Shown: in pieces, positions 1 to 64,000 of the stretch | Position numbering within the stretch: the first letter of the stretch is position 1 | Layout: every line of letters begins with the position of its first letter | DNA from: a virus | Lineage: Duplodnaviria; Caudoviricetes | IMG/VR virus record: IMGVR_UViG_3300020477_000013 | Coordinates: 96,001 to 160,000 of that record | Length of the DNA: 64,000 nt | Strand: one strand, 5' to 3' | Translations under genes and position numbers: made by a program | Notes under the pieces: generated by a model | Told to the model about the DNA's origin: nothing | The model's input: only the letters and a program-made list of their open reading frames with translations | Databases searched by the model: none

Positions 1-8
1 AGCAAGTT

Positions 9-1154
9 ATGGAGCTATGTAATGTAGTAGCCGGATTCCCTCAAGAGGACTGTGACATGGTTCGCCGCACAATCATGAAAAGATCAGCATCAAAAGCTGA
101 TGCCATGAAAAAGCAGGCCATGGAACTTAAGCAGAGGTTTGTTGATGGTGCAGTTTCAAACGGCGTTCCTTCACATGTTGCAGATGAGCTATATGACAAG
201 ATCATGTTTTTCTCAGGATATGGCTTCAATAAGTCTCATGCTGTTTCATATGCGATTGACTCCTATTATTGTGCATGGCTTATGACGTACTATGAAGAGG
301 AGTGGCTGTGCGCTTATTTGGAGGCAATGTCTAATAATCCCACGAAGCGTGCAAAGGCATTTAGCGAGATAAAGAAATTAGGATATAAGGTCGTACCTAT
401 CGATATCAATTATGCTACTAAGAGCTGGACTATTCTGGAAGGCAAAAAATTTATGCCCTCGTTTTTATCTTGCAAGGGCGTCGGCGAGGCAGCTATTGAC
501 GAGATTATTGAGGAACGCCCTTACAAGCAGGTGGATGATCTGTTATGGAATGATGTGGGAAAGTGGAAGCACTCTAAATTTAATAAGAGAGCACTTCAAA
601 ATTTAATCAAGGTTCGTGCCTTTGGCTCTATGGATCTCGTTGGTGAAGGAAAGACTTTTTCTTCTTATTCACAAATGCATGAAATTTTAATAGAGAATAA
701 TTCGTCTATTAAAAAATGGACAAAGCGAGATCCTGATAGGGGTAGAAATGCATTTCGAGAATGCCTAATAGAGACTGCTGGTATGCAAGAATGGTCCAAG
801 ATGACGTTAGCAACCCACAGCGTTGATATAATGGGATCTTTCAATGCAGGTATGGTAGTTTCAGATGAGCTTCAAGACAAGTTGTCGGCTCGAGGTATTA
901 ATTCCATCGATGAAATAGAGGGTAGGGATCTCTACTGGTTCGTCGTGACTGACATGAAGACAAAACTAACAAAACATAAAAAGCCTTATTTGCTTCTAAC
1001 AGTTACAGGTATTTCAGGAGGTAATTACAGGCTTTTTTGTTGGGGATGGAATGGAAAGCTTGAAATTCCCCAATACTCCCTGTGTGTAGCTGAAGTCGAT
1101 AAAAATGACTTTGGGTGTTCAACGCAACAAAGAAAGATAAAAGTTTTGAACTGA
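9..1154 (+). CDS. dnaE: DNA polymerase III alpha subunit, C-terminal part (frame open to window edge, 5' partial)
   Basis: GFNKSHAVSY motif, PIDIN, HhH-like KGVGEAAIDEIIEER, C-terminal OB-like segment. Confidence 0.9.
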   Translation: MELCNVVAGFPQEDCDMVRRTIMKRSASKADAMKKQAMELKQRFVDGAVSNGVPSHVADELYDKIMFFSGYGFNKSHAVSYAIDSYYCAWLMTYYEEEWLCAYLEAMSNNPTKRAKAFSEIKKLGYKVVPIDINYATKSWTILEGKKFMPSFLSCKGVGEAAIDEIIEERPYKQVDDLLWNDVGKWKHSKFNKRALQNLIKVRAFGSMDLVGEGKTFSSYSQMHEILIENNSSIKKWTKRDPDRGRNAFRECLIETAGMQEWSKMTLATHSVDIMGSFNAGMVVSDELQDKLSARGINSIDEIEGRDLYWFVVTDMKTKLTKHKKPYLLLTVTGISGGNYRLFCWGWNGKLEIPQYSLCVAEVDKNDFGCSTQQRKIKVLN

Positions 1155-1205
1155 TAAGGGTATACACATATAATTGCATATCGGCTCTTTATTAGAGGGT
1201 GAGTA

Positions 1206-1739
1206 TTGAAGAAAAAACAGCACATAATCATTTTTGACGGTCCTGATATGTGCGGAAAAACTGAGATGGCGATGGAATTATCGGCTGTTCTTGGCGTTCC
1301 GTATTTTAAAAATGAAAGTGAATGGGAATTTTTTGAAAAAGATCCAAGCTATTTTAGGAATGCGTTATCATATGGTGACACATTCTTTTATGCTTACTTA
1401 AGGCAAACAGGCGCATCTGTAATCTTAGACAGGTCATACCCATCAGAGTGGGTATATTCTAAGGTATTTTTACGAGTGACAAACGAAAAAGCGCTAAGCG
1501 AAGTAGATGCAATGGCTCATGGGATTCACACGAAGATAATAATTCCATACAGGAGTTCTTATGAAGGCTTAGAGGACCAGTTTTCATCCATAACGTCTGA
1601 CAAAATGCTAGAAATAGAGAACCTATATAGAAAATTCGCGGACTGGACTAAGTGTGATGTATTATTTCTGAATGTCGATTCAGAAGATTTAGATGATGAG
1701 ATATTTCAAATATTAAAATTCATAAACAAGGAAAATTAA
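1206..1739 (+). CDS. Thymidylate-kinase-family dNMP kinase (candidate modified-dCMP kinase)
   Basis: P-loop IIFDGPDMCGKT and LDRSYPSEWVY (DR motif); TTG start. Confidence 0.75.
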   Translation: MKKKQHIIIFDGPDMCGKTEMAMELSAVLGVPYFKNESEWEFFEKDPSYFRNALSYGDTFFYAYLRQTGASVILDRSYPSEWVYSKVFLRVTNEKALSEVDAMAHGIHTKIIIPYRSSYEGLEDQFSSITSDKMLEIENLYRKFADWTKCDVLFLNVDSEDLDDEIFQILKFINKEN

Positions 1740-2773
1740 TGAAGATAGGAATTAGCTATTGGGGATTTTGCGAGAAATTTCAAGACTCGACTGTCTCAAA
1801 TACCCCTGATGGACACAGGTATGGTAGGCCAGTTTTGGTCGATGCGCTACTTGAGAGCGGTCATGAAGTTTATGCGTTGCAAGACCAGCGGGAAGATGTT
1901 AAGTACGATGGTTTAGATTATAGGTTCGCCGGTGATGGGTATCCTGACTTGGATGTCCTATTCGTAGAGTGGCGGTGGCCGACATATAAGAATAGCGGCG
2001 AAAATAAATTTGAACCCGACCTAGACAGGCAAACGCAGCTGTTGGATTACTACCATGGAAATATACCCATCGTTTCGTGGGATACCGACCTGAAGATGAC
2101 AGCTGATGATGAAGTTCGCTGGCCGCTTATGACTATTGCTGATCCATCATTTGATCCTAAGCATATGACAAGGGATAGGTTACGGTTAACATTTTGGTCT
2201 GACTTTCGTCAGATAATAGACACGACCACCGGACCGGTCGAGTTTGGGTATGTGGGTAATAACTATGAGCGTGACAAGATGTTTATGGAGTATTATTCAA
2301 AGCCGTCGCTGGTATTACGGGACAATGGTGTCCAGACCAAAGTTCACGGTAACTGGCTACAGCGCTCCCCTGAGAGGTCTAGCCCTGAAGATTTGATACG
2401 GATGCATCCTAATATTGCGTTCGGCAAGCGGGTATCATTTCATGATTCGATGCATCTCTTAAATGAATTTATCTGTACTGTCCACATAACAAAGCCAGGG
2501 TATGCAGATGTAGGGTTTGCATCACCTAGATACCTGGAAAACATAGTCGTAGGTACACCTGCGCTGGTACCATATGAGTTTAAATATAGCTCCATACTAG
2601 GTGAAGAATGGGTTGTCCATGGTCATTCCGACGTCATCGAGAAAGTTAGGTATTTAAAGAATCTTGGTTGCGATGAAAGAGATGATGTCGTCCGGCATCA
2701 GATGTACAATCTTTTAAAGCACCATAATTTTAGTGTTAATAATGTTGTTGAGTTTATTGAATCGCTGGTTTAA
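1739..2773 (+). CDS. GT-B glycosyltransferase resembling T4 DNA beta-glucosyltransferase
   Basis: MKIGI start; C-half GYVGNNYERDKMF...HGN...FGKRV...HITKPGY...SPRYLENIVVGTPALV follows my recollection of the T4 BGT C-domain; similar length. Confidence 0.6.
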   Translation: MKIGISYWGFCEKFQDSTVSNTPDGHRYGRPVLVDALLESGHEVYALQDQREDVKYDGLDYRFAGDGYPDLDVLFVEWRWPTYKNSGENKFEPDLDRQTQLLDYYHGNIPIVSWDTDLKMTADDEVRWPLMTIADPSFDPKHMTRDRLRLTFWSDFRQIIDTTTGPVEFGYVGNNYERDKMFMEYYSKPSLVLRDNGVQTKVHGNWLQRSPERSSPEDLIRMHPNIAFGKRVSFHDSMHLLNEFICTVHITKPGYADVGFASPRYLENIVVGTPALVPYEFKYSSILGEEWVVHGHSDVIEKVRYLKNLGCDERDDVVRHQMYNLLKHHNFSVNNVVEFIESLV

Positions 2774-2784
2774 GGAGAATCATT

Positions 2785-3777
2785 GTGACGCGTGTTCTTA
2801 TAACAGGGGTGGCTGGCCTCTTGGGTGCAAATTTTTCTAGGTATCTATTAGACAAGGGATATGAGGTTATAGGAATTGATAACCTGTCCGGAGGTTTCGA
2901 GGATAGTGTGGATCCTCGGGTTCGGTTCTATCCTGTAGATTTACAGGACTTGGATGTCGTAAATAACATTTTTCGTATCGAGAAACCTGACTATGTGTAT
3001 CATTTTGCCGCATATGCAGCCGAGGGATTAAGTCCATTTATCAGGAATTTTAATTACGTTAATAATGTCTTATGCTCCGTAAACGTTATTAATTCATGCA
3101 TCAAGTACGATGTGAAAAAACTAGTCTTTACATCTTCAATGGCGGTGTATGGATCTGGTTCACCACCCTTTAGGGAAGACCAACGCCCTTCCCCTGAAGA
3201 CCCATATGGTATAGCAAAATATGCTGTAGAGATGGATCTTGCATTAGCATACGAGCAGTTTGGGCTAGAATATACAATCATCCGCCCCCATAATGTGATA
3301 GGGATATACCAAAATATCTGGGATCGCTATAGAAATGTTATAGGTATCTGGATCAGAAAAGCTCTTAATGGTGAGGCCTTGACGATATTCGGGGACGGCA
3401 CTCAGGTTAGAGCATTTTCAGATATCAGGTTTTATATGGAGCCATTTGAGAAGGCTATGTATGATTATCATGGGGAATCCTTCAATATAGGGGCAGACAA
3501 GTACTATACAATTAATGATGCTTCAAAAATTGTCCAGGATGTTGCTTCTGGATTTGGCTATGACGTAGGTAGGGAATGGCTAGAGGCTAGAAATGAAGTA
3601 CATACTGCATACTGCGACCACAGTAAGGCAAAAGAGTTACTAGGGTTTGAGGACAACACAGATTTTGAGTTAATGGTGAGAACGATGTTTAAATGGGCAA
3701 TGTCGCAGCCTGATAGGGATGTCAAGTATAAGGATTATGAGATAGATAAGGGAATTTACAGTTTCTGGAAAAAGTAG
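2785..3777 (+). CDS. NAD-dependent epimerase/dehydratase (extended SDR)
   Basis: TGVAGLLG Rossmann motif, FTSSMAVYG, YGIAK (YxxxK); GTG start. Confidence 0.92.
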   Translation: MTRVLITGVAGLLGANFSRYLLDKGYEVIGIDNLSGGFEDSVDPRVRFYPVDLQDLDVVNNIFRIEKPDYVYHFAAYAAEGLSPFIRNFNYVNNVLCSVNVINSCIKYDVKKLVFTSSMAVYGSGSPPFREDQRPSPEDPYGIAKYAVEMDLALAYEQFGLEYTIIRPHNVIGIYQNIWDRYRNVIGIWIRKALNGEALTIFGDGTQVRAFSDIRFYMEPFEKAMYDYHGESFNIGADKYYTINDASKIVQDVASGFGYDVGREWLEARNEVHTAYCDHSKAKELLGFEDNTDFELMVRTMFKWAMSQPDRDVKYKDYEIDKGIYSFWKK

Positions 3778-3788
3778 GGGTATGGTTA

Positions 3789-4790
3789 ATGAACGTATAT
3801 GATAACTTTACACAATGCTATTTAGGCTTAATAGACCAGGTATATAACACACCTGATTTTATCTCTAGTCCTCGTGGGCAATTGGTGAAAGAGAAATTAG
3901 CAGTTAAGTTCCAGATTAATGATCCTAGGAGCAGAATTCCTTATACGGCTGCACGAAAATTTTCGTTGCACTATATGGTTGCTGAGTTACTTTGGTATTT
4001 GTCTGGAGAAGATTCTACGGAGTGGATATCAAATTACTCGTCTTTCTGGAGGAAGATATCCGACAACGGAAAGACTGCTAATTCTGCATATGGGGCCCGA
4101 ATTTTTAAAACACATGACAGAATTGCAGGTGGCCAATTAGTTCAGTGGGATTATGTGGTCAACGAACTCCGTAAAGACAACGACTCAAGACGAGCCGTTA
4201 TACATATACGTTCGCCATGGGATTCTACGCATGCGAAGCTTGATGTACCCTGTACACTCGCACTGCAGTTTTTTATTCGAGATAATAAGTTGCATCTTGT
4301 TGTTAATATGCGATCCTCTGATATAATACTAGGCATTGCTTACGACATTCCTGCATTTACTTTTATGCAAGAGCTTATGGCTGTGCAGCTTGGTGTGGGC
4401 TTGGGGACATATACACATATTAGTAATTCATTACACATTTACGAGAGGCATTTCAATATGGCAGAAGAAATTTTGTTGCCCGAGAACCAGACTGAGTCAT
4501 TGATGTGTCAGATATCTCGGGGCTCGATGCCCCCCCTCACGACAAACTTGCCTCCTATTCGTGAGCTATACCTATTTGAGGGTGCCATACGTAACTGTAG
4601 TACGGCTGAAGAAATTTATGAGTGCTTAGAAGAACTAGAAACTATTGATATTCATATAGATCATATAGACTACTGGCTTGATTGGGGAAAGGTTTTAGCA
4701 TCACATCGCCTTAAGAAGCTTGGGTTTCTAAATGAGTCAAATGATATGTTAAACTCTACTTCTTATGTTGGTTACCATTTACTATCTTAA
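3789..4790 (+). CDS. Thymidylate synthase homolog, probably dCMP hydroxymethylase/hydroxylase type
   Basis: ELLWY, SAYG, SRRAV, DVPC155T, MRSSD178IILGIAYD186; Asp at the position of E. coli TS Asn177. Confidence 0.8.
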   Translation: MNVYDNFTQCYLGLIDQVYNTPDFISSPRGQLVKEKLAVKFQINDPRSRIPYTAARKFSLHYMVAELLWYLSGEDSTEWISNYSSFWRKISDNGKTANSAYGARIFKTHDRIAGGQLVQWDYVVNELRKDNDSRRAVIHIRSPWDSTHAKLDVPCTLALQFFIRDNKLHLVVNMRSSDIILGIAYDIPAFTFMQELMAVQLGVGLGTYTHISNSLHIYERHFNMAEEILLPENQTESLMCQISRGSMPPLTTNLPPIRELYLFEGAIRNCSTAEEIYECLEELETIDIHIDHIDYWLDWGKVLASHRLKKLGFLNESNDMLNSTSYVGYHLLS

Positions 4791-4805
4791 ATTTACGGAG
4801 AAATT

Positions 4806-5819
4806 ATGAATAGTTGTTTAGTTACAGGAGGCTGCGGATTTATAGGCAGCGCACTGGTAAGTAAGTTAGTCGAGGCAGGATGGAAGGTTGATGTAGTCGA
4901 CGACCTATCAGGCGGAGATATTACAGCACTTGGTGACTTGCAGAAGAGGGTTATTCACGTCGACATGGTTCCTCTTTTTGAACATAGGCATGAGCCGTCC
5001 AGGCTTGACAGCGAAGTGCTGGTAATCACAGGCGATTTTTCTCATGAAAATATCTTTACAAGAATAAAAGATAAGAGATATGATTATGTTTTTCATCTAG
5101 CTGCTAGGCCAAGGGTAGCATACTCGGTAGAGGACCCTATAACAACGATGGAACACAACCTGTTTAAGACGACTGCACTTTTTCATGCATGCGTAAAGTC
5201 AGTTAAGAGGGTCATTTTTTCAAGTTCATCTTCTGTATTTGGCAGGGTAGAAGAATTCCCTACCCCCGAAGAGTACCCCAAGAACCCCTGTTCACCATAC
5301 GCATTACAGAAGTATTCATGTGAGCAATTTGCATCTCTTTTTGTTGAGCTATATGGAATTGATATAGTCGGGCTGAGGTATTTTAATGTATACGGTCCTG
5401 GCCAGCTAGGTGACTCTCCGTATTCGACTGTTGTCTCTGCGTGGTGTTATGCGATCCAGCAAGATGCTGAACTAAGGCTCGATGGTGATGGTACACAGTC
5501 TAGGGACTTTACATATATCGATGATGTTGTTTCCGCAAACATGCTCGCGGCAACATCAACCAATGAGATTGCGGGCCACATGTTTAACATAGGAAAAGGA
5601 AAGTACCATTCTCTTAACGAGATCCTAGGGTTATTTAAAGACAGATACGGTGACCTTCCACTTAGGCATGCACCAACGCGCGCTGGCGATGTGCACAAAA
5701 CCCATGCAGATGTTAGCAATGCCGGGTCATTATTGGGTTATAATCCTCAAACTAGCATGGAGGATGGCTTGAATAAGACATTTGCCTGGTGGGAATCTTT
5801 AAGTGAGGTGGATGATTAA
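4806..5819 (+). CDS. NAD-dependent NDP-sugar 4-epimerase-like SDR
   Basis: TGGCGFIG, HLAARPRVAYSVEDP, SSSSSVFG, YALQK, LRYFNVYGPGQ, SRDFTYIDDVV. Confidence 0.92.
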   Translation: MNSCLVTGGCGFIGSALVSKLVEAGWKVDVVDDLSGGDITALGDLQKRVIHVDMVPLFEHRHEPSRLDSEVLVITGDFSHENIFTRIKDKRYDYVFHLAARPRVAYSVEDPITTMEHNLFKTTALFHACVKSVKRVIFSSSSSVFGRVEEFPTPEEYPKNPCSPYALQKYSCEQFASLFVELYGIDIVGLRYFNVYGPGQLGDSPYSTVVSAWCYAIQQDAELRLDGDGTQSRDFTYIDDVVSANMLAATSTNEIAGHMFNIGKGKYHSLNEILGLFKDRYGDLPLRHAPTRAGDVHKTHADVSNAGSLLGYNPQTSMEDGLNKTFAWWESLSEVDD

Positions 5820-6398
5820 ATGAGAGATCCTGAATTTATTATCTTTACGGGGCCCATGTTCGGTTCTAAGACTACCCGCATGCTGGCCACATTGGAAAGA
5901 TATACATACCAAAATAAGGATGTACTTGCCTTTAAGCCAAAAATGGATGACAGGTATAGCGAGAGTGAGATTTGCACCCACTCAGGCTTGAAATTTCCTG
6001 CCTATGTCGTGGCTACCGGCGCTGAGATTTTGGAGCGTGTCGAAACTATAGCTCCGGACATTGTTGCTGTCGATGAGGCATTTATGATTGACGGGTGTGC
6101 AGAAGCGGTGTTGGAGCTGTTTAGGGCTGGAAAGACAATCGTTATTTCATCCCTACAATTATCAGCTAGCGGGAATGTCTTTGTGGAGGTTAGGGATATG
6201 ATGCCATGGGCTACAAAGATTGAAGTTTGTCCAGCGGTCTGCACTGTTACCGGTAGGGATGCGTACTATACCCACAGAAAAGTAGAGGGATTAGGCGAGA
6301 TAGTTATCGGGGGTATAGATTTATATGAGCCTAGGAGTTGGGAACACCATCCACTTATGAACCACAGGAATATTCATGCCCATCCCAAGCCCCAATGA
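5820..6398 (+). CDS. tdk: Thymidine kinase
   Basis: TGPMFGSKT P-loop, FKPKMDDRY, VDEAF, C-terminal GGxDxYEPR segment. Confidence 0.9.
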   Translation: MRDPEFIIFTGPMFGSKTTRMLATLERYTYQNKDVLAFKPKMDDRYSESEICTHSGLKFPAYVVATGAEILERVETIAPDIVAVDEAFMIDGCAEAVLELFRAGKTIVISSLQLSASGNVFVEVRDMMPWATKIEVCPAVCTVTGRDAYYTHRKVEGLGEIVIGGIDLYEPRSWEHHPLMNHRNIHAHPKPQ

Positions 6399-7209
6399 GA
6401 TAGATACCGTCATTTATCATGCAAACTGTGCAGATGGCTTTGGCGCAGCATATGTTGCATGGAGGCATCTAGGCGCTAATGCTTCTTATTTGCCGTGGCA
6501 CCATGGGGATCCCCCTCCTGATGTGGAGGGTAAAAATGTTCTCATTGTAGATTTTTCATTTTCTAAATCAGATATTATCAAGATGAATTCCTGCGCGAAT
6601 TCGCTGGTTGTTCTAGATCATCACATTTCCGCAAAAAAGAATCTCAAAGGTTTGTCCTATGCAATAATAGACGTTACGAGGTCTGGCGCAATGATGGCAT
6701 GGGATTTTTTCTATGAAAACTGTGCTGCACCCCTATTAATTCAATATATTCAAGATCGTGATTTGTGGCGCTGGTCCCTTGAGGAATCTAGGGAATTTTC
6801 GGCGGGGCTTAATACAGTACCTTTTGATTTTAACGCATATGCTAGCCTTGAAGGTGAAGCTGCAGTTGCTGAGTTAATTGAGAAAGGCAAGGCAATCCTC
6901 GAGCACATTGATGCAGAGGTCTATTATGCCTGTAAGGGCTCCACAAGAAAGAGGTTCTTGGGATATGATGTTGCTATTGTAAATTCACGAAACTATAAAT
7001 CAGAGATTGGCTCTCGACTGTCTAAAGAATGTGATTTTGCGCTAATATGGCATTGTGACCAGTACTCAAGCATAAGCATAAGTCTCAGGGCCCAGGAGAA
7101 TTCGGTTGATGTTTCCGAAGTAGCATCAAAATTTGGTGGCGGTGGCCATAGTTGCGCCGCAGGATTCAGGGTCGATGATTTATCGTTTTTAAGTATGCTT
7201 TTAGATTGA
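6376..7209 (+). CDS. DHH/DHHA1 family phosphoesterase
   Basis: YHANCADG, VDFS, LDHH, DRDLW, GGGGHSCAAG. Confidence 0.9.
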   Translation: MPIPSPNEIDTVIYHANCADGFGAAYVAWRHLGANASYLPWHHGDPPPDVEGKNVLIVDFSFSKSDIIKMNSCANSLVVLDHHISAKKNLKGLSYAIIDVTRSGAMMAWDFFYENCAAPLLIQYIQDRDLWRWSLEESREFSAGLNTVPFDFNAYASLEGEAAVAELIEKGKAILEHIDAEVYYACKGSTRKRFLGYDVAIVNSRNYKSEIGSRLSKECDFALIWHCDQYSSISISLRAQENSVDVSEVASKFGGGGHSCAAGFRVDDLSFLSMLLD

Positions 7210-7280
7210 GCATTTTACGATTGCTTTAAGGTTAACCACAATACATATATGTGTAGATTTATGCATAATATGGGTGTGAT

Positions 7281-10200
7281 ATGACCGATAGAATCTCTTG
7301 GCTTCCTGCTTGCAATGCAACATTAACGAAAAAATTAGCTGCTGAAAGAAAGCAGCTTTTAGAGTCGTATGCCCTGAAGAAAGGCAGCGTTCGCCTGCTT
7401 GTAGAGGGTACATCTTATTATGATGCCCTGAATCGTAAGATAGAGATAGCACAATTAAATGAAGTCATATATCCCTATATGCTATTTTCTAGGGCAACAG
7501 GAAATGATTTTTATTCTAGGGTGGTCCGTAAAACTATAGCAGAATTGCGGCGCAGGGGCCTCGTCGATGAGGCCTCACCATTATTGCAAGAGGGTTTCTG
7601 GGATTCAGTTCAATCTGGAATCGGTAATTTTGCTGGTGGTGTTGACAGCTTTCTTAAGAAGATAAAATTAAAGAAAGAGCCGAAAGGGTGGGAAGAAGCC
7701 CAACGGATATTTCAGAAGATAGCCGAGAAAGAGGGTCACCAGGTCGTAAAAGACCTGGTTAAAGCAATAGACAGTGAGGTAAAATCGCTAGAGTCTGGCC
7801 TGGGTTCGAAGCCAAAAGATTCCAACTTTCCTGTCAACAAAAATAGAAATGCTTTCTTCTCAGGTGTTAATACAATCGCGACGACATATGATTCGATCGT
7901 CGCGGCTACTAAAAAAGATCCTGGCGATGATGGCTATATGCCAGTAGATATTGCTAATGAGATAATTGAGCAGCTGCGGATTGTTACCCAAAAATATATG
8001 GCTGATACTGAGAGAGACAAGGGTGGTATGTATGCGTCTTTCGGCGGCGGTGATGCTAAACAAGAGGCTGAGGCCGCTAATGAGACCGAGTATCATGAAG
8101 AGGATGTTCTAGCAGAGCAGGATGATGAAGGAGCTGAGGGGGCAGGGGATAAAAAGAAAGAGGAAGAAGAAAAGATTGATCCCGATGCAGAGGCTGAAAA
8201 AATGATGAGGGGTCAAAGTTCTCAAGTCTTTAATCGAATGACTAGCCTTAAGGCACCTCTCATCATTGCAGCTATGGGTGCAGCTATGGGGGCCCTAGGG
8301 TGGATTGCATACCAGCCATGGTTTCATGATTGGGTGACGGATTTTCTAGGTATTGCAAAGACTGATACTGAAACGATTAGTAACAGTTGGGAATCTACTC
8401 TTAAGGATTCAATGGACAGGGCTAACCCTGAAATGACTGAGCTCGGTCAGATAGAGGCCGGTGGCGGAGGCCTCGCGAAGCAGGTCTCCCGACTTCTCGG
8501 GCTAGGTGACAGTGAGAACCTTTTAGGGAAAGATGCTTCTCTTGAAGATCTCAAGAACGCTGCTTTAAAAGTGGGAGATGGTGATCTAGACAAGGGGCTC
8601 AGGGGTATTGCCGGCCTCACTGAAGGACGTGGGAATCCAGAGGAGGCATTCAAGTGGATGAAAGGTGCCATTGAGGATCCACAAATGGTCGGTGCTGAAA
8701 ATATTAGTGGCGAAGGCAGTCTTTGGAAGCTGTGGCTCGGTGGTACTGAACGATCCGGTGCTCCTGGTCGACAAATATTAAGTAAAGCAGGTAAGGCCTT
8801 TGCGGATTCGGTGACCGTCGATAAAGGCGCCGGTCCACAGATGCCTATCGACGCCGTCAGGAAGCTGGAAAAAACTAAAGAATTCTGGACGACAATGCCG
8901 AAAGGGATGTTTAGCGTCGGTGTTGGTAACAAGTTGCAGGGCTGGATTATTAAGAAAGCAGCCAAAGCTGTCGCGAAGCAGGCAGCAAAGACAGTTGTAG
9001 CTTCAGCAACTGTTACTACTACCTCATCCGGAGCGCTAGGCGTTTCTACTATGCTAGCATCCGCAGCCCCAGTTTTGGCCGGTATCGGCGTCTCTGCTGT
9101 CGCTGCAGGTGCTGCGCTAGCTGCCATCCGCCACAGAGCAAAGACAAAGTCAAGGATGGGTACATTAAATTCCTTACTTCAGACCCTAAATTTATTAGCA
9201 CCCCAGCCAGTTCCAGACGTCAAGCCTGATGAGGGTGAGAAATCGAAGGTTACTATAGTTTTAAATAATCCCGCACCGGCTGCCACCGGTGGCAAGGTTA
9301 AGAAAGAGAGTCTTATGCATGCTCTAGGGTTGCTAAACGAAAGGACTGACGTCACGATTACTGGTCTGGGCGGTAATGATGAGCTCAAGAAGACTGGGGG
9401 GGTCGCTAAATTTTCTCTGGCCAGCGTTCCCTTAGATATAACCCCCAGCGTGACTGATCTCATGTCAATACCATTTATAGAAAAGGGAATTAATGATTTT
9501 CTCCCTGATTTAAACTTGGCCGACCCGAATGTAGAAATTGAGATTATTGATAAGAGGAAGGCAGAAGAAATTCCTGAAAAGCCACCGCAAAAAGAGGCTC
9601 CGCCAGTGCCTGTTGTTCCTGCAGAGATAGCGAAGGGGAATAATGCGGTAGTTGTTTTTGATACTGACGGCGCGAAGGTCTGGCGTATTCTCAAGAAAAA
9701 AACATTTCAGAAATATGCCCAAGATGCCAAGCGGTCAAAGGACAAAGATGCTCCAGAGTTTGCAGACAGGTTTTCACGATATGACAGTATTCTTGCAAAA
9801 TTACGTGCAGACGGCGTATTTGTCAATTCAGATGTTTTAGAGGCTGAGCTTTCAAAAATTTCTTCTGGACAAGATGGCGATGCTTATCGTGCGACTTACA
9901 CAAGGACGAGGAAAGACAAGAAGACCGGTAAAGAAAAGAAGAGAAAATCTACCACTGGAGGATTTACTTCTGCTGGAGAAGTTAAGAGTATCGGTGATAT
10001 ACGAAAGAATATCAAAGGTGCTCCGGGTTCACGCCCACCCCGAAATGCAGGCGAAATGACAATAATATACTTGATCGGGTCTAATACATTGCAGGCCCTT
10101 CAGGGTGCCGGCTTGGATGATAAGAAGTCTCGGCAGGTTGCTATGAAGGCTATATCTGATTGGGCATCTGCCGGGAAACGCCCGAGTATAGCAGATCTAG

Positions 10201-10403
10201 GCGTTGACGATAAGGCAGCCAAGGTTTTAAAGAAGGCTAGCTTGGCAGAGGCTTTAGGCATGCAACAAGCACACAGGTACGCAATAGTTGATGTAACCCC
10301 TAAATTATTTAAACGAATGATTCGTGAAATAAGGGATGCCTCAAATAATTCAGGCGGCTCAATATCCCGAGACCGCCTCCTTACTTTAGCTGGTGTAAAG
10401 TAG
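7281..10403 (+). CDS. Large (1040 aa) hypothetical protein, possible virion/ejection protein
   Basis: Long ORF with two hydrophobic Ala/Gly-rich segments; ends RDRLLTLAGVK. Confidence 0.75.
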   Translation: MTDRISWLPACNATLTKKLAAERKQLLESYALKKGSVRLLVEGTSYYDALNRKIEIAQLNEVIYPYMLFSRATGNDFYSRVVRKTIAELRRRGLVDEASPLLQEGFWDSVQSGIGNFAGGVDSFLKKIKLKKEPKGWEEAQRIFQKIAEKEGHQVVKDLVKAIDSEVKSLESGLGSKPKDSNFPVNKNRNAFFSGVNTIATTYDSIVAATKKDPGDDGYMPVDIANEIIEQLRIVTQKYMADTERDKGGMYASFGGGDAKQEAEAANETEYHEEDVLAEQDDEGAEGAGDKKKEEEEKIDPDAEAEKMMRGQSSQVFNRMTSLKAPLIIAAMGAAMGALGWIAYQPWFHDWVTDFLGIAKTDTETISNSWESTLKDSMDRANPEMTELGQIEAGGGGLAKQVSRLLGLGDSENLLGKDASLEDLKNAALKVGDGDLDKGLRGIAGLTEGRGNPEEAFKWMKGAIEDPQMVGAENISGEGSLWKLWLGGTERSGAPGRQILSKAGKAFADSVTVDKGAGPQMPIDAVRKLEKTKEFWTTMPKGMFSVGVGNKLQGWIIKKAAKAVAKQAAKTVVASATVTTTSSGALGVSTMLASAAPVLAGIGVSAVAAGAALAAIRHRAKTKSRMGTLNSLLQTLNLLAPQPVPDVKPDEGEKSKVTIVLNNPAPAATGGKVKKESLMHALGLLNERTDVTITGLGGNDELKKTGGVAKFSLASVPLDITPSVTDLMSIPFIEKGINDFLPDLNLADPNVEIEIIDKRKAEEIPEKPPQKEAPPVPVVPAEIAKGNNAVVVFDTDGAKVWRILKKKTFQKYAQDAKRSKDKDAPEFADRFSRYDSILAKLRADGVFVNSDVLEAELSKISSGQDGDAYRATYTRTRKDKKTGKEKKRKSTTGGFTSAGEVKSIGDIRKNIKGAPGSRPPRNAGEMTIIYLIGSNTLQALQGAGLDDKKSRQVAMKAISDWASAGKRPSIADLGVDDKAAKVLKKASLAEALGMQQAHRYAIVDVTPKLFKRMIREIRDASNNSGGSISRDRLLTLAGVK

Positions 10404-10418
10404 GGACAAGGGGGTGGT

Positions 10419-10447
10419 CTATACACTCGCGTGATATTTTTTATATT
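10419..10447 (+). promoter_or_regulatory. Putative promoter CTATAC-N17-TATATT
   Basis: Member of the recurring NTRYAM-N17-TANNNT family, intergenic before dCMP deaminase. Confidence 0.4.
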
Positions 10448-10474
10448 TATTTTGGCGATTTGTAGAGGCTATTT

Positions 10475-11002
10475 GTGATTAGAAAGTTGTTACATACCTT
10501 AGGTGACATGATAACCAGCGCGCATCCTCACTTAGAGAAGGGCGCTGTGAGGCTATCATTGGAGAGATTTTTGTCAAATTTACTTAGATCAGACAGGCCG
10601 GATTGGGATGACGTGTGGATGGATTTTGCATATTCCATAGCACGTCGGTCTTATGACCCCAGACATCAAGTGGGTGCAGTTGTTGTCACAGGTGATAATA
10701 CACAGGTGCTAGCTATTGGTTATAATGGTAATTATTCCGGTGGCCCAAATGAGGTAGAGTCTGATGTTCCTGGAGAGTCGGGTATGATACATGCTGAGAT
10801 TAATGCATTGCTGAAGATGGATTATAACACACCAAAAACGAAGAAGCTATATGTAACGCTGTCTCCATGTAAGATGTGTGCGAAGTCAATCATTAATGCA
10901 GGGGTAGATGAAGTCATCTATGATACCGAATATAGGGATACATCTGGATTGGAAATTTTAAAATCTTCTCACATTAAGGTAAGGGCCTTCGGTGGTAAGT
11001 GA
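10475..11002 (+). CDS. dCMP deaminase
   Basis: HAEINAL and PCKMCAK zinc motifs, VGAVVV, GYNG. Confidence 0.9.
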   Translation: MIRKLLHTLGDMITSAHPHLEKGAVRLSLERFLSNLLRSDRPDWDDVWMDFAYSIARRSYDPRHQVGAVVVTGDNTQVLAIGYNGNYSGGPNEVESDVPGESGMIHAEINALLKMDYNTPKTKKLYVTLSPCKMCAKSIINAGVDEVIYDTEYRDTSGLEILKSSHIKVRAFGGK

Positions 11003-11038
11003 ATAATTAATATTTGCTAGCAAAAAAAAGGGGCTCTT

Positions 11039-12295
11039 ATGTCTAGGAATTTTGAGAGAATTATTCGTAAAATTCTCACTGAAGATGAACTAACGAGTCT
11101 GTCTCTACAAGAGGGAAAAATGTATTTTCTCTTAAATGAGGCACTCGACCAAAGCGATATAGAGGAACTTCGAGCTTCGCTCGATGAAACCGAAGATTCC
11201 CTAAGTGCACTAGATACCGCATATGGGGGCGCTGGAATAAAGATAAGTGATATTCCTGGAGCAGGAGAATACGCAAAATCTTTAGCAGGTGCAGTAGGAA
11301 AGGCAAGGGGTATTGTTGCAAAGTTAGACCTTGAGGATCCCAAGTGGTCCGACCTTATACGGAAGACGTTCGGCCAGGGAGCTGATGCAAACGGTGTGGC
11401 ACGTGCCGTAACAGCTATTCAGGCAAAGGCAAGTGAATTTCACTCTGCAGTCACGACTGCGCTTGATAAGGTAGTCGCAAATTTAGAGCCAGTGTTTAAA
11501 GATGACAAAGAGCTGTGGGACCAGCCCCTGAATCAGGTCCTGGGTACTCAAGAGAACATGCCGTCTATAGAGGATTTTAAAGATGGTATCTCTAAAGCTA
11601 TCGGCAAAGGCGGCCCGAAGAAAGGTGCCATGGCGAAGCTCGGAGGGTGGGTTTCCGGAGTTTTCAAGAGGGGTGACCCTGTTCTAGATAAGATCACAGG
11701 TGACTTGCCTGATGAGCTAGACCTAAGCGGCATGGCAGATTATATTCTTTCACAGCCTCTCTCAGCCCTTAAGGGAGCTGCTGAGTCGGGGGTTTCGGAT
11801 GATGCCCCACCTCCTCTACCACAAGATGTTATCTCAGACGTTACAGATGCACCTGAAGAAAGTGGCACCGGTGAAGAGGGTGAAGAGGGTGAGAAGGGTG
11901 AGAAGGGTGAAGAGGGTGATGATGGTTGGGGATCTCCTGTCGGTGATCTGGACGCGTTACCCGGTTCAGGTAGGCCTAACGATCCTGAGGCTGAGGGCGA
12001 TCCCAATGCACCTGAAGAAGAGCCGGAATCGCAAGATGATGTTAAAGATGCAGAGGGATATGTTATAACTAAGGCAGACCTTAAGGCGATTAAGGGTGCA
12101 ATGGATAAAGCGAAAGGTCAAAAGAAGAGCCAGTCGAAGGCTCTCGGGGGACACTTAAACCAGCTGTTGGGACAAACGTTATTTGCTGAAAATAGGTCTT
12201 ACACCATGGGTGGCGTAAAGAGGGTGTTGTCCGAGCACATAGAGAAACAACAGGCTATGTCACGGTGGTTAAAGATTGCCGGCATTAAAAAGTAG
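11039..12295 (+). CDS. Acidic hypothetical protein with terminal helical tags
   Basis: N-term FERIIRKILTE; C-term SRWLKIAGIKK. Confidence 0.75.
   Translation: MSRNFERIIRKILTEDELTSLSLQEGKMYFLLNEALDQSDIEELRASLDETEDSLSALDTAYGGAGIKISDIPGAGEYAKSLAGAVGKARGIVAKLDLEDPKWSDLIRKTFGQGADANGVARAVTAIQAKASEFHSAVTTALDKVVANLEPVFKDDKELWDQPLNQVLGTQENMPSIEDFKDGISKAIGKGGPKKGAMAKLGGWVSGVFKRGDPVLDKITGDLPDELDLSGMADYILSQPLSALKGAAESGVSDDAPPPLPQDVISDVTDAPEESGTGEEGEEGEKGEKGEEGDDGWGSPVGDLDALPGSGRPNDPEAEGDPNAPEEEPESQDDVKDAEGYVITKADLKAIKGAMDKAKGQKKSQSKALGGHLNQLLGQTLFAENRSYTMGGVKRVLSEHIEKQQAMSRWLKIAGIKK
11870..11920 (+). repeat. 9-bp tandem repeat GGTGARRAG encoding (G-E-E/K)5
   Basis: ggtgaagag ggtgaagag ggtgagaag ggtgagaag ggtgaagag ggtgat. 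Confidence 0.85.
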
Positions 12296-12308
12296 GGTTG
12301 TAGAAATT

Positions 12309-12746
12309 ATGGGAAACCACCAGATATCGGAGAAAAATATTATTAAGATAATGCGCGATGAATATCACCAGCGTTTAACTGAGGCTATAGCTGAGGCTGA
12401 TGTGTTTGATTCACGTGACAATATGGTAATAGGTCAAGATTTAAAAGTCCGCCATAAGAAATCGCAATATGAATATACGGTTGATGATGTAATAGAGGAC
12501 GATGAGTCAGGTGATGTACAAGTCATTTTGAGATTACCAGATGAGCCTAGGTTTGAGCCGCCCCCGGACGAGAGTGACGTAGTCATTACAGACACGACAG
12601 GGGCCATGATGATTGGTGAAGAAGATGCGATTAGTTTGGAGCCGCCCCTTGATGCCACCACGGAAGAAGAGTTTCATGATGCTCCAGATGAAGAAGTCTT
12701 TGTTGTAAGCAAAGAAGAATTTGAGAAAGAGTATGAGGTGAAATGA
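12309..12746 (+). CDS. Acidic hypothetical protein (start moved to ATG 12309)
   Basis: Track ORF 12276-12746 overlaps the previous gene; ATG 12309 follows its stop. Confidence 0.7.
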   Translation: MGNHQISEKNIIKIMRDEYHQRLTEAIAEADVFDSRDNMVIGQDLKVRHKKSQYEYTVDDVIEDDESGDVQVILRLPDEPRFEPPPDESDVVITDTTGAMMIGEEDAISLEPPLDATTEEEFHDAPDEEVFVVSKEEFEKEYEVK

Positions 12747-13450
12747 TGTCGGACCTTGATTCAGAAATTAGGAGTGCTATTAGGGATAGTTTGGGCTTGC
12801 CAAAAAATGTACCTATGAAAAAAGATGCTGTGAATGAGGCATATGTAACTCAAGCGAAGAAATTTAATCTACCTACTGAGTTTTTAAGCGATAAAAGTAA
12901 GCGTGCACATTTTGAGATATTCGAAGAACATGTCGATGTATTAAATCGAGTGAGTGCTGAGCTTGATGGCGTTGATAGGGGAGATGCAAACCTAGATCAT
13001 TCAGCATTTAGGGGTTTAAAAATAGATGAAGTTTATAATTTAAATGCAGCATTTCTTCATGGTTTATTCTTTGATAATGTCAGTGATATTAAGAGCCAGA
13101 TTACGATGGACTCATTGGCATATATGCGGCTAGAGAGAGACTTCGGCTCATTCGATGAGTGGCAAAAGGATTTTATAGCATGTGCAATGTCTTCTAGGAA
13201 TGGGTGGGCTGTTACTGTATATAACACATTTTTAAATCGCTACATGAATGTCTGCGTAGATTTAAACAGCGTTAATATTCCACTTTCATCATTCCCGGTA
13301 ATAGTGCTTGACTGTTGGGAACATGCTTACTACCGCGATTACCTAGATGATAAGAAGACGTATATCTTTGCTATGATGAAAGAGCTTGACTGGGAAGTTA
13401 TAGAAAATAGAGTAAAGAAAGTAGAGAAAATGTCAAAGGTGATGAAATGA
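12743..13450 (+). CDS. Fe/Mn superoxide dismutase-like protein with N-terminal extension
   Basis: LDCWEHAYY signature, FGSFDEWQKDF, NGWAV, LHGLFF. Confidence 0.8.
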   Translation: MMSDLDSEIRSAIRDSLGLPKNVPMKKDAVNEAYVTQAKKFNLPTEFLSDKSKRAHFEIFEEHVDVLNRVSAELDGVDRGDANLDHSAFRGLKIDEVYNLNAAFLHGLFFDNVSDIKSQITMDSLAYMRLERDFGSFDEWQKDFIACAMSSRNGWAVTVYNTFLNRYMNVCVDLNSVNIPLSSFPVIVLDCWEHAYYRDYLDDKKTYIFAMMKELDWEVIENRVKKVEKMSKVMK

Positions 13451-14130
13451 GATTAACCCGCAATATACTTCGTCGTCTTATAAAAGAGGAGCTTAACATA
13501 CTATCAGAACAGGATGACCCCTTTGGCCTTGAGGGCGGAGGCGAAGAAGAAGGCGCAGCAGATGAGGGTGCCGAGACTGAAGGCGAAGAAGAGGGTGGAG
13601 AAGACGCGGAAGGTGCCGAGGGTGAAGGTGAAGACGCAGAAGAGGAAGACGAAGAAGAAGTAGAGGAAATCGAGCCCCTCGGTGATGAAGAGCTTTCTCT
13701 AGCCAAGACCGTCGATGATGAACTAAATTCTGTCTTTATAGATTTCGAGTCAGATGCTATTAAGTCTGCTGATTGGAGCAACAAGAAAGAAGATGAGATG
13801 GCGGTTGATATTAAGGTGAGAGAAAGTGCACGTAGGAAAAAATTATCATTTTTGCTATTTGAGCGGGAAGAAGCTCCCCAGATTGATATGGAGACATTCA
13901 CAGCAGATGTTGCTAGGCTTATAAAGAATTATGATTCCCTCTTGGACATGAAGGCTATTATAATGAAGAAAGCCCAAGATTTTATTTCAAAAAAATATGG
14001 GAAGGAGCAAGTTGAAGAGCTACTTTCAATACTCGAACTACGATATGACCTGACATTAGATATACATCAAGATGAAATAGATCCTCATGCCGTAGGTGCT
14101 AGTCCGACCCAGGCAGAGGGTGGTGCGTAA
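13447..14130 (+). CDS. Acidic protein with leader variant MRLTRNILRRLIKEE
   Basis: Leader followed by ILSE and a Glu/Gly low-complexity tract. Confidence 0.75.
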   Translation: MRLTRNILRRLIKEELNILSEQDDPFGLEGGGEEEGAADEGAETEGEEEGGEDAEGAEGEGEDAEEEDEEEVEEIEPLGDEELSLAKTVDDELNSVFIDFESDAIKSADWSNKKEDEMAVDIKVRESARRKKLSFLLFEREEAPQIDMETFTADVARLIKNYDSLLDMKAIIMKKAQDFISKKYGKEQVEELLSILELRYDLTLDIHQDEIDPHAVGASPTQAEGGA

Positions 14131-14409
14131 ATGTCATATAGGGATTTTGAGACAAAAAAATCTCTCCACATTAATCTTACAAGTGATACACATGCAGCGC
14201 TAAAGATTCGCGCATTTAAGCATAAATTATCCATGCAAGAGATTTTTGAAGAACTAGCTAGGCAAATAGTATGTAATGAGCCGTATATGCAAAAAGTGAT
14301 ATCAGGCTTAGAGTCAAAAAAACGTGCTAGGGCAACCCAGAAAATGATTAAGACTGATGCTGAGTCAATTTTTAGGGTAATCGAAGCAGAAAGTCCTATC
14401 GACGATTAA
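14131..14409 (+). CDS. Ribbon-helix-helix-like DNA-binding protein
   Basis: KSLHINLTSDTHAALKIRAFKHKLSMQEIFEELA fits the RHH pattern. Confidence 0.55.
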   Translation: MSYRDFETKKSLHINLTSDTHAALKIRAFKHKLSMQEIFEELARQIVCNEPYMQKVISGLESKKRARATQKMIKTDAESIFRVIEAESPIDD

Positions 14410-14417
14410 AAATTGCT

Positions 14418-14711
14418 ATGATTGGTGGTATAATTAAATTTATGAGGAATATGATTACGCCAGTATCCCAATCTATAGATCCAGAACCTTCCCAGGTGGA
14501 TTGTCTTAAGGCTGAAATTGAGGATCTTAAGAGTGAGCTTAAGAATGTTAATACCGTCCTGAAGTATCTTGCGACAGCTAATGTGGAATTAGCAAGAGAT
14601 ATGCAAATAATTTATGACTCGCTAAGGCAAATATCTTCTTCTGTATGCGACCCATATGATTCTATGGGGTTTCCTGTAGTTGATCCTGACGACGACGATA
14701 TGTTGAACTGA
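14418..14711 (+). CDS. Hypothetical coiled-coil protein
   Basis: Collinear ORF with heptad pattern. Confidence 0.65.
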   Translation: MIGGIIKFMRNMITPVSQSIDPEPSQVDCLKAEIEDLKSELKNVNTVLKYLATANVELARDMQIIYDSLRQISSSVCDPYDSMGFPVVDPDDDDMLN

Positions 14712-14721
14712 GTTTAGCGCA

Positions 14722-14730
14722 ATATTTATA
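14722..14730 (+). promoter_or_regulatory. ATATTTATA motif (candidate late promoter)
   Basis: Recurs in sense orientation upstream of several genes. Confidence 0.4.
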
Positions 14731-14791
14731 ACATCACTTGCAGTCTAAAACTGCATCCTGCTCACGCAGGATTAGAAATAGGAGAAAAGTG

Positions 14792-15034
14792 ATGGAAATG
14801 CTAAATAAGGTGTTAGGTTGGTTAAGAGGTTTAACGGAGGTGAGTGTATGCCTTCTTGCTCTTGCGGTTGTTCTTCAGCTTCTTTTTGGGGCTAGCGTGG
14901 CGTTTTTCCCCGTCGACGTTGTTGGTAATGTCATAGGCGTTACTAAGAGCTTAGGTGGAGAGGGCTTGGTAGGTCTTGTCTCAGTTGGACTACTCTATGT
15001 AATTCTACAGAGAGGGATCTCTAGGGCAGCCTAA
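14792..15034 (+). CDS. Small membrane protein
   Basis: SD AGGAG before ATG 14792; two hydrophobic segments. Confidence 0.7.
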   Translation: MEMLNKVLGWLRGLTEVSVCLLALAVVLQLLFGASVAFFPVDVVGNVIGVTKSLGGEGLVGLVSVGLLYVILQRGISRAA

Positions 15035-15061
15035 AGCTTTTGGCATTGGAGGTATTTTATT

Positions 15062-15247
15062 ATGAGAGCATTTATGGATGCAGTGTTAAGTAAATTAATC
15101 TCCAGAAAGCTGTTGGTTTTTTTGACGGCTACTGGACTTTCATTAGGGGGCAGCCTTGACTCTGATACATGGGGAATGGTTGCAATAGCATATATTGGCG
15201 CACAAGGTGTCGTTGATGTTGCAAAAATGTGGAAGCACGGAGCTTGA
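15062..15247 (+). CDS. Putative holin
   Basis: 61 aa, SRKLLVFL start, two TM-like segments, basic C-terminus. Confidence 0.5.
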   Translation: MRAFMDAVLSKLISRKLLVFLTATGLSLGGSLDSDTWGMVAIAYIGAQGVVDVAKMWKHGA

Positions 15248-15249
15248 TA

Positions 15250-15657
15250 ATGACCTGGTTAGCGGTGAAGTCAGCAACTAAGAAAGTATGGGTATGGTGT
15301 AAGCGTAACTGGAAATTTATAGTTGGCCTGGCCATTCCTTTGGTAATTGGTTTGCTGGCTCGCCGCTCGTTTGATTACAATAAAATAAATGAGAGGATTC
15401 AAGAAGATTACCGCAAAGAGATTAACGTTATCAATGAATCACATAAGATAGAAAAAGAAAATAATGAATTGGCTCATGAGAAATACAGGGATGCAGTTAA
15501 GCAAATTGAAGAGAAGTTTGCAGCTGAGGAAAAAGAGTTAACTCAAGCCAAGAAAAAAGAGATTAAAAAAATCATAAAAGAGAACATTGATGATCCTGAT
15601 GAGATCACCCGGCGCCTGTCACAAATTACTGGGTTTGAAATTCATAATAATGAATGA
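15250..15657 (+). CDS. N-terminal TM plus coiled-coil protein (i-spanin-like)
   Basis: FIVGLAIPLVIGLLA TM then charged coiled coil; follows the holin candidate. Confidence 0.55.
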   Translation: MTWLAVKSATKKVWVWCKRNWKFIVGLAIPLVIGLLARRSFDYNKINERIQEDYRKEINVINESHKIEKENNELAHEKYRDAVKQIEEKFAAEEKELTQAKKKEIKKIIKENIDDPDEITRRLSQITGFEIHNNE

Positions 15658-15713
15658 TAATGGGCTATGAGGTGGATATTTAATCTTGTATGAATTATGG
15701 AGTATAGTACGAG

Positions 15714-17384
15714 ATGAAAAAACTAACTTTAAAAGAGCTAAGAAAGCTAATATTGCATGAAGTTAGGTCGCATTCACGAAAGCAGAAACATGTTTCTCTT
15801 GCATCACTTTTGTTTGAAGAAAAAGAAGAAGGTGAAGGAATTCCAAAGTTTACCGTTGTTGCGTTATACGGTCCTCCTGCTGCTGGAAAGGGTGCTGCTA
15901 AGGATTTTGTGAAAGGTAAATTCGGGGGTAACGAGCAAAAATCGACGATAGACGATTACATCTCGTCTCTGCCTTCGGATTCTCAAGATTCCGCGAAAAA
16001 GGATATCAAGGATACTATAGAGGCAGAAGAAGATGCATGGATGACTGGAATTACGACCGGCAGGTTTCCTACCGCAGTTTTTCTAGATCTTCATAACAAG
16101 GCACAGATGGATGCATCTAAGTGGGATGCTGCAGGTGCCGAGTACTGGCATCGAAATGAGACTGACCAGGGGGGTCCTGTCACGGACCTCATAGATGGTA
16201 AGACATATGTCAAGATTATGGAAGAGAATAACGGCGATGTCACATCTGCAGCTGAGCAGTTCTCAAAGTTTCCAGAGACGCAAAGCTGGTTTGCTCAAGC
16301 CAGGGGTTTTTCTAAGGCACCTCCCGGCATGGAAGATTTAGAACAATACATGGGCTCAGAGATGGTTGACGGTAAGGAGCGAACACTTAAAATTCGCAAT
16401 GCCGCTGCAGATGATTACATCGGCAAGGTGGAAGCCTCTATCGAATCGATGATGGGTGATGCAAAGAAATATGGCTCTTTATTTTTAGCCGACCAGGCTG
16501 GCGAAAGTACTACGAATTTAGAGCGCATCGGCGCATTAGGAAAATTACGTGACAAGGGTGTGAGGGTCATAGGCGTCTATATCCACCAGCCCAAAGAAAG
16601 AACGACAATAGCAAATCTTCATAGAAAGTCGATGGATAGAGGCGGCCGCCGTGTCGCCCAATCGGAGGTCGATGCGATCGCTGATGCTGGGCCCACTATC
16701 GATATTGAGAAAAATGAGATTTCACCCGCCAACCGAGGTAAAGCAATTCAGGCCATGTGGGATAATGACTTTGACGGAATTTACGTCTACCACCCAGGTA
16801 AAGAGTTTGATTACGAACAGCAAGCTCAGGGTGTGACGTCTGGTGGTGATATAGGGGACGTGCCGATTGCATCTTCTATCTGCGAGCCTTTCGGCGACGG
16901 AATGGGCATGTTAGATATTGAGGGATGCGATGATGAAAAAGTACATCCAGGTAAAAGGGGTAAAAAAGTTGGTGCAGGATCCCTTAGGGGTCTCGAGGCA
17001 AAGCTGGCTAAGAAAGCCGGCGTTGGTGATAAAGATGAAACAGGGTACCTACCGGCATTTGAGGATTTAGACTCTGATGATCGCAAAGCAGTCGTTGACG
17101 TTCTCAACAGCAATTATGGATTCTCAGGTGTGACAGATAAGCACTTACAGAGCTATCTGACATTATATGCCCCGGGAGGTGCAAACAGGAGCCCGGGCTA
17201 CGGAAAGAAGAAAGATTTCGGTAATAACCCTTATGCAAAAGATCTTTTTAAAAATATGTCTGCTGACATATCAATACCCATTCGCGAGCCTGATGAAGAC
17301 ACAAAGAAAGAGTGTATTCTTGCAAAGAAGGGTGATGAGCTAATACTGGAAAGATGGCAGAAGCTAGCAGGGATAATAAAATGA
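15714..17384 (+). CDS. P-loop kinase (zeta-toxin-like) with terminal tags
   Basis: YGPPAAGKG Walker A; RVIGVYIH...ANLHRK...GGRRV; N-term LTLKELRKLILHE; C-term ERWQKLAGIIK. Confidence 0.6.
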   Translation: MKKLTLKELRKLILHEVRSHSRKQKHVSLASLLFEEKEEGEGIPKFTVVALYGPPAAGKGAAKDFVKGKFGGNEQKSTIDDYISSLPSDSQDSAKKDIKDTIEAEEDAWMTGITTGRFPTAVFLDLHNKAQMDASKWDAAGAEYWHRNETDQGGPVTDLIDGKTYVKIMEENNGDVTSAAEQFSKFPETQSWFAQARGFSKAPPGMEDLEQYMGSEMVDGKERTLKIRNAAADDYIGKVEASIESMMGDAKKYGSLFLADQAGESTTNLERIGALGKLRDKGVRVIGVYIHQPKERTTIANLHRKSMDRGGRRVAQSEVDAIADAGPTIDIEKNEISPANRGKAIQAMWDNDFDGIYVYHPGKEFDYEQQAQGVTSGGDIGDVPIASSICEPFGDGMGMLDIEGCDDEKVHPGKRGKKVGAGSLRGLEAKLAKKAGVGDKDETGYLPAFEDLDSDDRKAVVDVLNSNYGFSGVTDKHLQSYLTLYAPGGANRSPGYGKKKDFGNNPYAKDLFKNMSADISIPIREPDEDTKKECILAKKGDELILERWQKLAGIIK

Positions 17385-17866
17385 TAAAACGCAGGATTAA
17401 AAAAATAGCATTGAGCATATGCTTTTTCTTTACTGTATTTACATGCACATTTCAATCGGTTGCTATAGCTGATGAGCCTGTCATTGCCCCCAAGGTGTCT
17501 ACTCTAAAAAAGGGTGATACCGCTCCGTTTGACGGAACATTATTTAGCACTGACGCTGCAGCAAGTTTGCTGGTGGATTTAGAGAATAGGCAAAAGCAAT
17601 GTGACATACAGAAAAGTAGGGAGCTGAGTCTATTAAGGTCAGAGTTACAGCTGAAGATTGACCTTAAGCAATCTGCATTTGATGCACTGCAGTATAAGCA
17701 TACCAACATACTATCAATCAAAGAAGATCAAATTAAATTTTTGCAAGGACAGTTGAAACCCACACCATGGTATGAATCTGGCGAGTTTTGGTTTGCCATG
17801 GGAATAGTGGGGGGTATCCTTATAACCGTGGGTGCCGGATATGCAATTGGTCAGGCTTCAAAGTAA
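17381..17866 (+). CDS. Signal peptide plus coiled coil plus C-terminal TM protein (possible spanin-like)
   Basis: Hydrophobic N-terminus, KKGDTAPFDGTLF, C-terminal FWFAMGIVGGILITVG. Confidence 0.55.
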   Translation: MIKRRIKKIALSICFFFTVFTCTFQSVAIADEPVIAPKVSTLKKGDTAPFDGTLFSTDAAASLLVDLENRQKQCDIQKSRELSLLRSELQLKIDLKQSAFDALQYKHTNILSIKEDQIKFLQGQLKPTPWYESGEFWFAMGIVGGILITVGAGYAIGQASK

Positions 17867-17880
17867 CGAAGGATAATATT

Positions 17881-19110
17881 ATGAGCATTCATGTTAAAAA
17901 AGATGCAATTCGCGGCCTTTTGAGGAAGGCATTATTTGAGCAGGTAGGCGGTGGATGGGCAGCTGGTGATGTAGATTCCGCTCAAGGATTTCATGCCACA
18001 GATGAAGAAGAGACGACAATCCCAAGTGAAGTACCTGTTGAGGCATCAGACCAGATGGCAATGCAGCTCACACAAGACAGGCCACCTATAGAAGATGAAG
18101 ACTTTACACCATCGAGCCCTACTGAGCTCGGCCTAGCTGCTGACGCATGGGGGCGCTTGGTTCCAGATGATCAAGTCGAATATTTTTACGAGAAAATTAA
18201 GCTTATATATGACGCTGCTCTTGATAGACATAATACACCACAAGAAGAAGAGGAAGATATTGAGGTTAGCGAGGAAGAAGAGGAAGTTGAGAAAACAAAT
18301 GAATCTTTTGTGCGCCGCCCAGGCCTAGGGCGTCAGGCTTCAAGGGTTGTTGAGCAGCTCGGTCTAGATGATTTCTTCTCAGCCGAAGAGTATGACGAGT
18401 ATCGTGGTATCGATGACGCCCCTGAGGATGATGAAGTTCCCCAGTTTTCGAGTTCTTCTGGGGAAAATTTGGATGACCTTGCCTCCAAATTCGGTTATAG
18501 CGGTGCCAGCGGGGTGAGACAAGATTTGGAGAGAATTTTTAAGCGCCTAGGTTTTACGGTAGAGAATATAACCGACGAGAAGCTTGATGCGGTCCGCACG
18601 TATGCACAGTCGGAATTTATAGATGAGCTACTATCACAAGAATTTATAGATGAGGAAGACGCTGCAGAGCTTAAGAAAAATCCGGGTGAGGTTTCTGGTT
18701 TAGACTCATTTAGGTTTTTCTTTGTGAGTGGTTTTATGTTACCTGCATACCAGAAGATATTACGTGATGCACGAAAGAGGGTAGAGGCAGAAGTAGATAA
18801 GATTGGGCTACCCAAAAAGACGCGACAGACGGTTATGAACCAGGCTCTTGGTGACACCCCCCGCAGGATGGATAAGTTAGCTGCAAAGCTTACTAGGGAT
18901 GCAGCATCTGAAGGAATGTCACCGGAAGAGGCAGATGCAATGCTACAAAAGACGATAGACCTTTTTCCCACACTTTCAAAAATAGGAAGTGCAGAGGGTG
19001 ACTTAGTTGCGACCGCAATGGATATCTGGTCTGCCGCAGGGAATGCAAAGAAGAAGCGGGTAATGTCAAAAGCCCTCCAGTCAACTGCTGAATTTCAAGA
19101 TCTAGAATAA
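17881..19110 (+). CDS. Acidic hypothetical protein (start moved to ATG 17881)
   Basis: N-term helix KDAIRGLLRKALFE; Glu/Asp rich. Confidence 0.7.
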   Translation: MSIHVKKDAIRGLLRKALFEQVGGGWAAGDVDSAQGFHATDEEETTIPSEVPVEASDQMAMQLTQDRPPIEDEDFTPSSPTELGLAADAWGRLVPDDQVEYFYEKIKLIYDAALDRHNTPQEEEEDIEVSEEEEEVEKTNESFVRRPGLGRQASRVVEQLGLDDFFSAEEYDEYRGIDDAPEDDEVPQFSSSSGENLDDLASKFGYSGASGVRQDLERIFKRLGFTVENITDEKLDAVRTYAQSEFIDELLSQEFIDEEDAAELKKNPGEVSGLDSFRFFFVSGFMLPAYQKILRDARKRVEAEVDKIGLPKKTRQTVMNQALGDTPRRMDKLAAKLTRDAASEGMSPEEADAMLQKTIDLFPTLSKIGSAEGDLVATAMDIWSAAGNAKKKRVMSKALQSTAEFQDLE

Positions 19111-19124
19111 GGGGGTAGCTTTTT

Positions 19125-19553
19125 ATGAGTGCTATTCTTTTAAAGGAAATGATGCAGGGGTACTTTGATGAAGTTGAATGCGGCGATTCGGGGTACCTAG
19201 ATTTTTCATATGATGTACCTACCATTAAGCTTCATGATCTTCCTGTGGCAAAGATGGAATCAACATGGGAGATTATTGACAGCCCACGCAGGCTAATGAA
19301 ATCTTTTCATATTAATGATCCAACACTACGTAAAGAATTTGTGAATGAGCTTCTTGACTATGAAGACTCTGTCGGTCATAACGCTAAGATTACCATAGAC
19401 TCAAGTAGCATCATTGTAGAAGTGTATACACATGATGTTAATGATGTGACTGAGATTGACAAAGAATATGCCCAAGCCGCAGATGATATACACACTGATA
19501 TTTTACATTATGACACAAAGGTAATAGATGATGAGCAATACTTTGGAGCCTAG
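19125..19553 (+). CDS. Pterin-4-alpha-carbinolamine dehydratase-like protein
   Basis: W...RRLMKSF...FVNELL...GHNAKITI...VEVYTHDVNDVTEIDKEYA fits the PCD pattern; HHP is degenerate. Confidence 0.55.
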   Translation: MSAILLKEMMQGYFDEVECGDSGYLDFSYDVPTIKLHDLPVAKMESTWEIIDSPRRLMKSFHINDPTLRKEFVNELLDYEDSVGHNAKITIDSSSIIVEVYTHDVNDVTEIDKEYAQAADDIHTDILHYDTKVIDDEQYFGA

Positions 19554-19947
19554 TAAGGAGTACAACCGTGTTTTGTCAAATCCTGACAACTTTATTGCTA
19601 GTGATAGCCTTCTAGAGGTTCTAGGCTCAGAGTGGCTTAATGAAGAGTCCCCCAGCGAATTAGTGAGCTGGAGATGTTCTCTAAGGTTTTCTAATTTTAG
19701 TTTGGGCGGAGAGCTTGTGTCAGTCAGTATTAAGAAAAAAACTAAGTCATTAGCAATTCGGTGTGAGGCAAAAGACATTATGAATTTGCTTAATGATACA
19801 TGTTTGAAGTCATTTTGTGTTGAGAGTATACCCGAGGGAACCGTCATCGTTGAAGAACATGGGCTTCCTGTGATGATTGATATTCAACTAGAAGGTTCAT
19901 ATCATGCGTTAGTTTTAGTGACGCTTAAACAATTACAGGATAATTAA
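19528..19947 (+). CDS. Hypothetical protein
   Basis: Collinear ORF in operon. Confidence 0.55.
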   Translation: MMSNTLEPSKEYNRVLSNPDNFIASDSLLEVLGSEWLNEESPSELVSWRCSLRFSNFSLGGELVSVSIKKKTKSLAIRCEAKDIMNLLNDTCLKSFCVESIPEGTVIVEEHGLPVMIDIQLEGSYHALVLVTLKQLQDN

Positions 19948-19965
19948 TTATAACAGGGGATTCAT

Positions 19966-20148
19966 ATGAAAAAAGCGTACCAGTTTGATAAATTCATGAA
20001 AGACATCGTTAAGAGAGAGCAAGACAAAAAGCCTGTTATCCATGAAAATGATGAATACGAGGAATCGCTACAGCGCCAGTATCGAAAGCGCTATGCCGAA
20101 AAGTGGCAAAATCGTATCAAGTATAACACTAGGGGAAACCGTGGCTAA
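19966..20148 (+). CDS. Small charged hypothetical protein
   Basis: SD GGGG before ATG; fills the gap between genes. Confidence 0.6.
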   Translation: MKKAYQFDKFMKDIVKREQDKKPVIHENDEYEESLQRQYRKRYAEKWQNRIKYNTRGNRG

Positions 20149-20797
20149 ATTTATCATTAAAGATGAGATAGAGCTTGAGAAGTATCTTTCTCGTATCGTG
20201 AGGGAAGCAGCAGCTGATGCCGTTGCTACATCCGGCCGTGATGAGCGAAAAAGGCAACGTATGATGGACGATCTTACTAGCGATTTCGAAAAGAAAAATT
20301 CTAAAGATGAAGTTGACGAAGCCGAGGGTGACGAAGAAGATGCGGCACCTGCTGACGAGAAAGAGAAAGATGTACCGTCCGCAGATGTAAAAAAACCTTC
20401 TGAGCAGAAGGTGGCAGACGCTGGACTCCGTGATATCATTAAGACTCTAAATGTGATGAGGTCAGGTAGGTCAACGAAAGATCCTGAAGTTAAGAAGGCA
20501 CTTAAGAGTTATGTTGATGGGTTAACATCCGGCGAGCAACAGTCTCTCTACGCATTCCTATCAGGTTTATCTGAAATGATGGTCGGTGGTGAGACTGGTA
20601 AGGAGGCGACTGATCCTCAGCAGGTGGGATTAAAGACGAAGCCTATAGGCTCTGCTGACGAGGTTGAGCGTCAAGATGTCAAGGTTAAGGTTAAAAAGAC
20701 TGAGAAGAGAGGTACTGAGTCAGCACCGATAGTTGTCGGCGAGAATGCTGATAAGTCTCATGAGTTACGCCGCTTGAACGAATTGAGGAGAGGATGA
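20141..20797 (+). CDS. Hypothetical protein (GTG start 20141)
   Basis: SD AGGGG before GTG; helix EKYLSRIVREA; C-term ELRRLNELRRG. Confidence 0.7.
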   Translation: MAKFIIKDEIELEKYLSRIVREAAADAVATSGRDERKRQRMMDDLTSDFEKKNSKDEVDEAEGDEEDAAPADEKEKDVPSADVKKPSEQKVADAGLRDIIKTLNVMRSGRSTKDPEVKKALKSYVDGLTSGEQQSLYAFLSGLSEMMVGGETGKEATDPQQVGLKTKPIGSADEVERQDVKVKVKKTEKRGTESAPIVVGENADKSHELRRLNELRRG

Positions 20798-20801
20798 AGC
20801 C

Positions 20802-21074
20802 ATGAAGACTTTGAAATTAAGGGCTGCGATTAGAAATATCATTGATGAGGCAAAACATGATCCTGGCCAGGAGACCCACCTCACTATTACTGGGAAAGTT
20901 GTACCATTCGGATGTAAGACGTGTGTTAATGATTTAGAGCACAGGATCGAAGATGCGAAAGTGAGGAGGGACACATGCCCTCATCGCTCCGACTCAAGGG
21001 AACACTACAATGGGCTGCTCCGTGTTTTACGTAGGGAATTGAGGAGCGCTAGAAAAACCTTCGAGGGATCTTAG
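20802..21074 (+). CDS. Hypothetical protein with N-terminal helix LRAAIRNIIDE and CxxC
   Basis: SD GAGGA; CKTC. Confidence 0.65.
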   Translation: MKTLKLRAAIRNIIDEAKHDPGQETHLTITGKVVPFGCKTCVNDLEHRIEDAKVRRDTCPHRSDSREHYNGLLRVLRRELRSARKTFEGS

Positions 21075-21102
21075 TGCATTTTTTTATGATAGATGGTATA
21101 AT
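21074..21102 (+). promoter_or_regulatory. Putative promoter GTGCAT-N17-TATAAT with extended -10 TG
   Basis: Perfect TATAAT at 21097-21102 preceded by TGG. Confidence 0.6.
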
Positions 21103-21132
21103 CAATACCTGATTATATAAGGAGCATTGCAC

Positions 21133-22431
21133 ATGGGAGCCCTAGCAGGTCATCTAAGTCATTTACAAGAGAACCTTGATTTCACCTTTGGCGAACTTAA
21201 GTCGATCCTTTCAAGCATTGTTTCTGGGGATACACCGGTTGTCGAAAAAGTTGATGGCCAAAATATATTCTTTTCTTTTAGCGTCGATCCTACGACAGGT
21301 GCTGTAAGAACTGCAAGAAACAAGGGCGACCTCGCAAAGGGGGGAATGACCCCGGACGAGTTTTCCTCAAAATGGGAAGGTCATCCTGCACAAGATGCAT
21401 TTATGAATGGCTTTAACGCAATCGAGGCCGGCCTGTCCGGCATAGGTGGTTCAACCCTTAAGACAATCTTTACTCCACAAAACGAGGGAGGTAAGAGATT
21501 CATTAATGCGGAGATTGTTTACACCGGGAACCCGAATGTCATCAACTATGGCGGTGATTATATTGTAATGCATAACCTGCAAGAGTTTGATGAAGCAGGA
21601 AAGTTAACTGACATTCAGCTGCAGGGTGGAGATTTTGCCTCTCTAGTGAGTGCTGTTGAATCTGCACAGCAGGATGCTGATGCCAAGGGATGGGCTGTGA
21701 TAGGTCCTCAAGTGGTAGAACTGCAGGACTTGAGTATGTCCGATATTTTAGAGAGTGTCAATGCCGGCATCGATTCCTTGGGCATTTCTGATAGTATGAC
21801 ATTAGGCGACTTCGTAGCAGAAAAACTCCGCATCGGAAAGGTAGGTAATTTGCCTATTTCTGTTAATAAGCAGGAAGACTTAATTCGTAGGATTATTGAA
21901 ATTGGCCAGGGGGTAGAGTCAAAAGACCTCCCTCCGTTAGCCGACATCAAGAAAGGCCTTCCTAAAGATGTACAGAAGCAGATTAGCTCTATGGCCACGC
22001 AGGCAAATGCCATGAAGGTGATTGGGGCTATTCTTGCACCTGTAGAGTTAGTTATCCACAATCTTGCTGTTGAGGTCCTCCGTGGGCTTTCCTCTGCCCT
22101 TTCTGGCGGTCATGATGAAGAGATTTCGCGACTGAAGTCTGAATTAGATACCGCAGTAGAAAAAATTAATTCCGCTAAAGATTCTAAGAGTGATGCTAGG
22201 CGTGAGATGCTAAAGAAGCAATTGGATAAATTAGGTTCTTCTAAAAATATTTCATCTAGTATGGAAGGAATTGTGTTTGAGCATCCACCGGGCAGTAAGT
22301 CGCTTTACAAGCTAACTGGTGCTTTCGCACCCCTAAATCAGATTATCGGTGCCTCTTATCGGATTCCAAAGGTTCAGAATGAATCTCTACTACGTAATTA
22401 TGTAAGGGAATTTATGGGTGGGTTGATGTGA
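21133..22431 (+). CDS. Covalent nucleotidyltransferase (RNA/DNA ligase-like fold)
   Basis: Motif I EKVDGQN, INAEIVY, motif IV EGIVF, motif V LYKLTG; C-term NESLLRNYVRE. Confidence 0.6.
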   Translation: MGALAGHLSHLQENLDFTFGELKSILSSIVSGDTPVVEKVDGQNIFFSFSVDPTTGAVRTARNKGDLAKGGMTPDEFSSKWEGHPAQDAFMNGFNAIEAGLSGIGGSTLKTIFTPQNEGGKRFINAEIVYTGNPNVINYGGDYIVMHNLQEFDEAGKLTDIQLQGGDFASLVSAVESAQQDADAKGWAVIGPQVVELQDLSMSDILESVNAGIDSLGISDSMTLGDFVAEKLRIGKVGNLPISVNKQEDLIRRIIEIGQGVESKDLPPLADIKKGLPKDVQKQISSMATQANAMKVIGAILAPVELVIHNLAVEVLRGLSSALSGGHDEEISRLKSELDTAVEKINSAKDSKSDARREMLKKQLDKLGSSKNISSSMEGIVFEHPPGSKSLYKLTGAFAPLNQIIGASYRIPKVQNESLLRNYVREFMGGLM

Positions 22432-24449
22432 GTGACCAATTAATACGAGAGTGGATTCGCCTTGTGCTGGCAGAAGGCCATGGCTTGCTGCAAGAGGCCG
22501 GCCTTACTGGATCTGAATTTAATAAGCCTGCTATTATTTACCCCACCACTGGTAAGATTGTCCGCCCTGAACGATTCAAGGTTTTCAAGTGGAAGATAAC
22601 GGGACAGCCGCTAGACAAGAAAGAGCTAGAATTTGCTGAAAGTATCGGATATGAATTCCCTCTAGAGAACGCATTTGTTATTAATAGTACCCAACTATTA
22701 GAGGCTGACCCTGATCTTGCTGATCCAAATAATCGAGAGAGCTCTTGGGTGACCAAGGTAGAAATAGTCGAAGATAAAAACAGCGAACTTCTAGCTGCAC
22801 TAGAAGCAGAAGATAGTAGCGCATACAACGCAGCCCTTAAAAATGGTGTTACAGTCAGGCCTATTGACACCCCCCCACCTGGTGTTACGTCATCGACCGG
22901 CCAGGTTCCTGGGCTAGATAAAGACGGTAATTTTGTGATTAATAGTGGTGCGTTGTTTCTAAAGACTAAAGAGTTTAGCCCTAGGGGCGGCTCTACTGGT
23001 AAAAGGATTAGCCTGGGTGTCTTAAGCGAACTTGGCCTTGAAGATGCAGTTAACCAACTAGCATCATCCGAGAAGCCTATGCCACTAGCAATAGTAAATG
23101 AAGGATCTTCAGGCCTTAAACGCTTTCCTTCCACCGGATGGCTTTGGGTTACCGGTGCAACTCAGGCAGGTTCTTCGAAAGTAGCTGGTCAGGTCTCTAA
23201 GTCGGATATCAATTTTGACCTTGCAACGGGGGGTACTCTAGGGATAAGTTTGAAACTACCGTCTGCAGAGAACTGGCTATCTGCTGACACATTAACAGAG
23301 AAGTTTCAAACGTACGTTAAAGACATGATCTGTAAAGAAGATTTGTCCAGGGATGGATCTGAACCTTGCAGATGTACAAATGGAATACAAACTGATAAGG
23401 GTGTTGCTAGGATTATAAATGTAGGTGGCATATATTATCCGGTTTTGGATAAGGGTGATCTAGGAGACTGGTGGAAAGCTCCTCTCCCGGCTGATCGTCG
23501 ACCTCCGGCTTCCGGTCCCAATTTTTCTCTACCCTGGCCGGAAGATGAGAGAGTTCAATTAATGGACCATGCCGTTTTTGGACCTTCAGGAAATAAAGTT
23601 GATGTAGTTGTTAGCGGGGAATACTACGCTAATCCTGCTGCTGATGAATGGGGTAAAGGGGAAGGAAAGTACCCGAATATTTACGTTTCTGAAGAAAGAA
23701 TGCCCATCTCAAAAATTTCCCCTGAAGCATTGAAGGCTTTAACGAGTGAGGGTGCTCAAGTCGCTGATGATCACATTGAACTTGACGCAATCATTATTAG
23801 TGGCGAGGCTTTTACTACTATTGACGAGCTAACAGCTAAGATGATGCCTGTGGCAATATTACGTAGAGAAGGCACCCGAGGCCTCAAGTGGGGAACTGAA
23901 CTTGATGGTACTATTCTCGCGACAAAGGGACTGAGGCTAAGTTTTGTGATGGCATCTCGTGTTTCCGGTGCAACAGCCGAATTATCAGGTGCTTCGGTTG
24001 ATCTTTCACCTTGTCCTGTGGCGACAGACCCCGTTCCCGGTGAGGATTCAGATAGGTATTTGCCAATGAAGCTTGGAGAGAGGTTGCTAAGAAAGCTTGT
24101 TCGTGAGTCTTTAATTCTAGAAGAGCTTACCAAATCGGACAAGAAAGAGATTGAAAAGATTGCTAGAAAGCAAATTGCCAAGGACATGTTGGCCAAGAAA
24201 GAAATAGAGAAGATAGCAAAGAAGCAAGTAGAAGACGGGATCAAGAAAGCATTAGGCGTTTCATTTTTAGGGACAAAGGGTGACATTAATAAGTTTGTGT
24301 CTGATGTTACGAAAGACCACGCAGATAAGTGGCTTACAGATAAGTCTACTAAAGATGAAATAGCAGATATCACTAAGGCAGTGATGAAAAAATTGTATAA
24401 GGATTTGTCGTTCACATATCCGAATTTAATAGATAGGATTAAGGTATAG
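22428..24449 (+). CDS. Large protein with a possible PD-(D/E)xK nuclease domain
   Basis: SKSDI...GISLK motif; helical tags LIREWIRLVLAE and LLRKLVRESLILE. Confidence 0.5.
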   Translation: MSDQLIREWIRLVLAEGHGLLQEAGLTGSEFNKPAIIYPTTGKIVRPERFKVFKWKITGQPLDKKELEFAESIGYEFPLENAFVINSTQLLEADPDLADPNNRESSWVTKVEIVEDKNSELLAALEAEDSSAYNAALKNGVTVRPIDTPPPGVTSSTGQVPGLDKDGNFVINSGALFLKTKEFSPRGGSTGKRISLGVLSELGLEDAVNQLASSEKPMPLAIVNEGSSGLKRFPSTGWLWVTGATQAGSSKVAGQVSKSDINFDLATGGTLGISLKLPSAENWLSADTLTEKFQTYVKDMICKEDLSRDGSEPCRCTNGIQTDKGVARIINVGGIYYPVLDKGDLGDWWKAPLPADRRPPASGPNFSLPWPEDERVQLMDHAVFGPSGNKVDVVVSGEYYANPAADEWGKGEGKYPNIYVSEERMPISKISPEALKALTSEGAQVADDHIELDAIIISGEAFTTIDELTAKMMPVAILRREGTRGLKWGTELDGTILATKGLRLSFVMASRVSGATAELSGASVDLSPCPVATDPVPGEDSDRYLPMKLGERLLRKLVRESLILEELTKSDKKEIEKIARKQIAKDMLAKKEIEKIAKKQVEDGIKKALGVSFLGTKGDINKFVSDVTKDHADKWLTDKSTKDEIADITKAVMKKLYKDLSFTYPNLIDRIKV

Positions 24450-24451
24450 CT

Positions 24452-24790
24452 ATGAAAATTACAAAGAAAGAACTAAGAAGAATTATCAAGGAAGAAAAAC
24501 AGGGGCTTTTAAGAGAGGCATGGATGGCTAACTCTGGAGGTTCATTTAGCCCGATGGCGTCACGTGCTGATTCTGAGTTTGCTGAGATGATTAGGGAAGC
24601 CGGCCCAGGCAGCGCTGTAGGTGACTACCCAAGAGACGAAAGGGACTGGGTCGAGATGTTAGGACAATTAATTGACCAAGATCTGACGTCTCGTGGTGTA
24701 TGGTATGAAGATGAAGGTGCAGCAGTGATGAGGGCACTTGAGAGCCTCAGGCTCCAGATTAGTGACAGTATGAGAGGCCCCACACGATGA
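24452..24790 (+). CDS. Leader-family protein MKITKKELRRIIKEE
   Basis: Canonical leader outside the main array, then GLLRE. Confidence 0.8.
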   Translation: MKITKKELRRIIKEEKQGLLREAWMANSGGSFSPMASRADSEFAEMIREAGPGSAVGDYPRDERDWVEMLGQLIDQDLTSRGVWYEDEGAAVMRALESLRLQISDSMRGPTR

Positions 24791-25413
24791 AGATAGGTCT
24801 TGTACCCATCTCAGCCAAGCCTTATCATGCCGGTCATCATGCACTAGTCTCTGCAGCCTCAGCTCAGAATGATAAAGTGCTTTTATTCGTCTCAACATCC
24901 GACCGGAAAAGAAAGGGTGAATTTCCTATCTTGGGAAGTGATATGGCGGATATATGGGTGAGATACCTAGAGCCTATTATGCCAGGAAATGTAGAGATCG
25001 TCTATGGGGGATCTCCAGTTCAGAAAGTCTACGGAACTTTAGAGAACGCATGCATGGGTGGCACTAAAAATGTGTATACTGTATATTCGGACCCTGAAGA
25101 TACAGCTGCCAATTACCCTCCTGCAAATAGAGAAAAATACTTTCCTGGCCTATGTGATATAGGAACAGTGAAATTCGCAGCCGAAGAGGACCCTGGGATG
25201 TTTACACGAGGTGTAGGAACGCCTAATGTAAGTGGAACAAAGATTAGGGCAGCTTTAGCTGCAGGTGATATCTCTACATTTTCAGCAGGTATGCCTGCCG
25301 GCGTTGACGCTGAAGCAATTTTTGCCGATCTCGGTGGACAGCCTAGACTAAGTGTTGGAAGTACTAACGAAGATTTATTGAGATCTTATGTTGGCGCGAT
25401 CATTCGTGGTTAG
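24787..25413 (+). CDS. HIGH-superfamily nucleotidyltransferase (cytidylyltransferase/NMNAT-like)
   Basis: KPYHAGH and SGTKIR motifs; C-term NEDLLRSYVGAII. Confidence 0.7.
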   Translation: MKIGLVPISAKPYHAGHHALVSAASAQNDKVLLFVSTSDRKRKGEFPILGSDMADIWVRYLEPIMPGNVEIVYGGSPVQKVYGTLENACMGGTKNVYTVYSDPEDTAANYPPANREKYFPGLCDIGTVKFAAEEDPGMFTRGVGTPNVSGTKIRAALAAGDISTFSAGMPAGVDAEAIFADLGGQPRLSVGSTNEDLLRSYVGAIIRG

Positions 25414-25417
25414 TATA

Positions 25418-25819
25418 CTAGGCGCTAGTGTTAATATTCCCGCCTATACTCCCGCCAGATTCTTCTAACATTTTATTCATTTCTTGTAATAACTTGATAG
25501 CTAGTACCATTTCAAGTAATTTTTCGAGATCCATTTCGCCACCCTCACCTTCTTTACAGCCTCCAATTGCTGAATTATGAAGTTGCATGTGGTCTTGGGT
25601 ACTCATTGAACTTATGGGAGAGCTATTTTGACCTTGGCCAATTGTCGTTGAACCATCCCCAGTTGATTCAGCTACTTTTGTGTTTCCACCTGCATTTCCG
25701 ATGCTTTCTGCTCCTCCAGCGCTTCCTGTTTCACCAGCACCCGCTGCCCCCCCGATACTTGCACCTGCCGCGGCTCCCCCGCCGGCACTTACGCCCCCTA
25801 CTGCTCCAACACTGCTCAT
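25418..25819 (-). CDS. Gly/Ser-rich acidic hypothetical protein
   Basis: SD AGGAG before ATG on the minus strand; fills an otherwise empty interval. Confidence 0.7.
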   Translation of the reverse strand: MSSVGAVGGVSAGGGAAAGASIGGAAGAGETGSAGGAESIGNAGGNTKVAESTGDGSTTIGQGQNSSPISSMSTQDHMQLHNSAIGGCKEGEGGEMDLEKLLEMVLAIKLLQEMNKMLEESGGSIGGNINTSA

Positions 25820-25986
25820 TCTTAAAATCTCCTTGCCTAAAAGGCCTATATTATAATAAGGTGCTAGGTAAGATTTACCAATAAAAATTATAAATGTGAG
25901 TTGAGTGCAGTATGTTGTGATTAATCTTTACTTTGTGAAGAAGCTCAATAATTATAGTAATTGCTAAATTCTAGTGTGGTAATAAG

Positions 25987-26235
25987 ATGGATGTCGTAAA
26001 GAGGATTGAGAAAGAGTTGGGCACTGCTACCGAACATGGCCTGGGCTTCGATGACTGGATTTCGATGAAGAAATATTTATTGCGTTCAATTCCGTCTCAT
26101 ATGAGAACTAATTTTTCCACTAGGGACCCAAAAACAAAAGCACAACACATGAATGAATTCGAGGTCGGTATCGTGAAAAGCTACGAGGCCTTAACAGGAA
26201 AATCATTGAGGTTACCCCATGTCACAATTAAATGA
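25987..26235 (+). CDS. Hypothetical protein
   Basis: ORF after AT-rich intergenic region. Confidence 0.6.
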   Translation: MDVVKRIEKELGTATEHGLGFDDWISMKKYLLRSIPSHMRTNFSTRDPKTKAQHMNEFEVGIVKSYEALTGKSLRLPHVTIK

Positions 26236-27502
26236 AGAAAAGGAATTTAGGGAATTCGTACGCAAGATACTTGTCGAGCGTAGTGCCCCATTAACCGAAG
26301 GTCCGCTCCGTGATGCTTTCATAAAACCGTTTGAAGACGTTATCAAGGTCGCAAAAGTTTCGTTAAAAGATATCTTGACAGTTGCAAAATTTAACTGGGA
26401 TATGCTGACTACATTTGACCCAATTAAGATAGCAAATATGCGTAGCAATTTTAAGGAAAGAAGAAAGAAGATTAAAGAGGAATATAAAGAGGTGATGGCC
26501 CCCATTAAAGAGGCTATGGGGCATGAAGACATCAAGTTAGCTGCATTCATGCTGAACCCAGCTGGCTATCTTGCGGGATCACTCGTGAAGTCAGGCGTCA
26601 CTAGTGCTCCTGATGTATTAAATTTCTTTAAAGAAGCCGGCTTCGGAGACCCGACAGAGGGTGAAAAAGATGATTCAGGTGGTAAAATTAAGGACCCGGT
26701 AGGTGTTATTGGTACGGCCTTTAAGGCGCTAAAGAAGCTTTTCTTTATAGAGGGTGCAAGTATTCTTCTACCTGACGGTGTACTTCTTACAGAGCAAGAC
26801 AAGAAGGCCGGTACAGGCCCCGAAGGCGCCGGCTTTGACCCGAAGAGTGCGACTGCAGCAGCGCTGCAAGATCTAGGGGTTTTGGATTGGGTTGAGTCAA
26901 GATCAAAGAGCATGGTGGAAGATGCTAAGTCGGCAAACGAGGAATTTCTTTCTCTTTTTTCTGACAACGTAGATATAATCAATCGCTTAATGACAGCTAA
27001 TTCGTATGAATCTCTCCAGGAAGTTATAGATGATGCGTTGGCTAAAGAATTAGACATCGGAGCTTCCATTGAGGATTGGGGCGACATGGTTAAAGAAGAG
27101 GTCGATAAGCTGCTACAAGATGAAAGTAATAGAGAAGCATTTATTCGGGCCGTTGCGAAGAAGAACGGAAAGGAGATACCGGAGAATGAGCCTATCCCTG
27201 AGGACTTTAAGAATACTCCGGAAGAACAGCTTCGTGAAGAGGCTACAAGCATGATGTTTGCGAACGGTACCGAGCAGCTACGAGAAAAGGCTGAGGAAAT
27301 GAGAGATGTGATGATAGAAAAAATAAAAGAGGAGTTTGAGTCTTATAAGAGCGAATTCTTCGAAGACTATGGTATAGATGACCAGACAGCGAAGGTTATG
27401 AAAGAAACGCCTATCGGTAAAGAATTTTTTAAGCACTTCGAAGAAACAGAGAAGAAGCTAGACACACCTCCCCCAACTGGTACTGCCCCTGTGTCCTCTT
27501 AG
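26219..27502 (+). CDS. Acidic hypothetical protein
   Basis: 427 aa; N-term LNEEKEFREFVRKILVE. Confidence 0.75.
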   Translation: MSQLNEEKEFREFVRKILVERSAPLTEGPLRDAFIKPFEDVIKVAKVSLKDILTVAKFNWDMLTTFDPIKIANMRSNFKERRKKIKEEYKEVMAPIKEAMGHEDIKLAAFMLNPAGYLAGSLVKSGVTSAPDVLNFFKEAGFGDPTEGEKDDSGGKIKDPVGVIGTAFKALKKLFFIEGASILLPDGVLLTEQDKKAGTGPEGAGFDPKSATAAALQDLGVLDWVESRSKSMVEDAKSANEEFLSLFSDNVDIINRLMTANSYESLQEVIDDALAKELDIGASIEDWGDMVKEEVDKLLQDESNREAFIRAVAKKNGKEIPENEPIPEDFKNTPEEQLREEATSMMFANGTEQLREKAEEMRDVMIEKIKEEFESYKSEFFEDYGIDDQTAKVMKETPIGKEFFKHFEETEKKLDTPPPTGTAPVSS

Positions 27503-27572
27503 TTCTATTTTTTTTACATCTTGGAATTGTCACTAAATAATATAGAATAAGATTTTTGGGAGATTAGAGGAT

Positions 27573-27953
27573 ATGCCTAAGCAGTGGATACCTGAAATAT
27601 TTTATGAAGACATGGAAGACGGTTTAACTTCGCACATTCCGTTTATCTCAGTCCCTTCCGGCGAAGAAATGCCGAAGCTGTTATACATTTTCGAGTCTAG
27701 GGAGACTGGTGATATGGAGCCTGGTCCTGATGGAGAAGATCTTCCAGTGACAGAGGTGACACTTCACCAGTTTGCAGATATGGAAAAGCTTAAGCTAGGC
27801 TTGACCAGTTATGAATATGACAGGGTGAGAATTACATTAGGTCTAGAACCCCTAGAGTCTGCAGTCGAAAAGGGTAGGAATATTACCTCAGCTGTAAGAG
27901 AAAAGCTGGGGATTGTCGAGGGTAAATTTCCTGAACCTGGTGAACAAGAATAG
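27573..27953 (+). CDS. Hypothetical protein
   Basis: SD AGAGG before ATG. Confidence 0.7.
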   Translation: MPKQWIPEIFYEDMEDGLTSHIPFISVPSGEEMPKLLYIFESRETGDMEPGPDGEDLPVTEVTLHQFADMEKLKLGLTSYEYDRVRITLGLEPLESAVEKGRNITSAVREKLGIVEGKFPEPGEQE

Positions 27954-27961
27954 TGACTTAA

Positions 27962-27990
27962 GTGTAAACCTGCTTGTTTTATGATATAAT
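27962..27990 (+). promoter_or_regulatory. Putative promoter GTGTAA-N17-TATAAT with extended -10 TG
   Basis: TGATATAAT at 27982-27990. Confidence 0.6.
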
Positions 27991-28026
27991 TCTTATATCT
28001 TTAACTACCAAAGAGGATCATTTACA

Positions 28027-28680
28027 ATGAACTATCTGTCACGTGATGCAGCAATGTCTGCTATAAAGAACATGAAGAATTTTCATGATGATATTGTCTT
28101 GCTGTATAAACAGCATGGGATGGACCTACTTGATAATTTGGGCCGTCGAAACATTGTAATGTCCCAGGCTCAAGAGAAGTTTTTTGCTCAAGCGCTAGTT
28201 GACTTGTGCGGTGACGTTGAAGCCGATGGTAAGACAGGCCAGCCTGACATTGTTATTCCCTCTTTGGGTAGGGAGCTTGAGTGCAAGCTCACGACTCGTA
28301 ACAAAGGTGGGGCGATTAGCCTACAGACTGATTTTGAGACGTTAAGCCAGAAGGGTAAGCTGGATTACCTCTATGTTATTGCGGATAGCACCTTTAATAG
28401 ATTTTCTGTATTGCACTTCATCGATCTATGCGTGGATGATTTTAGGCATGTTTCCAATGGGTCTAGAGGTAAAGTAGGAATGAAGAAGCATGAAGGCATG
28501 AAAAAATGCAATGTCTTGCTTGGGAGTGCTGTTTGTATTAATGATATTAATATTTCGAAGTGGAAGGACAGGCTTTTGTCTGCTAAGACGGACTCTCGTA
28601 GAGAAAAAATTAAAGAAAAGATTGAGTATTGGGAGACCACTCCGGGAAAGTATCGCTTCGAATTGGAAGAAGTTTCCTGA
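28027..28680 (+). CDS. PD-(D/E)xK restriction-endonuclease-like protein
   Basis: Upstream helix Glu (QEKFF), then GQPDIVI...ELECKLT. Confidence 0.55.
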   Translation: MNYLSRDAAMSAIKNMKNFHDDIVLLYKQHGMDLLDNLGRRNIVMSQAQEKFFAQALVDLCGDVEADGKTGQPDIVIPSLGRELECKLTTRNKGGAISLQTDFETLSQKGKLDYLYVIADSTFNRFSVLHFIDLCVDDFRHVSNGSRGKVGMKKHEGMKKCNVLLGSAVCINDINISKWKDRLLSAKTDSRREKIKEKIEYWETTPGKYRFELEEVS

Positions 28681-28688
28681 TGAAGACA

Positions 28689-28697
28689 ATATTTATA
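28689..28697 (+). promoter_or_regulatory. ATATTTATA motif (candidate late promoter)
   Basis: Directly before SD AAGGAG of 28716. Confidence 0.45.
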
Positions 28698-28715
28698 AGA
28701 GTTAAGGAGTAACCA

Positions 28716-29036
28716 ATGATTTTCAATGCAGATCGGCTTCAAGTTTTATCGGGAATTAAGAACAACAGTAGTGGGGGAAATTTATTAAATGAGTCTTCTA
28801 CACGTAGTCGAAATCAGCTAGTCGAGCAAAAGATTCGACAGATCATCAGGGAAGAGATTAAGTCTTATCTCAATGAGCGCCAGTCAAAGGCCGCCTCCGT
28901 TGGATTTAAGAAGAATAATCTTACTGCTGCGATGGGCTTCGCCGGGCCCGGCTTCCAACCTAGGAATGAGCCGAACAGGTCTGTATCCAGAGGTCCTGGC
29001 GGTACACTTGGCTTTGGCGGGCCAGGATTTATGTAG
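28716..29036 (+). CDS. Small protein carrying both helical tag types
   Basis: DRLQVLSGIK, LLNE, KIRQIIREE. Confidence 0.7.
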   Translation: MIFNADRLQVLSGIKNNSSGGNLLNESSTRSRNQLVEQKIRQIIREEIKSYLNERQSKAASVGFKKNNLTAAMGFAGPGFQPRNEPNRSVSRGPGGTLGFGGPGFM

Positions 29037-29052
29037 AATTCTAGAATCTGGT

Positions 29053-29081
29053 TTATAAATTCCAGCTTAGTACTGTATATT
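29053..29081 (+). promoter_or_regulatory. Putative promoter TTATAA-N17-TATATT
   Basis: Family member, intergenic. Confidence 0.45.
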
Positions 29082-29100
29082 TCTTGTAGAGGATATAGCT

Positions 29101-29538
29101 ATGTACAAAGTGGGCCAGGTTTTATATGTGATATTACAAAAAAAGCAGAGGATTATCCCTGTGCAGGTAGTAGAGCAAATTGTTCGCAGGACAGTCGAGG
29201 GTGAAAAAATTCAATACCTCGTTCGTGGGCCTGGGCGAGAGGAAGATATAGATCTCGATACATTCGGTGATCAGGTATTTGAAGACCTCGATGTAGTAAA
29301 AAGTACGTTGAGGCAAAATATATTCAAGGTTATTGATGATATGGCATCGAAAGCTTTAGAGATTGCAGGAAATTATTTTGAGATTGCGCAAAGTGATCCA
29401 GCAGGTGGCGAAGAATCTCATAACCAAGAAGAAAGTGGGGAACCTACCGGTGACACCGTTAGGATTCAACTAGAGAATGGCCAGATGGCAAATGTAAAAA
29501 TTTCTGCACCTACTACTGTTACACAAAAAAAAAGATGA
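29101..29538 (+). CDS. Hypothetical protein
   Basis: SD AGGA; N-terminal beta-rich segment. Confidence 0.7.
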   Translation: MYKVGQVLYVILQKKQRIIPVQVVEQIVRRTVEGEKIQYLVRGPGREEDIDLDTFGDQVFEDLDVVKSTLRQNIFKVIDDMASKALEIAGNYFEIAQSDPAGGEESHNQEESGEPTGDTVRIQLENGQMANVKISAPTTVTQKKR

Positions 29539-30353
29539 AAATACTCCTGTTAGACGGCTATAATTTAATCTATAGGGCTCGATACTCCTTTAAGCAAGGC
29601 GATCATCCTACAATATACTCATTTTTTCGTAGCCTGAGGCCGTTGGTGGAGAAATTTGACCCGGATTTCGTGTATTTCGTAACCGAGGGTTATCCGGCAT
29701 CACGGTATGAGATTTTACCTGAGTATAAAGCTTCAAGGGTTAGGGATGATGACCCTTCATTTAGCGAGCAGAAAAAGCAAATTATCTCTATCCTTAAGTC
29801 ATCATTTCCTGTTGCGGTTTGTCGGCACCCTAATTATGAGTGTGATGATGTTATTGCAAGCCTAGTTAGATATAGACACAGCGCAGATGAGTGCGTGGTC
29901 GTGTCAAGTGACACAGATTTTATACAGTTGTACAATACATGTGCTAACGTTTCTATTTACAATCCTGTTAGGAAAAATATCGTACCTGCCCCGGGGTATG
30001 ATTATGTTACGTGGAAGTCTTTACGGGGTGACGCATCTGATAATATTAAGGGAATCAGGGGCATTGGTGATAAGAGGGCGACGAAACTAGTATCCGACAC
30101 AGAGAAGCTAGCCAGCTTCCTAAGCGCTGACTCTGCACGAAGAGAGATATTCGAGAGGAATATGTCCTTAATTAGCTTTATTGACCTATCTGACCAGTTA
30201 GACGTATTAGAGGTTTCTACTTCTACGCCGGACTGGGATGGTGTTAAGAAAATATTTGATGATTTGGGATTCAATTCGATTACAAATCAAAAGTCCTGGT
30301 TAAAATTTCAAAATACATTTTCCAGACTTGGAAATGCCACACATAAAAACTAG
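29535..30353 (+). CDS. 5'-3' exonuclease/flap endonuclease (Pol I N-terminal / T4 RNase H family)
   Basis: LLDGYN, YKASR, ECDDVI, SSDTDF, GDASDNIKGIRGIG. Confidence 0.92.
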   Translation: MKILLLDGYNLIYRARYSFKQGDHPTIYSFFRSLRPLVEKFDPDFVYFVTEGYPASRYEILPEYKASRVRDDDPSFSEQKKQIISILKSSFPVAVCRHPNYECDDVIASLVRYRHSADECVVVSSDTDFIQLYNTCANVSIYNPVRKNIVPAPGYDYVTWKSLRGDASDNIKGIRGIGDKRATKLVSDTEKLASFLSADSARREIFERNMSLISFIDLSDQLDVLEVSTSTPDWDGVKKIFDDLGFNSITNQKSWLKFQNTFSRLGNATHKN

Positions 30354-30363
30354 GAGATTAATA

Positions 30364-32222
<1,859 letters not shown>

Positions 32223-32224
32223 GT

Positions 32225-32253
32225 ATGTACTTAGCCTTTGTGGTGCTTATACT
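32225..32253 (+). promoter_or_regulatory. Putative promoter ATGTAC-N17-TATACT
   Basis: Family member upstream of the sigma-factor operon. Confidence 0.5.
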
Positions 32254-32328
32254 TTATCGTAGGTTGAGTTTTTATGTTTAGTTTGCACATTTACTGTGGG
32301 TGTTTTTTTTAAACTTATGGAGGTTAAA

Positions 32329-32568
32329 ATGTCCGGAAATGTTGTGCGTTTTTATAATGATGATGAGGTTCGAAAGTTGCCTACAAAGGAGTTGGCTGAC
32401 ACGCTATATAAGTACAAGAGAATGTTGTCACGTGATAACTCAGTTAAAAATTTAAATGTCGACAGAAGGAGACTTGAGGTAGAAATTTGTTATTTGCAAC
32501 GTGAGCTACAGTCACGTGAAAAGTGGAGTAAATCATTCGCTGAATCAGGCTTCCAAAAAAATCGGTGA
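32329..32568 (+). CDS. Hypothetical protein (start moved to ATG 32329)
   Basis: SD GGAGG before ATG. Confidence 0.65.
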   Translation: MSGNVVRFYNDDEVRKLPTKELADTLYKYKRMLSRDNSVKNLNVDRRRLEVEICYLQRELQSREKWSKSFAESGFQKNR

Positions 32569-32595
32569 TCACTAATTTAGGAGAAGTAATATCTA

Positions 32596-33366
32596 ATGTC
32601 AGATATACTTGAGACATTTTTTAAAGATGTAAGTAAAACCAACCTTCTTTCACATGCGGAAGAGATTGAGCTATCACAAAAGATAGAGGCTGGTGACAAT
32701 GCTGCACGAAACAGGATGATTAAGGCCAACATCAGGTTGGCAATTAGCATAGCTAAGAAGTACCAAAAGAAAGGTTGCGATTTAGAGGATTTGATACAAG
32801 AGTCGAATATCGGTTTGATGAAGGCTGTTGATCGTTATGACTGGAGGCGTGGCTTTAAGTTTTCGACTTATGCATGCTGGTGGATCAAGCAAGCGATTCG
32901 ACGTCATCTCACATCTCAATCATCTGCGATTAAGCTCCCTTCATATGCACGAGGGCTAATGTGGAAGATTAATAACATGAGACAAGAGTACTCAGACGAA
33001 TTCGGTTCACAACCCTCTAATGAAGAGCTAGCGGACTTGTTAGGCGTTTCAATTAAGACGCTTCGAAATGTGCTCCAGTGCTCTTCATCCATAGTGTCTT
33101 TAGAGGCTACCATAGGTAGAAGTGACGCATCAGGTACTCGCACGCTGGCAGAGGTTATTCCCGATGAATCGCTTGTTTCTGTCGACGATAAAATAGATAG
33201 AGAGATTATTATTCAAGCAATTCGCAGGTCGTTATCTAGTTTGACGATGAGGGAAGAGAAAGTAATCCGACTAAGGTTTGGGATATCAGAAGATCCAGCG
33301 GATGATAGTTCATACCCGATTACTAATGAAGAATTGCTTAGACTGGAAAATAGAGGACGGGCCTAA
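32596..33366 (+). CDS. Sigma70-family RNA polymerase sigma factor lacking region 4.2
   Basis: LLSHAEE (1.2), NIRLAISIAKKY, DLIQESNIGLMKAVDRYDWRRGFKFSTYACWWIKQAI (2), REEKVIRLRFGI (4.1), then no recognition helix. Confidence 0.92.
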   Translation: MSDILETFFKDVSKTNLLSHAEEIELSQKIEAGDNAARNRMIKANIRLAISIAKKYQKKGCDLEDLIQESNIGLMKAVDRYDWRRGFKFSTYACWWIKQAIRRHLTSQSSAIKLPSYARGLMWKINNMRQEYSDEFGSQPSNEELADLLGVSIKTLRNVLQCSSSIVSLEATIGRSDASGTRTLAEVIPDESLVSVDDKIDREIIIQAIRRSLSSLTMREEKVIRLRFGISEDPADDSSYPITNEELLRLENRGRA

Positions 33367-33368
33367 AT

Positions 33369-33665
33369 ATGAGTATGCCGAAGGGTTATAAGAGTGATGT
33401 AGGATATGCTACAGTTGCAAGTGATTTTGGCGGGATGGACTACCGCTCTATTGCTGAGAAAATGAGTGAGGATGGTTATTGCATGAACCATGCAACTGCT
33501 AGGAACGTTTTTTTAAGGGCTATGAAAAAGCTAGCGGTCGTTGTATGCGATCTTCATGACGTGTCTGATGATGACACGATTGAAAGAACCTCCAGAGATC
33601 CTAGGTTTCAGGAAGGAATGATAGATATTGTGACTGATATTTATGAAGACGATATTAGCATTTAG
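33369..33665 (+). CDS. Sigma region-4.2-like helix-turn-helix protein
   Basis: MDYRSIAEKM...NHATARNVFLRAMKKLA. Confidence 0.55.
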   Translation: MSMPKGYKSDVGYATVASDFGGMDYRSIAEKMSEDGYCMNHATARNVFLRAMKKLAVVVCDLHDVSDDDTIERTSRDPRFQEGMIDIVTDIYEDDISI

Positions 33666-33675
33666 GGAGATATAA

Positions 33676-34017
33676 ATGGCAATTTCATGGAATTTTTATA
33701 CAAAGAAGAGAAAAGTTAGTGTTACCAAGCTTTTGGCGGAGAATCGAATTACGACGTATGAGGGATTATGCTCATTCTTGAAACTAAAGGGTGTTGCACC
33801 TCCGCCGACTTTTAGCGAGGTCGAGCGGTTCGGTCTAACGAAGCAGGGTGAGCAAGCCACAGGCGACAATAATGCACCAGCGAAGGGTAAAGCCCCTGAG
33901 GAAGTTGAAGTGGTCAACCCTACGGCTGGCGAGTTAGAGGAGTCCAAGGAGGTGAAGCCGTCCAAAAAGAAGGCTCCGTCGTGGAAGAGAAAGAAGCCGG
34001 CTGCTAAAAAGAAATAA
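33676..34017 (+). CDS. Hypothetical protein with Lys-rich tail
   Basis: SD AGGGAG; KKKAPSWKRKKPAAKKK. Confidence 0.7.
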   Translation: MAISWNFYTKKRKVSVTKLLAENRITTYEGLCSFLKLKGVAPPPTFSEVERFGLTKQGEQATGDNNAPAKGKAPEEVEVVNPTAGELEESKEVKPSKKKAPSWKRKKPAAKKK

Positions 34018-34029
34018 GAGCTTTAAAAG

Positions 34030-34260
34030 ATGAAAAAAGATCTTTTTCTTAAGCCGGGTGAACTAGTCCGGCTTATACCAGGACAGTACTACAGAGTTGG
34101 TAATCTACCCTCCGATATTCCACCCTTTAAGAGATTGAGTGGTGAAACTAACGCCGTCTTGGTAGACTACCAAGGGTCCACAGATGATAGAGACTGCTGG
34201 ACTGTTTTGGCAAATGATGAAATTTTATTCGCATGGGAAGATAGTCTTTCCAGGATTTAA
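34030..34260 (+). CDS. Hypothetical protein
   Basis: Collinear ORF. Confidence 0.6.
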   Translation: MKKDLFLKPGELVRLIPGQYYRVGNLPSDIPPFKRLSGETNAVLVDYQGSTDDRDCWTVLANDEILFAWEDSLSRI

Positions 34261-34269
34261 ATAAAAAAG

Positions 34270-34512
34270 GTGATTGATATTATGGTAAATGAAGTTGTAG
34301 TTGAGCTAGTCGAAAAGTTGACGAGAATAGAGGGAGAGCTTAAGTTGCTACAGGAAGAGAAAAAAGACTTATTCGATGACTACAAGGAAAAAATTGACCT
34401 TAAGGCATTTAAGGCAGCGGTTCGCATTGCAAAGATTCGGTCAAGGATGGGTGACTCCGAGGTTGCCCTAGACAATATACTTGATGCAGTGTCCAAGAAA
34501 TTAACCGTCTAA
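34270..34512 (+). CDS. GapR/T4 DsbA-like dsDNA-binding protein
   Basis: LVEKLTRIEGELKLLQEEKKDLFDDYKE...DLKAFKAAVRIAK pattern. Confidence 0.55.
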   Translation: MIDIMVNEVVVELVEKLTRIEGELKLLQEEKKDLFDDYKEKIDLKAFKAAVRIAKIRSRMGDSEVALDNILDAVSKKLTV

Positions 34513-34524
34513 GGTTTTTTAAAG

Positions 34525-35166
34525 ATGGTATATCGGCCCGTTTTAAAATGGCCAGACCCTCGCCTTAAGGATATCTCCGCTCCAGTCACTGAGTATGGTG
34601 AAGACTTACAGGTCTTGATAAGGGACATGTATGATACCCTTAATGTTGAAATGGGTGTCGGCCTTGCGGCACCTCAAATAGGCATACATCAGCGTGTGAT
34701 TATACTCGACTGTGATGCATTTGATGCTAAAAATCCTGATCCCATGGAAGAAGATGATAGGTTGTGGACGCTTATTAATCCTGAGATTAGTTTGAGTGGC
34801 GATGACGTGACATGGAGAGAAGCATGTCTATCAGTTCCTCTCTATGGAGGCGACGTCCCGAGGAAGACTGCTGTTACGGTTACATATAATGACCGTCATG
34901 GAAGTGAAAAAAAAGTAGAAGTATCATGGCCCCTAAGCGGATGCTTGCAACATGAATGTGATCACCTAGAAGGAATTTTGTTCATTGACCAGATGAATAA
35001 AAGAGAGTCTATGGAGATTCGAAAAAAGATTAACCGCCGGCGCCGAGAGAACAAGAAGGCAGCGCTCAAGCGCAGGCGGCGCCTGCGCGGTGAAAAGAAG
35101 CTGATAGATACCAGGATGTCTCATGGTCCAGGTAAGAGAAAAAAGAGAAAAAAGAGAAAAAAGTGA
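34525..35166 (+). CDS. def: Peptide deformylase
   Basis: GVGLAAPQIG, EACLS, QHECDHLEG. Confidence 0.95.
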   Translation: MVYRPVLKWPDPRLKDISAPVTEYGEDLQVLIRDMYDTLNVEMGVGLAAPQIGIHQRVIILDCDAFDAKNPDPMEEDDRLWTLINPEISLSGDDVTWREACLSVPLYGGDVPRKTAVTVTYNDRHGSEKKVEVSWPLSGCLQHECDHLEGILFIDQMNKRESMEIRKKINRRRRENKKAALKRRRRLRGEKKLIDTRMSHGPGKRKKRKKRKK

Positions 35167-35278
35167 AAAAAAATCACTTTAGGGGTGTTCTTGACTAATC
35201 TGGTGTCTATTATTAGTACATAAGAGCCTATAGGCTGTTATCGTTTTTGTTTTGTAACTTTATAGGAGAAATAGCAAA

Positions 35279-37150
35279 ATGAGTAAAATTATAGGGATTG
35301 ACTTGGGTACGACGAATTCATGCGTCGCTGTTGTTGAGGGCGGGGAGCCCAAAGTCATTGTTAACGAAGAAGGGAACAGGACGACACCTTCCGTCGTTGC
35401 ATTCGGTGATAATGACACCCTGGTGGGTGTAACGGCCCGCCGCCAGGCTGTTGTAAATCCCGGTAAGACTATCTACTCTGTCAAGAGGTTCATTGGGTCT
35501 AAGCTTAAGGAGGTTGAGTCCGCAGCGGGAAAGGTTGCGTACAACGTTGTATCTGCATCCGGAGGAGATGCACATGTAAAGGTTGGTGATAAGACATATT
35601 CACCTCCTGAGATTAGTGCAAAAGTTCTCCAGAAGCTTAAAAGATCTGCCGAGAAGTACTTGGGTGAGTCCGTTTCTGACGCGGTTATCACTGTGCCTGC
35701 ATATTTTAATGATAGCCAGCGTCAGGCAACAAAGGATGCAGGAAAGATCGCAGGCCTTAATGTTAAGCGGATTATTAATGAGCCTACTGCGGCCGCTTTG
35801 GCATACGGCCTTAATACCACAAGCGAACAACTAATTGCTGTTTATGACTTCGGCGGAGGGACATTTGACGTTTCTGTGCTAGAGGTAGGGAATGAAGTCG
35901 TCGAAGTCTTGTCAACGAGTGGAGACACTTACTTGGGGGGTGATAATGTAGATGAAGTGATCATCGATTACCTCACTGGTGTGTTTAAGCAAGAATCCGG
36001 TATTGATGTGAGTGATGATAGCATGGCTATGCAGAGAGTCCGGGAGGCCGCCGAGAAGGCCAAGATTGAACTCAGTTCTGCACAGCAGGCTGAGGTGAAC
36101 TTGCCATTCCTAACTGCAGATGCGACTGGACCCAAGCATATGGTTCACACACTTACGAGGTCAAAGTTCGAACAACTTGTTGAGCCTGTTGTCGAGAAGA
36201 CGTTTAAGTCTTGTAAGACGGCCCTAAAAGACGCCGGCAGGTCTCACTCCGAGATTGATCAAGTTATCCTCGTCGGGGGCTCTACTAGGATTCCTCTTGT
36301 TGTTAAAAAGGTAGAAGAATTTTTTGGGAAGGCTCCTCACCAAGGCGTGAATCCGGATGAGGTTGTCGCGCTCGGTGCAGCCGTTCAAGGTGGGGTACTT
36401 TCCGGAGACGTAAAAGATGTACTTCTTTTGGACGTTACGCCACTTAGTTTGGGTATTGAGACAATGGGCGCGGTTACAACTAAGTTGATCTCTAAGAACA
36501 CGACCGTCCCTACGAAGAAGTCAGAGGTTTTTTCAACCGCGTCTGATGGCCAATCGCAGGTGGAAATTCATGTCTTGCAGGGCGAGCGTGAGATGGCATC
36601 AGACAACCGAACGCTGGGTAGGTTTACCCTGGACGGAATTCCACCGGCTCCTCGTGGTGTCCCTCAAATTGAAGTCACATTTGATCTAGATGCAGATGGT
36701 GTCCTCAAGGTTTCTGCGGTGGATAAAGCAACAGGAAAGGACCAGGGAATCACAATTCAGGACTCATCCGGCCTTTCGTCGGAAGAGATTGAGAGAATGG
36801 TGAGGGAGGCTGCAAAATTCGAGGCGGAAGACCAGAAGAAGAGGGCAGTTGTTGAGTCAAGAAACAAGCTTGATTCTACGATCCACAGCGCTAACAAGAT
36901 GAAGGTTACAATGAAAGAGCAACTTTCTGAAGATGATATTATCGCAGTGGATTCAGCTATCAGCGAGGCTGAAAAGTATCTCACATCAGACATTACGTCA
37001 GACATTGATGGAGCTGTGGGTGCACTCACGTCAGTTTTGCAGGCACTCACAAAGTCTGTGTATGAAAATGCCACACCTCCCGAGAATTCTGGTGTGAATG
37101 ATACTGATACTCCAGCTGACGATGATATTATTGACGCGGAAGTTGCGTGA
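35279..37150 (+). CDS. dnaK: Chaperone DnaK
   Basis: [48 protein letters not shown]. Confidence 0.98.
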
Positions 37151-37154
37151 TATA

Positions 37155-37183
37155 GTGTAAACCCTCCCTACGTGTTATATGAT
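37155..37183 (+). promoter_or_regulatory. Putative promoter GTGTAA-N17-TATGAT
   Basis: Family member; its -10 lies in the loop of the 37163-37200 inverted repeat. Confidence 0.55.
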
Positions 37184-37200
37184 ACTAGTACGTAGGGAGG
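37163..37200 (+). promoter_or_regulatory. 11-bp perfect inverted repeat covering the SD of the 37207 ORF
   Basis: CCTCCCTACGT (37163-73) and ACGTAGGGAGG (37190-200), 16-nt loop. Confidence 0.75.
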
Positions 37201-37206
37201 ACTATA

Positions 37207-37356
37207 ATGAAAAACAAAAAGAAAAAAATTACGCTACCCCGTAATTGGTACGCTGTACATGCACATTTTCGTTCAGGTGCAGGTTGTCACATTGATAAAA
37301 AAAAGCAAAATTCTAAGCGAGCATGCCGAGGCAAGGTAAAAGACCTTAGGGAGTAA
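37207..37356 (+). CDS. 49-aa basic protein (not in ORF track)
   Basis: SD AGGGAGG; MKNKKKKITLPRNWYAVHAHFRSGAGCHIDKKKQNSKRACRGKVKDLRE. Confidence 0.7.
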   Translation: MKNKKKKITLPRNWYAVHAHFRSGAGCHIDKKKQNSKRACRGKVKDLRE

Positions 37357-37360
37357 ATAC

Positions 37361-37669
37361 ATGGCAAAGCAATTGCGTCTTCCATTTATCGATAATAATA
37401 AGAAAGATACACAGGTCTTCGAAATCTATAAGCTTGATTCTGCTGTATATCCCTATATCAGGAGGTATCATTCTCATATTAAATTTGTGATAGCTCCTTG
37501 CGCGGATGATGCATCGAATCAAGAGCGCCGTCTTTTTGAAGCGGCTAGGAAAGATAATGCATACCTTGGTATTAAGGAAGCGTCACGTGAGGATGTTATG
37601 ACTCGGTCAATTGTGCTAGAGGGCCAGCTTGAGGCTTGTTATGATGCTATGAAAAAACTAGATAGCTAA
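37361..37669 (+). CDS. Hypothetical protein
   Basis: SD GGGAG; collinear. Confidence 0.65.
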   Translation: MAKQLRLPFIDNNKKDTQVFEIYKLDSAVYPYIRRYHSHIKFVIAPCADDASNQERRLFEAARKDNAYLGIKEASREDVMTRSIVLEGQLEACYDAMKKLDS

Positions 37670-37681
37670 ACATTATTATAT

Positions 37682-37758
37682 GCGCCCGTAGCTCAGCTGG
37701 ATAGAGCATCGGCCTTCTAAGCCGAGGGTCACAGGTTCGAATCCTGTCGGGCGTGCCA
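37682..37758 (+). tRNA. tRNA-Arg (anticodon TCT)
   Basis: Full cloverleaf GCGCCCG/CGGGCGT, loop CTTCTAA, TTCGAAT, encoded CCA. Confidence 0.95.
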
Positions 37759-37798
37759 TTTTATTTTTGTTATATGCGTTGGGCGTGAGGCTTCATAC

Positions 37799-38092
37799 AT
37801 GGAACAAGATATTTTAACTAAGGTCAGGATGATTGAAGAAGGTATTGTACCATTTGATTGGCCGGATTGCCATGTAAATGACGGATTGCATAGCATGCCA
37901 GAAGGCCTCCGCCGAAAGGCTCGGAGGAAATTTCGCAAGTTGTGGCGAAAGGCGTTAAAGAAAAAGTCTTCGAATGCTGTTCTTTTTCGCAACCTCGTAA
38001 ATAGTTGTGGTGTAGGTCTGGATGAGAGTAAATTACGTCCCCACCACCGCCGGGCCCGGGCTAAGCTTGTGATAGAATATCTCTACCCCTAA
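37799..38092 (+). CDS. Basic hypothetical protein
   Basis: ORF between the tRNA and a terminator. Confidence 0.6.
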   Translation: MEQDILTKVRMIEEGIVPFDWPDCHVNDGLHSMPEGLRRKARRKFRKLWRKALKKKSSNAVLFRNLVNSCGVGLDESKLRPHHRRARAKLVIEYLYP

Positions 38093-38124
38093 TTATTCCT
38101 TTTTCATTTTATAAATTTTCCTAC

Positions 38125-38160
38125 CCGCCGACAGGTTAAACTGATCGGCGGTTTATATTT
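38125..38160 (+). terminator. Probable intrinsic terminator
   Basis: CCGCCGA...TCGGCGG stem followed by TTTATATTT. Confidence 0.5.
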
Positions 38161-38163
38161 ATA
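38155..38163 (+). promoter_or_regulatory. ATATTTATA motif (candidate late promoter)
   Basis: Immediately upstream of 38164. Confidence 0.4.
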
Positions 38164-38760
38164 ATGTTGTGGGAGGATATTAGTATGCATTATAGAAGAT
38201 TAGTAGAGGCAGAGTCCCCGGAGGAGAGATTGATGGAGGTTTCCATACAGAAGGCTCTATCTAGGGCTCCTTTAAGTGTTACTGAGTTAAATCGCTTAAT
38301 GGAAGCAGACTTTGGTACATTAATATCAGAATGGGGCCTGGGCTATGATGAAGCGAACCGTGTTCTATACTGGATGAAAAATGAAACATATCGCATGAAC
38401 GCACAGTCATTATCATTTGGGAAGGTTGATGACTATGACATTCGTGGCCGTCGCCCTGGTTCTCCTGGTTTACTTGAGTCTCGCCGTAGAAAACACCTGA
38501 AGACAAGAATTAGGAATTCTATTAATGAGAGTATGAATCAAGTTTCGAAGTCAGCAAAGTCCCATCCTCTCAACGACCAGTCAGGCCATCATGCAAGGTG
38601 CTGGGGTCATGGGTCCGTTGTGGATCCTGAAGGTTACACCGGGCTCATTCAACAAGGGATTAATTTTACGAAAGGTAAGTCTAAATCTCCCCTAAGAATG
38701 ACCGAAGGTCAACTCCGTAGGGCACTTCGGGCTATTTTAAGGAAAAATATTTCCGGGTGA
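38164..38760 (+). CDS. Hypothetical protein with C-terminal leader-like helix
   Basis: Ends MTEGQLRRALRAILRK; internal KTRIRNSINE. Confidence 0.7.
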   Translation: MLWEDISMHYRRLVEAESPEERLMEVSIQKALSRAPLSVTELNRLMEADFGTLISEWGLGYDEANRVLYWMKNETYRMNAQSLSFGKVDDYDIRGRRPGSPGLLESRRRKHLKTRIRNSINESMNQVSKSAKSHPLNDQSGHHARCWGHGSVVDPEGYTGLIQQGINFTKGKSKSPLRMTEGQLRRALRAILRKNISG

Positions 38761-38882
38761 TAGCTTAAGCTATTATAAGCTACATCATTCTTCTTCTGCC
38801 CATAATATGTTGTTAATTAAACAACATTCCTCAAAACCCTATACTTATATTAGGATGGTGGGAGATCGCCGAGGAATGTAGC

Positions 38883-41033
38883 GTGGAGAGTAAAAGAGAA
38901 TATTTAAGGCTAGTTTTTCTTGCTTTGGTACCAACTCTTTTGGTAATAGCATGTCCAGTGAGTGATGGGGGAGGAAAGCAGTCCTCGATAGACGTCCTTG
39001 TTTCACATGACATCCAGGATGTTAATGATGATTTAGACGTGGAACCTGATACACAGGATGTCGGGCCTGACCCATGGGCTTACCCTTTTCCTGGTAATTC
39101 ATGTGTCCAATGTCAGTGGTATTATTGCCCACCCCTCGACTCAGTTTGGCAAAAGCAGATATGCATAGATCACTGTGAGGATCCGCCTGTTGTACTGCAT
39201 GAGGGTGAATGCGAGGAATATTTGCAGTGTGACCCCACACAGCCCACTATGGAGACCGGCATTCCATGTATTACTGATGACGGGTACCCTGGAACCCAGG
39301 ATAAAATTTGCAACAAAGGCCAGATACAGTATACCAATTGCGAGACAGAGTGCTTCGAAGAGCTGTGCAACGGCATAGACGATGACTGTGATGGGGAAAC
39401 AGACGAAGGGTTTGAGGAATATGAGGAGGTTTGTAATAACATCGATGACAACTGCAACGGTGTAGTTGACGAGGGTGAGTGGGAGTGTGATGAAGGTTGC
39501 GGGCCAGCACCGAACCTGTGCGTCGCGGGTGAATTTATCTGCACCGCACCCCTTCCGGAAGAGGAGATCTGCGACGGCCTGGACAATGACTGCGATGGAC
39601 TAACTGACGAAGACCAGCTAAACGCATGTGGCTCCTGCGGCCTAGAACCAGAAGAGTCATGTAATGGTATAGACGATGACTGTGACGGATTTATAGATGA
39701 AGAGTTAATTCAACCCTGTAGCACATCATGTGGCGAGGGTTACGAGATATGTGACGATGGTAACTGGATTTCATGCAATGCGCCCCCTGTCCTGGATGAG
39801 ATCTGTGACGGTCTGGACAACGACTGCGATGGCCAAATTGATGAAGAGCTACAATGTGTATGCACAATCCAGGATGTAGGTACTCTTTTCCCTTGCAGCG
39901 AACCTCCTCTCCTCTGCGGCCAGGGATATAAGACATGCGAGTGCCTAGATTCAGAGTGCAAGACGATTGTCACGACGCCATGTCATGCCATCTGCTATTG
40001 GTTAGCGGATCCCTGGGGGTCAGATCCATCCTGTGATCCTCATGTGGGCATTGCATTGGTGGATGAGAAGTGTAATAACTTTGATGATGATTGTGACCAA
40101 GATATAGATGAAGACCTATTCTCAGGATGCTATACAGGCCCTGAGGGAACCCTGTACGTAGGAATCTGTGAGCCCGGAGAGATGACATGTAGTGCAGGTA
40201 CATGGGGACACTACAGCGATGAATCCCAAAATTTTATTCCAGGATTCTGTAAAGATGAAGTTACCCCCCAACCTGAAATCTGCAACGGTCAGGATGATGA
40301 TTGTGATGGGGAAACTGACTGGGGCGAAGAGCTTAAGGACACCGATGTCCTGTTTATAATAGACTGGTCCGGGTCAATGAGTGATGAGATATCTGCAATT
40401 ATGACGGCACTAAATCAATTTGCAAATAACTTTAAGGATGAGACTGTGATTCACTGGGGCGTTATCCTCGGTCCAAAGCAGGCCCCCAATTTATATGATG
40501 AGCACCTAGAGCTATATCATAACCTCACAGGGTTTACCGACTTCTTAAACGCAATGTCAAGCCTCACATTTACAGGTATGAATACATCAAAGGAAATGCT
40601 TTTAGACGCCTTATACCTTTCATTACAAAATATTAGTGGGAGTACACCATACGCAGTTCCAGATATGACATGGCTTAATTTTGGAGGAATTGTTGATTCG
40701 GCGCCGCCTAAAGATTCTTTCTCTATTGACTGGCGCCCCGGGGCAGATCGCATAATAATAGTATTCACTGATGAAGTTGAGCAGAGCTACCTCTCACACT
40801 CAGATCCTCCTAGCGGAGCGCACGTCTTGGACTCCAGCATTATTATGTCGATGGCACAGGCAACACCACAGCTTAAAATCTACACTTTCGCCAAAAATGA
40901 GGTATGGCAGTGGGATGAAATAGCGAACAAGACAGGAGGGAAGTTCTTCCCCCTCACGAACAAGCCTACTGAGATGTATATTAGCCTTACAGAAATTTTA
41001 GATGAAATATGTAAGGGCGGTAACACCGAATGA
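38883..41033 (+). CDS. Secreted Cys/Asp-rich protein with seven MopE-type repeats and a C-terminal vWA domain
   Basis: Signal-like N-terminus ending IAC; seven E-x-C-[ND]-x-x-D-[DN]-[DN]-C-[DN] repeats; DVLFIIDWSGSM MIDAS. Confidence 0.85.
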   Translation: MESKREYLRLVFLALVPTLLVIACPVSDGGGKQSSIDVLVSHDIQDVNDDLDVEPDTQDVGPDPWAYPFPGNSCVQCQWYYCPPLDSVWQKQICIDHCEDPPVVLHEGECEEYLQCDPTQPTMETGIPCITDDGYPGTQDKICNKGQIQYTNCETECFEELCNGIDDDCDGETDEGFEEYEEVCNNIDDNCNGVVDEGEWECDEGCGPAPNLCVAGEFICTAPLPEEEICDGLDNDCDGLTDEDQLNACGSCGLEPEESCNGIDDDCDGFIDEELIQPCSTSCGEGYEICDDGNWISCNAPPVLDEICDGLDNDCDGQIDEELQCVCTIQDVGTLFPCSEPPLLCGQGYKTCECLDSECKTIVTTPCHAICYWLADPWGSDPSCDPHVGIALVDEKCNNFDDDCDQDIDEDLFSGCYTGPEGTLYVGICEPGEMTCSAGTWGHYSDESQNFIPGFCKDEVTPQPEICNGQDDDCDGETDWGEELKDTDVLFIIDWSGSMSDEISAIMTALNQFANNFKDETVIHWGVILGPKQAPNLYDEHLELYHNLTGFTDFLNAMSSLTFTGMNTSKEMLLDALYLSLQNISGSTPYAVPDMTWLNFGGIVDSAPPKDSFSIDWRPGADRIIIVFTDEVEQSYLSHSDPPSGAHVLDSSIIMSMAQATPQLKIYTFAKNEVWQWDEIANKTGGKFFPLTNKPTEMYISLTEILDEICKGGNTE

Positions 41034-41647
41034 GAAAGGTAGTAGCTGCAGCGATTATAGTGCTCTTAAGTGCAGTGACATGTGTCGGGCATAATCAGGG
41101 ATCGTCTGTTTTCTTTTCCAACGATTATAAGATAATAAGGGGCGGCTCAACCTGCAATCCAGACGGTGACTTTCCTCAAATGATTATCATCCCATTTTTT
41201 GTTCATGCTACACAGGTCGTTAACGATTGTGATGTTTATGCTAAACACAAAGTTGGGCTTGCACTGTTAATATATTACCACAAGTGGGTCGAGGAATTCG
41301 GGGATCCGGATTTCAAGGTTAGAGAAATGCTAGAGAAAGTTATGATTCAATGGGGAGATCAAGTTAAGATTTCCAAAAGGGGGTTCTCTATTGATGGAGA
41401 ACCATTTACAAACAGGAATATTATTGGCCGTGTTATGGGACCTTCGGTGATCTGGGTTTTCAAGGGAAGAGAAAATAAGATATCAGAGACTGCATTAGTT
41501 CATGAATTGGTGCATCTTTCAATCAGGGCCGAATATGGTGAGCATGGAGATCCGGATCATGAAGGAGGAAAGTATGGAGGCTGGTCTGTGGTTCATACTC
41601 ACATGATTCAGGAGGTTAACCAGATGCTGAGGGCTTTTAATATATAG
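41030..41647 (+). CDS. Secreted HExxH metallopeptidase-like protein
   Basis: Signal peptide; ALVHELVHL. Confidence 0.5.
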   Translation: MRKVVAAAIIVLLSAVTCVGHNQGSSVFFSNDYKIIRGGSTCNPDGDFPQMIIIPFFVHATQVVNDCDVYAKHKVGLALLIYYHKWVEEFGDPDFKVREMLEKVMIQWGDQVKISKRGFSIDGEPFTNRNIIGRVMGPSVIWVFKGRENKISETALVHELVHLSIRAEYGEHGDPDHEGGKYGGWSVVHTHMIQEVNQMLRAFNI

Positions 41648-41744
41648 TTATCTTTGTGAGATACATGTGTATAATCAACATGTCTTTCGTGTCAAAAGAA
41701 TGTGAAGGTACTAATTATACAAGGCGCAACATGGGAGCTAAGTC

Positions 41745-42194
41745 ATGAGTTTAAATTGGGCAAATAATAATCATAATTACGTTCCAGCGTATCAGATGTC
41801 GGGCCTTCCGTTTGCGACCGGATCCGCCTCTACGTCAGAGCTGGCCAACAACGTTGTCGTAAAGGTCAAATTTCCATACGTGACAAGGTGGATTTATGTT
41901 CGGAATAATGGTTCAGGCGATCTTCGCTTAGGTTTTAGCGAGAATGGTGTTAATGCAAATAATGCAAATACATACAATGTGACAGGTTCAAACAGGAACT
42001 ACATTGTTATCCCTGCGGCCGCGGCCGGTAAATTTAGTCACCTTGGACCCCTGGAGGTTAAGTGTACATCTGTTTATCTCCGGCGCGATGCTAGTACTTC
42101 TACTGGGTTCGAACTCATGGCAGGGTATACTGCTATTCCGGAAAATCAATTCCTTGTACTGACTGGGTCGAATGACTTCCAGGGTGTTGGATAA
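41745..42194 (+). CDS. Probable virion beta-sandwich protein
   Basis: Asn/Thr/Gly-rich, beta-strand pattern; SD GGGAG. Confidence 0.45.
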   Translation: MSLNWANNNHNYVPAYQMSGLPFATGSASTSELANNVVVKVKFPYVTRWIYVRNNGSGDLRLGFSENGVNANNANTYNVTGSNRNYIVIPAAAAGKFSHLGPLEVKCTSVYLRRDASTSTGFELMAGYTAIPENQFLVLTGSNDFQGVG

Positions 42195-42199
42195 TTTTT

Positions 42200-42228
42200 T
42201 TATAAATCTTATTGTCTCTCTATAGAAT
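42200..42228 (+). promoter_or_regulatory. Putative promoter TTATAA-N17-TAGAAT (before dnaJ)
   Basis: Family member; ATG only 6 nt after the -10, possibly a leaderless mRNA. Confidence 0.45.
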
Positions 42229-42234
42229 TGGCAT

Positions 42235-43281
42235 ATGGAAAAAGATTATTATGATATCTTAGGCGTATCTAGATCAGCGAATTCTGATGATATAAAAAAA
42301 GCTTATCGAAAGCTAGCTGTTCAATTTCATCCGGATAAAAACCCGGACGATTCAGTTGCAGAAGAAAAATTCAAGGAGATAAGCGAGGCATACAGCATTC
42401 TGTCTGATCCCACAAAGAGGTCACAATATGATTCACCTACGGGGTTTACACATGCCGAGGGCTTTAACACAGCGGGTGATTTCAACGATATCTTTCAGCA
42501 GTTTGGGTTTGACGATATTTTTTCTGGTTTTTTCGGCGGCCGCAGGAGGCGCCGTCAGCAGTCGAGGAACCCCAATATAGAGATGGAGATGGAGATCCCA
42601 TTTCTCGACTCAGTACGCGGCGTGACGAATAAGATTCACCTGCAGCGCCGCGCGTCATGCGGCTCATGTCATGGCTCTGGTGCAAAGTTGGGTAGTAAGC
42701 CTGTGACATGCCCAACATGTAATGGCGCGGGAAGGACAGCACACAGGCAGGGGTTTATGTCTGTGACTATGGGATGCAGTACATGTTCTGGCTCCGGGAA
42801 AATTCTTACTGACCCTTGTTTGTCATGCTCTGGCACAGGCGTAACGCTGGAGACTGAAGAATTTGATATTAGGGTTCCTGCTGGGATTCATGAAGGAGAA
42901 TGTGTTGCTATAAGGGGGATGGGTGAGGTAGTGGATCCCTCTCTTCCACAAGGCGACTTAAATATTTTCATAAAAGTAAAGAAGACAAAAGATTTTGACC
43001 GCCGAGGTAATGATATTTTCTCCGATGTATCAGTACCGTTTGAGATTGCTACGCTGGGAGGTACTGTAGATCTTACGACTATCCACGGGACAAAAAAAGT
43101 GACTGTGCCGAAAGGTACACAGACAGGAAAGACAATTCGTGTAGCAGGTATGGGGGTTCACCATGAAACAGACTCTGCAAAGGGTGATCATTTTGCAAGG
43201 GTAATGATATCTGTTCCCACTACACTTACTGAGGATCAAGAGAATGTTTTGAGGATGTATTTTTCTTTGAACAATACATGA
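42235..43281 (+). CDS. dnaJ: Chaperone DnaJ
   Basis: J-domain with HPD, G/F region, four CxxCxGxG repeats, C-terminal domain. Confidence 0.97.
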
Positions 43282-43326
43282 TAACGGTTTAATTTTTTAA
43301 CTAAGAAGCAAAAGGAGCCGCAAGGG

Positions 43327-43545
43327 ATGGATACCATCGAAGATCTCAAGAAGCTTAATAAAGAGCTCAATGAAGAGATTAATAACTTAGAGTCTGATCT
43401 TGAATTTTGCCGAAGGGAACTAGCCGAATCCGTACGGGACGACATAGAATACCAGGCGACAATTCGAAAATTGCGTGCAGAAGTCAATAATTTAAAAAAC
43501 AAGATTAAAGTTCTAGAGAGCCCTAACACAGGAGGAGATGAGTAA
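43327..43545 (+). CDS. Coiled-coil hypothetical protein
   Basis: SD AAGGAG; heptads. Confidence 0.65.
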   Translation: MDTIEDLKKLNKELNEEINNLESDLEFCRRELAESVRDDIEYQATIRKLRAEVNNLKNKIKVLESPNTGGDE

Positions 43546-43730
43546 TGGCAATGTCAGTAAAGAAGATGACAGGAATGCCTAGCCCAAAGAAGAAGACGTC
43601 ACAGGGGTGTGGGAAATACACAAAGACATCCCATGCTGGGGGCGAGACTTATTACGGGCATGTGAGGTCTGGGTCACCACCAGGCAAAGCACATAGGAGA
43701 AAGAAGCCTTATAGGGGACAAGGTAGATAA
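43545..43730 (+). CDS. Small basic protein ending YRGQGR
   Basis: KKKTSQGCGK...RRKKPYRGQGR; TAATG coupling. Confidence 0.65.
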   Translation: MAMSVKKMTGMPSPKKKTSQGCGKYTKTSHAGGETYYGHVRSGSPPGKAHRRKKPYRGQGR

Positions 43731-43999
43731 TGCAAGGCCAACCCTGGAAAGTCGAAAAGATATTTGATACATTTGAGCTAGCTGATAAGAAGCGCAAGAA
43801 TATTCTCCGAAATTCAGAAAATGTAAGTGTGAAGGTTAAGAGGATGTCAACCGGTAAATTTGCCGTGAAGACTAGGACACAGCACGTTGATGCCTCCGCG
43901 GTGGCTAGGGAAGATAAGCAGCCCCTTAGTCCAAAAAAGCTTAGGCAGGAAAAGAAGCGCAAAAATCGAGAACGTCGAGCTAAGAAAATGCCGTCCTAA
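43730..43999 (+). CDS. Basic hypothetical protein
   Basis: TAATG coupling. Confidence 0.65.
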   Translation: MQGQPWKVEKIFDTFELADKKRKNILRNSENVSVKVKRMSTGKFAVKTRTQHVDASAVAREDKQPLSPKKLRQEKKRKNRERRAKKMPS

Positions 44000-44012
44000 T
44001 ACCTTCCACTTA

Positions 44013-44041
44013 GTGCAAAAATCGAATATTTATTTTATAAT
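44013..44041 (+). promoter_or_regulatory. Putative promoter GTGCAA-N17-TATAAT
   Basis: Perfect -10; family member. Confidence 0.6.
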
Positions 44042-44066
44042 AATATTGTAAGGCACGGAGGATACC

Positions 44067-44891
44067 ATGGCACGAAAGTCAAGAGAATTGAGACTTTCAC
44101 AATCTAGAGACCTAATGCTTGCTTACGAAGAAGCATGTATGGACTCTGATTATCGATATCGGTTTATCGGTGACATGGTAAGGAGGCTTGAACGCCCTAA
44201 GGCCCTAAGTCAAAAGCAACGAAAGTGGCTGGATTCTCTTATCGACGAGGGGGCCCCCGCGCCTAAAGGCGACCCAGTTCTCATACAGAAGATTAAAGAT
44301 GCTGCTGAGCTTGACGGGATGCAGCATCGCCGTCAGGTTCTATGTGATTTTGCCGGAACGATTTGTAGAGGATATACCCTCAGCGAAAAGCAGTTTAAAT
44401 TTTTGGATATCATGTTATCTGAGGCGGAAGAGATTAGGCAGAATGGAAGGTATCGCCCTGCGGATCCTGGCCGGTTAGCCACCGCAAGTTCGCTGTTGTC
44501 AGGTAAGTCAGAGTGGTATTGGGCTCACCGCCGTGGTACAGCGAAAGCCTATCATAAAGTTCAATCATGGCTTAAGTGGAACACCATGCGAGAGGTGATT
44601 GAAGAAGTTAAGCTGCTTGGCAAAGAAACAAACCACGTTTTAGGTGAAGAGCCGGTTATCGATGAGTGGTCGTGCGAAAAGGTTTTGAAGGCAGCAAAAA
44701 CCGGTTTGTCTGAGATTGACTCTCCTCGTCATGAGGTCGGTGCACTACGTTATGTGGTCCTCGCCGGAAAAAGCATTCCCGGCATGGTAATGACTGAACC
44801 AAAAGTTATGGGTAATGATGTTAAGCAACAAATCCTGGTGGGGGGTGAAATGATTACATGCTCCACTACAGATATTCGTAAAAGAAAATAA
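44067..44891 (+). CDS. Hypothetical protein
   Basis: SD GGAGG; internally repeated LSxKQ helix. Confidence 0.75.
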   Translation: MARKSRELRLSQSRDLMLAYEEACMDSDYRYRFIGDMVRRLERPKALSQKQRKWLDSLIDEGAPAPKGDPVLIQKIKDAAELDGMQHRRQVLCDFAGTICRGYTLSEKQFKFLDIMLSEAEEIRQNGRYRPADPGRLATASSLLSGKSEWYWAHRRGTAKAYHKVQSWLKWNTMREVIEEVKLLGKETNHVLGEEPVIDEWSCEKVLKAAKTGLSEIDSPRHEVGALRYVVLAGKSIPGMVMTEPKVMGNDVKQQILVGGEMITCSTTDIRKRK

Positions 44892-44907
44892 ATGCAGTAA
44901 AAAAGGT

Positions 44908-44936
44908 TTATACACTTAGCACAGTATAGATAGAAT
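44908..44936 (+). promoter_or_regulatory. Putative promoter TTATAC-N17-TAGAAT followed by a short hairpin (44948-44963)
   Basis: Family member; GGGGTC-ACTT-GGCCCC then TTTGTT. Confidence 0.5.
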
Positions 44937-44989
44937 ATTCACAACCTGGGGTCACTTGGCCCCTTTGTTATATTAAAAAAGGTATTAAA

Positions 44990-45352
44990 ATGTTGAGAAT
45001 AATTTTGGTAATAGCGATGATTGCTGTCTCTCTTCTGTTGATGGGTTGCAGTGATGATGTTGTCAATGAGGTATCAGATACCCAGGGGGTTTCTGTATCG
45101 GAGGACGCTTTGGGCTCGGATGCATCTGGGTTAGATGCTGAGGGTTCTCCAGCAGATGCTGGTGAAGCTTCCACCGACGTTGACGAGCAAGATAGTGCTG
45201 CCTCAGAGGGTGGTGATTCTGTACCAGCAGAGCCCATTGGCGATGATGCCGAGGAACTACCCTCAGATCCAACTGAGAATCCTGGTGATCAGTCAGCACA
45301 TTATTCATTTCCCGCTTGGGAAATTCCACCTTCAAATGACGATAACAGATAG
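44990..45352 (+). CDS. Acidic low-complexity lipoprotein
   Basis: Hydrophobic signal with LLMGC lipobox; Asp/Glu/Ser-rich body. Confidence 0.7.
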   Translation: MLRIILVIAMIAVSLLLMGCSDDVVNEVSDTQGVSVSEDALGSDASGLDAEGSPADAGEASTDVDEQDSAASEGGDSVPAEPIGDDAEELPSDPTENPGDQSAHYSFPAWEIPPSNDDNR

Positions 45353-45362
45353 GAGGTTTATC

Positions 45363-45698
45363 ATGAAGGAATTTTTAAAGAAGAATGGTATTTGGGTCGT
45401 TGCAGTTACGGTAATTGTTGCAGTTTTGCTTTGGGTATCTGGTATCGTGGGTAGTTTTGTGCCTGGTGTAGCTACTAACACTAACACAGCCACTGATACT
45501 ACTATCACTGCGCCTGCGTCGACATCTACTTCTGGTGAGAATACAGGTACAACCACAGGTACAACCACAGGTACAACCACAGGTACAACCACAGGTACGA
45601 CGAATACGGGTACAACAACTACACCTGAGAATTCTGTGCCTACGATTGAGGGTACCTCCACGAATGCTGATAAGACGAATATTAATACAGACAATTAA
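45363..45698 (+). CDS. Membrane-anchored Thr-rich protein (start moved to ATG 45363)
   Basis: SD AGGAGG; TM IWVVAVTVIVAVLLWV; (GTTT)n. Confidence 0.75.
   Translation: MKEFLKKNGIWVVAVTVIVAVLLWVSGIVGSFVPGVATNTNTATDTTITAPASTSTSGENTGTTTGTTTGTTTGTTTGTTNTGTTTTPENSVPTIEGTSTNADKTNINTDN
45543..45598 (+). repeat. 12-bp tandem repeat ACAGGTACAACC x4.7
   Basis: Four perfect units plus ACAGGTAC. Confidence 0.9.
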
Positions 45699-45720
45699 TA
45701 TACGCTATTAAGCATGCCAT

Positions 45721-45754
45721 AAAAGGCATCCCCGGCATCGGGGATGCCTTTTTT
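45721..45754 (+). terminator. Intrinsic terminator (potentially bidirectional)
   Basis: AAAAGGCATCCCCG-GCAT-CGGGGATGCCTTTTTT. Confidence 0.9.
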
Positions 45755-45795
45755 ATTATAACCATGTCTATACCACGTAGTGCCACACATGATGC

Positions 45796-45824
45796 TTGTA
45801 CACTGTATGTGGGTTATATAAGGT
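45796..45824 (+). promoter_or_regulatory. Putative promoter TTGTAC-N17-TAAGGT for tRNA-Arg(CCT)
   Basis: Family member 7 nt upstream of the tRNA. Confidence 0.4.
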
Positions 45825-45831
45825 TTAACAT

Positions 45832-45905
45832 GTTCTCGTAGCTCAGCTGGATAGAGCGACCGCCTCCTAAGCGGTAGGTCGCAGGTTCGAATCCTGCCGG
45901 GAACG
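45832..45905 (+). tRNA. tRNA-Arg (anticodon CCT), CCA not encoded
   Basis: GTTCTCG/CGGGAAC acceptor stem, loop CTCCTAA, TTCGAAT. Confidence 0.93.
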
Positions 45906-45906
45906 A

Positions 45907-46215
45907 TTAATACTCACTATCGGAAGCATCAGGTAGTCTCATTGTTATCCTGCCGCTTTCAAGCTCGTCAGAAAGGAATTTTTGTGTATAAGATAATTCA
46001 TGCCTAAATTTTTCGAGTTGCCGTTCGACATGATGATATTCTACGTTGACTAATTCTTCTATTTTGTTTAGCCTATCATGGACTCCGGCGTCCCATTCAT
46101 ATTCTGCTGACATTTTTTTTCTTTCTAAGATAATTCCTATAGAGAAGCCAAGAACAAATGCAGCCGCTACTGCGGCTACAAAAACAATGACGTCCATTAT
46201 TTCCAACCCAATCAT
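45907..46215 (-). CDS. Single-TM hypothetical protein (start 46215 or 46197)
   Basis: VIVFVAAVAAAFVLGFSIGIIL TM then coiled coil. Confidence 0.65.
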   Translation of the reverse strand: MIGLEIMDVIVFVAAVAAAFVLGFSIGIILERKKMSAEYEWDAGVHDRLNKIEELVNVEYHHVERQLEKFRHELSYTQKFLSDELESGRITMRLPDASDSEY

Positions 46216-46220
46216 GATTT

Positions 46221-46228
46221 TATAAATA
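46221..46228 (-). promoter_or_regulatory. TATTTATA motif on the minus strand
   Basis: Sense-oriented to the minus-strand gene. Confidence 0.35.
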
Positions 46229-46291
46229 AGCGATAGCAATTAACTTATACACATAATGGAAAATTAAATCTTATTACGAGGTAGTAGGCTG

Positions 46292-47365
46292 ATGGCAGTA
46301 ACTAAAATTCATTACAGCAGAACGAGCGAAGGGGGGGTGGAACGAGCAGTCGGTCACGCCCTGAAAGCTTACCCAGGTACACTTTTAATATTCGTGGCCG
46401 ATTCGTCTAAAATATATGATGCAGTACGAGAGCGTTATCCTTTTCATGCTTGTATTCTTGCCGATAAGGAGCCTGATGAAGTCGTACCTGATATACTTAA
46501 GGAAAAGCGTATTGACATCAAGCAAGCAACATTTGTAATTGCATGCAACAGCGACCAGAAAGCCTTAAGGTATGTTGTATATATCACTGAGAATGGTGGG
46601 AAATATTTTCCCTGTGAAGACTCAAGGACGGCACAATATTTTCACATTAATGATAAGTGCTTTAGCATTGTAAATAGGCTGATGTGGATAGCACCAAGCC
46701 ATGTATCGGTCGACCAGTGGTGTAACATTATTCAGGCTATCGATATGACTTCCGATCTCACTGGCTCATACGTCGAGATAGGTGTGTTTAGAGGTTCTAG
46801 TGCAAAAGTTGCGTATGATTATTATAATACCATATGTAGGGAACAGACATGCTATTTTTTAGATACGTTTGGAGGGTTTCTTTATGATAGTGCTAAGGAC
46901 AGCCCTGACGCTAGGTGGGCAGAGGCCGATTTGCATGTTGTAGAGGATCATCCTATTTTCGGTAATTTGAAAGAGCAAGTTGGGGCATATTTGGATGGTA
47001 AGGCGGTGACTGCACATGGCGTGCTAGTACCTCCAGCTTCATGTACTAGCGGCACCCCGGATTCAACATATGCGGAATATAAATTGGTATCATGTGATAT
47101 TTGTGAAGATAACCTCCCTGGGGAGATAAAAAAGATCGCGGTATGTAATATCGACGTTGACCTCCAGGGTGCTATTGAGGCTGCTCTAAGAAAGTGTCAT
47201 CCTGTGATGGAATCAGGTGGTATAATGATAGTTCAAGACCCCGGAAAGACTCCTAGGCTTATCGGCGCCCGCCACGGTCTAGATAAATTCATGCAAGAGT
47301 TTGGCTCTAATTATCACCAAGTATACCTTGAGTCGTCAGGTCAGACTTACCTTATCAAGAAATAA
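46292..47365 (+). CDS. TylF/MycF-like SAM-dependent O-methyltransferase with N-terminal extra domain
   Basis: GSYVEIGVFRGSS, LDTFGG, NIDVDL, GGIMIVQD. Confidence 0.7.
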   Translation: MAVTKIHYSRTSEGGVERAVGHALKAYPGTLLIFVADSSKIYDAVRERYPFHACILADKEPDEVVPDILKEKRIDIKQATFVIACNSDQKALRYVVYITENGGKYFPCEDSRTAQYFHINDKCFSIVNRLMWIAPSHVSVDQWCNIIQAIDMTSDLTGSYVEIGVFRGSSAKVAYDYYNTICREQTCYFLDTFGGFLYDSAKDSPDARWAEADLHVVEDHPIFGNLKEQVGAYLDGKAVTAHGVLVPPASCTSGTPDSTYAEYKLVSCDICEDNLPGEIKKIAVCNIDVDLQGAIEAALRKCHPVMESGGIMIVQDPGKTPRLIGARHGLDKFMQEFGSNYHQVYLESSGQTYLIKK

Positions 47366-47379
47366 GAGGAAGGTGCTCA

Positions 47380-47994
47380 ATGATTAAGTTGCTAGGGAAG
47401 GTGCCACGCAAGATATACGTTGCTTGTTCTGGTGGTTCCGATTCGATTGCTGCTTTAGATTTTTTAAGGCGTGGCAATCGGGATGTGTCTGCATGTTATT
47501 TTGACCATGTGACAGATCACAGCCCTGTAGCATGTGATGCAGTCAGTTCATATTGTAGCGAGCATGGTTTATCACTCACTTTAGGTAGTTGTAAGCGCAC
47601 GAAAAGCAAGGGGGAGAGCTGGGAGGAGTATTGGAGAAATGAGAGGCTAGATTTCTTTCACTCTTTAGATGCACCAGTGGTTACAGGACATACATTAGAC
47701 GACGTGTGTGAGTGGTGGGTGTTTACTTCGCTGACTGGGGTTCCTCGATTGATCCCATATGCACATAAAAACGTCATTAGGCCATTCATGCTAACACCAA
47801 AGGCTGATATGGTTTCGTGGTGTGAGAAGAAGGGAATCAAATTCGTTGAAGACCCGTCGAATTTTAGTGACAAGTATATGAGGTCGTTTATCAGAAAAAA
47901 TATGATGCCTCATGCACTTTATGTGAACCCTGGGTTTTATAAAGTTATGAGAAAAAAGCTAATCGATGAAACATCACACTTGGGAAGTGTATAG
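47380..47994 (+). CDS. tilS: tRNA(Ile)-lysidine synthetase, catalytic domain only
   Basis: SGGSDS PP-loop, FDH, RNER, TGHTLDDxxE, IRP, EDPSN...YMRSFIR. Confidence 0.85.
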   Translation: MIKLLGKVPRKIYVACSGGSDSIAALDFLRRGNRDVSACYFDHVTDHSPVACDAVSSYCSEHGLSLTLGSCKRTKSKGESWEEYWRNERLDFFHSLDAPVVTGHTLDDVCEWWVFTSLTGVPRLIPYAHKNVIRPFMLTPKADMVSWCEKKGIKFVEDPSNFSDKYMRSFIRKNMMPHALYVNPGFYKVMRKKLIDETSHLGSV

Positions 47995-48022
47995 TTTGGT
48001 ATACATTTTTTAAGCAATCTTC

Positions 48023-48100
48023 GGGCCCCTAGCTCAATCAGGTTAGAGCAAGCGGCTCATAACCGCTAGGTTCAGGGTTCAAGTCCCTGGGGGCCCACCA
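48023..48100 (+). tRNA. tRNA with CAT anticodon, most likely tRNA-Ile2
   Basis: GGGCCCC/GGGGCCC stem with C4:G69 and C5:G68, loop CTCATAA, A73, CCA; no initiator features; adjacent to tilS. Confidence 0.85.
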
Positions 48101-48125
48101 AAAACTATGAAGACAGGTTTTTATC

Positions 48126-49160
48126 TTGAGTAATATTACTAGCGCAATTTGTTTTGATGATGTCTTGCTTGTCCCTAAGTATTCTGATATCCATTCAAGA
48201 AAAGAGATCGACTTGAGCGTCCCGCTACCTCGTACTAACATGTCTTTGGAAGTACCTATCATCTCTAGCCCGATGGATACAGTTACTGAAGATAACATGT
48301 CACATGCCATGTATGCATCAGGGGGCATGGGGATTATTCATAGGTATAATACTGTGGACAGGCAGGTCGAGATCTTAAATGATGCGATTATCGCCGGTGT
48401 GAAGCTGCCGGCTGCGGCTGTGGGTGTGTCTGGCGATTATCTAGATAGGGCAAGGGCATTGGCTGCCCATGGTGCAAAGGTTATATGCATCGATATTGCT
48501 CACGGTCATCATATCCTTATGAAGAATGCATTGTATGAACTGAGATGCTCACTTGGTAAAAGCGTGCATATTATGGCAGGTAATGTTGCAACTCTTGATG
48601 CGTTTAATGATCTTGCAGACTGGGGTGCTGACAGTATCAGGGTAGGAATAGGGGGCGGTTCAATCTGCTCTACACGTGTCCAGACTGGGCATGGAATGCC
48701 AACACTCCAGACAATTTTTCACTGCGCAAAATCAGATAGGGATGCGTTGCTTATCGCCGACGGAGGAATTCGAAATAGCGGAGATATCGTTAAGGCATTA
48801 GCGGCTGGAGCAGATGCGGTGATGCTGGGCTCTCTACTTGCAGGTACTGATGAGTCTCCTGGTGAGGTTATTTATATTCCCACCGAAGACAGGCGAGTCA
48901 AGGCTTATCGTGGTATGGCTTCAATAGAAGCCCAGGTTGATTGGCGGGGTCATACATCATCAGTGGAAGGTGTTTCAACGACCATTGATTATAAGGGTCC
49001 TGTCGGGGTAGTCATTGGAGGCCTAGTAACAGGCATAAGGTCAGGCTTATCCTACTCTGGAGCAAGGGATGTAAGGGAGTTCCAAGCAGCAGCAGAATTT
49101 ATAAGGCAAAGTGCAGCTGGGGCTGTTGAGAGTTCAACCCACATCCTAAAGTCTTCTTAG
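48126..49160 (+). CDS. guaB: IMP dehydrogenase / GMP reductase family, no CBS domains
   Basis: [38 protein letters not shown]. Confidence 0.88.
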
Positions 49161-49165
49161 CCTAC

Positions 49166-49174
49166 ATATTTATA
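49166..49174 (+). promoter_or_regulatory. ATATTTATA motif (candidate late promoter)
   Basis: Intergenic, upstream of 49202. Confidence 0.4.
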
Positions 49175-49201
49175 TAACATAAATAATGTGAGGAAAACAC
49201 C

Positions 49202-49783
49202 ATGCAGGTTTTGGCATTAGACTTAAGCTATGTAATGGCACCTTCTATCTCGGAATATGATTCCTTCCCGTGCAGCACAAGAATAAGCCCTGAGAAGCAC
49301 TGGGATGCCATTAGGCATTCAACTGGAAAAGATCGGTTTGCGTTTAGTCTAGAGAGATTAGGCGAATTAATACGGGTTTTTTCGAAAGCGCTTAAGAATA
49401 TAGAGCAAGATCAAATACACTGGGTGATGCACCAGAGTGATGTTTTACCCGTTCTAGTGTCATGTGACCACCTAACAATACATAATATTGACCATCACCA
49501 TGATATAGAGTCTCAGTCACTCGATATGGCAGGGTGGGTACATGAGCTTGATAGGCAGAAATTAGTTGATGAATATACCTGGTGGCGAAATAGGAATTCT
49601 AAAAACATAAATGAGGATATGCTGAACTGCTCTTATGGTGAAACTACATTTTCAAAAAGGCAGCCCATGAAAAACCCGGATGTTGTTATTATTTCACGCT
49701 CACCCTTGATGGTACCACCCGAGTTACAAGGGCTTTACGATATTTTTCAAGGTATGGCATGTTCGTGGTTCAATTCTCACTGA
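49202..49783 (+). CDS. UPF0489-like putative hydrolase
   Basis: DLSY and HNIDHHHDI motifs. Confidence 0.45.
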   Translation: MQVLALDLSYVMAPSISEYDSFPCSTRISPEKHWDAIRHSTGKDRFAFSLERLGELIRVFSKALKNIEQDQIHWVMHQSDVLPVLVSCDHLTIHNIDHHHDIESQSLDMAGWVHELDRQKLVDEYTWWRNRNSKNINEDMLNCSYGETTFSKRQPMKNPDVVIISRSPLMVPPELQGLYDIFQGMACSWFNSH

Positions 49784-49816
49784 TATTTGCTTAGTGTTTT
49801 AGGATGATAGTTAATT

Positions 49817-50191
49817 ATGACGACGGGGAGTCGAGGCGTGGAATATACGAAGCACTTGCTTAAGGTTCTGATAGGTGAAATGATAGAGGCTAGAGACCCG
49901 TTAACGGTACCAGGTCCTGCTATGTGGCGTGCACAAGCCCAGAAAAGAAAAGATGCAGAGGCCGAAGCAGAAGAGAAGAAGAAAAAGCGAACACCTAAGT
50001 CCTCTACAGGTCATGAATACTCACCAGCCAGCGGGTTTGTTGACTACTATGGCGACACCAATGATGCATCATTTATGGATGATTACGGTTACTATGGGTA
50101 CCCAGAGGTGGGTGACTATGACGACTATGACGACTATGACGACTATGACGACTATGATGGTGGTTATGATATAGGTGAAGGCGATTACTAG
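49817..50191 (+). CDS. Hypothetical protein with Asp/Tyr-rich tail
   Basis: KHLLKVLIGEMIE helix; (DYD)5 tail. Confidence 0.65.
   Translation: MTTGSRGVEYTKHLLKVLIGEMIEARDPLTVPGPAMWRAQAQKRKDAEAEAEEKKKKRTPKSSTGHEYSPASGFVDYYGDTNDASFMDDYGYYGYPEVGDYDDYDDYDDYDDYDGGYDIGEGDY
50114..50158 (+). repeat. 9-bp tandem repeat GACTATGAC x5
   Basis: Four perfect units plus GACTATGAT. Confidence 0.9.
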
Positions 50192-50194
50192 TTT

Positions 50195-50368
50195 ATGAAG
50201 TTAGATATTAAAACGCTCATTACGCTTTTGTCCATCGCTGCTATGCTGGGGGGCTTCTATTATTCTACCGAGGTTCGTCTTGATACATTGGAAAGTAATG
50301 TTGTTGAATTAAAGTCTGAAATTCAGGGGCTGAAAAAGCAAGTTAACAGACTTAAGAAAAGGAATTAA
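50195..50368 (+). CDS. 57-aa TM plus coiled-coil protein (not in ORF track)
   Basis: MKLDIKTLITLLSIAAMLGGFYY...KQVNRLKKRN. Confidence 0.6.
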   Translation: MKLDIKTLITLLSIAAMLGGFYYSTEVRLDTLESNVVELKSEIQGLKKQVNRLKKRN

Positions 50369-50371
50369 GGG

Positions 50372-50527
50372 ATGTCTGACACAGTAGTTGCATCATTAAT
50401 AATTTTAGGATTCACTGTCACGGGTATATTTTTAGGTGCATGGTTTGCCGCACGGGGGTTCGAGAAATCGCTTATTCAAATGATGGATGATCCTGATGCA
50501 CCGTGGAACAAGGAGGATGAAGAGTGA
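50372..50527 (+). CDS. 51-aa single-TM protein (not in ORF track)
   Basis: MSDTVVASLIILGFTVTGIFLGAWFAA...; GTGA overlap with next gene. Confidence 0.6.
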   Translation: MSDTVVASLIILGFTVTGIFLGAWFAARGFEKSLIQMMDDPDAPWNKEDEE

Positions 50528-50898
50528 GAATTACAAAGAAGCAGCTAAGGCAAGTCATTCGTGAAGCAGTCGAAGAAAATGAGCTGCTCGGCCTTACGGG
50601 CCCATGGCATGAAGTCGTAGCTGCATACATAGCTCGTGGTCCCGGTAATGGGAGTCAGTCTGCAACAAATATGGTGCTTAATAAGTTACACATGGGCCCG
50701 GATCTATGGCGTATGCAAGAGGATGTTTTAGAGGACATGCTTATTGAGCTTGGGCCAAATGCCACCCCTGAACAAATTGATGCGGTGAGTATTGAATTTC
50801 GCGATGGCGTTCGTGCCAATAAGTGGATGCCTCAAACCAAGGAAGAAATGGAGGCTGATTGGGCCCGCGGCGGAAAGCCTCGTGCGGATTACAGTTAG
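50524..50898 (+). CDS. Leader-family protein 1
   Basis: GTG start; MRITKKQLRQVIREAVEE. Confidence 0.8.
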   Translation: MRITKKQLRQVIREAVEENELLGLTGPWHEVVAAYIARGPGNGSQSATNMVLNKLHMGPDLWRMQEDVLEDMLIELGPNATPEQIDAVSIEFRDGVRANKWMPQTKEEMEADWARGGKPRADYS

Positions 50899-50906
50899 GG
50901 TGTTAG

Positions 50907-51152
50907 ATGAAAATTACACGTAGCCAACTTAGAAGAATCATCCGAGAAGCGATATTGCTAGAAGACAAAGAGGGAAAAGGAAAATGCCCTGATGATGGTT
51001 GTGTTCAAAAGCGCTCGAAGGGCTGGGTTATTATCTCTAACAAGACCGGAGAATGCTGGGGCAGAAGTAAGAAGCAGGGAGGCGAGTGTACATATTATGG
51101 CTCAAGGGAAAAAGCTGAAGCAGCGCTTGGCGCTTATCATGCAGGTGGGTAA
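50907..51152 (+). CDS. Leader-family protein 2 (Cys-containing cargo)
   Basis: MKITRSQLRRIIREAILLE. Confidence 0.8.
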   Translation: MKITRSQLRRIIREAILLEDKEGKGKCPDDGCVQKRSKGWVIISNKTGECWGRSKKQGGECTYYGSREKAEAALGAYHAGG

Positions 51153-51401
51153 ATGAAGATGTCTGGCAAACAGTTGAGAAAGATTATTCGAGAGACGTTA
51201 TCATTGGACCTTGAGGTTGGTGACGTAATTCTAACAGGCCGATTCAAGAATAAGCGCACTGTCGTTAGGGAACTAGGGACTGATGATCTAGGTCAACCAA
51301 CCGTTAACGGGATGAAGGTCTTATCTTTTCGCATTGAAAAACTGATGCCAAAAAGTAAGTGGAGTAAGAAGACACTGGAAGAGATAGGGGAAGACGAATG
51401 A
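51153..51401 (+). CDS. Leader-family protein 3 (KOW/SH3-like cargo)
   Basis: MKMSGKQLRKIIRE; VGDVILTGRFKNK. Confidence 0.8.
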   Translation: MKMSGKQLRKIIRETLSLDLEVGDVILTGRFKNKRTVVRELGTDDLGQPTVNGMKVLSFRIEKLMPKSKWSKKTLEEIGEDE

Positions 51402-51685
51402 GAATAGGGTTATCAAATTTGAGAATGTTGATTAGAGAGGCATTGGAGGTGTCTGATGAAGAGATTAGGGCATTTCTTTCTGACCAGGCTGCAACTTACC
51501 ATCAGGACCACAGTCTAGACATTGATGGTGATGAAATTCCGGATGCATCCGCTATTCGTGAACTACTGCAGGCCGATTTTCTAAATAACTTTAGTCATAT
51601 CTCAATTAGCGATTATGCTGATCTTATTGACAGGTTATCTGTGATGCCTGACGTCAAGTGGTCACGCCCTGTGATGATGGTGTAG
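51398..51685 (+). CDS. Leader-family protein 4
   Basis: MRIGLSNLRMLIREALE. Confidence 0.75.
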   Translation: MRIGLSNLRMLIREALEVSDEEIRAFLSDQAATYHQDHSLDIDGDEIPDASAIRELLQADFLNNFSHISISDYADLIDRLSVMPDVKWSRPVMMV

Positions 51686-51692
51686 GTTATAG

Positions 51693-51989
51693 ATGTGGCC
51701 GAAGGGGTATCAACTTAAATGGTTTCGAAGGGAACTTCCAAGAAAAGAAGGTCCTGCCCCGCCTATGAGACCCGGTTTCGGCCAAACACCCCTTAACGTA
51801 ATACAGGATGGTGATAAATTTTACGTTGGGACCTACTTTGTTTTACCTGATGGGTCTAGGAAACCATATACAGTTGAGAGTCAATATTTCTCCACGGAGA
51901 AAGAAGCCAAAGTTGTATTGTCAAGAATGACAGGCGGAAAAATGAAGGAGTCACTACTGCGTGCTTATGTAAGAGAGATGCTGGGCTAA
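51693..51989 (+). CDS. Hypothetical protein with C-terminal tag
   Basis: Ends MKESLLRAYVREMLG. Confidence 0.7.
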   Translation: MWPKGYQLKWFRRELPRKEGPAPPMRPGFGQTPLNVIQDGDKFYVGTYFVLPDGSRKPYTVESQYFSTEKEAKVVLSRMTGGKMKESLLRAYVREMLG

Positions 51990-53147
51990 ATGAGTAATGA
52001 TAAAATATCTGCATTTTACATAATGACAGAACCTGAGAAGATGGGTTACCCATATATTGAATCGATCACCTCTGTGCTGTCTTTTGCCGACGAGGTGGTT
52101 CTGGTGATGGGTAGAGATGAACCGGCTAGCGAGAAAAAGATTGACCAGTTGGCACGTTCTATTCCTCGGCAAAAGTCAGTTAAAATAGTGAAGACCCATG
52201 CTTGGCCAGAATTCGGATGGAACTATAATATAATGAGAGATCATATTCAACGCGGTTTGGACGAGTGTACACATGACTTATGTTTAAAGGTGGATTGTGA
52301 CTATGTCTTTAGAGATCAGCATTGTGATGAGATCCGTTCAGCAATTCAAATTCATGCACAGGATAATCATTTAGTAACCTTTGGCAGGGTCAATTTTTCA
52401 TGTTTAGGAAAAGCAGATTATCAACCAGCGATAGATCACACGCCTTGTTACGTTATTAATAAACGTGCATTGAGAGATGATGGCATAGAGTGTGCTATAT
52501 CCAATGAGTCGGGATCGAACCAACCTATTTTCATGAAAGACGAAAGGGTCCTAGATGTGTCTTCCGGTAAGGACCTCAAGGTGCTACCCCTAAGTCCTAT
52601 GTTACCAGATAGCCTAGAATCCTGGGTTTATCATTACCTTGTGATATGTCCAGTAAATTATTCATACACTTTCATGACTGCATCAAGAATTGCTAAGACG
52701 TGGTCTGAGTGGCATAGGGCTATACATCTCAGGTTTGGTAATCTCCGCATGCCGAATTTCGATTTAGATGATATGCATCAATCAATCAAGAATTTTGCGG
52801 CTTATCATTTCCAAGCAAAGATTCCATCCCTGGGGCATTGTAGAGACTGGGATGAAATAAGGGGTATTATTTTAGGCTCCAGCGGTGATACTTTAGCGGA
52901 TATGGTCAACAGGGGTATTTTACATTGTAATGACAGAGGTGAACCCCAGGTGTCAGGGGCCATGACAATGCAACTTGTAGACCACCCTGCATGTATGAGA
53001 CATGTATTACAGGGCATTTCATCCGACAAGTGGGGATTTAATAACTTTAACCTGCCTGAACCTCCCTCGAGGGGATTAACGCATGAAGGTGCGGCTGCCA
53101 TATATGAGAAGTGGTTAGGGGATATTGGTAGTTACTTGAATGAATAA
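51990..53147 (+). CDS. GT-A (family 2-like) glycosyltransferase
   Basis: GYPYIESITSVLSFADEVVLV; LKVDCDYVF (DxD). Confidence 0.7.
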   Translation: MSNDKISAFYIMTEPEKMGYPYIESITSVLSFADEVVLVMGRDEPASEKKIDQLARSIPRQKSVKIVKTHAWPEFGWNYNIMRDHIQRGLDECTHDLCLKVDCDYVFRDQHCDEIRSAIQIHAQDNHLVTFGRVNFSCLGKADYQPAIDHTPCYVINKRALRDDGIECAISNESGSNQPIFMKDERVLDVSSGKDLKVLPLSPMLPDSLESWVYHYLVICPVNYSYTFMTASRIAKTWSEWHRAIHLRFGNLRMPNFDLDDMHQSIKNFAAYHFQAKIPSLGHCRDWDEIRGIILGSSGDTLADMVNRGILHCNDRGEPQVSGAMTMQLVDHPACMRHVLQGISSDKWGFNNFNLPEPPSRGLTHEGAAAIYEKWLGDIGSYLNE

Positions 53148-53269
53148 ATAAACCCCCCCGCAACAACCGGGATTTTAATTCATTTTTAAGTGTCCCTTAT
53201 CGGTTGCATGTGATATTTATTTGCAGAATTGAATTATGGTATTCATATGATATCATCTAGGGGTTTAAA

Positions 53270-53377
53270 ATGAGTGAATTTTTATGGGGCTTTGTTGCGG
53301 GTGCGGTTGCTTCTCCTTTTGCATGGGAAGGCCTTAAGTGGTGCTTCCGAAAGGTGAAGGAAGCCACTAGTAAATAA
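53270..53377 (+). CDS. 35-aa membrane peptide (not in ORF track)
   Basis: SD AGGGG; MSEFLWGFVAGAVASPFAWEGLKWCFRKVKEATSK. Confidence 0.5.
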   Translation: MSEFLWGFVAGAVASPFAWEGLKWCFRKVKEATSK

Positions 53378-53443
53378 GTGGTATTATATTAAAATTTGCG
53401 TTAGCGTGGGATAATTGGTCTGGGCCCACGAGGGGAAAATAAA

Positions 53444-53704
53444 ATGAGACTATCAAAAAATCAATTAAGACAAATCATTCGAGAATCGCATAGTGAGTCG
53501 ATGTCGGGTGTGAATAGTCAGGTTAGAGAGTCACTCAGCTCTCACGAAGAAAAAGCTCAGGCGGACTCCTTCGCCATGTTTCCCGGTAACACTATCATGG
53601 ACTTGGAATCACTTCACGACTTGTGGTATGGTCGCTTTACAAGTGATGAAAACTTGATACTTGACCAGGCAATTGCACTTTTGAACAGGGAGCTCAGGGG
53701 GTAA
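53444..53704 (+). CDS. Leader-family protein 5
   Basis: MRLSKNQLRQIIRES. Confidence 0.8.
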   Translation: MRLSKNQLRQIIRESHSESMSGVNSQVRESLSSHEEKAQADSFAMFPGNTIMDLESLHDLWYGRFTSDENLILDQAIALLNRELRG

Positions 53705-53706
53705 TA

Positions 53707-53988
53707 ATGCAAATATCACGTAAGAAGTTAAGAAGAATCATTAGGGAATCGTTGCTTCAAGAGTACGGTCCTGAATCTCGTGGGGAGCCCGGGCACAGAG
53801 GTGCAGATGGAAACTGGGTCGATCCTGGCATGGATGGTTACAATCCATACAAGGACAAGTCTCTGGCACCTGGTAACGGTTGGCCCCCTGAAGAGAGATC
53901 GGCAGCTATTAGAGCGTATACAGGCAGAGATGGTTACATTGCCAACTCTCAAGTGGACAAAAGCTGGGTGCATCCAGCATTTCGATAA
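53707..53988 (+). CDS. Leader-family protein 6
   Basis: MQISRKKLRRIIRESLLQE. Confidence 0.8.
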   Translation: MQISRKKLRRIIRESLLQEYGPESRGEPGHRGADGNWVDPGMDGYNPYKDKSLAPGNGWPPEERSAAIRAYTGRDGYIANSQVDKSWVHPAFR

Positions 53989-53999
53989 GAGATAAACTA

Positions 54000-54362
54000 G
54001 TGAAAATCACAAAACGACAACTCAGACGAATTATTCGGGAATCAATCACGGGCACGACAATTTATGTCGAGAAGAGTCCATACGGTGGGACTATGATTGA
54101 AGATGAGAATGGCGAATATCTTTCTGTGGGAGAGATGGTAAAATCCTTATTAGACTCAGGTGAATCAGACTTCTTTCACGATGCTTTAGGGCTACAGGAA
54201 CTCATGGCAGCCCATAGCCGTGGTGTTCAGGGTGGTATGCAGAAGTGGGACTCTGATGTGTTCGAACAATACTACAGCCTAGACATGGATAAAATGATTG
54301 ACACATATGCCGGTGCTAATGGATTACAAGTCAAATACATCCCCATGGGAGAGGATTACTAA
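54000..54362 (+). CDS. Leader-family protein 7
   Basis: GTG start; MKITKRQLRRIIRES. Confidence 0.8.
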   Translation: MKITKRQLRRIIRESITGTTIYVEKSPYGGTMIEDENGEYLSVGEMVKSLLDSGESDFFHDALGLQELMAAHSRGVQGGMQKWDSDVFEQYYSLDMDKMIDTYAGANGLQVKYIPMGEDY

Positions 54363-54363
54363 A

Positions 54364-54633
54364 ATGAAGATCACAAAAAGACAACTTAGAAGAATCATCA
54401 AGGAAGAGAAAGCGAGGCTTCTTATAGAAATGAATCCCGCTGTTGAGGAGGGAATCTCACGTGGCGTGCAGAATGGCATTTGGGGCTGGCTCGAGCGCGA
54501 GTTTGCCCAAGACATGACCGGTGAAGATGTGTGGAATAATCCTACATACACCGAGAGTATTGCACACGCATTGGAAACAATTGCCAAGGAAGTACGGACC
54601 GCAGGGACGCAAGAAGGTACGTACGGGGGGTAA
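54364..54633 (+). CDS. Leader-family protein 8 (true start 54364)
   Basis: MKITKRQLRRIIKEEKARLLIE. Confidence 0.85.
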   Translation: MKITKRQLRRIIKEEKARLLIEMNPAVEEGISRGVQNGIWGWLEREFAQDMTGEDVWNNPTYTESIAHALETIAKEVRTAGTQEGTYGG

Positions 54634-54634
54634 A

Positions 54635-54922
54635 ATGAAGATCACAAAAAGACAGCTCAGACGAATTATCAAAGAACAACTTCAACTTCTTAGTGAGGAG
54701 GGCTATGATAGTTATCGTGATAGTAGGCGAGAGGCTGGCTATGGTGGAACAACTTGGAAGAGTAAGCAAGACTATAGGCGTCGAAGAGCCCAACAGATAA
54801 AGTATGCAGAGGAAGTCACAGCCCAGGGAAGAGAAGATGCCCTTGCCGGCCGGCCTAAAGACGCTAGCATAGGGCACCTTGCGTACCATGAGGCATACGA
54901 CGAAGCGCTCAAGGAAGCATGA
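54635..54922 (+). CDS. Leader-family protein 9 (true start 54635)
   Basis: MKITKRQLRRIIKEQLQLLSE. Confidence 0.85.
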   Translation: MKITKRQLRRIIKEQLQLLSEEGYDSYRDSRREAGYGGTTWKSKQDYRRRRAQQIKYAEEVTAQGREDALAGRPKDASIGHLAYHEAYDEALKEA

Positions 54923-54923
54923 T

Positions 54924-55259
54924 ATGAAGATCACAAAGAGACAACTCAGAAGAATCATCAAGGAAGAGCTTCAATCCATGACAGTTGACAAGCGAGATCA
55001 GCTTATGGATGCGCTGGAAGATAAATACGGACTCCAGGTAAGAACTACCGAAGAGTTTGGTTCTGGTCCTGGGGGCGTATGGATTGCTGCTGAGTCAGCT
55101 TCCGCACAAACGCCGGACGGCTTACCACTGTTTGACTACTACTTGGACATGGATCCATATGAATTTGGTGTACACCCGGAATTTTCAAGGTTTATTGCAC
55201 CTTATGGTTTTTATGCAGAGTGGAATGATCCAGGAACATTAATGTTGTGGAGGGTGTAA
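54924..55259 (+). CDS. Leader-family protein 10 (true start 54924)
   Basis: MKITKRQLRRIIKEELQS; aromatic-rich globular cargo. Confidence 0.85.
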   Translation: MKITKRQLRRIIKEELQSMTVDKRDQLMDALEDKYGLQVRTTEEFGSGPGGVWIAAESASAQTPDGLPLFDYYLDMDPYEFGVHPEFSRFIAPYGFYAEWNDPGTLMLWRV

Positions 55260-55260
55260 C

Positions 55261-55608
55261 ATGAGAATCACAAAGAGGCAGCTAAGAAGAATTATTAAGG
55301 AAGAAAAGGCGAAGCTGATAAGAGAGTCATTTTCGCCTGATTCTATCGCTGAGTTTGATAGGGAAATTAATTCCAATCTGGAACAGGGGAAGTTGTACCT
55401 TGACATGGGTGATACTTCGATGGCTCAGATGTACGATGATGATGCATATTCTTTAGAGGCCATTAGAGATATGGCCATTCAAGACAGGGCAGCTGGTGAG
55501 CCTATGGGATCAAATTCACTTCGTAATTTGGTTAGCCGTTTAGACACAGCCGCACGTGAAAAGATACCAGACGACTTCTATTACTGGATAATCGGCGAGG
55601 ATTATTAA
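55261..55608 (+). CDS. Leader-family protein 11
   Basis: MRITKRQLRRIIKEEKAKLIRE. Confidence 0.85.
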   Translation: MRITKRQLRRIIKEEKAKLIRESFSPDSIAEFDREINSNLEQGKLYLDMGDTSMAQMYDDDAYSLEAIRDMAIQDRAAGEPMGSNSLRNLVSRLDTAAREKIPDDFYYWIIGEDY

Positions 55609-55609
55609 A

Positions 55610-56068
55610 ATGAGAATCACAAAGAGGCAGCTAAGAAGAATCATTAGGGAAGCTTATTATGAAGATGCCGAAGACCGAGGATATTTTGACCATGTTGGTG
55701 GTCTCAACGCTCCTAAGCATCCTGATAATGAAGAGTATATGGCTGGGTGGGATCAATCCATCATAGATGATAAGGTCTCCGCGGACCACAAGGCAGAGAA
55801 GGAGATGGAAAGAAGGCTCCAGCCAGCACGCGATAGAACAATGGCAACACTCGATAGATCACGTCAGGAACTGGAGAGTGCCCATGGAATCACTGACGAC
55901 TTGGCCTACGAAGTTGAGATGGGAAGTCTCTTTCTGGCTAAGGAAGATGAGCTCCGTAAGCTGGCCAATGCAAGTGGTGCCCAAGGCCTAGCCGCTAAAA
56001 AGTTATTGGACATGACCCCCCAGCAACGTGCTGCATATAAAAGTTTAATGATTAGGACAACGATGTAG
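55610..56068 (+). CDS. Leader-family protein 12
   Basis: MRITKRQLRRIIREA. Confidence 0.85.
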   Translation: MRITKRQLRRIIREAYYEDAEDRGYFDHVGGLNAPKHPDNEEYMAGWDQSIIDDKVSADHKAEKEMERRLQPARDRTMATLDRSRQELESAHGITDDLAYEVEMGSLFLAKEDELRKLANASGAQGLAAKKLLDMTPQQRAAYKSLMIRTTM

Positions 56069-56087
56069 GTCGTAAATAAGATATTAC

Positions 56088-56348
56088 ATGAAAATCACTA
56101 AGAGACAACTAAGAAGAATCATCAAGGAAGAGAAGGCTAAGCTTCTTAATGAGTATACGCCTGCCGATACCAGCGGGTCAGCTCCTTATTCTAGCCCTGC
56201 AAACATTGAAGAAGAAATAGCAGAACTCGAAAATGCTCTTAACTCTCTATACGTCGCAGGCAGAGCACTTCCTTTTCCGATGGATAGAAGAATCATGGAT
56301 GCTACCGAGATGATCGAGAGGGCGCTCAATATATTACAAGGAAAGTAA
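56088..56348 (+). CDS. Leader-family protein 13
   Basis: MKITKRQLRRIIKEEKAKLLNE. Confidence 0.85.
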   Translation: MKITKRQLRRIIKEEKAKLLNEYTPADTSGSAPYSSPANIEEEIAELENALNSLYVAGRALPFPMDRRIMDATEMIERALNILQGK

Positions 56349-56349
56349 A

Positions 56350-56622
56350 ATGAAGATCACAAAGAGACAACTAAGAAGAATCATCAAAGAAGAGAAGGCC
56401 AGGCTCATGAATGAACAACCTACTCGCCGGCCTGACTATAAGTTTAATCAGGGCGTACAGGGTGAATATGCTCCCGGTGAATCAGTACTTGAGGATTTGA
56501 TGGTCGCGGTTGACGAAGCTATTGCCAACGCCACGGGTCAGATCGATCTAGATTTTCAAGATGGTCCGCTATCGTCTAGACAAGTTGTCAATTTTGTTAT
56601 TCGATCGTTACAGGAAAGATAA
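56350..56622 (+). CDS. Leader-family protein 14
   Basis: MKITKRQLRRIIKEEKARLMNE. Confidence 0.85.
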   Translation: MKITKRQLRRIIKEEKARLMNEQPTRRPDYKFNQGVQGEYAPGESVLEDLMVAVDEAIANATGQIDLDFQDGPLSSRQVVNFVIRSLQER

Positions 56623-56623
56623 A

Positions 56624-57013
56624 ATGAAAATCACCAAACGACAACTTAGAAGAATCATCAAAGAAGAGAAGGCCAGGCTCATGTCCGAAGCCGACACTGG
56701 AATGCGACCAGGGCCAGATGGCATTATCGTCGTCGATCGTGGAAATATGGGGAGAGAAAAAGATCGTTGGCTGGTACTGTTTGAGGTGGAAGATATTGTA
56801 TCCCCCGAGCTATACACTTATCTCTCGCAAAGAAGCGATTGGAGAAAACTAACATCTGGCCCTAAGGCAACAGGCCCGACCGAAGAGGCAGCCCGGGCCA
56901 AGCTCAACAAGGCTATTGATAAGTTTCTGGCAATGCTATCTCAGAAAATCATTGAAGCACGAAACGAGGTCGGCATGCTGGACGAATTCAGGGCAAGCTT
57001 GGAGAAACTATAA
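56624..57013 (+). CDS. Leader-family protein 15 (true start 56624)
   Basis: MKITKRQLRRIIKEEKARLMSE. Confidence 0.85.
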   Translation: MKITKRQLRRIIKEEKARLMSEADTGMRPGPDGIIVVDRGNMGREKDRWLVLFEVEDIVSPELYTYLSQRSDWRKLTSGPKATGPTEEAARAKLNKAIDKFLAMLSQKIIEARNEVGMLDEFRASLEKL

Positions 57014-57014
57014 A

Positions 57015-57299
57015 ATGAAAATCACAAAACGACAACTTCGAAGAATCATCAAAGAAGAGAAGGCCAGGCTTCTATCTGAGGTGACCCCCGGTGAACGTGA
57101 TGATGCTAAGAGGCTTGATGCAGAGTGGGCAGCAAGGGTAAATGCAGAGCAAGGTGCCCTCCAATCTCAAGCTGATATCTCACGTGAGTTAGGCGAATTA
57201 CATAATGCTATCGATCGATTGATTGACGTGATGGGCCGTGATGAAGTAGCCGCTGAGCTTGAGGGAATCGCAGAAGAGATTAGGATGGGAATGGTATGA
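57015..57299 (+). CDS. Leader-family protein 16 (true start 57015)
   Basis: MKITKRQLRRIIKEEKARLLSE. Confidence 0.85.
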   Translation: MKITKRQLRRIIKEEKARLLSEVTPGERDDAKRLDAEWAARVNAEQGALQSQADISRELGELHNAIDRLIDVMGRDEVAAELEGIAEEIRMGMV

Positions 57300-58951
57300 A
57301 AATCACAAAAAGACAACTCAGGCGAATCATCAAAGAAGAGAAGGCCAGGCTCATGGAGTATGGTGGCCGACCTTATGACCCAACTGTTCCTGGAGACTAC
57401 GAGCGATATCGTGATAATCCGACCGGCGACGCGCCTCCGGGTGGCGAGTGGGATGCAAAACTGGAGAAGATGGCCGATGAAGTCGGTGATCGAGCCGCCG
57501 GTGGATACGAACCATCGATGGACGGTTCTCCTGAAGCGTATGCTGACCATATCCTTGATTGGTATGCTGAAGACCCACCACCTCCGCTCGACGAGATGGA
57601 GGGTTTAGCGTTTGCACTGTCAAAGCCCTATTATAGAAAGGTGATTAAGGCCGCGGTTCTCGAGTACATCGGAATGATGACAGAAGGAAGGGCTTTACAT
57701 GAGCAATACCATTCCATGTCACCAGCCGGCAAATCCTTGTCTAGATCGATTAAAGGTAAATTCATGAGGATGTACCCCGACGCCTCGGTCGGGATTGACG
57801 GTCGTGAAGGGTGGATCACAGTCAATGGTAAAAAGGCTATCAATATGTCCCAGGCTAGCGGACGCGGAATGTCAGATGAAGAAATGATAGACAAGATGCA
57901 TGCAGTATATGCCCAGTCACAAGTAGATCCCGATATCCCAACCGCCGACACGAGAATGGATACGTTTATGGAGGGAAAAATGAAAATCTCAAAACGACAA
58001 CTCAGGCGAATCATCAAAGAAGAGAAGTCGAGGGTTTTATCTGAGCGCCGAATGCAAATTGCACCACGACGAAGGCGTAGCGTTCTGTTGACAGAGCGTA
58101 GTTTACGTTACGTAGCACGCCAGGCTATCATCGATCACAACCGAGGTGTTCGAATTGATGAGAATTGGTTTAGTGACGTAGCAAAGAAGGCCAAGGCCTT
58201 TGTCGCCGATAAAGTGGAAGACGCCCAGATAATGTTTAATGACTTCAAGAAGAAGCTCCCGGGTGGTATGGCAAAGCACATATCTAAGGCGTACAAGAAA
58301 ATGATCAGAGATGTCAAAGAGATGACAGACAAGGTCGATTTTGGGCTATACGATTTGAAAGCTATCGAATGGCAGCCAGATTCCATGGAGGAGGCACTAG
58401 AGAACGGCAAGATCGTCAAGAAGTTCTTTGATGACTTTAACATCGACATGGACATCAACGATCTAATGGGTCAAGAGAATTTTGACGCTGATACCGAGTA
58501 TGATCTCAATCAAAAATTTAAGAAATCCCTAAGGGATGTTATGCAACGAACAGAGTTTTACGTGTTCACTGATACTGAGATTGAGAAAACTAAAAAGAAG
58601 ATTGTCGACGCCCTAGGGGAAAAGAAAGGAAAGGCAGTTGCTGAAGAGATGGCAGAAGAGCTAGTTGCAACAATGAAAGAGTACGAAGAAGACGTGCTTA
58701 GTCGCGATTATGCTGATGAAATATCGCTGGCAGTCCGTGGGTATGCCAAGTCCTTAGCCTATGCTGCTGAGCAAGAGTGGGCAAAGAAGATGGATGAGAA
58801 AGAGCGTCGATTAGCTGGCCTAGAGCGTATGAAGATAGCTGATGCCAACGAAAAAGCAGCTTGGAAGAAGGAGGAGCGACGAAAAGATCGCGCCGCTAAG
58901 AAGAAGTACAGCACTGAGCCGGAGGACCGGACAAGGTCTAAGTGGAGCTAA
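57296..58951 (+). CDS. Leader-family protein 17 (551 aa) with a second in-frame leader at 57980
   Basis: MKITKRQLRRIIKEEKARLME; internal MKISKRQLRRIIKEEKSRVLSE. Confidence 0.85.
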   Translation: MKITKRQLRRIIKEEKARLMEYGGRPYDPTVPGDYERYRDNPTGDAPPGGEWDAKLEKMADEVGDRAAGGYEPSMDGSPEAYADHILDWYAEDPPPPLDEMEGLAFALSKPYYRKVIKAAVLEYIGMMTEGRALHEQYHSMSPAGKSLSRSIKGKFMRMYPDASVGIDGREGWITVNGKKAINMSQASGRGMSDEEMIDKMHAVYAQSQVDPDIPTADTRMDTFMEGKMKISKRQLRRIIKEEKSRVLSERRMQIAPRRRRSVLLTERSLRYVARQAIIDHNRGVRIDENWFSDVAKKAKAFVADKVEDAQIMFNDFKKKLPGGMAKHISKAYKKMIRDVKEMTDKVDFGLYDLKAIEWQPDSMEEALENGKIVKKFFDDFNIDMDINDLMGQENFDADTEYDLNQKFKKSLRDVMQRTEFYVFTDTEIEKTKKKIVDALGEKKGKAVAEEMAEELVATMKEYEEDVLSRDYADEISLAVRGYAKSLAYAAEQEWAKKMDEKERRLAGLERMKIADANEKAAWKKEERRKDRAAKKKYSTEPEDRTRSKWS

Positions 58952-58955
58952 AACA

Positions 58956-59219
58956 ATGAAAATCACCAAACGACAACTTAGAAGAATCATCAAAGAAGAG
59001 AAGGCACGAATCCTTAGGGAGATCCGAGATGAACGATCTCCCCAGGGCCGCCAATCTGCTCGTGGTCCCGCTAGCGCCTATGATCAGGGATATGAAGCAG
59101 GCACAAGGGGCGATCGATCTGAAATGCCACTCGAGCAATACGGTACACCTTTCTACGATGCATGGATGGAAGGCTGGGATGACGGACTAGCTTCATTCCA
59201 TGGTGGCGGAAGCTACTAA
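58956..59219 (+). CDS. Leader-family protein 18 (true start 58956)
   Basis: MKITKRQLRRIIKEEKARILRE. Confidence 0.85.
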   Translation: MKITKRQLRRIIKEEKARILREIRDERSPQGRQSARGPASAYDQGYEAGTRGDRSEMPLEQYGTPFYDAWMEGWDDGLASFHGGGSY

Positions 59220-59266
59220 ACGAAACAGGCAATTTTAGCCAACAATATTATAAAGGAGAAATTACA

Positions 59267-59365
59267 ATGAGAAAAGTATTACATAGATTAGTAAATTTAT
59301 TCAATAACTCACACTGCTGCTGCTGCTGTGGTTGCTGTCCTCACCCTGAGAAGTCTTGCTGTTAG
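59267..59365 (+). CDS. 32-aa Cys-rich micropeptide (not in ORF track)
   Basis: SD AAGGAG; MRKVLHRLVNLFNNSHCCCCCGCCPHPEKSCC. Confidence 0.65.
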   Translation: MRKVLHRLVNLFNNSHCCCCCGCCPHPEKSCC

Positions 59366-59376
59366 GGGTACATGAT

Positions 59377-59631
59377 ATGAGAGTCACTAAGCGGCAACTA
59401 AGGCAAATCATTAGAGAAGCTCTTGAAACCGAAATGGAAGAGGGGGATGTACTTGGTGAGGAAGACCTTGAGGAGTACTGGACACCCGGCATAGATACTT
59501 CAGGCCGGGTAGATACCAGCAGGGCAGACAAAAAGCCTACAGGCCAGGAAATGGGTTGCAAAGATCGAAGGACCGGGAAGACTGTTGAGCCGTATTGGCA
59601 ACAGAGAATGGGAAAATGGGTGTGCCCATAA
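59377..59631 (+). CDS. Leader-family protein 19 (true start 59377)
   Basis: MRVTKRQLRQIIREALE. Confidence 0.85.
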   Translation: MRVTKRQLRQIIREALETEMEEGDVLGEEDLEEYWTPGIDTSGRVDTSRADKKPTGQEMGCKDRRTGKTVEPYWQQRMGKWVCP

Positions 59632-59894
59632 TGAAAATTACAAAAAGACAATTAAGAAGAATCATCAAAGAAGAGAAAGCCAAGCTCGTCTCCGAGATAT
59701 CGGCTGAACGGGGTGCTAGCCTGCCTCGTACCCATATGGGCGAGACAATCACACCAGAGAGCGTCGTTGCCGACCTGTTTAATTTAGCAGCTAAGGTAGA
59801 AGCTTTAGGTGAAGATTTCTTTTCTGACAGCGACAGCTTAGCTGATTGGGCGAATAATTTTATGTCCAGACATAACGTTATGCAGGAGAGATAA
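59631..59894 (+). CDS. Leader-family protein 20 (true start 59631)
   Basis: MKITKRQLRRIIKEEKAKLVSE. Confidence 0.85.
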   Translation: MKITKRQLRRIIKEEKAKLVSEISAERGASLPRTHMGETITPESVVADLFNLAAKVEALGEDFFSDSDSLADWANNFMSRHNVMQER

Positions 59895-59901
59895 CATTAA
59901 A

Positions 59902-60150
59902 ATGAAAATCACGAAGCGACAACTCAGAAGAATCATCAAGGAAGAGAGGGCCAGGTTACTTAATGAAGGGCCTAACCTAGCGCTTCGTAATGCGATCATG
60001 GATACTTACGAGGGCGTGTATGGAGATCTAATCTCACAAGGTGCCGATCCATCGGTTGCACAAGATCGAGCTAGTGATGCAGTTATGTCAGAGGTTGAAG
60101 CCTGGTTGGATGCCGTAGGAATTCCACGCACATATGTGGGATTATCATAA
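59902..60150 (+). CDS. Leader-family protein 21
   Basis: MKITKRQLRRIIKEERARLLNE. Confidence 0.85.
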   Translation: MKITKRQLRRIIKEERARLLNEGPNLALRNAIMDTYEGVYGDLISQGADPSVAQDRASDAVMSEVEAWLDAVGIPRTYVGLS

Positions 60151-60401
60151 TGAAAATCGCCAAACGTCAGCTAAGAAGAATCATCAAAGAAGAGAAAGCA
60201 CGATTGTTGACAGAGGATAGCATTAATGCTGCAGAAGATCGACTTTTCGCCGCTATAGATGACTTTGTACAAGTGGTAGATGAGGAACTAGGGTACGATG
60301 TTCCACTTCACGTGTTACGGCGGCAGGTTGATGATGTAGTTGGCTCAGCTTTTGCACAGTTTGAAGCGGACCAAAAAGCAGAGGATGACTTAAGATCATG
60401 A
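60150..60401 (+). CDS. Leader-family protein 22
   Basis: MKIAKRQLRRIIKEEKARLLTE. Confidence 0.85.
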   Translation: MKIAKRQLRRIIKEEKARLLTEDSINAAEDRLFAAIDDFVQVVDEELGYDVPLHVLRRQVDDVVGSAFAQFEADQKAEDDLRS

Positions 60402-60760
60402 GAATCACAAAACGACAACTCAGACGAATCATTAAAGAAGCCATGGAAGATGAGCCCATCCGCATGATACCAGGTGATTCATTCCCTGCAGATGCGCTTA
60501 AATCAAGGCGCTCCAGGAAACCCCAACCCTCCGGCGAATTCAGAGACACAATCGTTATGAGTCCAACCGGCGATACTCTCCTAGTCGGTGGGCAGGAAGT
60601 GGCTCTTCAAAATGCTGTAAAAGAACTCGAGATACAGTCAGGTCAGCCAGTGTCGGCCATACAAGCAGGTGATATCAACGCGAAGCTATTAAGACAGTAT
60701 GGTCAAGGATACGTTGAGCTTCCAATATCTTGGTCGCCCAATACAGGATGGAAATTCTAA
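60398..60760 (+). CDS. Leader-family protein 23
   Basis: MRITKRQLRRIIKEAME. Confidence 0.85.
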   Translation: MRITKRQLRRIIKEAMEDEPIRMIPGDSFPADALKSRRSRKPQPSGEFRDTIVMSPTGDTLLVGGQEVALQNAVKELEIQSGQPVSAIQAGDINAKLLRQYGQGYVELPISWSPNTGWKF

Positions 60761-61017
60761 TGAAAATCACGAAAAGACAGTTAAAGCAGATCATCAAAGA
60801 AGAGAAGGCAAAGCTCAATGAAGGTGGATGGAGTAAGGGTCCAGAGCGCCTTAGGGAGATTAGGGAAGGAATGCTAGAGGCCTTATTCCAGTCCATCGAT
60901 GCTCAAGCCTCTTATGATCCAGAAGCCCTGGGAATTATTAAGTCTGAAATAATGATGCGAGGCCTAGATTTTAGAAAAGAGGCACTGGCTTACTTACGAG
61001 AACTAGAGGGTTATTAA
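60760..61017 (+). CDS. Leader-family protein 24 (true start 60760)
   Basis: MKITKRQLKQIIKEEKAKLNE. Confidence 0.85.
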   Translation: MKITKRQLKQIIKEEKAKLNEGGWSKGPERLREIREGMLEALFQSIDAQASYDPEALGIIKSEIMMRGLDFRKEALAYLRELEGY

Positions 61018-61018
61018 A

Positions 61019-61333
61019 ATGAAAATTACAAAGAGACAGCTTAGAAGAATCATCAAGGAAGAGAAAGCCCGGCTTGTAAATGAGATCCAGGCTGAGAAAG
61101 ACGTCAGGCAGCTGACCCTTAATCAAGGTGAGGTTGATAAGGTTGAGGCCATGCGATCAGCACTGGATAGAATGTTCTTTGAGTATCGAAAAATAAATTC
61201 AATACCCCCACAATGGCTTGATGACTCCAACGGGTTCGGTACATCCAGGTATGATAAACTAGAAGAACTGTTGATGGATGCAGGCGAAGAAATGTCAGAC
61301 TTGGTACATGATATGAAGAAAGTGGGAATATAA
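61019..61333 (+). CDS. Leader-family protein 25
   Basis: MKITKRQLRRIIKEEKARLVNE. Confidence 0.85.
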   Translation: MKITKRQLRRIIKEEKARLVNEIQAEKDVRQLTLNQGEVDKVEAMRSALDRMFFEYRKINSIPPQWLDDSNGFGTSRYDKLEELLMDAGEEMSDLVHDMKKVGI

Positions 61334-61413
61334 GACTCAGAGTGAGGTTCAAAGGTTGAACCTCGTATCATTAACAAAAAATTATCTATATTAAAAAATG
61401 GGAGGCACCTAAA

Positions 61414-61995
61414 ATGATAGTTACAAAGAGACAATTGAGAAGAATAATCAAGGAAGAAGCACGCCGTCTAATGGAGGACAGCATTGACAGTGAGCTTGAT
61501 CACCTTAAGAAAAATGTGCATGATGATATTGAGCACATTCGTGATCTAAAAGATGACATTAGGGATGATCATGAAGAAGAGCTTCGTGCGGAGAAGGCAC
61601 GCAAGGATGAGTCGCGCCGGAGGACAAAGTCTAAGCTACGCAGGATTGTTCGTCGTACTATCAACGAAGAGCATGCAGACTGGGGCATGGGAAAAGATGA
61701 AGATTCACGTACACACCATGGCGAAAAAGATTATACAGGCCATAAGGGTGATCATTCAAAGACTCATCCAGGTGAATTAGACTATGAAGATGATGCAGCT
61801 GGAAGAGCACATGATGCAATTGCTGCTATTCATGACCTGGCATCTGCAGCAGGCGTTGAGCTTGATGTTACGGCCGGGGATGCTCTTGACAGTGAGGATG
61901 CAACGATCATCGCTATGGAAGGCAGGCTCCGCCGACAGGCACTAAAGAAGCGTATTAAAAGATTGACGAGGGATGCGATCCGCCGAGGACTATAA
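61414..61995 (+). CDS. Leader-family protein 26 (His/Asp-rich)
   Basis: MIVTKRQLRRIIKEEARRLME; internal KLRRIVRRTINE; C-terminal LKKRIKRLTRDAIRR. Confidence 0.85.
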   Translation: MIVTKRQLRRIIKEEARRLMEDSIDSELDHLKKNVHDDIEHIRDLKDDIRDDHEEELRAEKARKDESRRRTKSKLRRIVRRTINEEHADWGMGKDEDSRTHHGEKDYTGHKGDHSKTHPGELDYEDDAAGRAHDAIAAIHDLASAAGVELDVTAGDALDSEDATIIAMEGRLRRQALKKRIKRLTRDAIRRGL

Positions 61996-61996
61996 G

Positions 61997-62239
61997 ATGA
62001 AAATCTCAAAACGACAACTAAGAAGAATTATCAAAGAAGAGAAGGCCAAGTTACTAAAAGAGGCACCGACTCCTGAATTTGGTATATTCGATCAGTATTA
62101 CCTAGCTGATCTACTGATGGAAGAGGTCGAAAGTTTTATGGACCAGACAGGGGTGGATAGCTTCGGGCCGGCCGAGGTCGAGGATATGCGTAATGCAGTC
62201 ATGGCGGCACTTGATACGATTGTGAAACAGGTGAGCTAA
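61997..62239 (+). CDS. Leader-family protein 27 (true start 61997)
   Basis: MKISKRQLRRIIKEEKAKLLKE. Confidence 0.85.
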   Translation: MKISKRQLRRIIKEEKAKLLKEAPTPEFGIFDQYYLADLLMEEVESFMDQTGVDSFGPAEVEDMRNAVMAALDTIVKQVS

Positions 62240-62259
62240 ACCTAAGTGAGGTTAAAATT

Positions 62260-62652
62260 ATGAGAATTTCAAAACAACAATTAAGAAGAATCATCAAAGA
62301 AGAGCGCATGCGAATTCTTTATGAGGAAGTTGAAGAGATGGAGATCAAGGTAGACACTAATGAACACCACTGGCCTCGTGTAGAGTGGTCGAACATTGGT
62401 GAGCTTACCGATAAGTGGGCAGACCAAGAGAGAAATGCTTGGGATAAAGGTGATACGTCTATGCTTCCGGAGAAGCCGGAAGACGTCAGCATATCCGCAT
62501 GGGAAGCAGAGCATAAGGCTGCTTGGGAAGACCAGGTAGAAAATGCTGCATTAGATTTAGAGGCGGAGTTAACCACACGGATCCGCAGGCTAGCTCTTAA
62601 AACGATGCAGGAATTTACTGATTCGCTGATAGCGGGTGATTATTCTGCCTAG
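62260..62652 (+). CDS. Leader-family protein 28
   Basis: MRISKQQLRRIIKEERMRILYE. Confidence 0.85.
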   Translation: MRISKQQLRRIIKEERMRILYEEVEEMEIKVDTNEHHWPRVEWSNIGELTDKWADQERNAWDKGDTSMLPEKPEDVSISAWEAEHKAAWEDQVENAALDLEAELTTRIRRLALKTMQEFTDSLIAGDYSA

Positions 62653-62660
62653 TTTGGTAA

Positions 62661-63506
62661 ATGGGGGTGAAGCAGATGCCTAAAGACAACCACAAGAAAT
62701 TTCTATCAGAACTTAAGGACTTATCACCGACAGAGCGCCGTGTTGCTTTAAAACTAGCACGCTCATCACGTCCTTCAGCGCGAAGGTATATAAGGCTTGT
62801 CTTAGAGAATAAGAAATCCTACAGCAAAGCCGGTACGGGTAGTATGTCTGCTAAGGAGGGTGATTCTCGGCACTCCGCCAAAAGAAAAGGGGATTATTTT
62901 CAAGCTAATGTCATCGCTGAGGGAATTTTTGGGTGGTCTGGCGAAAAGATAATGAAGAAGATTGTTGGTAGGAATTATGCACCCCCTATCCGAGTAGATG
63001 CTGCTGCAAAAAATCTCGAGGTTGCGCTTGGGCAGTATGCGACGTCTTATGCGAGGAAGGCTACGCCTCGCCGTGTATCTCCTGATGAATTTGCTCAAGA
63101 AGCAAAGGCAGGTTTAGCTAAGGGCCTGCGGCTATGTACTTCATTTGCAAGGCACGTTGCTACTTCTTTAGACGCTAAAACTGAACCTGCTCAAATCAAG
63201 AGGGAATCTACGGATATTCGGGAAAAAATTCTGCGTGCAAAGATTAGGGAGCTTCTTGTAAAAGAGCAAGTTGTTGGGTATACGGCGCCGCAAGAAAAAA
63301 AGTCTGATGGTGGGGGATACTTGAGCGTAGGTGACATGGGTGTTGATACAACACTCGGTGATGATTCAACGGACGAAGATCAGGCATCAGCTAACCAGGT
63401 AAGAAAGCTAACACAGCAACGCCAACAAGATTTAGATTCTGGTGATACAGTTGATGCAGAAAATGTGGGTCAACAGCTTGGCATGGCCAGGAAGATGAGA
63501 GGGTAA
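62661..63506 (+). CDS. Hypothetical protein with internal leader-like helices
   Basis: ARRYIRLVLE and ILRAKIRELLVKE. Confidence 0.75.
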   Translation: MGVKQMPKDNHKKFLSELKDLSPTERRVALKLARSSRPSARRYIRLVLENKKSYSKAGTGSMSAKEGDSRHSAKRKGDYFQANVIAEGIFGWSGEKIMKKIVGRNYAPPIRVDAAAKNLEVALGQYATSYARKATPRRVSPDEFAQEAKAGLAKGLRLCTSFARHVATSLDAKTEPAQIKRESTDIREKILRAKIRELLVKEQVVGYTAPQEKKSDGGGYLSVGDMGVDTTLGDDSTDEDQASANQVRKLTQQRQQDLDSGDTVDAENVGQQLGMARKMRG

Positions 63507-63507
63507 A

Positions 63508-64000
63508 ATGAGGGTCACACGAAAGCAACTAAGAAGAATTATTAGAGAAACATGGGCCGATGATGATAGAGATTTCTCTGCACCCCCAGGCGAAGAAGAC
63601 TACTACGCTCCCGGTGGAGAAGGTGAGCAGGTTACGGATACACAGCTCAAAAGAGGCTGGGGTTCATGGCTAGAAGAAAGAGGCCTGGAATTTGAAGACT
63701 TGGACGATCTCGCCCTCGCGGCCGGCGCACCTAACAGGACATGGCTAGATTCCATCCCTCCGCATGATGGTTTCATCGGCCCGTTGGATGTTGGGGTGTG
63801 GGTAAAAGATATACAGGCTGCTAAGGAAATATTGTCAACAAGAGCAGGAGACTACAGTTCGTCGCCACATGGTAAGAAGATGAATGAAGGCGTTGACCCC
63901 CGAGGCCTTAAGACATATCTCAAAAGCCTGGGGGTCAAGCGAAGCTTCGGCAACTTGACCGATGTTCTATCAACAGTGTTTAACGAATTCGAGGGTGATG
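63508..64000 (+). CDS. Leader-family protein 29 (3' partial, not in ORF track)
   Basis: MRVTRKQLRRIIRETWADDD...; frame open to window end. Confidence 0.8.
   Translation, partial: MRVTRKQLRRIIRETWADDDRDFSAPPGEEDYYAPGGEGEQVTDTQLKRGWGSWLEERGLEFEDLDDLALAAGAPNRTWLDSIPPHDGFIGPLDVGVWVKDIQAAKEILSTRAGDYSSSPHGKKMNEGVDPRGLKTYLKSLGVKRSFGNLTDVLSTVFNEFEGD

Follow-up and report, generated by a model that had tools for sequence, protein, structure and literature searches.

That an Asn-to-Asp exchange in the thymidylate synthase (TS) fold moves specificity from uracil to cytosine nucleotides is textbook knowledge, as is the T4-type pathway of cytosine modification. What a cytosine-specific enzyme of this fold does to its substrate can be read from further residues, by empirical rules derived from few characterised enzymes. 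In T4 deoxycytidylate hydroxymethylase (gp42, T4dCH), the hydroxymethylation signature comprises an acidic residue (Asp or Glu) at the third position ahead of the catalytic Cys (D145 in T4) and a Ser/Thr-x-Tyr motif (S94, Y96), and the D145N mutant is inactive, the formation of 5-hydroxymethyl-dCMP (5hm-dCMP) being abolished (PMC6400193). The acidic residue was proposed to activate water in hydroxymethylation (PMC6400193, PMC13326640). Every tested 5-hydroxy-dCMP synthase has Asn at the position of E. coli ThyA D169 (PMC13326640). MilA, a CMP hydroxymethylase, has Lys133 at the first position of the phosphate-binding Arg pair, and its A176S/K133R mutant switched preference to dCMP (PMC5175136). 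In addition, the MetaGPA study found that TS homologues of metavirome phages carrying Asp177 and a residue other than His at 147 show a statistical association with contigs whose cytosine is modified (eLife 2021, PMC8670742). Similar TS homologues are already documented in metaviromes, and the gene described here is a fresh example of a known trick.

We analysed a window of 64,000 nucleotides from an uncultured giant phage of marine origin (IMG/VR record IMGVR_UViG_3300020477_000013, positions 96,001 to 160,000), which encodes a TS-fold protein, hereafter P0001. P0001 is most likely a folate-dependent deoxycytidylate 5-hydroxymethylase, doing the job of T4 gp42 with the architecture of MilA and feeding a T4-like pathway to glycosylated 5-hydroxymethylcytosine (5hmC), possibly with a galactose-type sugar. 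As its active site matches that of the T4 5-hydroxymethyl-dCMP enzyme, the phage DNA probably has its cytosine replaced and decorated with sugar.

Active site and conservation of the TS homologue

The gene and its diagnostic residues are as follows (coordinates are those of the window).

3789..4790, + strand: P0001, TS-fold enzyme of 333 aa; open ORF with PF00303 and MilA matches
4083..4091, + strand: S99-A100-Y101, equivalent to T4dCH S94-x-Y96; other half of the hydroxymethylase signature (role: PMC6400193)
4188..4193, + strand: R134-R135, equivalent to E. coli R126-R127; phosphate-binding Arg from the other subunit
4242..4244, + strand: D152, three residues N-terminal of the Cys; equivalent to E. 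coli L143 and T4 D145
4251-4253, + strand: C155 (TGT), catalytic nucleophile; equivalent to E. coli C146 and T4 C148
4311..4322, + strand: R175-S176-S177-D178, placed by the alignments
4344-4346, + strand: D186 (GAC), equivalent to E. coli N177, T4 gp42 D179 and MilA D186; cytosine-versus-uracil determinant

The original prediction had named C155, RSSD178 and D186, at a constant offset from ThyA. Translation and MAFFT alignments of P0001 with E. coli ThyA, T4 gp42 and RB69 gp48 reproduce these residues and codons exactly, with C155, R175, D178 and D186 falling on E. coli C146, R166, D169 and N177 at a constant offset of 9. D178 also corresponds to T4 D171, a pterin contact, while S176 corresponds to E. 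coli S167 and to Ala176 of MilA, a ribose determinant. E. coli N177, H147 and L143 are replaced by D186, T156 and D152, respectively. That Asp in place of Asn177 sets a cytosine-nucleotide enzyme apart from thymidylate synthases, as was also predicted, is borne out by the alignment, by a separate ThyX encoded elsewhere in the same genome, and by published work (PMC5175136, PMC8670742, PMC13326640, PMC6400193).

The hydroxymethylase signature is complete in P0001 (D152, S99, Y101), and S99 and Y101 are invariant in A3. At ten diagnostic positions P0001 reads EWRDCSDDHY, the same as T4 gp42 and different from E. coli ThyA (L143, N177), the Xp12 dCMP methylase (N143), the SP10 dUMP hydroxymethylase (N177) and the RB69 5-hydroxy-dCMP synthase (N169, and no Trp at 80). 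Among the substrate, cofactor and water-network residues of T4dCH, 19 of 25 are identical in P0001, and the folate-site residues D178 and W87 are retained (E. coli D169 and W80; T4 D171 and W82). The view that sequence could not separate hydroxymethylase, methylase and hydroxylase chemistry was therefore too cautious, since the published signature residues separate them, all pointing to hydroxymethylation.

D152, C155, S176, D178 and D186 are invariant in all 120 close homologues. In a more distant set of 50%-identity cluster representatives, C155, D178 and D186 are present in all 148 that are long enough to align; their signatures are DCSDD (142), DCADD (5) and PCSDD (1), so that Ala replaces S176 in only five, and Asn at position 169 (E. 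coli numbering) occurs in none of the 148. Given the PF00303 match (E 4e-33, Pfam profile search), the MilA match (E 3e-46) and the invariance of D186 in both sets, the active-site match is not due to chance. The contigs that carry homologues of P0001, from Tara and other metagenomes, measure 196 to 308 kb.

By overall identity, P0001 is approximately equally distant from T4 gp42 (about 28% across the core, E 5e-16) and RB69 gp48 (25%, E 7e-18). In a maximum likelihood tree of 62 TS-family sequences its clade is well supported (100/98), while deep branches are unresolved and the branches leading to T4, RB69, E. coli and Xp12 are very long; the tree was left out of the function assignment, which consequently rests on active-site residues and similarity to MilA. 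The best TS homologues in cultured phages, from Bacillus phage G (gp319) and the Enterococcus VPE25 group, are about 39% identical. A nucleotide search with 12 kb against 50,697 phage records gave no match, and in the search for phage relatives the DnaE gene reached at most about 28% identity. A DnaK-like gene (35279-37150), used as a marker for cultured relatives, was uninformative, matching mostly host-like DnaK in dubious records, and a paper on an aquatic jumbo-phage lineage (PMC12619734) mentions neither thymidylate synthase nor DnaE and so offers no link. Judged by these searches, the phage is without a characterised close relative.

Neighbouring genes and the proposed pathway

The TS homologue lies in a compact gene cluster, listed here together with the pyrophosphatase and deaminase genes of the same genome. 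Coordinates are again those of the window, except for the two given as genome positions.

genome 91632-92084: gp56-like NTP pyrophosphatase (phrog_12184, E 3e-17; C-terminus against T4 gp56, E 2e-6)
9..1154, + strand: C-terminal part of a DnaE-type DNA polymerase III alpha (PF14579, phrog_405), immediately preceding the operon; the gene list gives the full gene as genome 93555-97154
1206..1739, + strand: P-loop nucleotide kinase, 177 aa, thymidylate-kinase-like (phrog_761, E 2e-12)
1739..2773, + strand: GT-B fold glycosyltransferase, 344 aa (PF13524, E 4e-7)
2785..3777, + strand: SDR1, NAD-dependent NDP-sugar 4-epimerase-like, 330 aa (PF01370, E 3e-48)
4806..5819, + strand: SDR2, NAD-dependent UDP-hexose/HexNAc 4-epimerase-like, 337 aa (PF01370, E 5e-51)
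5820..6398, + strand: thymidine kinase (PF00265, E 6e-29)
6376..7209, + strand: DHH/DHHA1 phosphoesterase (phrog_4771, E 1e-80)
10475..11002, + strand: dCMP deaminase (PF00383, E 6e-21; phrog_174, E 4e-46)

The order after dnaE is kinase, GT-B transferase, SDR1, TS homologue, SDR2 and thymidine kinase, and little or no space separates the genes between 1206 and 7209 (-23 to +15 nt). The kinase and the TS homologue are kept after dnaE in three relatives (53-66% identity), and the kinase next to the TS homologue is conserved in three relatives at 42-50% identity. A TTGAAC-17-TATAAT site at 1146-1174 is suggestive only; the promoter and terminator scan did no better than shuffled controls. T4 gp1-type dNMP kinase, gp43 and UvsX were not found by BLASTP in the record, which is about 73% complete.

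The kinase shows weak homology to RB69 gp45 (BLASTP E 5e-7) and is, by sequence, a candidate kinase for the modified dCMP. For the glycosyltransferase, structure comparison alone was informative: a PDB sequence search gave no match, and BLASTP gave E 0.013 against T4 beta-glucosyltransferase and no match to the RB69 gp47 half. Its AlphaFold2 model (pLDDT 94.9) retrieved T4 beta-glucosyltransferase (1qkj) at rank 2 in Foldseek (E 4e-11, TM 0.60), and orthologues occur in two of three relatives. The model makes it a candidate DNA 5hmC glycosyltransferase, whose acceptor could also be something other than DNA. SDR1 has the TSSMAVYG and YxxxK motifs, lacks the dehydratase Asp-Glu pair, and matches UDP-glucose 4-epimerase best in the PDB (4zrm, E 1e-46). 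SDR2, with SSSSSVFG and Y165xxxK motifs and orthologues in two relatives, matches 6dnt, 4zrm, WbgU and WbpP.

We hypothesize a pathway in which C155 would attack C6 of dCMP while D186 reads and protonates the N3/N4 face of cytosine. Methylene-THF, its pterin held via D178 and W87, would give its one-carbon unit to C5, and a water placed by D152, S99 and Y101 would add to the exocyclic methylene, replacing hydride transfer and yielding 5hm-dCMP. The adjoining kinase, together with host enzymes, could convert this to 5hmdCTP, the gp56-like pyrophosphatase would deplete dCTP, and the DnaE-type replicase would build 5hmC into DNA. There the GT-B transferase may glycosylate it, using as donor a UDP-sugar of the host that the two phage SDRs would have epimerised, so that the modified base would be expected in virion DNA. 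ThyX, thymidine kinase and dCMP deaminase would provide a separate supply of dTMP.

A more tentative and on balance doubtful extension concerns the sugar. The product may be an undescribed glycosyl-5hmC carrying a non-glucose sugar, for instance a hexose of the galactose type or a HexNAc that the two 4-epimerases would form from UDP-sugars of the host, within a marine and freshwater jumbo-phage lineage that fixes hydroxymethylase and kinase after dnaE and swaps the sugar-tailoring genes, sometimes also the transferase, giving glycodiverse hydroxymethylcytosines. One relative encodes a UDP-galactopyranose mutase, and another an FAD oxidase and a short-chain dehydrogenase. Neither UDP-galactopyranose mutase nor a sugar-1-phosphate nucleotidyltransferase was found in the present record, an absence that is unproven because the record is about 73% complete.

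Fold and alternative activities

The AlphaFold2 model of P0001 (pLDDT 93.4) predicts a catalytic core (residues ~1-234) followed by a C-terminal helical extension (235-333). MilA from Streptomyces rimofaciens (5jnh, 5b6d, 5b6e, 5jp9; 33-34% identity) is nearest in both solved structure and sequence. The model aligns with it over 304 residues in the range 1-333 (VIA Z 36.8, rmsd 2.0; Foldseek TM 0.81/0.84), and it is the best PDB sequence match (5jnh, E 3e-46, versus E 1e-22 for true thymidylate synthases). The second-best structural match is the HY126 dCMP hydroxylase (Z 23.4), and ThyA scores about 22 (VIA).

P0001 might instead be a flavin- and O2-dependent 5-hydroxy-dCMP synthase of the RB69 gp48, DLP3 gp80 and HY126 AfhB type, in which case the sugar would be ether-linked directly to 5-hydroxycytosine. 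The kinase, glycosyltransferase and TS genes follow the order of the 5-hydroxycytosine systems RB69 gp45-48, DLP3 gp78-80 and RL38J1 gp214-216, the kinase resembles RB69 gp45, and these synthases too carry N177D and L143E/D and match MilA first in structure searches, with the HY126 enzyme coming second for P0001. However, their sole reported diagnostic, D169N, is missing, since D178 is invariant throughout the P0001 family and across the 148 neighbouring clusters that were aligned. Further, the folate-site residues W87, G182 and Y218 agree with T4dCH, their RB69 counterparts being Ile, Val and Phe; MilA is far closer by Z score than the hydroxylase; and hydroxylase structures are absent among the 60 PDB sequence matches listed for P0001. 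We therefore consider this reading unlikely.

A dCMP 5-methyltransferase of the Xp12 type, which would leave 5-methylcytosine in the phage DNA, is slightly less plausible still. According to literature quoted in PMC8670742, Asp177 alone is enough to make a dCMP methylase of a thymidylate synthase, and the Xp12 enzyme has D169 and D177 like P0001. However, position 143 is Asp in P0001 (D152), Asn in Xp12 (which reads N-C-S-D-D) and Leu in ThyA, so that the Xp12-type combination of Asp177 with a non-acidic residue 143 (Leu in the engineered TS) does not occur in P0001. This Asp is specific to hydroxymethylation, since D145N in T4dCH abolishes 5hm-dCMP formation (PMC6400193). The S99-x-Y101 motif also counts against a methylase, and the adjoining conserved glycosyltransferase and sugar epimerases require a hydroxyl acceptor.

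It is very improbable that P0001 is a CMP ribonucleotide hydroxymethylase of the MilA/BcmA type serving a nucleoside metabolite or RNA-related pathway rather than DNA, even though MilA is its closest characterised protein by sequence and structure, the C-terminal helical domain included. The full-length MilA architecture is present, but the ribose-preference pair Ala176 and Lys133, on which the CMP preference of MilA depends, is absent, P0001 having the deoxy-type Ser176 and Arg134 (PMC5175136), and Ala176-type sequences make up only 5 of the 148 clusters. Further, in this phage the gene has a replicase on one side and thymidine kinase and dCMP deaminase on the other, and ten neighbouring proteins that were scanned matched only nucleotide-metabolism, sugar and replication families.

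An ordinary or relaxed thymidylate synthase still making dTMP, the label that Pfam and NCBIfam give P0001 and that its homologues bear in their source records, is hardly credible, given that N177, H147 and L143 are all replaced, that NCBIfam equivalog scores are all far under their cut-offs (best 105 versus 327 bits) and that the genome has its own ThyX.

If P0001 is indeed a deoxycytidylate hydroxymethylase, a widespread uncultured lineage of marine giant phages would swap cytosine for hydroxymethylcytosine and then glycosylate it, with an enzyme shaped like MilA rather than the compact T4 enzyme. This would bear on how such DNA fares under restriction-based defence and CRISPR targeting, and when libraries of marine viromes are prepared and sequenced, and would offer natural hydroxymethylase/kinase/transferase/epimerase cassettes for variously glycosylated 5hmC. 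The locus may also serve as a worked example of how hydroxymethylase, hydroxylase and methylase are told apart by residues.

Comparison with known systems

With T4 gp42 (EC 2.1.2.8; 1b49, 1b5e, 6a9b, 6l18), P0001 would share its predicted reaction (dCMP + 5,10-methylene-THF -> 5hm-dCMP + THF) and the logic of the pathway, and its T4-like partners are the gp56-like pyrophosphatase, a kinase, a GT-B transferase and dCMP deaminase. However, T4dCH has no counterpart of the helical extension (about 100 aa) at the C-terminus of P0001, the replicase is DnaE-type instead of gp43, dTMP would come from ThyX instead of td, the kinase is thymidylate-kinase-like instead of gp1-like, and, unlike T4, the phage has its own sugar epimerases.

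The C-terminal helical domain is shared with MilA, and even the numbering coincides (C155, D186, H216, Y218), but MilA acts in antibiotic biosynthesis whereas P0001 sits in a phage genome. The RB69 gp48, DLP3 gp80 and HY126 AfhB enzymes (9iqc, 9iqu) resemble P0001 in TS fold, Asp177, acidic residue 143 and gene order, and their systems feed glycosylated DNA cytosine, as predicted here; by contrast, they have Asn169, no Trp80 and no C-terminal domain, are only ~238 aa long and use flavin and O2, where P0001 has Asp178 and Trp87. Finally, P0001 is like the MetaGPA homologues in combining D186 with T156, but their partners include, e.g., carbamoyltransferases, whereas P0001, from a marine phage of roughly 200-290 kb, is partnered by a GT-B transferase and sugar 4-epimerases.

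Active site and fold of P0001

P0001, the thymidylate synthase (TS) homologue of this phage, is probably a dCMP 5-hydroxymethylase, a prediction that we draw from its active-site residues, its similarity to the CMP 5-hydroxymethylase MilA and its genomic context. The open reading frame 3789-4790 (+) translates uninterrupted into 333 residues. Judged from its Pfam match (PF00303, E 4e-33), the product is a bona fide thymidylate-synthase-fold enzyme, although its scores fall well short of all NCBIfam equivalog cut-offs for thymidylate synthase (105 bits vs. 327).

The original prediction of a dCMP-specific TS homologue was correctly read, and the finding is real: C155 (TGT, 4251-4253), R175-S-S-D178 (4311-4322) and D186 (GAC, 4344-4346) are positioned exactly as claimed, and in alignments with ThyA, T4 gp42 and RB69 gp48 the residues C155, R175, D178 and D186 share columns with E. 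coli C146, R166, D169 and N177 at the constant offset of 9. D186, at the Asn177 position, also falls in the column of T4 D179 and MilA D186. The Asn-to-Asp switch itself is established knowledge, as are T4 gp42 and the Asp177 TS homologues known from cytosine-modified metavirome contigs (PMC8670742).

Active-site residues of P0001 and their counterparts (E. coli ThyA numbering unless marked)
W87: W80
S99, Y101: T4 S94, Y96
R134, R135: R126, R127
D152: L143
C155: C146
T156: H147
S176: S167
D178: D169
D186: N177
H216, Y218: H207, Y209

It had also been held that sequence cannot separate the possible chemistries, which was too cautious, as published residue rules point P0001 to hydroxymethylation of a deoxycytidine nucleotide. 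Enzymes with cytosine substrates (MilA, BcmA, T4 CH) carry Asp at the Asn177 position; the CMP preference of MilA comes from Ala176 and Lys133, where deoxynucleotide enzymes have Ser and Arg, and the A176S/K133R substitutions turn MilA to dCMP (PMC5175136). The ternary complex of the T4 dCMP hydroxymethylase (T4dCH) defined a hydroxymethylase signature of Asp/Glu three residues before the catalytic Cys plus Ser/Thr-x-Tyr (D145, S94 and Y96 in T4); TS has Leu at the first of these, and a D145N mutant gave no product (PMC6400193). By contrast, Asn at the Asp169 position is the mark of those phage TS homologues (RB69 gp48, DLP3 gp80 and others) that use flavin and O2 to form 5-hydroxy-dCMP, and nine of nine further D169N homologues gave 5hodC (PMC13326640). 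The reading "dCMP-specific, chemistry unknown" can thus be sharpened, with good though not complete confidence, to "dCMP 5-hydroxymethylase".

At ten diagnostic positions P0001 reads EWRDCSDDHY, identical to T4 gp42, whereas E. coli ThyA differs at L143 and N177, the Xp12 dCMP methylase at N143, the SP10 dUMP hydroxymethylase at N177, and RB69 gp48 at N169, I80 and F209. Nineteen of the 25 substrate, cofactor and water-network contact residues of T4dCH are identical in P0001, while RB69 gp48 departs from this set at W82, D171, G175 and Y218. The diagnostic residues are unchanged across an alignment of 120 close homologues. When 1.84 billion cluster representatives were searched exhaustively, 148 of the best 150 hits were long enough for alignment, and positions 143/146/167/169/177 read DCSDD in 142, DCADD in five and PCSDD in one, with Asn169 in none of the 148. 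Raw identity places P0001 about equally far from T4 gp42 (28%) and RB69 gp48 (25%), and a maximum-likelihood tree left the deep branching of the family unsettled.

For an AlphaFold2 model computed on an alignment of 45 sequences (mean pLDDT 93.4), the top match in both Foldseek and VIA-align was MilA, over the full length including the helical C-terminal extension (~235-333), with TM 0.81/0.84, Z 36.8 and 34% identity over 304 aligned residues (rmsd 2.0 Å). The HY126 dCMP hydroxylase AfhB (9iqc) matched over the core only (Z 23.4), and canonical thymidylate synthases reached Z about 22. As modelled, P0001 is of MilA architecture with the deoxy-type ribose pocket of T4dCH.

Operon and genome context

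The window covers bases 96001-160000 of its parent IMG/VR virus record. That record (201,585 bp, estimated 73% complete) has nearly all of its genes on the same strand, and a protein identical to P0001 is present on a 288-kb contig too. Directly 3' of the DnaE gene, the genes at 1206-7209 are spaced by −23 to +15 nt, each preceded by a Shine-Dalgarno-like sequence, in the order kinase, glycosyltransferase, SDR1, TS homologue, SDR2, thymidine kinase, DHH phosphoesterase.

Putative modification genes
First gene of the operon: P-loop thymidylate-kinase-like nucleotide kinase (phrog_761; RB69 gp45, E 5e-7)
Second gene: GT-B glycosyltransferase, 344 aa (model pLDDT 94.9; T4 beta-glucosyltransferase second-best PDB hit, E 4e-11, TM 0.60)
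2785-3777 (+): SDR1
4806-5819 (+): SDR2
10475-11002: dCMP deaminase, downstream of the operon
Genome 91632-92084, upstream: all-alpha NTP pyrophosphatase, 150 aa (phrog_12184, E 3e-17; weak PF08761)

SDR1 and SDR2 are similar to 4-epimerases that act on UDP-hexose or UDP-HexNAc (4zrm, 6dnt, WbgU, WbpP), with Ser-rich catalytic motifs and without the Asp-Glu pair of 4,6-dehydratases. The C-terminal half of the pyrophosphatase aligns with the T4 gp56 dCTPase up to a common terminal NGY (E 2e-6). ThyX is encoded upstream in the genome, and dTMP synthesis would thereby be accounted for. No T4 gp1-type kinase was found.

Several other features were observed. A sigma-70-like TTGAAC-17-TATAAT at 1146-1174, in the 51-nt dnaE-kinase gap, is a possible operon promoter, although over the whole scan such sites were no more frequent than in shuffled controls. 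Between the DHH phosphoesterase and the dCMP deaminase, 7281-10403 encodes a 1040-aa protein without Pfam, PHROG or NCBIfam match that was not found at that position in three relatives examined, and 24787-25413 encodes a 208-aa protein with weak cytidylyltransferase/NMN adenylyltransferase-like matches (phrog_395, E 8e-5; phrog_3462, E 2e-5). Some 4.5-5.8 kb upstream of the window (genome 90249-91476; L008:14249-15476), the phage encodes a fragment of an HhH-GPD glycosylase together with an intact DNA glycosylase of the Fpg/Nei type (PF01149, PF06831, PF21025), both kept in relative L006; these are base-excision enzymes in a phage whose cytosine is predicted to be fully modified. Among the few minus-strand genes is that of a membrane protein of the haemolysin-III family (PF03006, E 1e-33), located between the NTP pyrophosphatase and dnaE (genome 92081-92740 (-); L008:16081-16740). 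The window also encodes GroEL (30582-32222; phrog_5725, E 1e-151), a homologue of DnaK/Hsp70 that shares about 57-60% identity with the bacterial protein (35279-37150), and three tRNAs (Arg-TCT 37682-37758, Arg-CCT 45831-45906, Met-CAT 48023-48100).

Relatives and the variable sugar cassette

By sequence comparison there is no close cultured phage relative: a nucleotide search gave no match, the identity of DnaE to that of any deposited phage does not exceed about 28%, and P0001 shares about 39% identity with its best phage TS homologues. With E <= 1e-10 as the limit, some 1,700 homologues exist in metagenomes; marine samples, e.g., Tara, supply most of the nearest full-length sequences (53-79% identity), which lie on contigs of 196-308 kb. 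The best cultured-phage homologue is gp319 of Bacillus phage G (348 aa), which has the same D/C/S/D/D signature and lies, within the region L013 (NC_023719: 228463-239173), near an annotated alpha-glucosyltransferase, thymidylate kinase and dCMP deaminase; glycosylated 5hmC may therefore be present in phage G too.

The kinase and TS homologue follow dnaE in all three relatives examined (53-66% identity, long contigs). The same glycosyltransferase is found in two of them (61% and 42% identity), and an unrelated 440-aa protein occupies its slot in the remaining one. The sugar enzymes vary by relative, comprising an epimerase only, an epimerase with an FAD oxidase and a short-chain dehydrogenase, or a UDP-galactopyranose mutase with an epimerase. 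The differing genes lie at L016:9032-10156 (JGI 3300008954, 196-kb contig), L015:3760-6424 (264-kb contig) and L006:8678-10000; the mutase matches PF03275, the FAD oxidase is DAO-type, and the 440-aa protein is in the glycosyltransferase slot. The differing tailoring genes suggest different sugars on the same base. In the available part of our genome there is neither a UDP-galactopyranose mutase nor a sugar-1-phosphate nucleotidyltransferase, and therefore the donor is presumably a host UDP-sugar remodelled by SDR1 and SDR2; a galactose-type sugar on the candidate modified base is a reasonable guess, no more.

Comparison with known modification systems

RB69, DLP3 and RL38J1, whose systems make 5-hydroxycytosine, have the same kinase-transferase-TS order as found here, and synteny alone is therefore no discriminator between 5hmC and 5hoC. 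For P0001 the choice is decided by the D169 diagnostic and the kept folate-site residues, both of which are empirical rules. With P0001 as the predicted hydroxymethylase, the pathway would resemble that of T4: dCTP would be depleted, dCMP hydroxymethylated, and the product phosphorylated, incorporated and then glycosylated, with dTMP supplied by a separate route.

Follow-up and report, generated by a model that had tools for sequence, protein, structure and literature searches.

That diverse internal proteins may share nothing beyond their capsid-targeting sequence (CTS) is established for the T-even phages (PMC3012670, PMC2839356). In T4 the internal proteins are targeted to the core by N-terminal propeptides of 10–20 residues (PMC9026906, PMC5694885), and T4 gp21 cleaves after L/I-X-E (PMC9026906). 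In an uncultured jumbo T4-like phage (contig of 201,585 bp, estimated genome size about 280 kb), about one fifth of the genes is given to leader-tagged, mostly acidic, mutually unrelated small proteins. The window analysed here is a stretch of 64,000 nucleotides (positions 96,001 to 160,000 of the IMG/VR record IMGVR_UViG_3300020477_000013). By analogy with T4 we lean towards reading the leader as a propeptide that targets the capsid and is removable by the protease, like that on T4 internal proteins, but used on an unprecedented scale. The novelty would then lie in the scale and the tag, not in the principle.

The array of tagged genes

Between 50524 and 64000 of the window 29 tagged genes and one internal leader copy (57980) are located, all on the + strand (Table 1), exactly as counted in the initial annotation. 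A six-frame fuzzy search for KITKRQLRRIIKEE, tolerating up to 6 substitutions, returned 28 matches in the window, all from the + strand, the − strand giving none; the total of 29 adds the divergent starts 51153, 51398, 53444 and 53707 to the fuzzy-search matches. With an 18-residue HMM about 40 type-A leader copies scoring above 14 bits were detected on the whole contig; every one lies on the + strand, and almost every one coincides exactly with a start codon. The array, described before as still running at the window edge, extends about 1.2 kb further to about window position 65,170. It is broken by three untagged genes, namely a 98-aa ORF (51693–51989) with a tag-like C-terminal end (MKESLLRAYVREMLG), a 385-aa ORF (51990–53147) without Pfam or PHROG match and the gene at 62661–63506. 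Ten of the 16 genomic copies of ATATTTAT are intergenic (1.0 expected). The T4 late promoter is not in use in this phage, and late co-expression with the head genes is thus without support.

Leader variants had also been assigned to three outlying genes. Those at 13447 and 24452 are real, whereas 15714 (556 aa, ...LRKLILHE) carries only a looser version (MKKLTLKELRKLILHE) whose likeness to the tag was judged by eye. In the same region the pattern phi-[KR]-x-phi-phi-x-E is met by four genes, at 11039 (418 aa), 20802 (90 aa), 22428 (673 aa) and 26219 (427 aa); the four large loosely tagged genes, 15714 included, matched no Pfam or PHROG family. Across the phage at least 51 of about 266 genes have a start of this pattern among their first 30 residues, and its density of 6.4 per 1000 aa in N-termini, compared with about 0.4 elsewhere in proteins, is far above chance.

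Table 1 Features of the tagged gene array and of outlying tagged genes (window positions)
Feature	Position	Strand	Evidence or remark
Tagged gene 1, 124 aa, GTG start, MRITKKQLRQVIREA	50524..50898	+	leader HMM, 28.7 bits
Tagged gene 2, 81 aa, basic cargo rich in Cys	50907..51152	+	leader-bearing ortholog in L014
Tagged gene 3, 82 aa, MKMSGKQLRKIIRET	51153..51401	+	leader HMM; six orthologs
Tagged gene 4, 95 aa, MRIGLSNLRMLIREA	51398..51685	+	leader HMM; ortholog comparison
Two untagged genes, 98 aa and 385 aa, same frame, one stop between	51693..53147	+	
297-nt gap, one ATATTTAT copy at 53214	53148..53443	+	candidate main-array promoter
Tagged gene 5, 86 aa	53444..53704	+	leader HMM; ortholog comparison
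Tagged gene 6, 93 aa	53707..53988	+	leader HMM
Tagged gene 7, 120 aa, GTG start	54000..54362	+	leader HMM; ortholog comparison
Tagged gene 8, 89 aa	54364..54633	+	fuzzy search, leader HMM
Tagged gene 9, 95 aa	54635..54922	+	fuzzy search, leader HMM
Tagged gene 10, 111 aa	54924..55259	+	fuzzy search, HMM; 69% ortholog in G002
Tagged gene 11, 115 aa	55261..55608	+	fuzzy search, leader HMM
Tagged gene 12, 152 aa	55610..56068	+	fuzzy search, leader HMM
Tagged gene 13, 86 aa	56088..56348	+	fuzzy search, leader HMM
Tagged gene 14, 90 aa	56350..56622	+	predicted fold; dN/dS 0.033
Tagged gene 15, 129 aa	56624..57013	+	fuzzy search, leader HMM
Tagged gene 16, 94 aa	57015..57299	+	fuzzy search, leader HMM
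Tagged gene 17, 551 aa, two-module fusion	57296..58951	+	second complete leader at 57980 (residue 229)
Tagged gene 18, 87 aa, leader-linker-RMF-like domain (residues 37–78)	58956..59219	+	
Untagged 32-aa Cys-rich mini-ORF, strong Shine-Dalgarno, inside 157-nt gap	59267..59365	+	
Tagged gene 19, 84 aa	59377..59631	+	92% ortholog, dN/dS 0.047
Tagged gene 20, 87 aa	59631..59894	+	fuzzy search, HMM; ortholog comparison
Tagged gene 21, 82 aa	59902..60150	+	fuzzy search, leader HMM
Tagged gene 22, 83 aa	60150..60401	+	fuzzy search, leader HMM
Tagged gene 23, 120 aa	60398..60760	+	fuzzy search, HMM; ortholog comparison
Tagged gene 24, 85 aa	60760..61017	+	fuzzy search, leader HMM
Tagged gene 25, 104 aa	61019..61333	+	83% ortholog, dN/dS 0.068
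Tagged gene 26, 193 aa, strongly charged cargo	61414..61995	+	fuzzy search, leader HMM
Tagged gene 27, 80 aa	61997..62239	+	fuzzy search, leader HMM
Tagged gene 28, 130 aa	62260..62652	+	fuzzy search, HMM; eight homologs
Untagged in-array gene, 281 aa	62661..63506	+	family sought, none matched
Tagged gene 29, 213 aa, leaves window, end at window-equivalent 64149	63508..64000	+	leader HMM
Outlying tagged gene, 227 aa, MRLTRNILRRLIKEE	13447..14130	+	fuzzy search, HMM, 15.5 bits
Outlying tagged gene, 112 aa, MKITKKELRRIIKEE	24452..24790	+	fuzzy search, HMM, 28 bits
Span of large genes with looser phi-[KR]-x-phi-phi-x-E N-termini	11039..27502	+	regex

A conserved leader in front of unrelated cargos

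The leader is a basic helix of 14–22 residues at the protein N-terminus with a net charge of about +5.5, and its only invariant residues are M1, L8, I12 and E14. The motif phi-phi-x-E occupies residues 11–14 in 347 of 352 unique leader proteins, and a second phi-x-E ends at residue 21–22 in 68% of them (background 21.5%). Two orthologs lack 8 residues, and this deletion brings RRII-R-E back at the same position. A second tag class, MKLLREYIRxLLxE, shows the same behaviour. In two independent predicted folds a confident leader helix (pLDDT 80–88) precedes a disordered linker; for tagged gene 14 these comprise residues 5–21 and 24–42, followed by a two-helix cargo. As modelled, the tag is an isolated helix on a disordered tether.

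Comparison of paralogous leaders gave a pN of 0.046 and a pS of 0.665, which shows selection on the peptide and not on the DNA. A repeat working at the DNA or RNA level (recombination site, translation-initiation element, recent gene conversion), to which the peptide is incidental, would agree with the 31–50 identical nucleotides in a few neighbouring copies and with the translational coupling of the array genes (median spacing 1 nt). However, between copies of the frozen peptide synonymous sites have come close to saturation, the longest exact nucleotide match between copies has a median of 12 nt, and a search upstream of the tagged genes found no conserved motif. As primary explanation such a repeat is effectively refuted and deserves hardly any credence; leader-mediated recombination as a side effect is possible.

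The array cargos are mutually dissimilar and mostly acidic, as had been noted at the outset: BLASTP over about 700 pairs gave no match below E=0.047, and the pI is mostly 4.1–5. Apart from the 551-aa ORF, total protein lengths range from 80 to 213 aa. The cargos are 87% net-negative and under purifying selection (dN/dS 0.03–0.5), and the 347 proteins of this phage and its relatives fall into 172 cargo clusters, the cargos being unrelated by sequence. The sole identifiable cargo is an RMF-like protein, tagged gene 18, which matches PF04957 (26.6 bits, E=6e-6) and has RMF (ribosome modulation factor) as the top three PDB matches of its predicted fold; in its orthologs both PF04957 and the leader are present. 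Such a protein is no obvious candidate for injection, a point counted against a propeptide. Cellular domains behind tags, RMF-like and DUF192, fit modular acquisition. The anti-defence role proposed in the initial annotation is unsupported, since matches to anti-defence or defence-related families were found for none of the cargos. Unsupported too is its proposal that loading extends to whatever ORF gains the leader.

The leader HMM was also applied to relatives. Five related phages of 242–293 kb carry 17–38 leaders and one S77 protease each (5/5), and in public data 4,278 protein clusters have the tag. Between close relatives cargo content differs strongly and array order is scrambled, in line with the modular tag logic first suggested. 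In fusion proteins (the 551-aa ORF; relatives with up to 3 modules) a full leader stands at every module junction, and the best matches in a library of 1.84 billion proteins carry 2–4 copies each. Internal leaders at these junctions would be tolerable if the linker can be cleaved, as proposed below.

Tandem genes on one strand with similar size and composition, and helical predictions for both folded cargos, could also derive from one old tandem-duplicated paralogous family whose C-terminal parts diverged beyond recognition and whose conserved N-terminal helix is functional itself (e.g. in oligomerisation or regulation), without tag-plus-cargo logic. We regard this as very improbable. Even via relatives no similarity between cargos can be detected, unless fusion proteins are used as links in a chain; unrelated known domains and proteins of 400–670 aa bear the same kind of tag, and the second tag class behaves likewise.

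Head-maturation genes and a putative propeptide

The T4-type head module encodes a gp21-family (S77) prohead protease as well as a Gp23-family capsid protein, portal and large terminase, the latter three in the same gene order as in T4. The protease (genome 30278–30880) matches Peptidase_S77 with 92 bits and also phrog_207 (head maturation protease); it aligns to the solved T4 gp21 structure (5JBL) with E=2e-16, and its His and Ser lie within CDHPD and GISSRG motifs. By sequence comparison the capsid protein has a propeptide site QVLRE↓AN at the position of the T4 gp23 cut (FLTE↓AE), with VLRE↓A as its core; the site is kept in the phages immuto (Flavobacterium) and Mel-JY01 (Microcystis). A scaffold-like protein (597 aa, long poly-Glu/Asp runs) starts with MSKLFKEAIAE↓AKQ, the T4 gp22 counterpart being MLKEQLIAE↓AQK. 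The gene immediately 3' of the protease has the N-terminus MSKISKSKLKTLIKE-CLVE-ILTE and obtains 12.5 bits from the leader HMM (genome-scale E about 1e-3); equivalent N-termini are present in five relatives. The likeness of the tag to head-core N-termini is statistically weak in the relatives (0–6 bits), a point counted against a propeptide. At the sequence level the leader end, I12-x-E14, matches the gp21 cleavage motif, and with these genes the T4 analogy of the initial annotation gains its context. Since the tag has no similarity to the T4 CTS MKTYQEFIAE (−4 bits), the link to T4 is drawn by analogy and through the short, common phi-x-E motif.

By this analogy we infer packaging, cleavage and injection of the tagged proteins. 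The basic amphipathic helix on its flexible linker would attach each protein to the strongly acidic scaffolding core while this is being assembled and the gp23 shell has yet to close; the charges of leader (+5.5) and scaffold-like protein (poly-Glu/Asp) are complementary. The protease would cut after I12-x-E14 and, in two thirds of the copies, again at the phi-x-E ending at residue 21–22. The small, mostly acidic mature protein would be freed inside the head, retained in the virion and presumably ejected into the host with the DNA. The array would thus be a hyperplastic library of internal proteins, in which cargos come and go, fuse and change places; the tag would be kept frozen by the need to fit both the conserved core and the protease. 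The residue after E14 (P1') is Glu in two thirds of the leader copies and Ala or Ser at all four T4 sites compared, a difference counted against the propeptide, as were the acidic cargos, which would lie beside DNA, and the heavy load that 50 or more distinct tagged proteins per genome would put on one capsid.

The tagged proteins could instead be core-targeted, cut and expanded scaffold or core parts of a jumbo capsid (analogues of gp67, gp68 and gp22) that are degraded and expelled before DNA packaging, without effector delivery. Like scaffold proteins, their cargos are small, acidic and helical; the core gene adjoining the protease has an N-terminus similar to the tag, and a genome of this size needs a large core. 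However, the distinct cargo families are each under purifying selection, content differs strongly between close relatives, and RMF-like and DUF192 domains stand behind tags. Selection, turnover and known domains point to accessory functions rather than essential structural filler, and we consider such core parts improbable.

Somewhat less improbable, yet still unlikely, is a docking helix that binds a conserved partner other than the capsid and stays on the active protein; such a partner could be a chaperone of host or phage, the anionic inner membrane, a hub protein of the host or a nucleic acid. The leader is basic and amphipathic and resembles a DnaK-binding motif (hydrophobic core, basic flanks), the phage encodes DnaK, DnaJ, GroEL and peptide deformylase, and a leader far more conserved than its cargo implies one common partner of some kind. 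However, Hsp70 is absent from two near-complete related contigs with 38 and 17 leaders; the tag travels with the protease, present in all five, and not with phage Hsp70. Binding to membrane, chaperone or nucleic acid leaves unexplained the invariance of Glu14 and Ile12, the restoration of II-x-E by the 8-residue deletion and the internal copies at fusion junctions.

Comparison with described head proteins

For the propeptide preferred here, the closest described counterparts are the T4 internal proteins IPI, IPII, IPIII and Alt, which likewise have a short N-terminal propeptide common to otherwise unrelated small proteins; their propeptides and the array leader both end in the gp21 motif L/I-x-E (PMC9026906). 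A protease of the gp21 family and a gp22-like scaffold occur in both phages, and T-even internal protein loci, like the array, are hypervariable between relatives (PMC3012670, PMC2839356). In contrast to the T4 CTS (10 aa), the array tag is unrelated, longer (14–22 aa) and strongly basic. The descriptions of IPII and IPIII make them basic proteins, unlike the acidic cargos here. Four such proteins are named in T4 (PMC9026906) and about 30 internal-protein variants are known from T-even phages altogether, compared with about 40 type-A and at least 10 other tagged genes in this one genome. Multi-module fusions with internal tags are found on the side of the array, which is known from sequence alone. 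The T4 gp24 N-terminus MAKINELLRE↓S is stylistically close to MKITKRQLRRIIRE↓S, and counterparts of the T4 gp22 and gp23 propeptide sites are conserved in the scaffold and capsid proteins of this phage; however, gp24, gp23 and gp22 are single structural proteins and not a cargo library.

The giant phages SPN3US, phiKZ and 201phi2-1 have dozens of head-internal proteins in arrays, including a 20-member family in SPN3US; the diverged paralogs gp53 and gp54 have an identical 15-aa N-terminus containing the protease motif, and propeptides bear redundant cleavage sites (PMC5694885, PMC9026906). These families are recognisable paralogs of a different lineage with propeptides of more than 100 aa and the motif A/S/G-x-E, whereas here a T4-like lineage has mutually unrelated cargos. 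In P1 an N-terminal signal of at most 30 aa on DarB (Dar anti-restriction) is enough for a heterologous protein to be loaded into the capsid and delivered (PMC9024508); the few Dar cargos have no consensus tag in common, and gp21-type I-x-E logic is not described for them. In T4-type hyperplastic regions variable small ORFans are reshuffled between relatives by PeSL shuffling (PMC2839356), and array order is scrambled here too; the repeated unit is a promoter with a stem-loop there and solely the coding leader here.

Layout and distribution of the tagged genes

The source contig is linear, 201,585 bp long and 73% complete (CheckV), and its genes are oriented on the + strand throughout; the window corresponds to its positions 96001-160000. 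A fuzzy six-frame search of the window found 28 copies, exclusively on the + strand, of the type-A tag or leader, a basic N-terminal helix of 14-22 residues which is common to the array genes and precedes the remainder of each protein, the cargo. With four more divergent starts added to these matches the main array holds 29 tagged genes, and together with one copy inside an ORF this reproduces exactly the count of the initial annotation. An 18-residue HMM gives about 40 leader copies on the whole contig and places the end of the main array at about window position 65,170, past the window edge where the array had been noted as still running. Two of the three leader variants which the initial annotation had listed outside the array, at 13447 and 24452, are HMM matches; the third, the N-terminal peptide of a 556-aa protein, is similar by eye only and fails the regular expression phi-[KR]-x-phi-phi-x-E.

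Positions of leader copies and other features of the tag system and its surroundings
Feature	Window position	Genome position	Strand	Basis or remark
Main leader array	50524-64000		+	
Internal leader copy	57980		+	inside 551-aa ORF
Satellite leader cluster		83.2-84.4 kb	+	18-residue HMM
Single leader copy		87602	+	18-residue HMM
Single leader copy	13447	109447	+	18-residue HMM
Single leader copy	24452	120452	+	18-residue HMM
Single leader copy		194817	+	18-residue HMM
Type-B leader genes		81.6-89.5 kb (stretch L005:1592-9460)		at least eight consecutive genes
Large proteins with looser tag versions	11039, 22428, 26219			no known family
556-aa protein	15714			similar N-terminal peptide by eye
G-E-D-Y or E-G-Y cargo ends	54330-54362, 55575-55608, 60985-61017			
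98-aa ORF	51693-51989			
Untagged 385-aa ORF	51990-53147			
RMF-like cargo gene	58956-59219			
Cys-rich mini-ORF	59267-59365			32 aa
TGA-interrupted leader gene		160583-160925 (L006:583-925)		just beyond window end
Protein-folding kit	30582-32222, 35279-37150, 42235-43281, 34525-35166			
ATATTTAT copies (examples)	10444, 28690, 38156, 44027, 49167, 53214			

The median spacing between array genes is 1 nt. Cargo C-termini such as GEDY recur because the Shine-Dalgarno sequence of the next gene is often encoded in the last codons of the preceding one, and these G-E-D-Y or E-G-Y ends, which at the tabulated positions embed GGAGGA and a TAA-A-ATG junction, are a coding constraint from translational coupling. 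The sole sizeable gap of the mid-array is occupied by a Cys-rich mini-ORF, whose ribosome-binding site, AAGGAGA, is strong and whose final 17 residues comprise nine Cys, five of them consecutive. A 98-aa ORF has the tag-like peptide MKESLLRAYVREMLG as its C-terminus and is divided by one in-frame stop from an untagged 385-aa ORF; a nonsense codon could have severed the tag from its cargo, or the stop could be read through. The larger ORF has no match in Pfam or PHROGs; it contains VDCDYVF, which is DxD-like, and its N-terminus follows a pattern reminiscent of GT-A glycosyltransferases. A leader-family gene beginning with VRITRRQLGIIIREE contains an in-frame TGA after 42 codons, beyond which the frame is open for 70 more, as far as the following gene; either this is a pseudogene or the TGA is read through.

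A second leader class (type-B, MKLLREYIRxLLxE) also heads cargos that are unrelated. One of them is a DUF192 domain, and another carries a GNAT-like motif (FRGQGWGKKMY) without Pfam detection. The motif phi-[KR]-x-phi-phi-x-E begins within the first 30 residues in at least 51 of about 266 genes, and near N-termini it is 15-fold enriched compared with the rest of the proteome.

The exact leader was found in 57 stretches of about 40 IMG/VR contigs, and the fetched flanks contain 372 matches to the leader HMM. Each of five related contigs (242-293 kb; completeness at least 92% in three, terminal repeats in one) carries 17-38 leader copies and one S77 protease. Arrays in relatives have only a minority of cargos in common with the present genome, in scrambled order. 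In a library of 1.84 billion proteins a leader-dominated profile matches 4,278 cluster representatives, the best of which contain 2-4 leaders each. Among the 54 representatives listed by word-indexed searches there are no informative names except two RMF (JGI), and the leader string was not found in a literature search. A tblastn search of 50,697 phage records with a tagged protein returned noise only, where BLAST may have filtered out the leader as low-complexity sequence, and the three closest deposited relatives, searched with a profile, gave 1, 0 and 7 weak copies and no array; a cultured phage with a leader array was found in neither search. In the cultured Flavobacterium phage immuto (record positions 103789, 117614 and 118612) three genes share a different N-terminus, M..NF.L+.FL.ENKLT (FL-x-E-NKL), which contains L-x-E. 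In this tractable phage the family may represent a counterpart of the tag system that is small and specific to the lineage.

Conservation of the leader and diversity of the cargos

Among 30 window copies of the leader the residues M1, L8, I12 and E14 are invariant and R9 and I11 nearly so, with free variation at synonymous sites of its codons. Comparison of paralogous leaders yielded pN 0.046 and pS 0.665, and the longest exact nucleotide match between copies has a median of 12 nt, reaching 31-50 nt in a few neighbours. Given these rates and the 12-nt median, a DNA repeat or gene conversion was rejected as the primary explanation; a function of the leader as a DNA- or RNA-level element is effectively refuted. 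Across related phages identity is 77-83% for the protease and 39-92% for cargo orthologs, while the leader is nearly unchanged. In the AlphaFold2 models of two members the leader is a confidently predicted helix, which a disordered linker joins to a small helical domain; the cargo of the first model is a generic two-helix fold with pLDDT 69.

The protease gp21 cleaves after L/I-X-E (PMC9026906). The end of the leader fits this specificity of the maturation protease, because phi-phi-x-E occupies residues 11-14 in 347 of 352 copies, a second phi-x-E site ending at residue 21-22 is present in 68% of copies (background 21.5%), and in two orthologs with an 8-residue deletion II-R-E is re-formed at the same position.

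No significant similarity exists between cargos (best E-value 0.047 in about 700 pairs), and 87% of them are net-negative, most with a pI of 4.1-5, so that both the mutual dissimilarity and the mostly acidic character described in the initial annotation hold. The 347 tagged proteins pooled from this genome and its relatives fall into 172 clusters, among them 115 singletons. Descent of the array from one hyper-diverged paralog family, of which the leader would be the common part, seems very unlikely. Orthologs are available for 23 of 38 tagged genes (30-92% identity, in partial flanks fetched from relatives), nearly all with the leader kept. Since these orthologs exist and dN/dS of the cargo genes is 0.03-0.5, the array members are real genes. 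In multi-module fusion proteins the full leader is present at every junction, and a 51-member cargo superfamily was rejected as an artefact of chaining via such fusions.

Searches of Pfam and PHROGs with the 29 array proteins and 10 type-B or variant-tagged proteins detected an RMF-like domain and DUF192 only, and these are the two identifiable cargos. The RMF-like cargo matches PF04957 with 26.6 bits (E=6e-6), just below the gathering cut-off of 27.9. Most orthologs of its gene have precomputed PF04957 matches, always together with the leader, and two were named RMF by JGI. In a Foldseek search of 350,542 PDB chains with its model the top three matches are RMF, at statistically weak E-values of 2.7-6.3.

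Head module, chaperones and expression signals

The virus is T4-like, and the core head set of gp23, gp20 portal, gp17 terminase and gp21 protease is present as a conserved module. Large terminase, portal, a 297-aa protein and the Peptidase_S77 (gp21) protease are followed by small core-position genes, a 597-aa poly-acidic protein resembling the scaffold gp22, and the Gp23-family capsid protein. The closest capsid proteins, about 49% identical, belong to immuto, Microcystis phage Mel-JY01 and an uncultured 484-kb phage. The protease, encoded at genome 30278-30880, matches PF03420 with 92 bits as well as phrog_207, aligns to the solved T4 gp21 (5JBL, E=2e-16) and has the His and Ser motifs. In the capsid protein the site QVLRE/AN, conserved in immuto and Mel-JY01, lies at the place equivalent to FLTE/AE of T4 gp23, and the scaffold-like protein, encoded at genome 33870-35663, starts with MSKLFKEAIAE/AKQ. 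Other T4 N-termini, taken from the sequences, are MAKINELLRE/S (gp24), MLKEQLIAE/AQK (gp22) and MKTYQEFIAE (IPII and IPIII). In T4 IPIII, Asp at residue 10 prevents processing.

The gene immediately 3' of the protease has the N-terminus MSKISKSKLKTLIKE-CLVE-ILTE, and the corresponding genes of five relatives begin similarly; on the leader HMM this N-terminus scores 12.5 bits, which is significant for the copy of the present genome only and not for those of the relatives. It is quite unlikely that the leader serves as a targeting tag on expendable core components and not on effectors. Even cargo made up of core or scaffold material only would show how jumbo T4-like heads are constructed.

A complex prediction for the protease (200 aa) and a 90-aa tagged protein gave no verdict, with a score of 0.02, and speaks neither for nor against an interaction. 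A docking helix for some other partner is a further reading of the leader, and a rather unlikely one; the phage DnaK as required partner was rejected, since Hsp70 is missing from two near-complete relatives.

The window also encodes a protein-folding kit. Strong matches in both Pfam and PHROGs identify GroEL and DnaK/Hsp70, while genes for a DnaJ-like J-domain and a peptide-deformylase-like protein were recognised by their N-terminal sequence only. The phage Hsp70 occurs in only two of five relatives.

Upstream of the leader genes no conserved promoter was found, and sigma-70-like and terminator-like sites in the array do not exceed the level of shuffled sequence. The T4 late promoter TATAAATA is not used by the phage (three copies, none near starts). 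The motif ATATTTAT is intergenic in 10 of 16 genomic copies versus 1.0 expected, a tenfold enrichment, and lies mostly 8-45 nt upstream of starts, ahead of structural and non-structural genes alike, among them genes for head and tail between 37.7 and 58 kb of the genome. It is a candidate promoter element in place of TATAAATA.

Proposed role and comparison with T4

The best-supported mechanism, and a somewhat probable one, is that the leader acts as a T4-style capsid-targeting propeptide removable by the protease. The basic helix would dock onto the acidic core, a gp21-type cut after E14 or E22 would free the cargo within the head, and ejection would presumably carry it into the host. Several observations count against a propeptide: Glu occupies P1' behind E14 in two thirds of the leader copies, the cargos are acidic, each genome has a very large number of them, and an RMF-like protein would be odd to inject.

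More tentative is the wider proposal that in a clade of T4-like phages of about 280 kb a universal 14-residue label might load each virion with 40-60 different pre-made proteins from a natural pool of over 4,000 cargo families, and that these would enter the host together with the DNA as first-strike effectors of host takeover or counter-defence. The label might also be a cleavable linker for polyprotein fusions and a recombination handle for cassette swaps, a protein-level analogue of the integron. If this is true, thousands of injected phage effectors could be found in metagenomes by the sequence of the tag alone. As a capsid-loading signal, one short motif would mark thousands of unannotatable metagenomic ORFans as virion-delivered, the packaged-protein strategy could grow to about one fifth of phage gene content, and a new compact natural module for targeting and release of foreign proteins in large capsids would be at hand. 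The tag is of interest because a large class of metagenomic ORFans would become interpretable and directly testable.

Anti-restriction proteins such as T4 IPI* and P1 Dar belong to the virion-delivered class, as do host-modifying enzymes such as T4 Alt. The propeptides of T4 head proteins comprise 10-20 residues (PMC9026906, PMC5694885), and the first 10 residues of IPIII are enough for head targeting (PMC9026906, PMC5694885, PMC3012670, PMC2839356). The internal proteins of T-even phages are diverse, with the capsid-targeting sequence as sole common part (PMC3012670, PMC2839356). As in T4, a gp21-family protease occurs in the phage together with a scaffolding core, its short N-terminal leader resembles the T4 propeptides in the invariant I12-x-E14 (compare L/I-x-E), and one tag is placed on otherwise unrelated proteins (172 clusters among 347), as in the T4 internal proteins. 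However, the leader has no homology to the T4 targeting sequence MKTYQEFIAE (-4.1 bits on the leader HMM), and the mostly net-negative cargos differ from mature IPII and IPIII, which are small and basic. The principle is already known from the T4 internal proteins, the head paralogs of SPN3US and phiKZ, and P1 DarB. New are the tag itself, the second tag class, the polyproteins with internal tags and the acidic cargos, as well as the scale: a genome carries about 40 type-A tagged genes and at least 10 with other tags, and the clusters in nature exceed 4,000.

What the first reader, a model, noticed from the sequence alone, without database searches (positions are those of the whole stretch)
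50524..62340. Leaders end in a hydrophobic-x-Glu site matching prohead-protease specificity
After IIKEE most copies continue to LLIE, LLSE, LIRE, LLNE, LMNE, LMSE, LME, VLSE, ILRE, LVSE, LLTE, LNE, LVNE, LLKE or ILYE, and similarity stops right after that Glu. T4 gp21 cleaves after (I/L)-x-E and phiKZ gp175 also cleaves after Glu. The conservation boundary therefore coincides with a predicted processing site.
Basis: partly seen in the sequence, partly recalled or inferred. Interest (0 to 1): 0.75.

Follow-up and report, generated by a model that had tools for sequence, protein, structure and literature searches.

The report
Protease-cut address tag on phage cargo
Thirty neighbouring genes of an uncultured marine T4-type giant phage start with the same short peptide, which ends exactly at the motif cut by the phage's own T4-type head protease. 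The tag is therefore most likely a removable "load into the capsid" label like that of T4's internal proteins, used here on a far larger scale; neither cutting nor packaging has been measured.

Summary
All 30 leader copies in the window (35 in the 201.6-kb contig) carry Ile12-x-Glu14. Nineteen of the 29 in the given range carry a second hydrophobic-x-Glu ending at residue 21/22. Conservation falls to background right after it.

The reading is supported indirectly:
- The genome encodes a T4 gp21-type (Peptidase_S77) protease with its His, Ser and Asp kept.
- The capsid protein keeps L-[RK]-E near the T4 gp23 cut site in about 50 relatives.
- [LI]-x-E is most enriched in the genes flanking the protease, as in T4 gp22/67/68.
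- The leader is profile-homologous to the N-terminus of the gene just after the protease.
- In natural fusion proteins a further hydrophobic-x-Glu, followed by a small residue, sits just before internal leaders. A DNA-level control rules out a ribosome-binding-site artefact.
- Asp was not seen at residue 14 (Glu in 354 of 355 leaders).

Cleavage and packaging remain untested.

This is a new variant of the T4 capsid-targeting-sequence system. The scan already noted this tag system elsewhere on this genome (e1-5388760, -769, -770, -771), and T4-style tags on other DNA (e.g. e1-3420087, e1-1088340).

The parts
50524..50565 (+). leader, short form (14 codons, GTG start), ends V-I-R-E|A; gene 50524-50898
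50907..50948 (+). leader, short form, ends I-I-R-E|A; gene to 51152
51153..51194 (+). leader, short form, ends I-I-R-E|T; gene to 51401
51398..51439 (+). leader, diverged short form, ends L-I-R-E|A; gene to 51685
53444..53485 (+). leader, short form, ends I-I-R-E|S; gene to 53704
53707..53748 (+). leader, short form, ends I-I-R-E|S (then L-Q-E at 19); gene to 53988
54000..54041 (+). leader, short form (GTG start), ends I-I-R-E|S; gene to 54362
54364..54429 (+). leader, long form (22 codons), second site L-L-I-E|M; gene to 54633
54635..54697 (+). leader, 21 codons, second site L-L-S-E|E; gene to 54922
54924..54965 (+). leader, only site I-I-K-E|E; gene to 55259
55261..55326 (+). leader, long form, second site L-I-R-E|S; gene to 55608
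55610..55651 (+). leader, short form, ends I-I-R-E|A; gene to 56068
56088..56153 (+). leader, long form, second site L-L-N-E|Y. In the model it is helix 5-22, followed by a disordered linker 23-36; gene to 56348
56350..56415 (+). leader, long form, L-M-N-E|Q; gene to 56622
56624..56689 (+). leader, long form, L-M-S-E|A; gene to 57013
57015..57080 (+). leader, long form, L-L-S-E|V; gene to 57299
57296..57358 (+). leader, 21 codons, R-L-M-E|Y; first module of the 551-aa fusion ORF 57296-58951
57965..57973 (+). junction site F-M-E|G-K just before the internal leader of the fusion ORF
57980..58045 (+). internal leader of the fusion ORF, V-L-S-E|R; second module runs to 58951
58956..59021 (+). leader, long form, I-L-R-E|I; gene to 59219
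59377..59418 (+). leader, short form I-I-R-E|A (also M-E-E at 22); gene to 59631
59631..59696 (+). leader, long form, L-V-S-E|I; gene to 59894
59902..59967 (+). leader, long form, L-L-N-E|G; gene to 60150
60150..60215 (+). leader, long form, L-L-T-E|D; gene to 60401
60398..60439 (+). leader, short form I-I-K-E|A; gene to 60760
60760..60822 (+). leader, 21 codons, K-L-N-E|G; gene to 61017
61019..61084 (+). leader, long form, L-V-N-E|I; gene to 61333
61414..61476 (+). leader, 21 codons, R-L-M-E|D; gene to 61995
61997..62062 (+). leader, long form, L-L-K-E|A; gene to 62239
62260..62325 (+). leader, long form, I-L-Y-E|E; gene to 62652

Best explanation
The shared N-terminus is a removable propeptide that works like the T4 capsid-targeting sequence.

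Inferred mechanism:
1. A basic amphipathic helix (residues about 5-22) docks the new protein onto the scaffolding core of the prohead.
2. When the gp21-type (S77) head protease is activated, it cuts after Glu in hydrophobic-x-Glu. It cuts at I-[KR]-E14 in the short-form copies (followed by Ala/Ser/Thr) and at L-x-E21/22 in the long-form copies, possibly at both.
3. This frees unrelated, mostly acidic orphan proteins, which stay in the head and probably leave with the DNA.
4. In fusion genes such as 57296-58951, a further hydrophobic-x-Glu-small site just before the internal tag lets the same protease cut the modules apart.

Shown here: the motif and its exact coincidence with the conservation boundary; selection acting on the peptide; the presence of an intact-looking S77 protease; the head-module kinship of the tag.

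Inferred only: cleavage, the site actually used, docking to the core, packaging, and injection.
For: 1. Motif and boundary.
- I12 and E14 are present in 35/35 genomic copies, and information drops after residue 22.
- In 223 non-redundant public leaders the motif ends at 14 in 223 and at 21/22 in 124, against 1-8 at any other position.

2. The constraint is on the peptide.
- Synonymous codons vary freely; Leu8 uses CTA 12, CTT 8, CTC 7, TTA 5, TTG 3.
- With leaders anchored on residues 1-11 only, residue 14 is Glu in 354/355 and never Asp, and residue 12 is I/V/L/M in 354/355. In T4, Asp at P1 blocks processing (PMC9026906).

3. Protease.
- PF03420 at 92 bits (cut-off 27) inside a T4-order head module: terminase, portal, protease, scaffold-like gene, gp23-like capsid protein.
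- It aligns to T4 gp21 (5JBL) with His (GECDHP), Ser (GISSRG) and Asp (CWDF) kept.

4. Specificity is probably retained.
- The capsid protein has Q-[VLI]-L-[RK]-E followed by a variable linker in about 50 distinct orthologues. This lies 5 residues from the position aligned with the T4 gp23 Glu65|Ala66 cut.
- Among 237 genes, [LI]-x-E enrichment ranks first for the 297-aa gene just before the protease (15 observed, 5.4 expected, z 4.7).
- It ranks third for the 140-aa gene just after the protease (z 3.9), fifth for the 597-aa scaffold-like gene and seventh for the protease itself. [LI]-x-D is not enriched in any of them.
- Their site densities of 2.9-5.1 per 100 aa match T4 gp21/22/67/68 at 3.3-6.0.

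5. Head kinship of the tag.
- hhalign of the leader profile against the N-terminus of the 140-aa head-module protein family gives probability 92% and E 7e-7. Leader Glu14 and Glu22 align with that family's invariant Glu15 and Glu23.

6. Fusion junctions.
- In 103 non-redundant junctions before internal leaders, P3 of the nearest Glu is L/I/M/F/V in 60% (baseline 20%, p 8e-19). P1' is G/S/N/A in 86% (baseline 24%).
- In 233 unfused junctions read in the same frame, the figures are 11% and 22%. The ribosome-binding site therefore does not explain the motif.

7. Covariation.
- When the second site is present, residue 15 is Glu in 119/121 leaders. When it is absent, residue 15 is mostly Ala, Ser or Thr, the small P1' seen in T4 (Fisher p 3e-26).

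8. Structure.
- The AF2 model has helix 5-22 ending at Glu22, then a low-confidence linker 23-36, then the cargo hairpin.

9. Second tag.
- A second, unrelated tag in the same genome also ends L-L-x-E or L-L-E.
Against: - No measurement of cleavage, packaging or injection exists for this phage or any relative I could find.
- [LI]-x-E is not depleted inside the cargo parts (38 observed, 35.6 expected), so the motif alone cannot decide cutting. The same is true in T4.
- P1' after Glu14 is Glu in the long form, and one copy outside the window has Pro after Glu22. Both would be unusual for the T4 sites I checked.
- The cargo is mostly acidic (pI 4-5.5), unlike the basic T4 internal proteins.
- The tag has no sequence similarity to T4's MKTYQEFIAE.
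- A Lys/Glu/Leu-rich helix has a raised chance of containing L-x-E.
- The copies are homologous, so the counts overstate independence.
- The leader sets were picked by a profile that included residues 12-14.
- The genome also encodes a ClpP-family protease.
Confidence: 0.7

Rival explanations
1. The tag is a retained functional helix and is not removed. For example it could be a basic nucleic-acid-binding or oligomerising N-terminal helix shared by a family of small regulators. The Glu residues would then be structural (helix capping, salt bridges).
For: The tag is strongly basic (pI about 10.5-11.5) and is predicted to be one amphipathic helix. L-x-E is common in Lys/Glu/Leu helices. There is no depletion of [LI]-x-E in the cargo.
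Against: - Asp was not seen in place of Glu14 in 355 leaders.
- Conservation stops exactly at Glu, and a flexible linker follows.
- Fusion proteins carry an added hydrophobic-x-Glu-small motif before internal tags.
- The tag is homologous to the N-terminus of a head-module gene next to the protease.
- The cargoes are unrelated to each other.
Confidence: 0.12
2. The tag is a recognition sequence for some machinery other than the prohead. Candidates are the phage's own ClpP protease or DnaK/DnaJ/GroEL chaperones (as a degron or client tag), or a modifying enzyme as in RiPP-like shared leaders.
For: - The contig encodes ClpP, Hsp70, DnaJ and GroEL.
- A basic-flanked hydrophobic core resembles chaperone-binding peptides (from my own knowledge, not tested).
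- An earlier scan note (e1-127136) found that a shared phage tag tracks a radical-SAM enzyme rather than the capsid.
Against: - ClpP sits among replication and nucleotide-metabolism genes, not in the head module.
- No radical-SAM gene is present in the 201.6 kb held.
- None of these ideas explains the strict Glu, the boundary coincidence, the head-module homologue or the junction motif.
- The contig is only about 73% complete, so absence of a partner enzyme is weak evidence.
Confidence: 0.08
3. The conservation is mainly a nucleic-acid feature. The shared gene start would serve translation initiation or coupling, or act as a recombination site for cassette shuffling, and the peptide motif would be a by-product.
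For: The genes are packed head to tail, often as TAA-A-ATG with the ribosome-binding site inside the previous gene. Leader DNA is similar enough between neighbours to recombine. Related phages have different cargo after the same tag.
Against: - Synonymous positions vary widely while the residues stay fixed.
- The tag is conserved as a peptide in 6,920 clusters at 50% identity.
- It is also conserved when it lies inside fusion proteins, far from a gene start.
- Recombination at the tag is likely real, but as a consequence, not the cause.
Confidence: 0.05

Closest known systems
T4 capsid-targeting sequence (CTS) on internal proteins IPII/IPIII (MKTYQEFIAE), IPI and Alt, removed by the gp21 prohead protease
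   Same: - A short N-terminal peptide is shared by unrelated proteins and ends in I/L-x-Glu.
- The genome has a gp21-family protease in a T4-order head module.
- Core proteins are rich in the same motif.
- Propeptide length is 14-22 residues here against 10-19 in T4.
- T4 data were checked on the record: ipII and ipIII both start MKTYQEFIAE|A, gp23 has L-T-E65|A, gp24 has L-R-E10|S (PMC9026906).
   Different: - There is no sequence similarity between the two tags.
- The tag here is basic and has two tiers, with two candidate sites.
- There are 35 copies of this tag per contig plus a second tag type, against a handful in T4.
- The cargo is mostly acidic orphans rather than basic DNA-associated proteins.
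- Fusion proteins carry a site on both sides of the tag.
- The phage is far from T4: capsid protein identity is below 40% to T4-like phages, with a DnaE-type polymerase noted by an earlier finding.
Inner-body and ejection proteins of phiKZ, 201phi2-1 and SPN3US, processed after Glu by gp175-type prohead proteases
   Same: Many head-internal proteins are trimmed after Glu by a diverged gp21 relative in a jumbo phage (PMC9026906, PMC5694885).
   Different: Those substrates do not share one conserved address tag. According to the review, their sites have extremely few determinants besides Glu. The protease here is a close S77 match, not the phiKZ type.
Encapsulin cargo-loading peptides
   Same: A short terminal peptide directs unrelated cargo into an HK97-fold shell. 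This is a functional likeness recalled from my own knowledge.
   Different: They are usually C-terminal, are not removed by a protease, and no phage or protease is involved. Not tested here.
Shared leader on phage RB43-type proteins linked to a radical-SAM enzyme (earlier scan note e1-127136)
   Same: One N-terminal tag heads many unrelated phage proteins.
   Different: That tag co-occurs with a radical-SAM/SPASM enzyme. None is found on this contig, and the tag here is tied to the head module instead.

Membership tests
Peptidase_S77 (T4 gp21-type prohead protease) | Match to PF03420 above the curated cut-off | tested here: met
   92.3 bits against a cut-off of 27, E 2.9e-27, at G000:C1:30362-30787; PHROG head maturation protease at 1.2e-50
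Peptidase_S77 (T4 gp21-type prohead protease) | Catalytic His and Ser (and the third Asp) conserved | tested here: met
   Alignment to 5JBL: the query has GECDHP, GISSRG and CWDF at the aligned positions. The assignment of these as catalytic residues rests on my knowledge of gp21.
Peptidase_S77 (T4 gp21-type prohead protease) | Cleaves after Glu in L/I-x-E | tested here: inconclusive
   Indirect only: a conserved L-[RK]-E near the position of the gp23 site, and [LI]-x-E enrichment, without [LI]-x-D enrichment, in the flanking core-like genes. No biochemical test.
T4-type capsid-targeting sequence / internal-protein system | Short conserved N-terminal peptide on otherwise unrelated proteins | tested here: met
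   35 copies; no BLASTP similarity between the cargo parts at E<0.01
T4-type capsid-targeting sequence / internal-protein system | Peptide ends in the head protease's motif, with Glu at P1 | tested here: met
   I-[KR]-E14 in all copies; L-x-E at 21/22 in 19 of 29; Glu not Asp in 354/355
T4-type capsid-targeting sequence / internal-protein system | Sequence homology to the T4 CTS MKTYQEFIAE | tested here: not met
   By inspection the tag M-K-I-T-K-R-Q-L-R-R-I-I-K-E shows no similarity to the T4 CTS read from the T4 record. No alignment was run. Only the 597-aa scaffold-like protein starts like T4 gp22 (…A-I-A-E|A).
T4-type capsid-targeting sequence / internal-protein system | Tag is necessary and sufficient for packaging into the prohead, and is removed there | not testable with these tools
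   Needs virion proteomics or reporter fusions
T4-type capsid-targeting sequence / internal-protein system | Mature cargo is small and basic (as in T4 IPs) | tested here: not met
   The cargo pI is 4.1-5.6 in 26 of 35 copies

The most novel reading that the evidence does not exclude
The tag is an excisable, two-site address module bounded by head-protease sites on both sides. It lets this widespread marine phage clade load dozens of unrelated orphan proteins per genome, singly or as polyproteins, into the capsid and deliver them with the DNA. Thousands of such protein families exist in public data. That would be by far the largest known library of virion-delivered phage effectors. Many of them are small and acidic and might act against host defences.
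Probability: 0.4. Interest if true: 0.8.

Novelty: new variant of a known kind. Interest (0 to 1): 0.6.

Why it matters
If the tag is cut and loads cargo as predicted, a simple sequence rule (M-K-I-T-K-R-Q-L-R-R-I-I-K-E …L-x-E) identifies candidate head-packaged, probably injected proteins. The leader profile matched 6,920 protein clusters at 50% identity, nearly all without any known domain. That would give a functional handle on a large block of marine viral 'dark matter'.

It would also extend the T4 internal-protein paradigm, which was worked out on three or four proteins, to a system of dozens per genome. The predicted cut sites can be checked directly by N-terminal proteomics. A cultured relative, Flavobacterium phage immuto, carries two tag-like proteins and makes the test feasible. 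The tag might also serve as a packaging handle for engineering.

Tried and rejected
- Complex prediction of the protease with residues 1-40 of the 56088 protein returned 'no answer' (score 0.00). It counts neither for nor against binding.
- Depletion of [LI]-x-E in the cargo parts, as a sign of exposure to the protease: none (38 observed against 35.6 expected). Uninformative, since T4 cargo also contains uncut motifs.
- The 'phages' collection gave no match by megablast of the GroEL gene or by tblastn of one tagged protein.
- Microcystis phage Mel-JY01 gave no match to the leader profile.
- No paper contains the tag strings. No proteomics paper on immuto or Mel-JY01 was found.
- Pfam on ten head-module or cargo proteins and on 148 multi-tag proteins gave almost nothing: a few EF-hand hits and three single-member hits.
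- Other prohead protease types: Peptidase_S78 and S49 are absent. ClpP is present but sits in a replication and nucleotide-metabolism context. It is rejected as the head protease on context only.
- A radical-SAM partner enzyme is absent from the contig.
- I first suspected that the E-[GSN]-K-Met pattern before internal tags was just the ribosome-binding site plus TAA read in frame. The control on 233 unfused junctions rejects this for the hydrophobic P3 and the small P1'. It may still contribute to the Glu itself, which appears in 28% of unfused junctions.


Full report
**Setting**

The window is bases 96001-160000 of a 201,585-bp IMG/VR virus contig (linear, CheckV 73% complete). All genes run on the + strand.

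The contig has a T4-order head module at 25-38 kb. In order it holds large terminase, gp20-type portal, a 297-aa gene, a gp21-type protease, genes of 140, 92, 170, 242, 208 and 74 aa, a 597-aa scaffold-like gene, and a gp23-type capsid protein.

The window itself holds a polymerase fragment, GroEL, a sigma factor, Hsp70, DnaJ, a GMP-reductase-like gene and three tRNAs. From 50524 onward it holds the gene array in question.

The nearest cultured relatives by capsid protein are Flavobacterium phage immuto (49% identity) and Microcystis phage Mel-JY01. T4-like cyanophages and coliphages are below 40%. The protease has 517 close relatives in IMG/VR, on contigs up to 293 kb.

**The observation**

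A motif scan finds 35 copies of the leader on the contig.

- Residues 1-14 read M-[KR]-I-[TS]-K-R-Q-L-R-R-I-I-[KR]-E. L8, I12 and E14 are invariant.
- Column information is 3-4.3 bits for positions 1-14, 1.2-2.6 bits for 15-22, and 0.85 bits or less from 23 on.

Two refinements:
1. I-[KR]-E14 is itself a hydrophobic-x-Glu site and is the only universal one.
2. The copies fall into two forms. The short form is II[R/K]E followed by Ala/Ser/Thr, with similarity ending there (about 12 copies). The long form is IIKE-E-[KR]-A-[RK]-L-[LMIV]-x-E (about 19 copies).

The cargo parts show no BLASTP similarity to each other. They are mostly acidic (pI 4.1-5.6 in 26 of 35 copies), while the tag has a pI near 11.

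**Beyond this genome**

A profile of the first 30 residues finds 6,920 clusters (50% identity) among 1.84 billion representatives at E<=0.001.

In 223 non-redundant leader instances taken from the top hits:
- hydrophobic-x-Glu ends at residue 14 in all 223;
- it ends at residue 21/22 in 124;
- it ends at any other single position in 1-8;
- information falls to 0.2-0.4 bits from residue 23.

With instances anchored only on residues 1-11, residue 14 is Glu in 354 of 355, with no Asp. Residue 12 is I/V/L/M in 354. These sets were selected with a profile that included those columns, so the test is partly circular.

Orthologues of one cargo (the 56088 gene) keep the tag almost unchanged while the cargo drifts to 56% identity. 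A variant with a five-residue deletion still reads L-Q-E.

**Peptide or nucleic acid?**

Synonymous positions in the tag vary freely among the 35 copies. For example, Leu8 uses five codons and Arg6 uses AGA/CGA/CGG/AGG. The tag is also conserved when it lies inside fusion proteins. Selection therefore acts on the peptide.

**The protease and its likely specificity**

The only head-module protease is Peptidase_S77 (PF03420, 92 bits). It aligns to T4 gp21 (5JBL), with His, Ser and Asp at the aligned positions. S78 and S49 types are absent. A ClpP homologue exists but lies among recA, dnaB, RNR and thyX.

The literature states that gp21 cuts after Glu in L/I-x-E, that IP propeptides are 10-19 residues long, and that residues 8 and 10 of the IPIII CTS govern processing. 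It also states that Asp at residue 10 blocks processing but not targeting, and that the phiKZ-type proteases also cut after Glu (PMC9026906). I verified the T4 sequences on the T4 record:
- ipII and ipIII start MKTYQEFIAE|A;
- gp23 has L-T-E65|A;
- gp24 has L-R-E10|S;
- gp22, gp67, gp68 and gp21 carry 3.3-6.0 [LI]-x-E per 100 residues.

Two indirect tests suggest the same specificity here.

1. The capsid protein has Q-V-L-R-E61|A62, five residues from the position aligned with the start of mature gp23. In about 50 distinct orthologues, Q-[VLI]-L-[RK]-E is conserved and is followed by a variable Gly-rich linker. Phage immuto has I-V-S-E|A there.

2. Among 237 called genes, [LI]-x-E enrichment over shuffles ranks as follows:

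| Rank | Gene | Observed / expected | z |
|---|---|---|---|
| 1 | 297-aa gene just upstream of the protease | 15 / 5.4 | 4.7 |
| 3 | 140-aa gene just downstream of the protease | 4 / 0.8 | 3.9 |
| 5 | 597-aa scaffold-like gene | 19 / 12.2 | 2.5 |
| 7 | the protease itself | 6 / 2.5 | 2.4 |

[LI]-x-D is not enriched in any of these.

**Link between the tag and the head**

The 140-aa gene next to the protease starts M-A-K-L-S-R-x-x-L-K-x-L-V-K-E-C-L-V-E-I-L-x-E|G in all relatives, then becomes variable.

Profile-profile comparison with the array's leader gives probability 92% and E 7e-7 over 24 columns. Leader Glu14 and Glu22 align with its invariant Glu15 and Glu23.

The next gene (92 aa) has a related …L-L-R-K-I-V-L-E-E-K-R-R-M-x-E segment. 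The 597-aa protein starts like T4 gp22 (…A-I-A-E|A).

**Fusion proteins**

The best profile hits are proteins with two or three tags. In 118 non-redundant junctions before an internal tag:
- 103 have a Glu 2-7 residues upstream, mostly at -3 or -4;
- its P3 is L/I/M/F/V in 60%, against 20% for other Glu residues in the same proteins (p 8e-19);
- its P1' is G/S/N/A in 86%, against 24%.

The window's own example is F-M-E|G-K-Met at 57965-57979.

The ribosome-binding site and the preceding TAA could produce E-G-K when read in frame, so I collected 282 junctions with DNA from 62 IMG/VR loci plus this contig.
- In 233 unfused junctions read in the tag's frame, Glu at -3/-4 occurs in 28%. Among those, P3 is hydrophobic in 11% and P1' is small in 22%.
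- In 16 fused junctions the figures are 62%, 60% and 90%.

The junction motif is thus a peptide-level feature. It is what one expects if the same protease separates the modules.

**Which Glu is cut?**

This is unknown. When the second site is present, residue 15 is Glu in 119 of 121 leaders. When it is absent, residue 15 is mostly Ala, Ser or Thr, the small P1' seen at the T4 sites I checked (Fisher p 3e-26). This suggests Glu14 is the working site in short-form tags and Glu21/22 in long-form tags.

The AF2 model of the 56088 protein has helix 5-22 ending at Glu22, a low-confidence linker 23-36, and a helical hairpin (mean pLDDT 75). That would leave Glu22 accessible.

**Against, or neutral**

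- [LI]-x-E is not depleted in the cargo.
- Some P1' residues are unusual: Glu after Glu14, and one Pro after Glu22 outside the window.
- The cargo is acidic, unlike T4 IPs.
- The complex prediction gave no answer.
- No Pfam families describe the cargo.
- No radical-SAM partner exists on the contig.

**Verdict**

The system works like the T4 CTS/internal-protein system and uses a gp21-family protease. However, the tag is not homologous to the T4 CTS, it has two tiers, it occurs about 35 times per contig, it also links polyprotein modules, and its cargo is acidic. It is a new variant of a known kind.

The scan had already described the tag system on other stretches of this genome (e1-5388760, -769, -770, -771). 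It had also described comparable T4-style tags on other genomes (e1-3420087, e1-1088340 and others).

What this report adds:
- the recognition that IIKE is the universal site;
- the genome-wide motif-enrichment test;
- the capsid-site conservation;
- the profile homology to the head-module protein;
- the junction motif with its DNA control;
- a cultured phage in which the prediction can be tested.

Noticed in passing
window 51990-53147: A 385-aa gene without the tag sits inside the array. ESM Atlas features (0.98) and structure (TM 0.56) point to a GT-A / family-2-like glycosyltransferase; Pfam finds nothing.
   Followed up: partly
window 51942-51989: The 98-aa ORF 51693-51989 ends M-K-E-S-L-L-R-A-Y-V-R-E-M-L-G-stop, directly abutting the ATG of the glycosyltransferase-like gene. 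This resembles the contig's second tag type (M-K-L-L-R-E-Y-I-R-x-L-L-x-E) and may be a stranded or decayed leader.
   Followed up: no
G000:C1:76083-76685 (outside the window): A ClpP-family protease gene (PF00574, 1e-30) lies among recA, a 5'-3' exonuclease, dnaB, RNR, an amidase and thyX. Together with GroEL, Hsp70 and DnaJ in the window, the phage carries a sizeable proteostasis set.
   Followed up: partly
G000:C1:82400-89200 (outside the window): A second tag type, M-[KN]-L-L-R-E-Y-I-R-x-L-L-x-E, occurs in seven copies. Several are internal to long ORFs, and they are intermixed with four copies of the first tag.
   Followed up: partly
G000:C1:177400-197400 (outside the window): About ten small (60-70 aa) genes start M-K-V-G-D-L-V-K. 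This looks like a separate paralogous family rather than a cleavable tag.
   Followed up: no
window 28716-29036 and 38164-38760: Two orphan genes (106 and 198 aa) rank 2nd and 4th in the genome for [LI]-x-E enrichment (z 4.2 and 3.7). They may be further protease substrates or core proteins encoded away from the head module.
   Followed up: no
window 49817-50191: A 124-aa ORF just before the array ends in a long Asp/Tyr repeat (…D-Y-D-D-Y-D-D-Y-D-D-Y-D-D-Y-D-G-G-Y…).
   Followed up: no
window 54340-54362, 55590-55608, 61000-61017: Several array genes end in G-E-D-Y or E-G-Y because the next gene's ribosome-binding site (GGAG/GAGG) lies in their last codons. Stop and start are arranged as TAA-A-ATG, which suggests translational coupling along the array.
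   Followed up: partly
public proteins P0025, P0037, P0042, P0053, P0065: Some metagenome proteins have two tags only 5-40 residues apart. In P0025 only Y-G-E-Y-K lies between them, and in P0042 a zinc-ribbon does. These look like cargo-less or mini-cargo units.
   Followed up: no
L091:1495-2253 and MW353176 near 81496: Cultured Flavobacterium phage immuto has two proteins with tag-like N-termini: M-K-K-S-Q-L-R-Q-I-I-K-E|A (252 aa) and M-K-L-D-L-L-K-K-L-I-K-E|A-V-K-E…I-L-S-E. The tag therefore predates the large arrays and can be tested in culture.
   Followed up: partly
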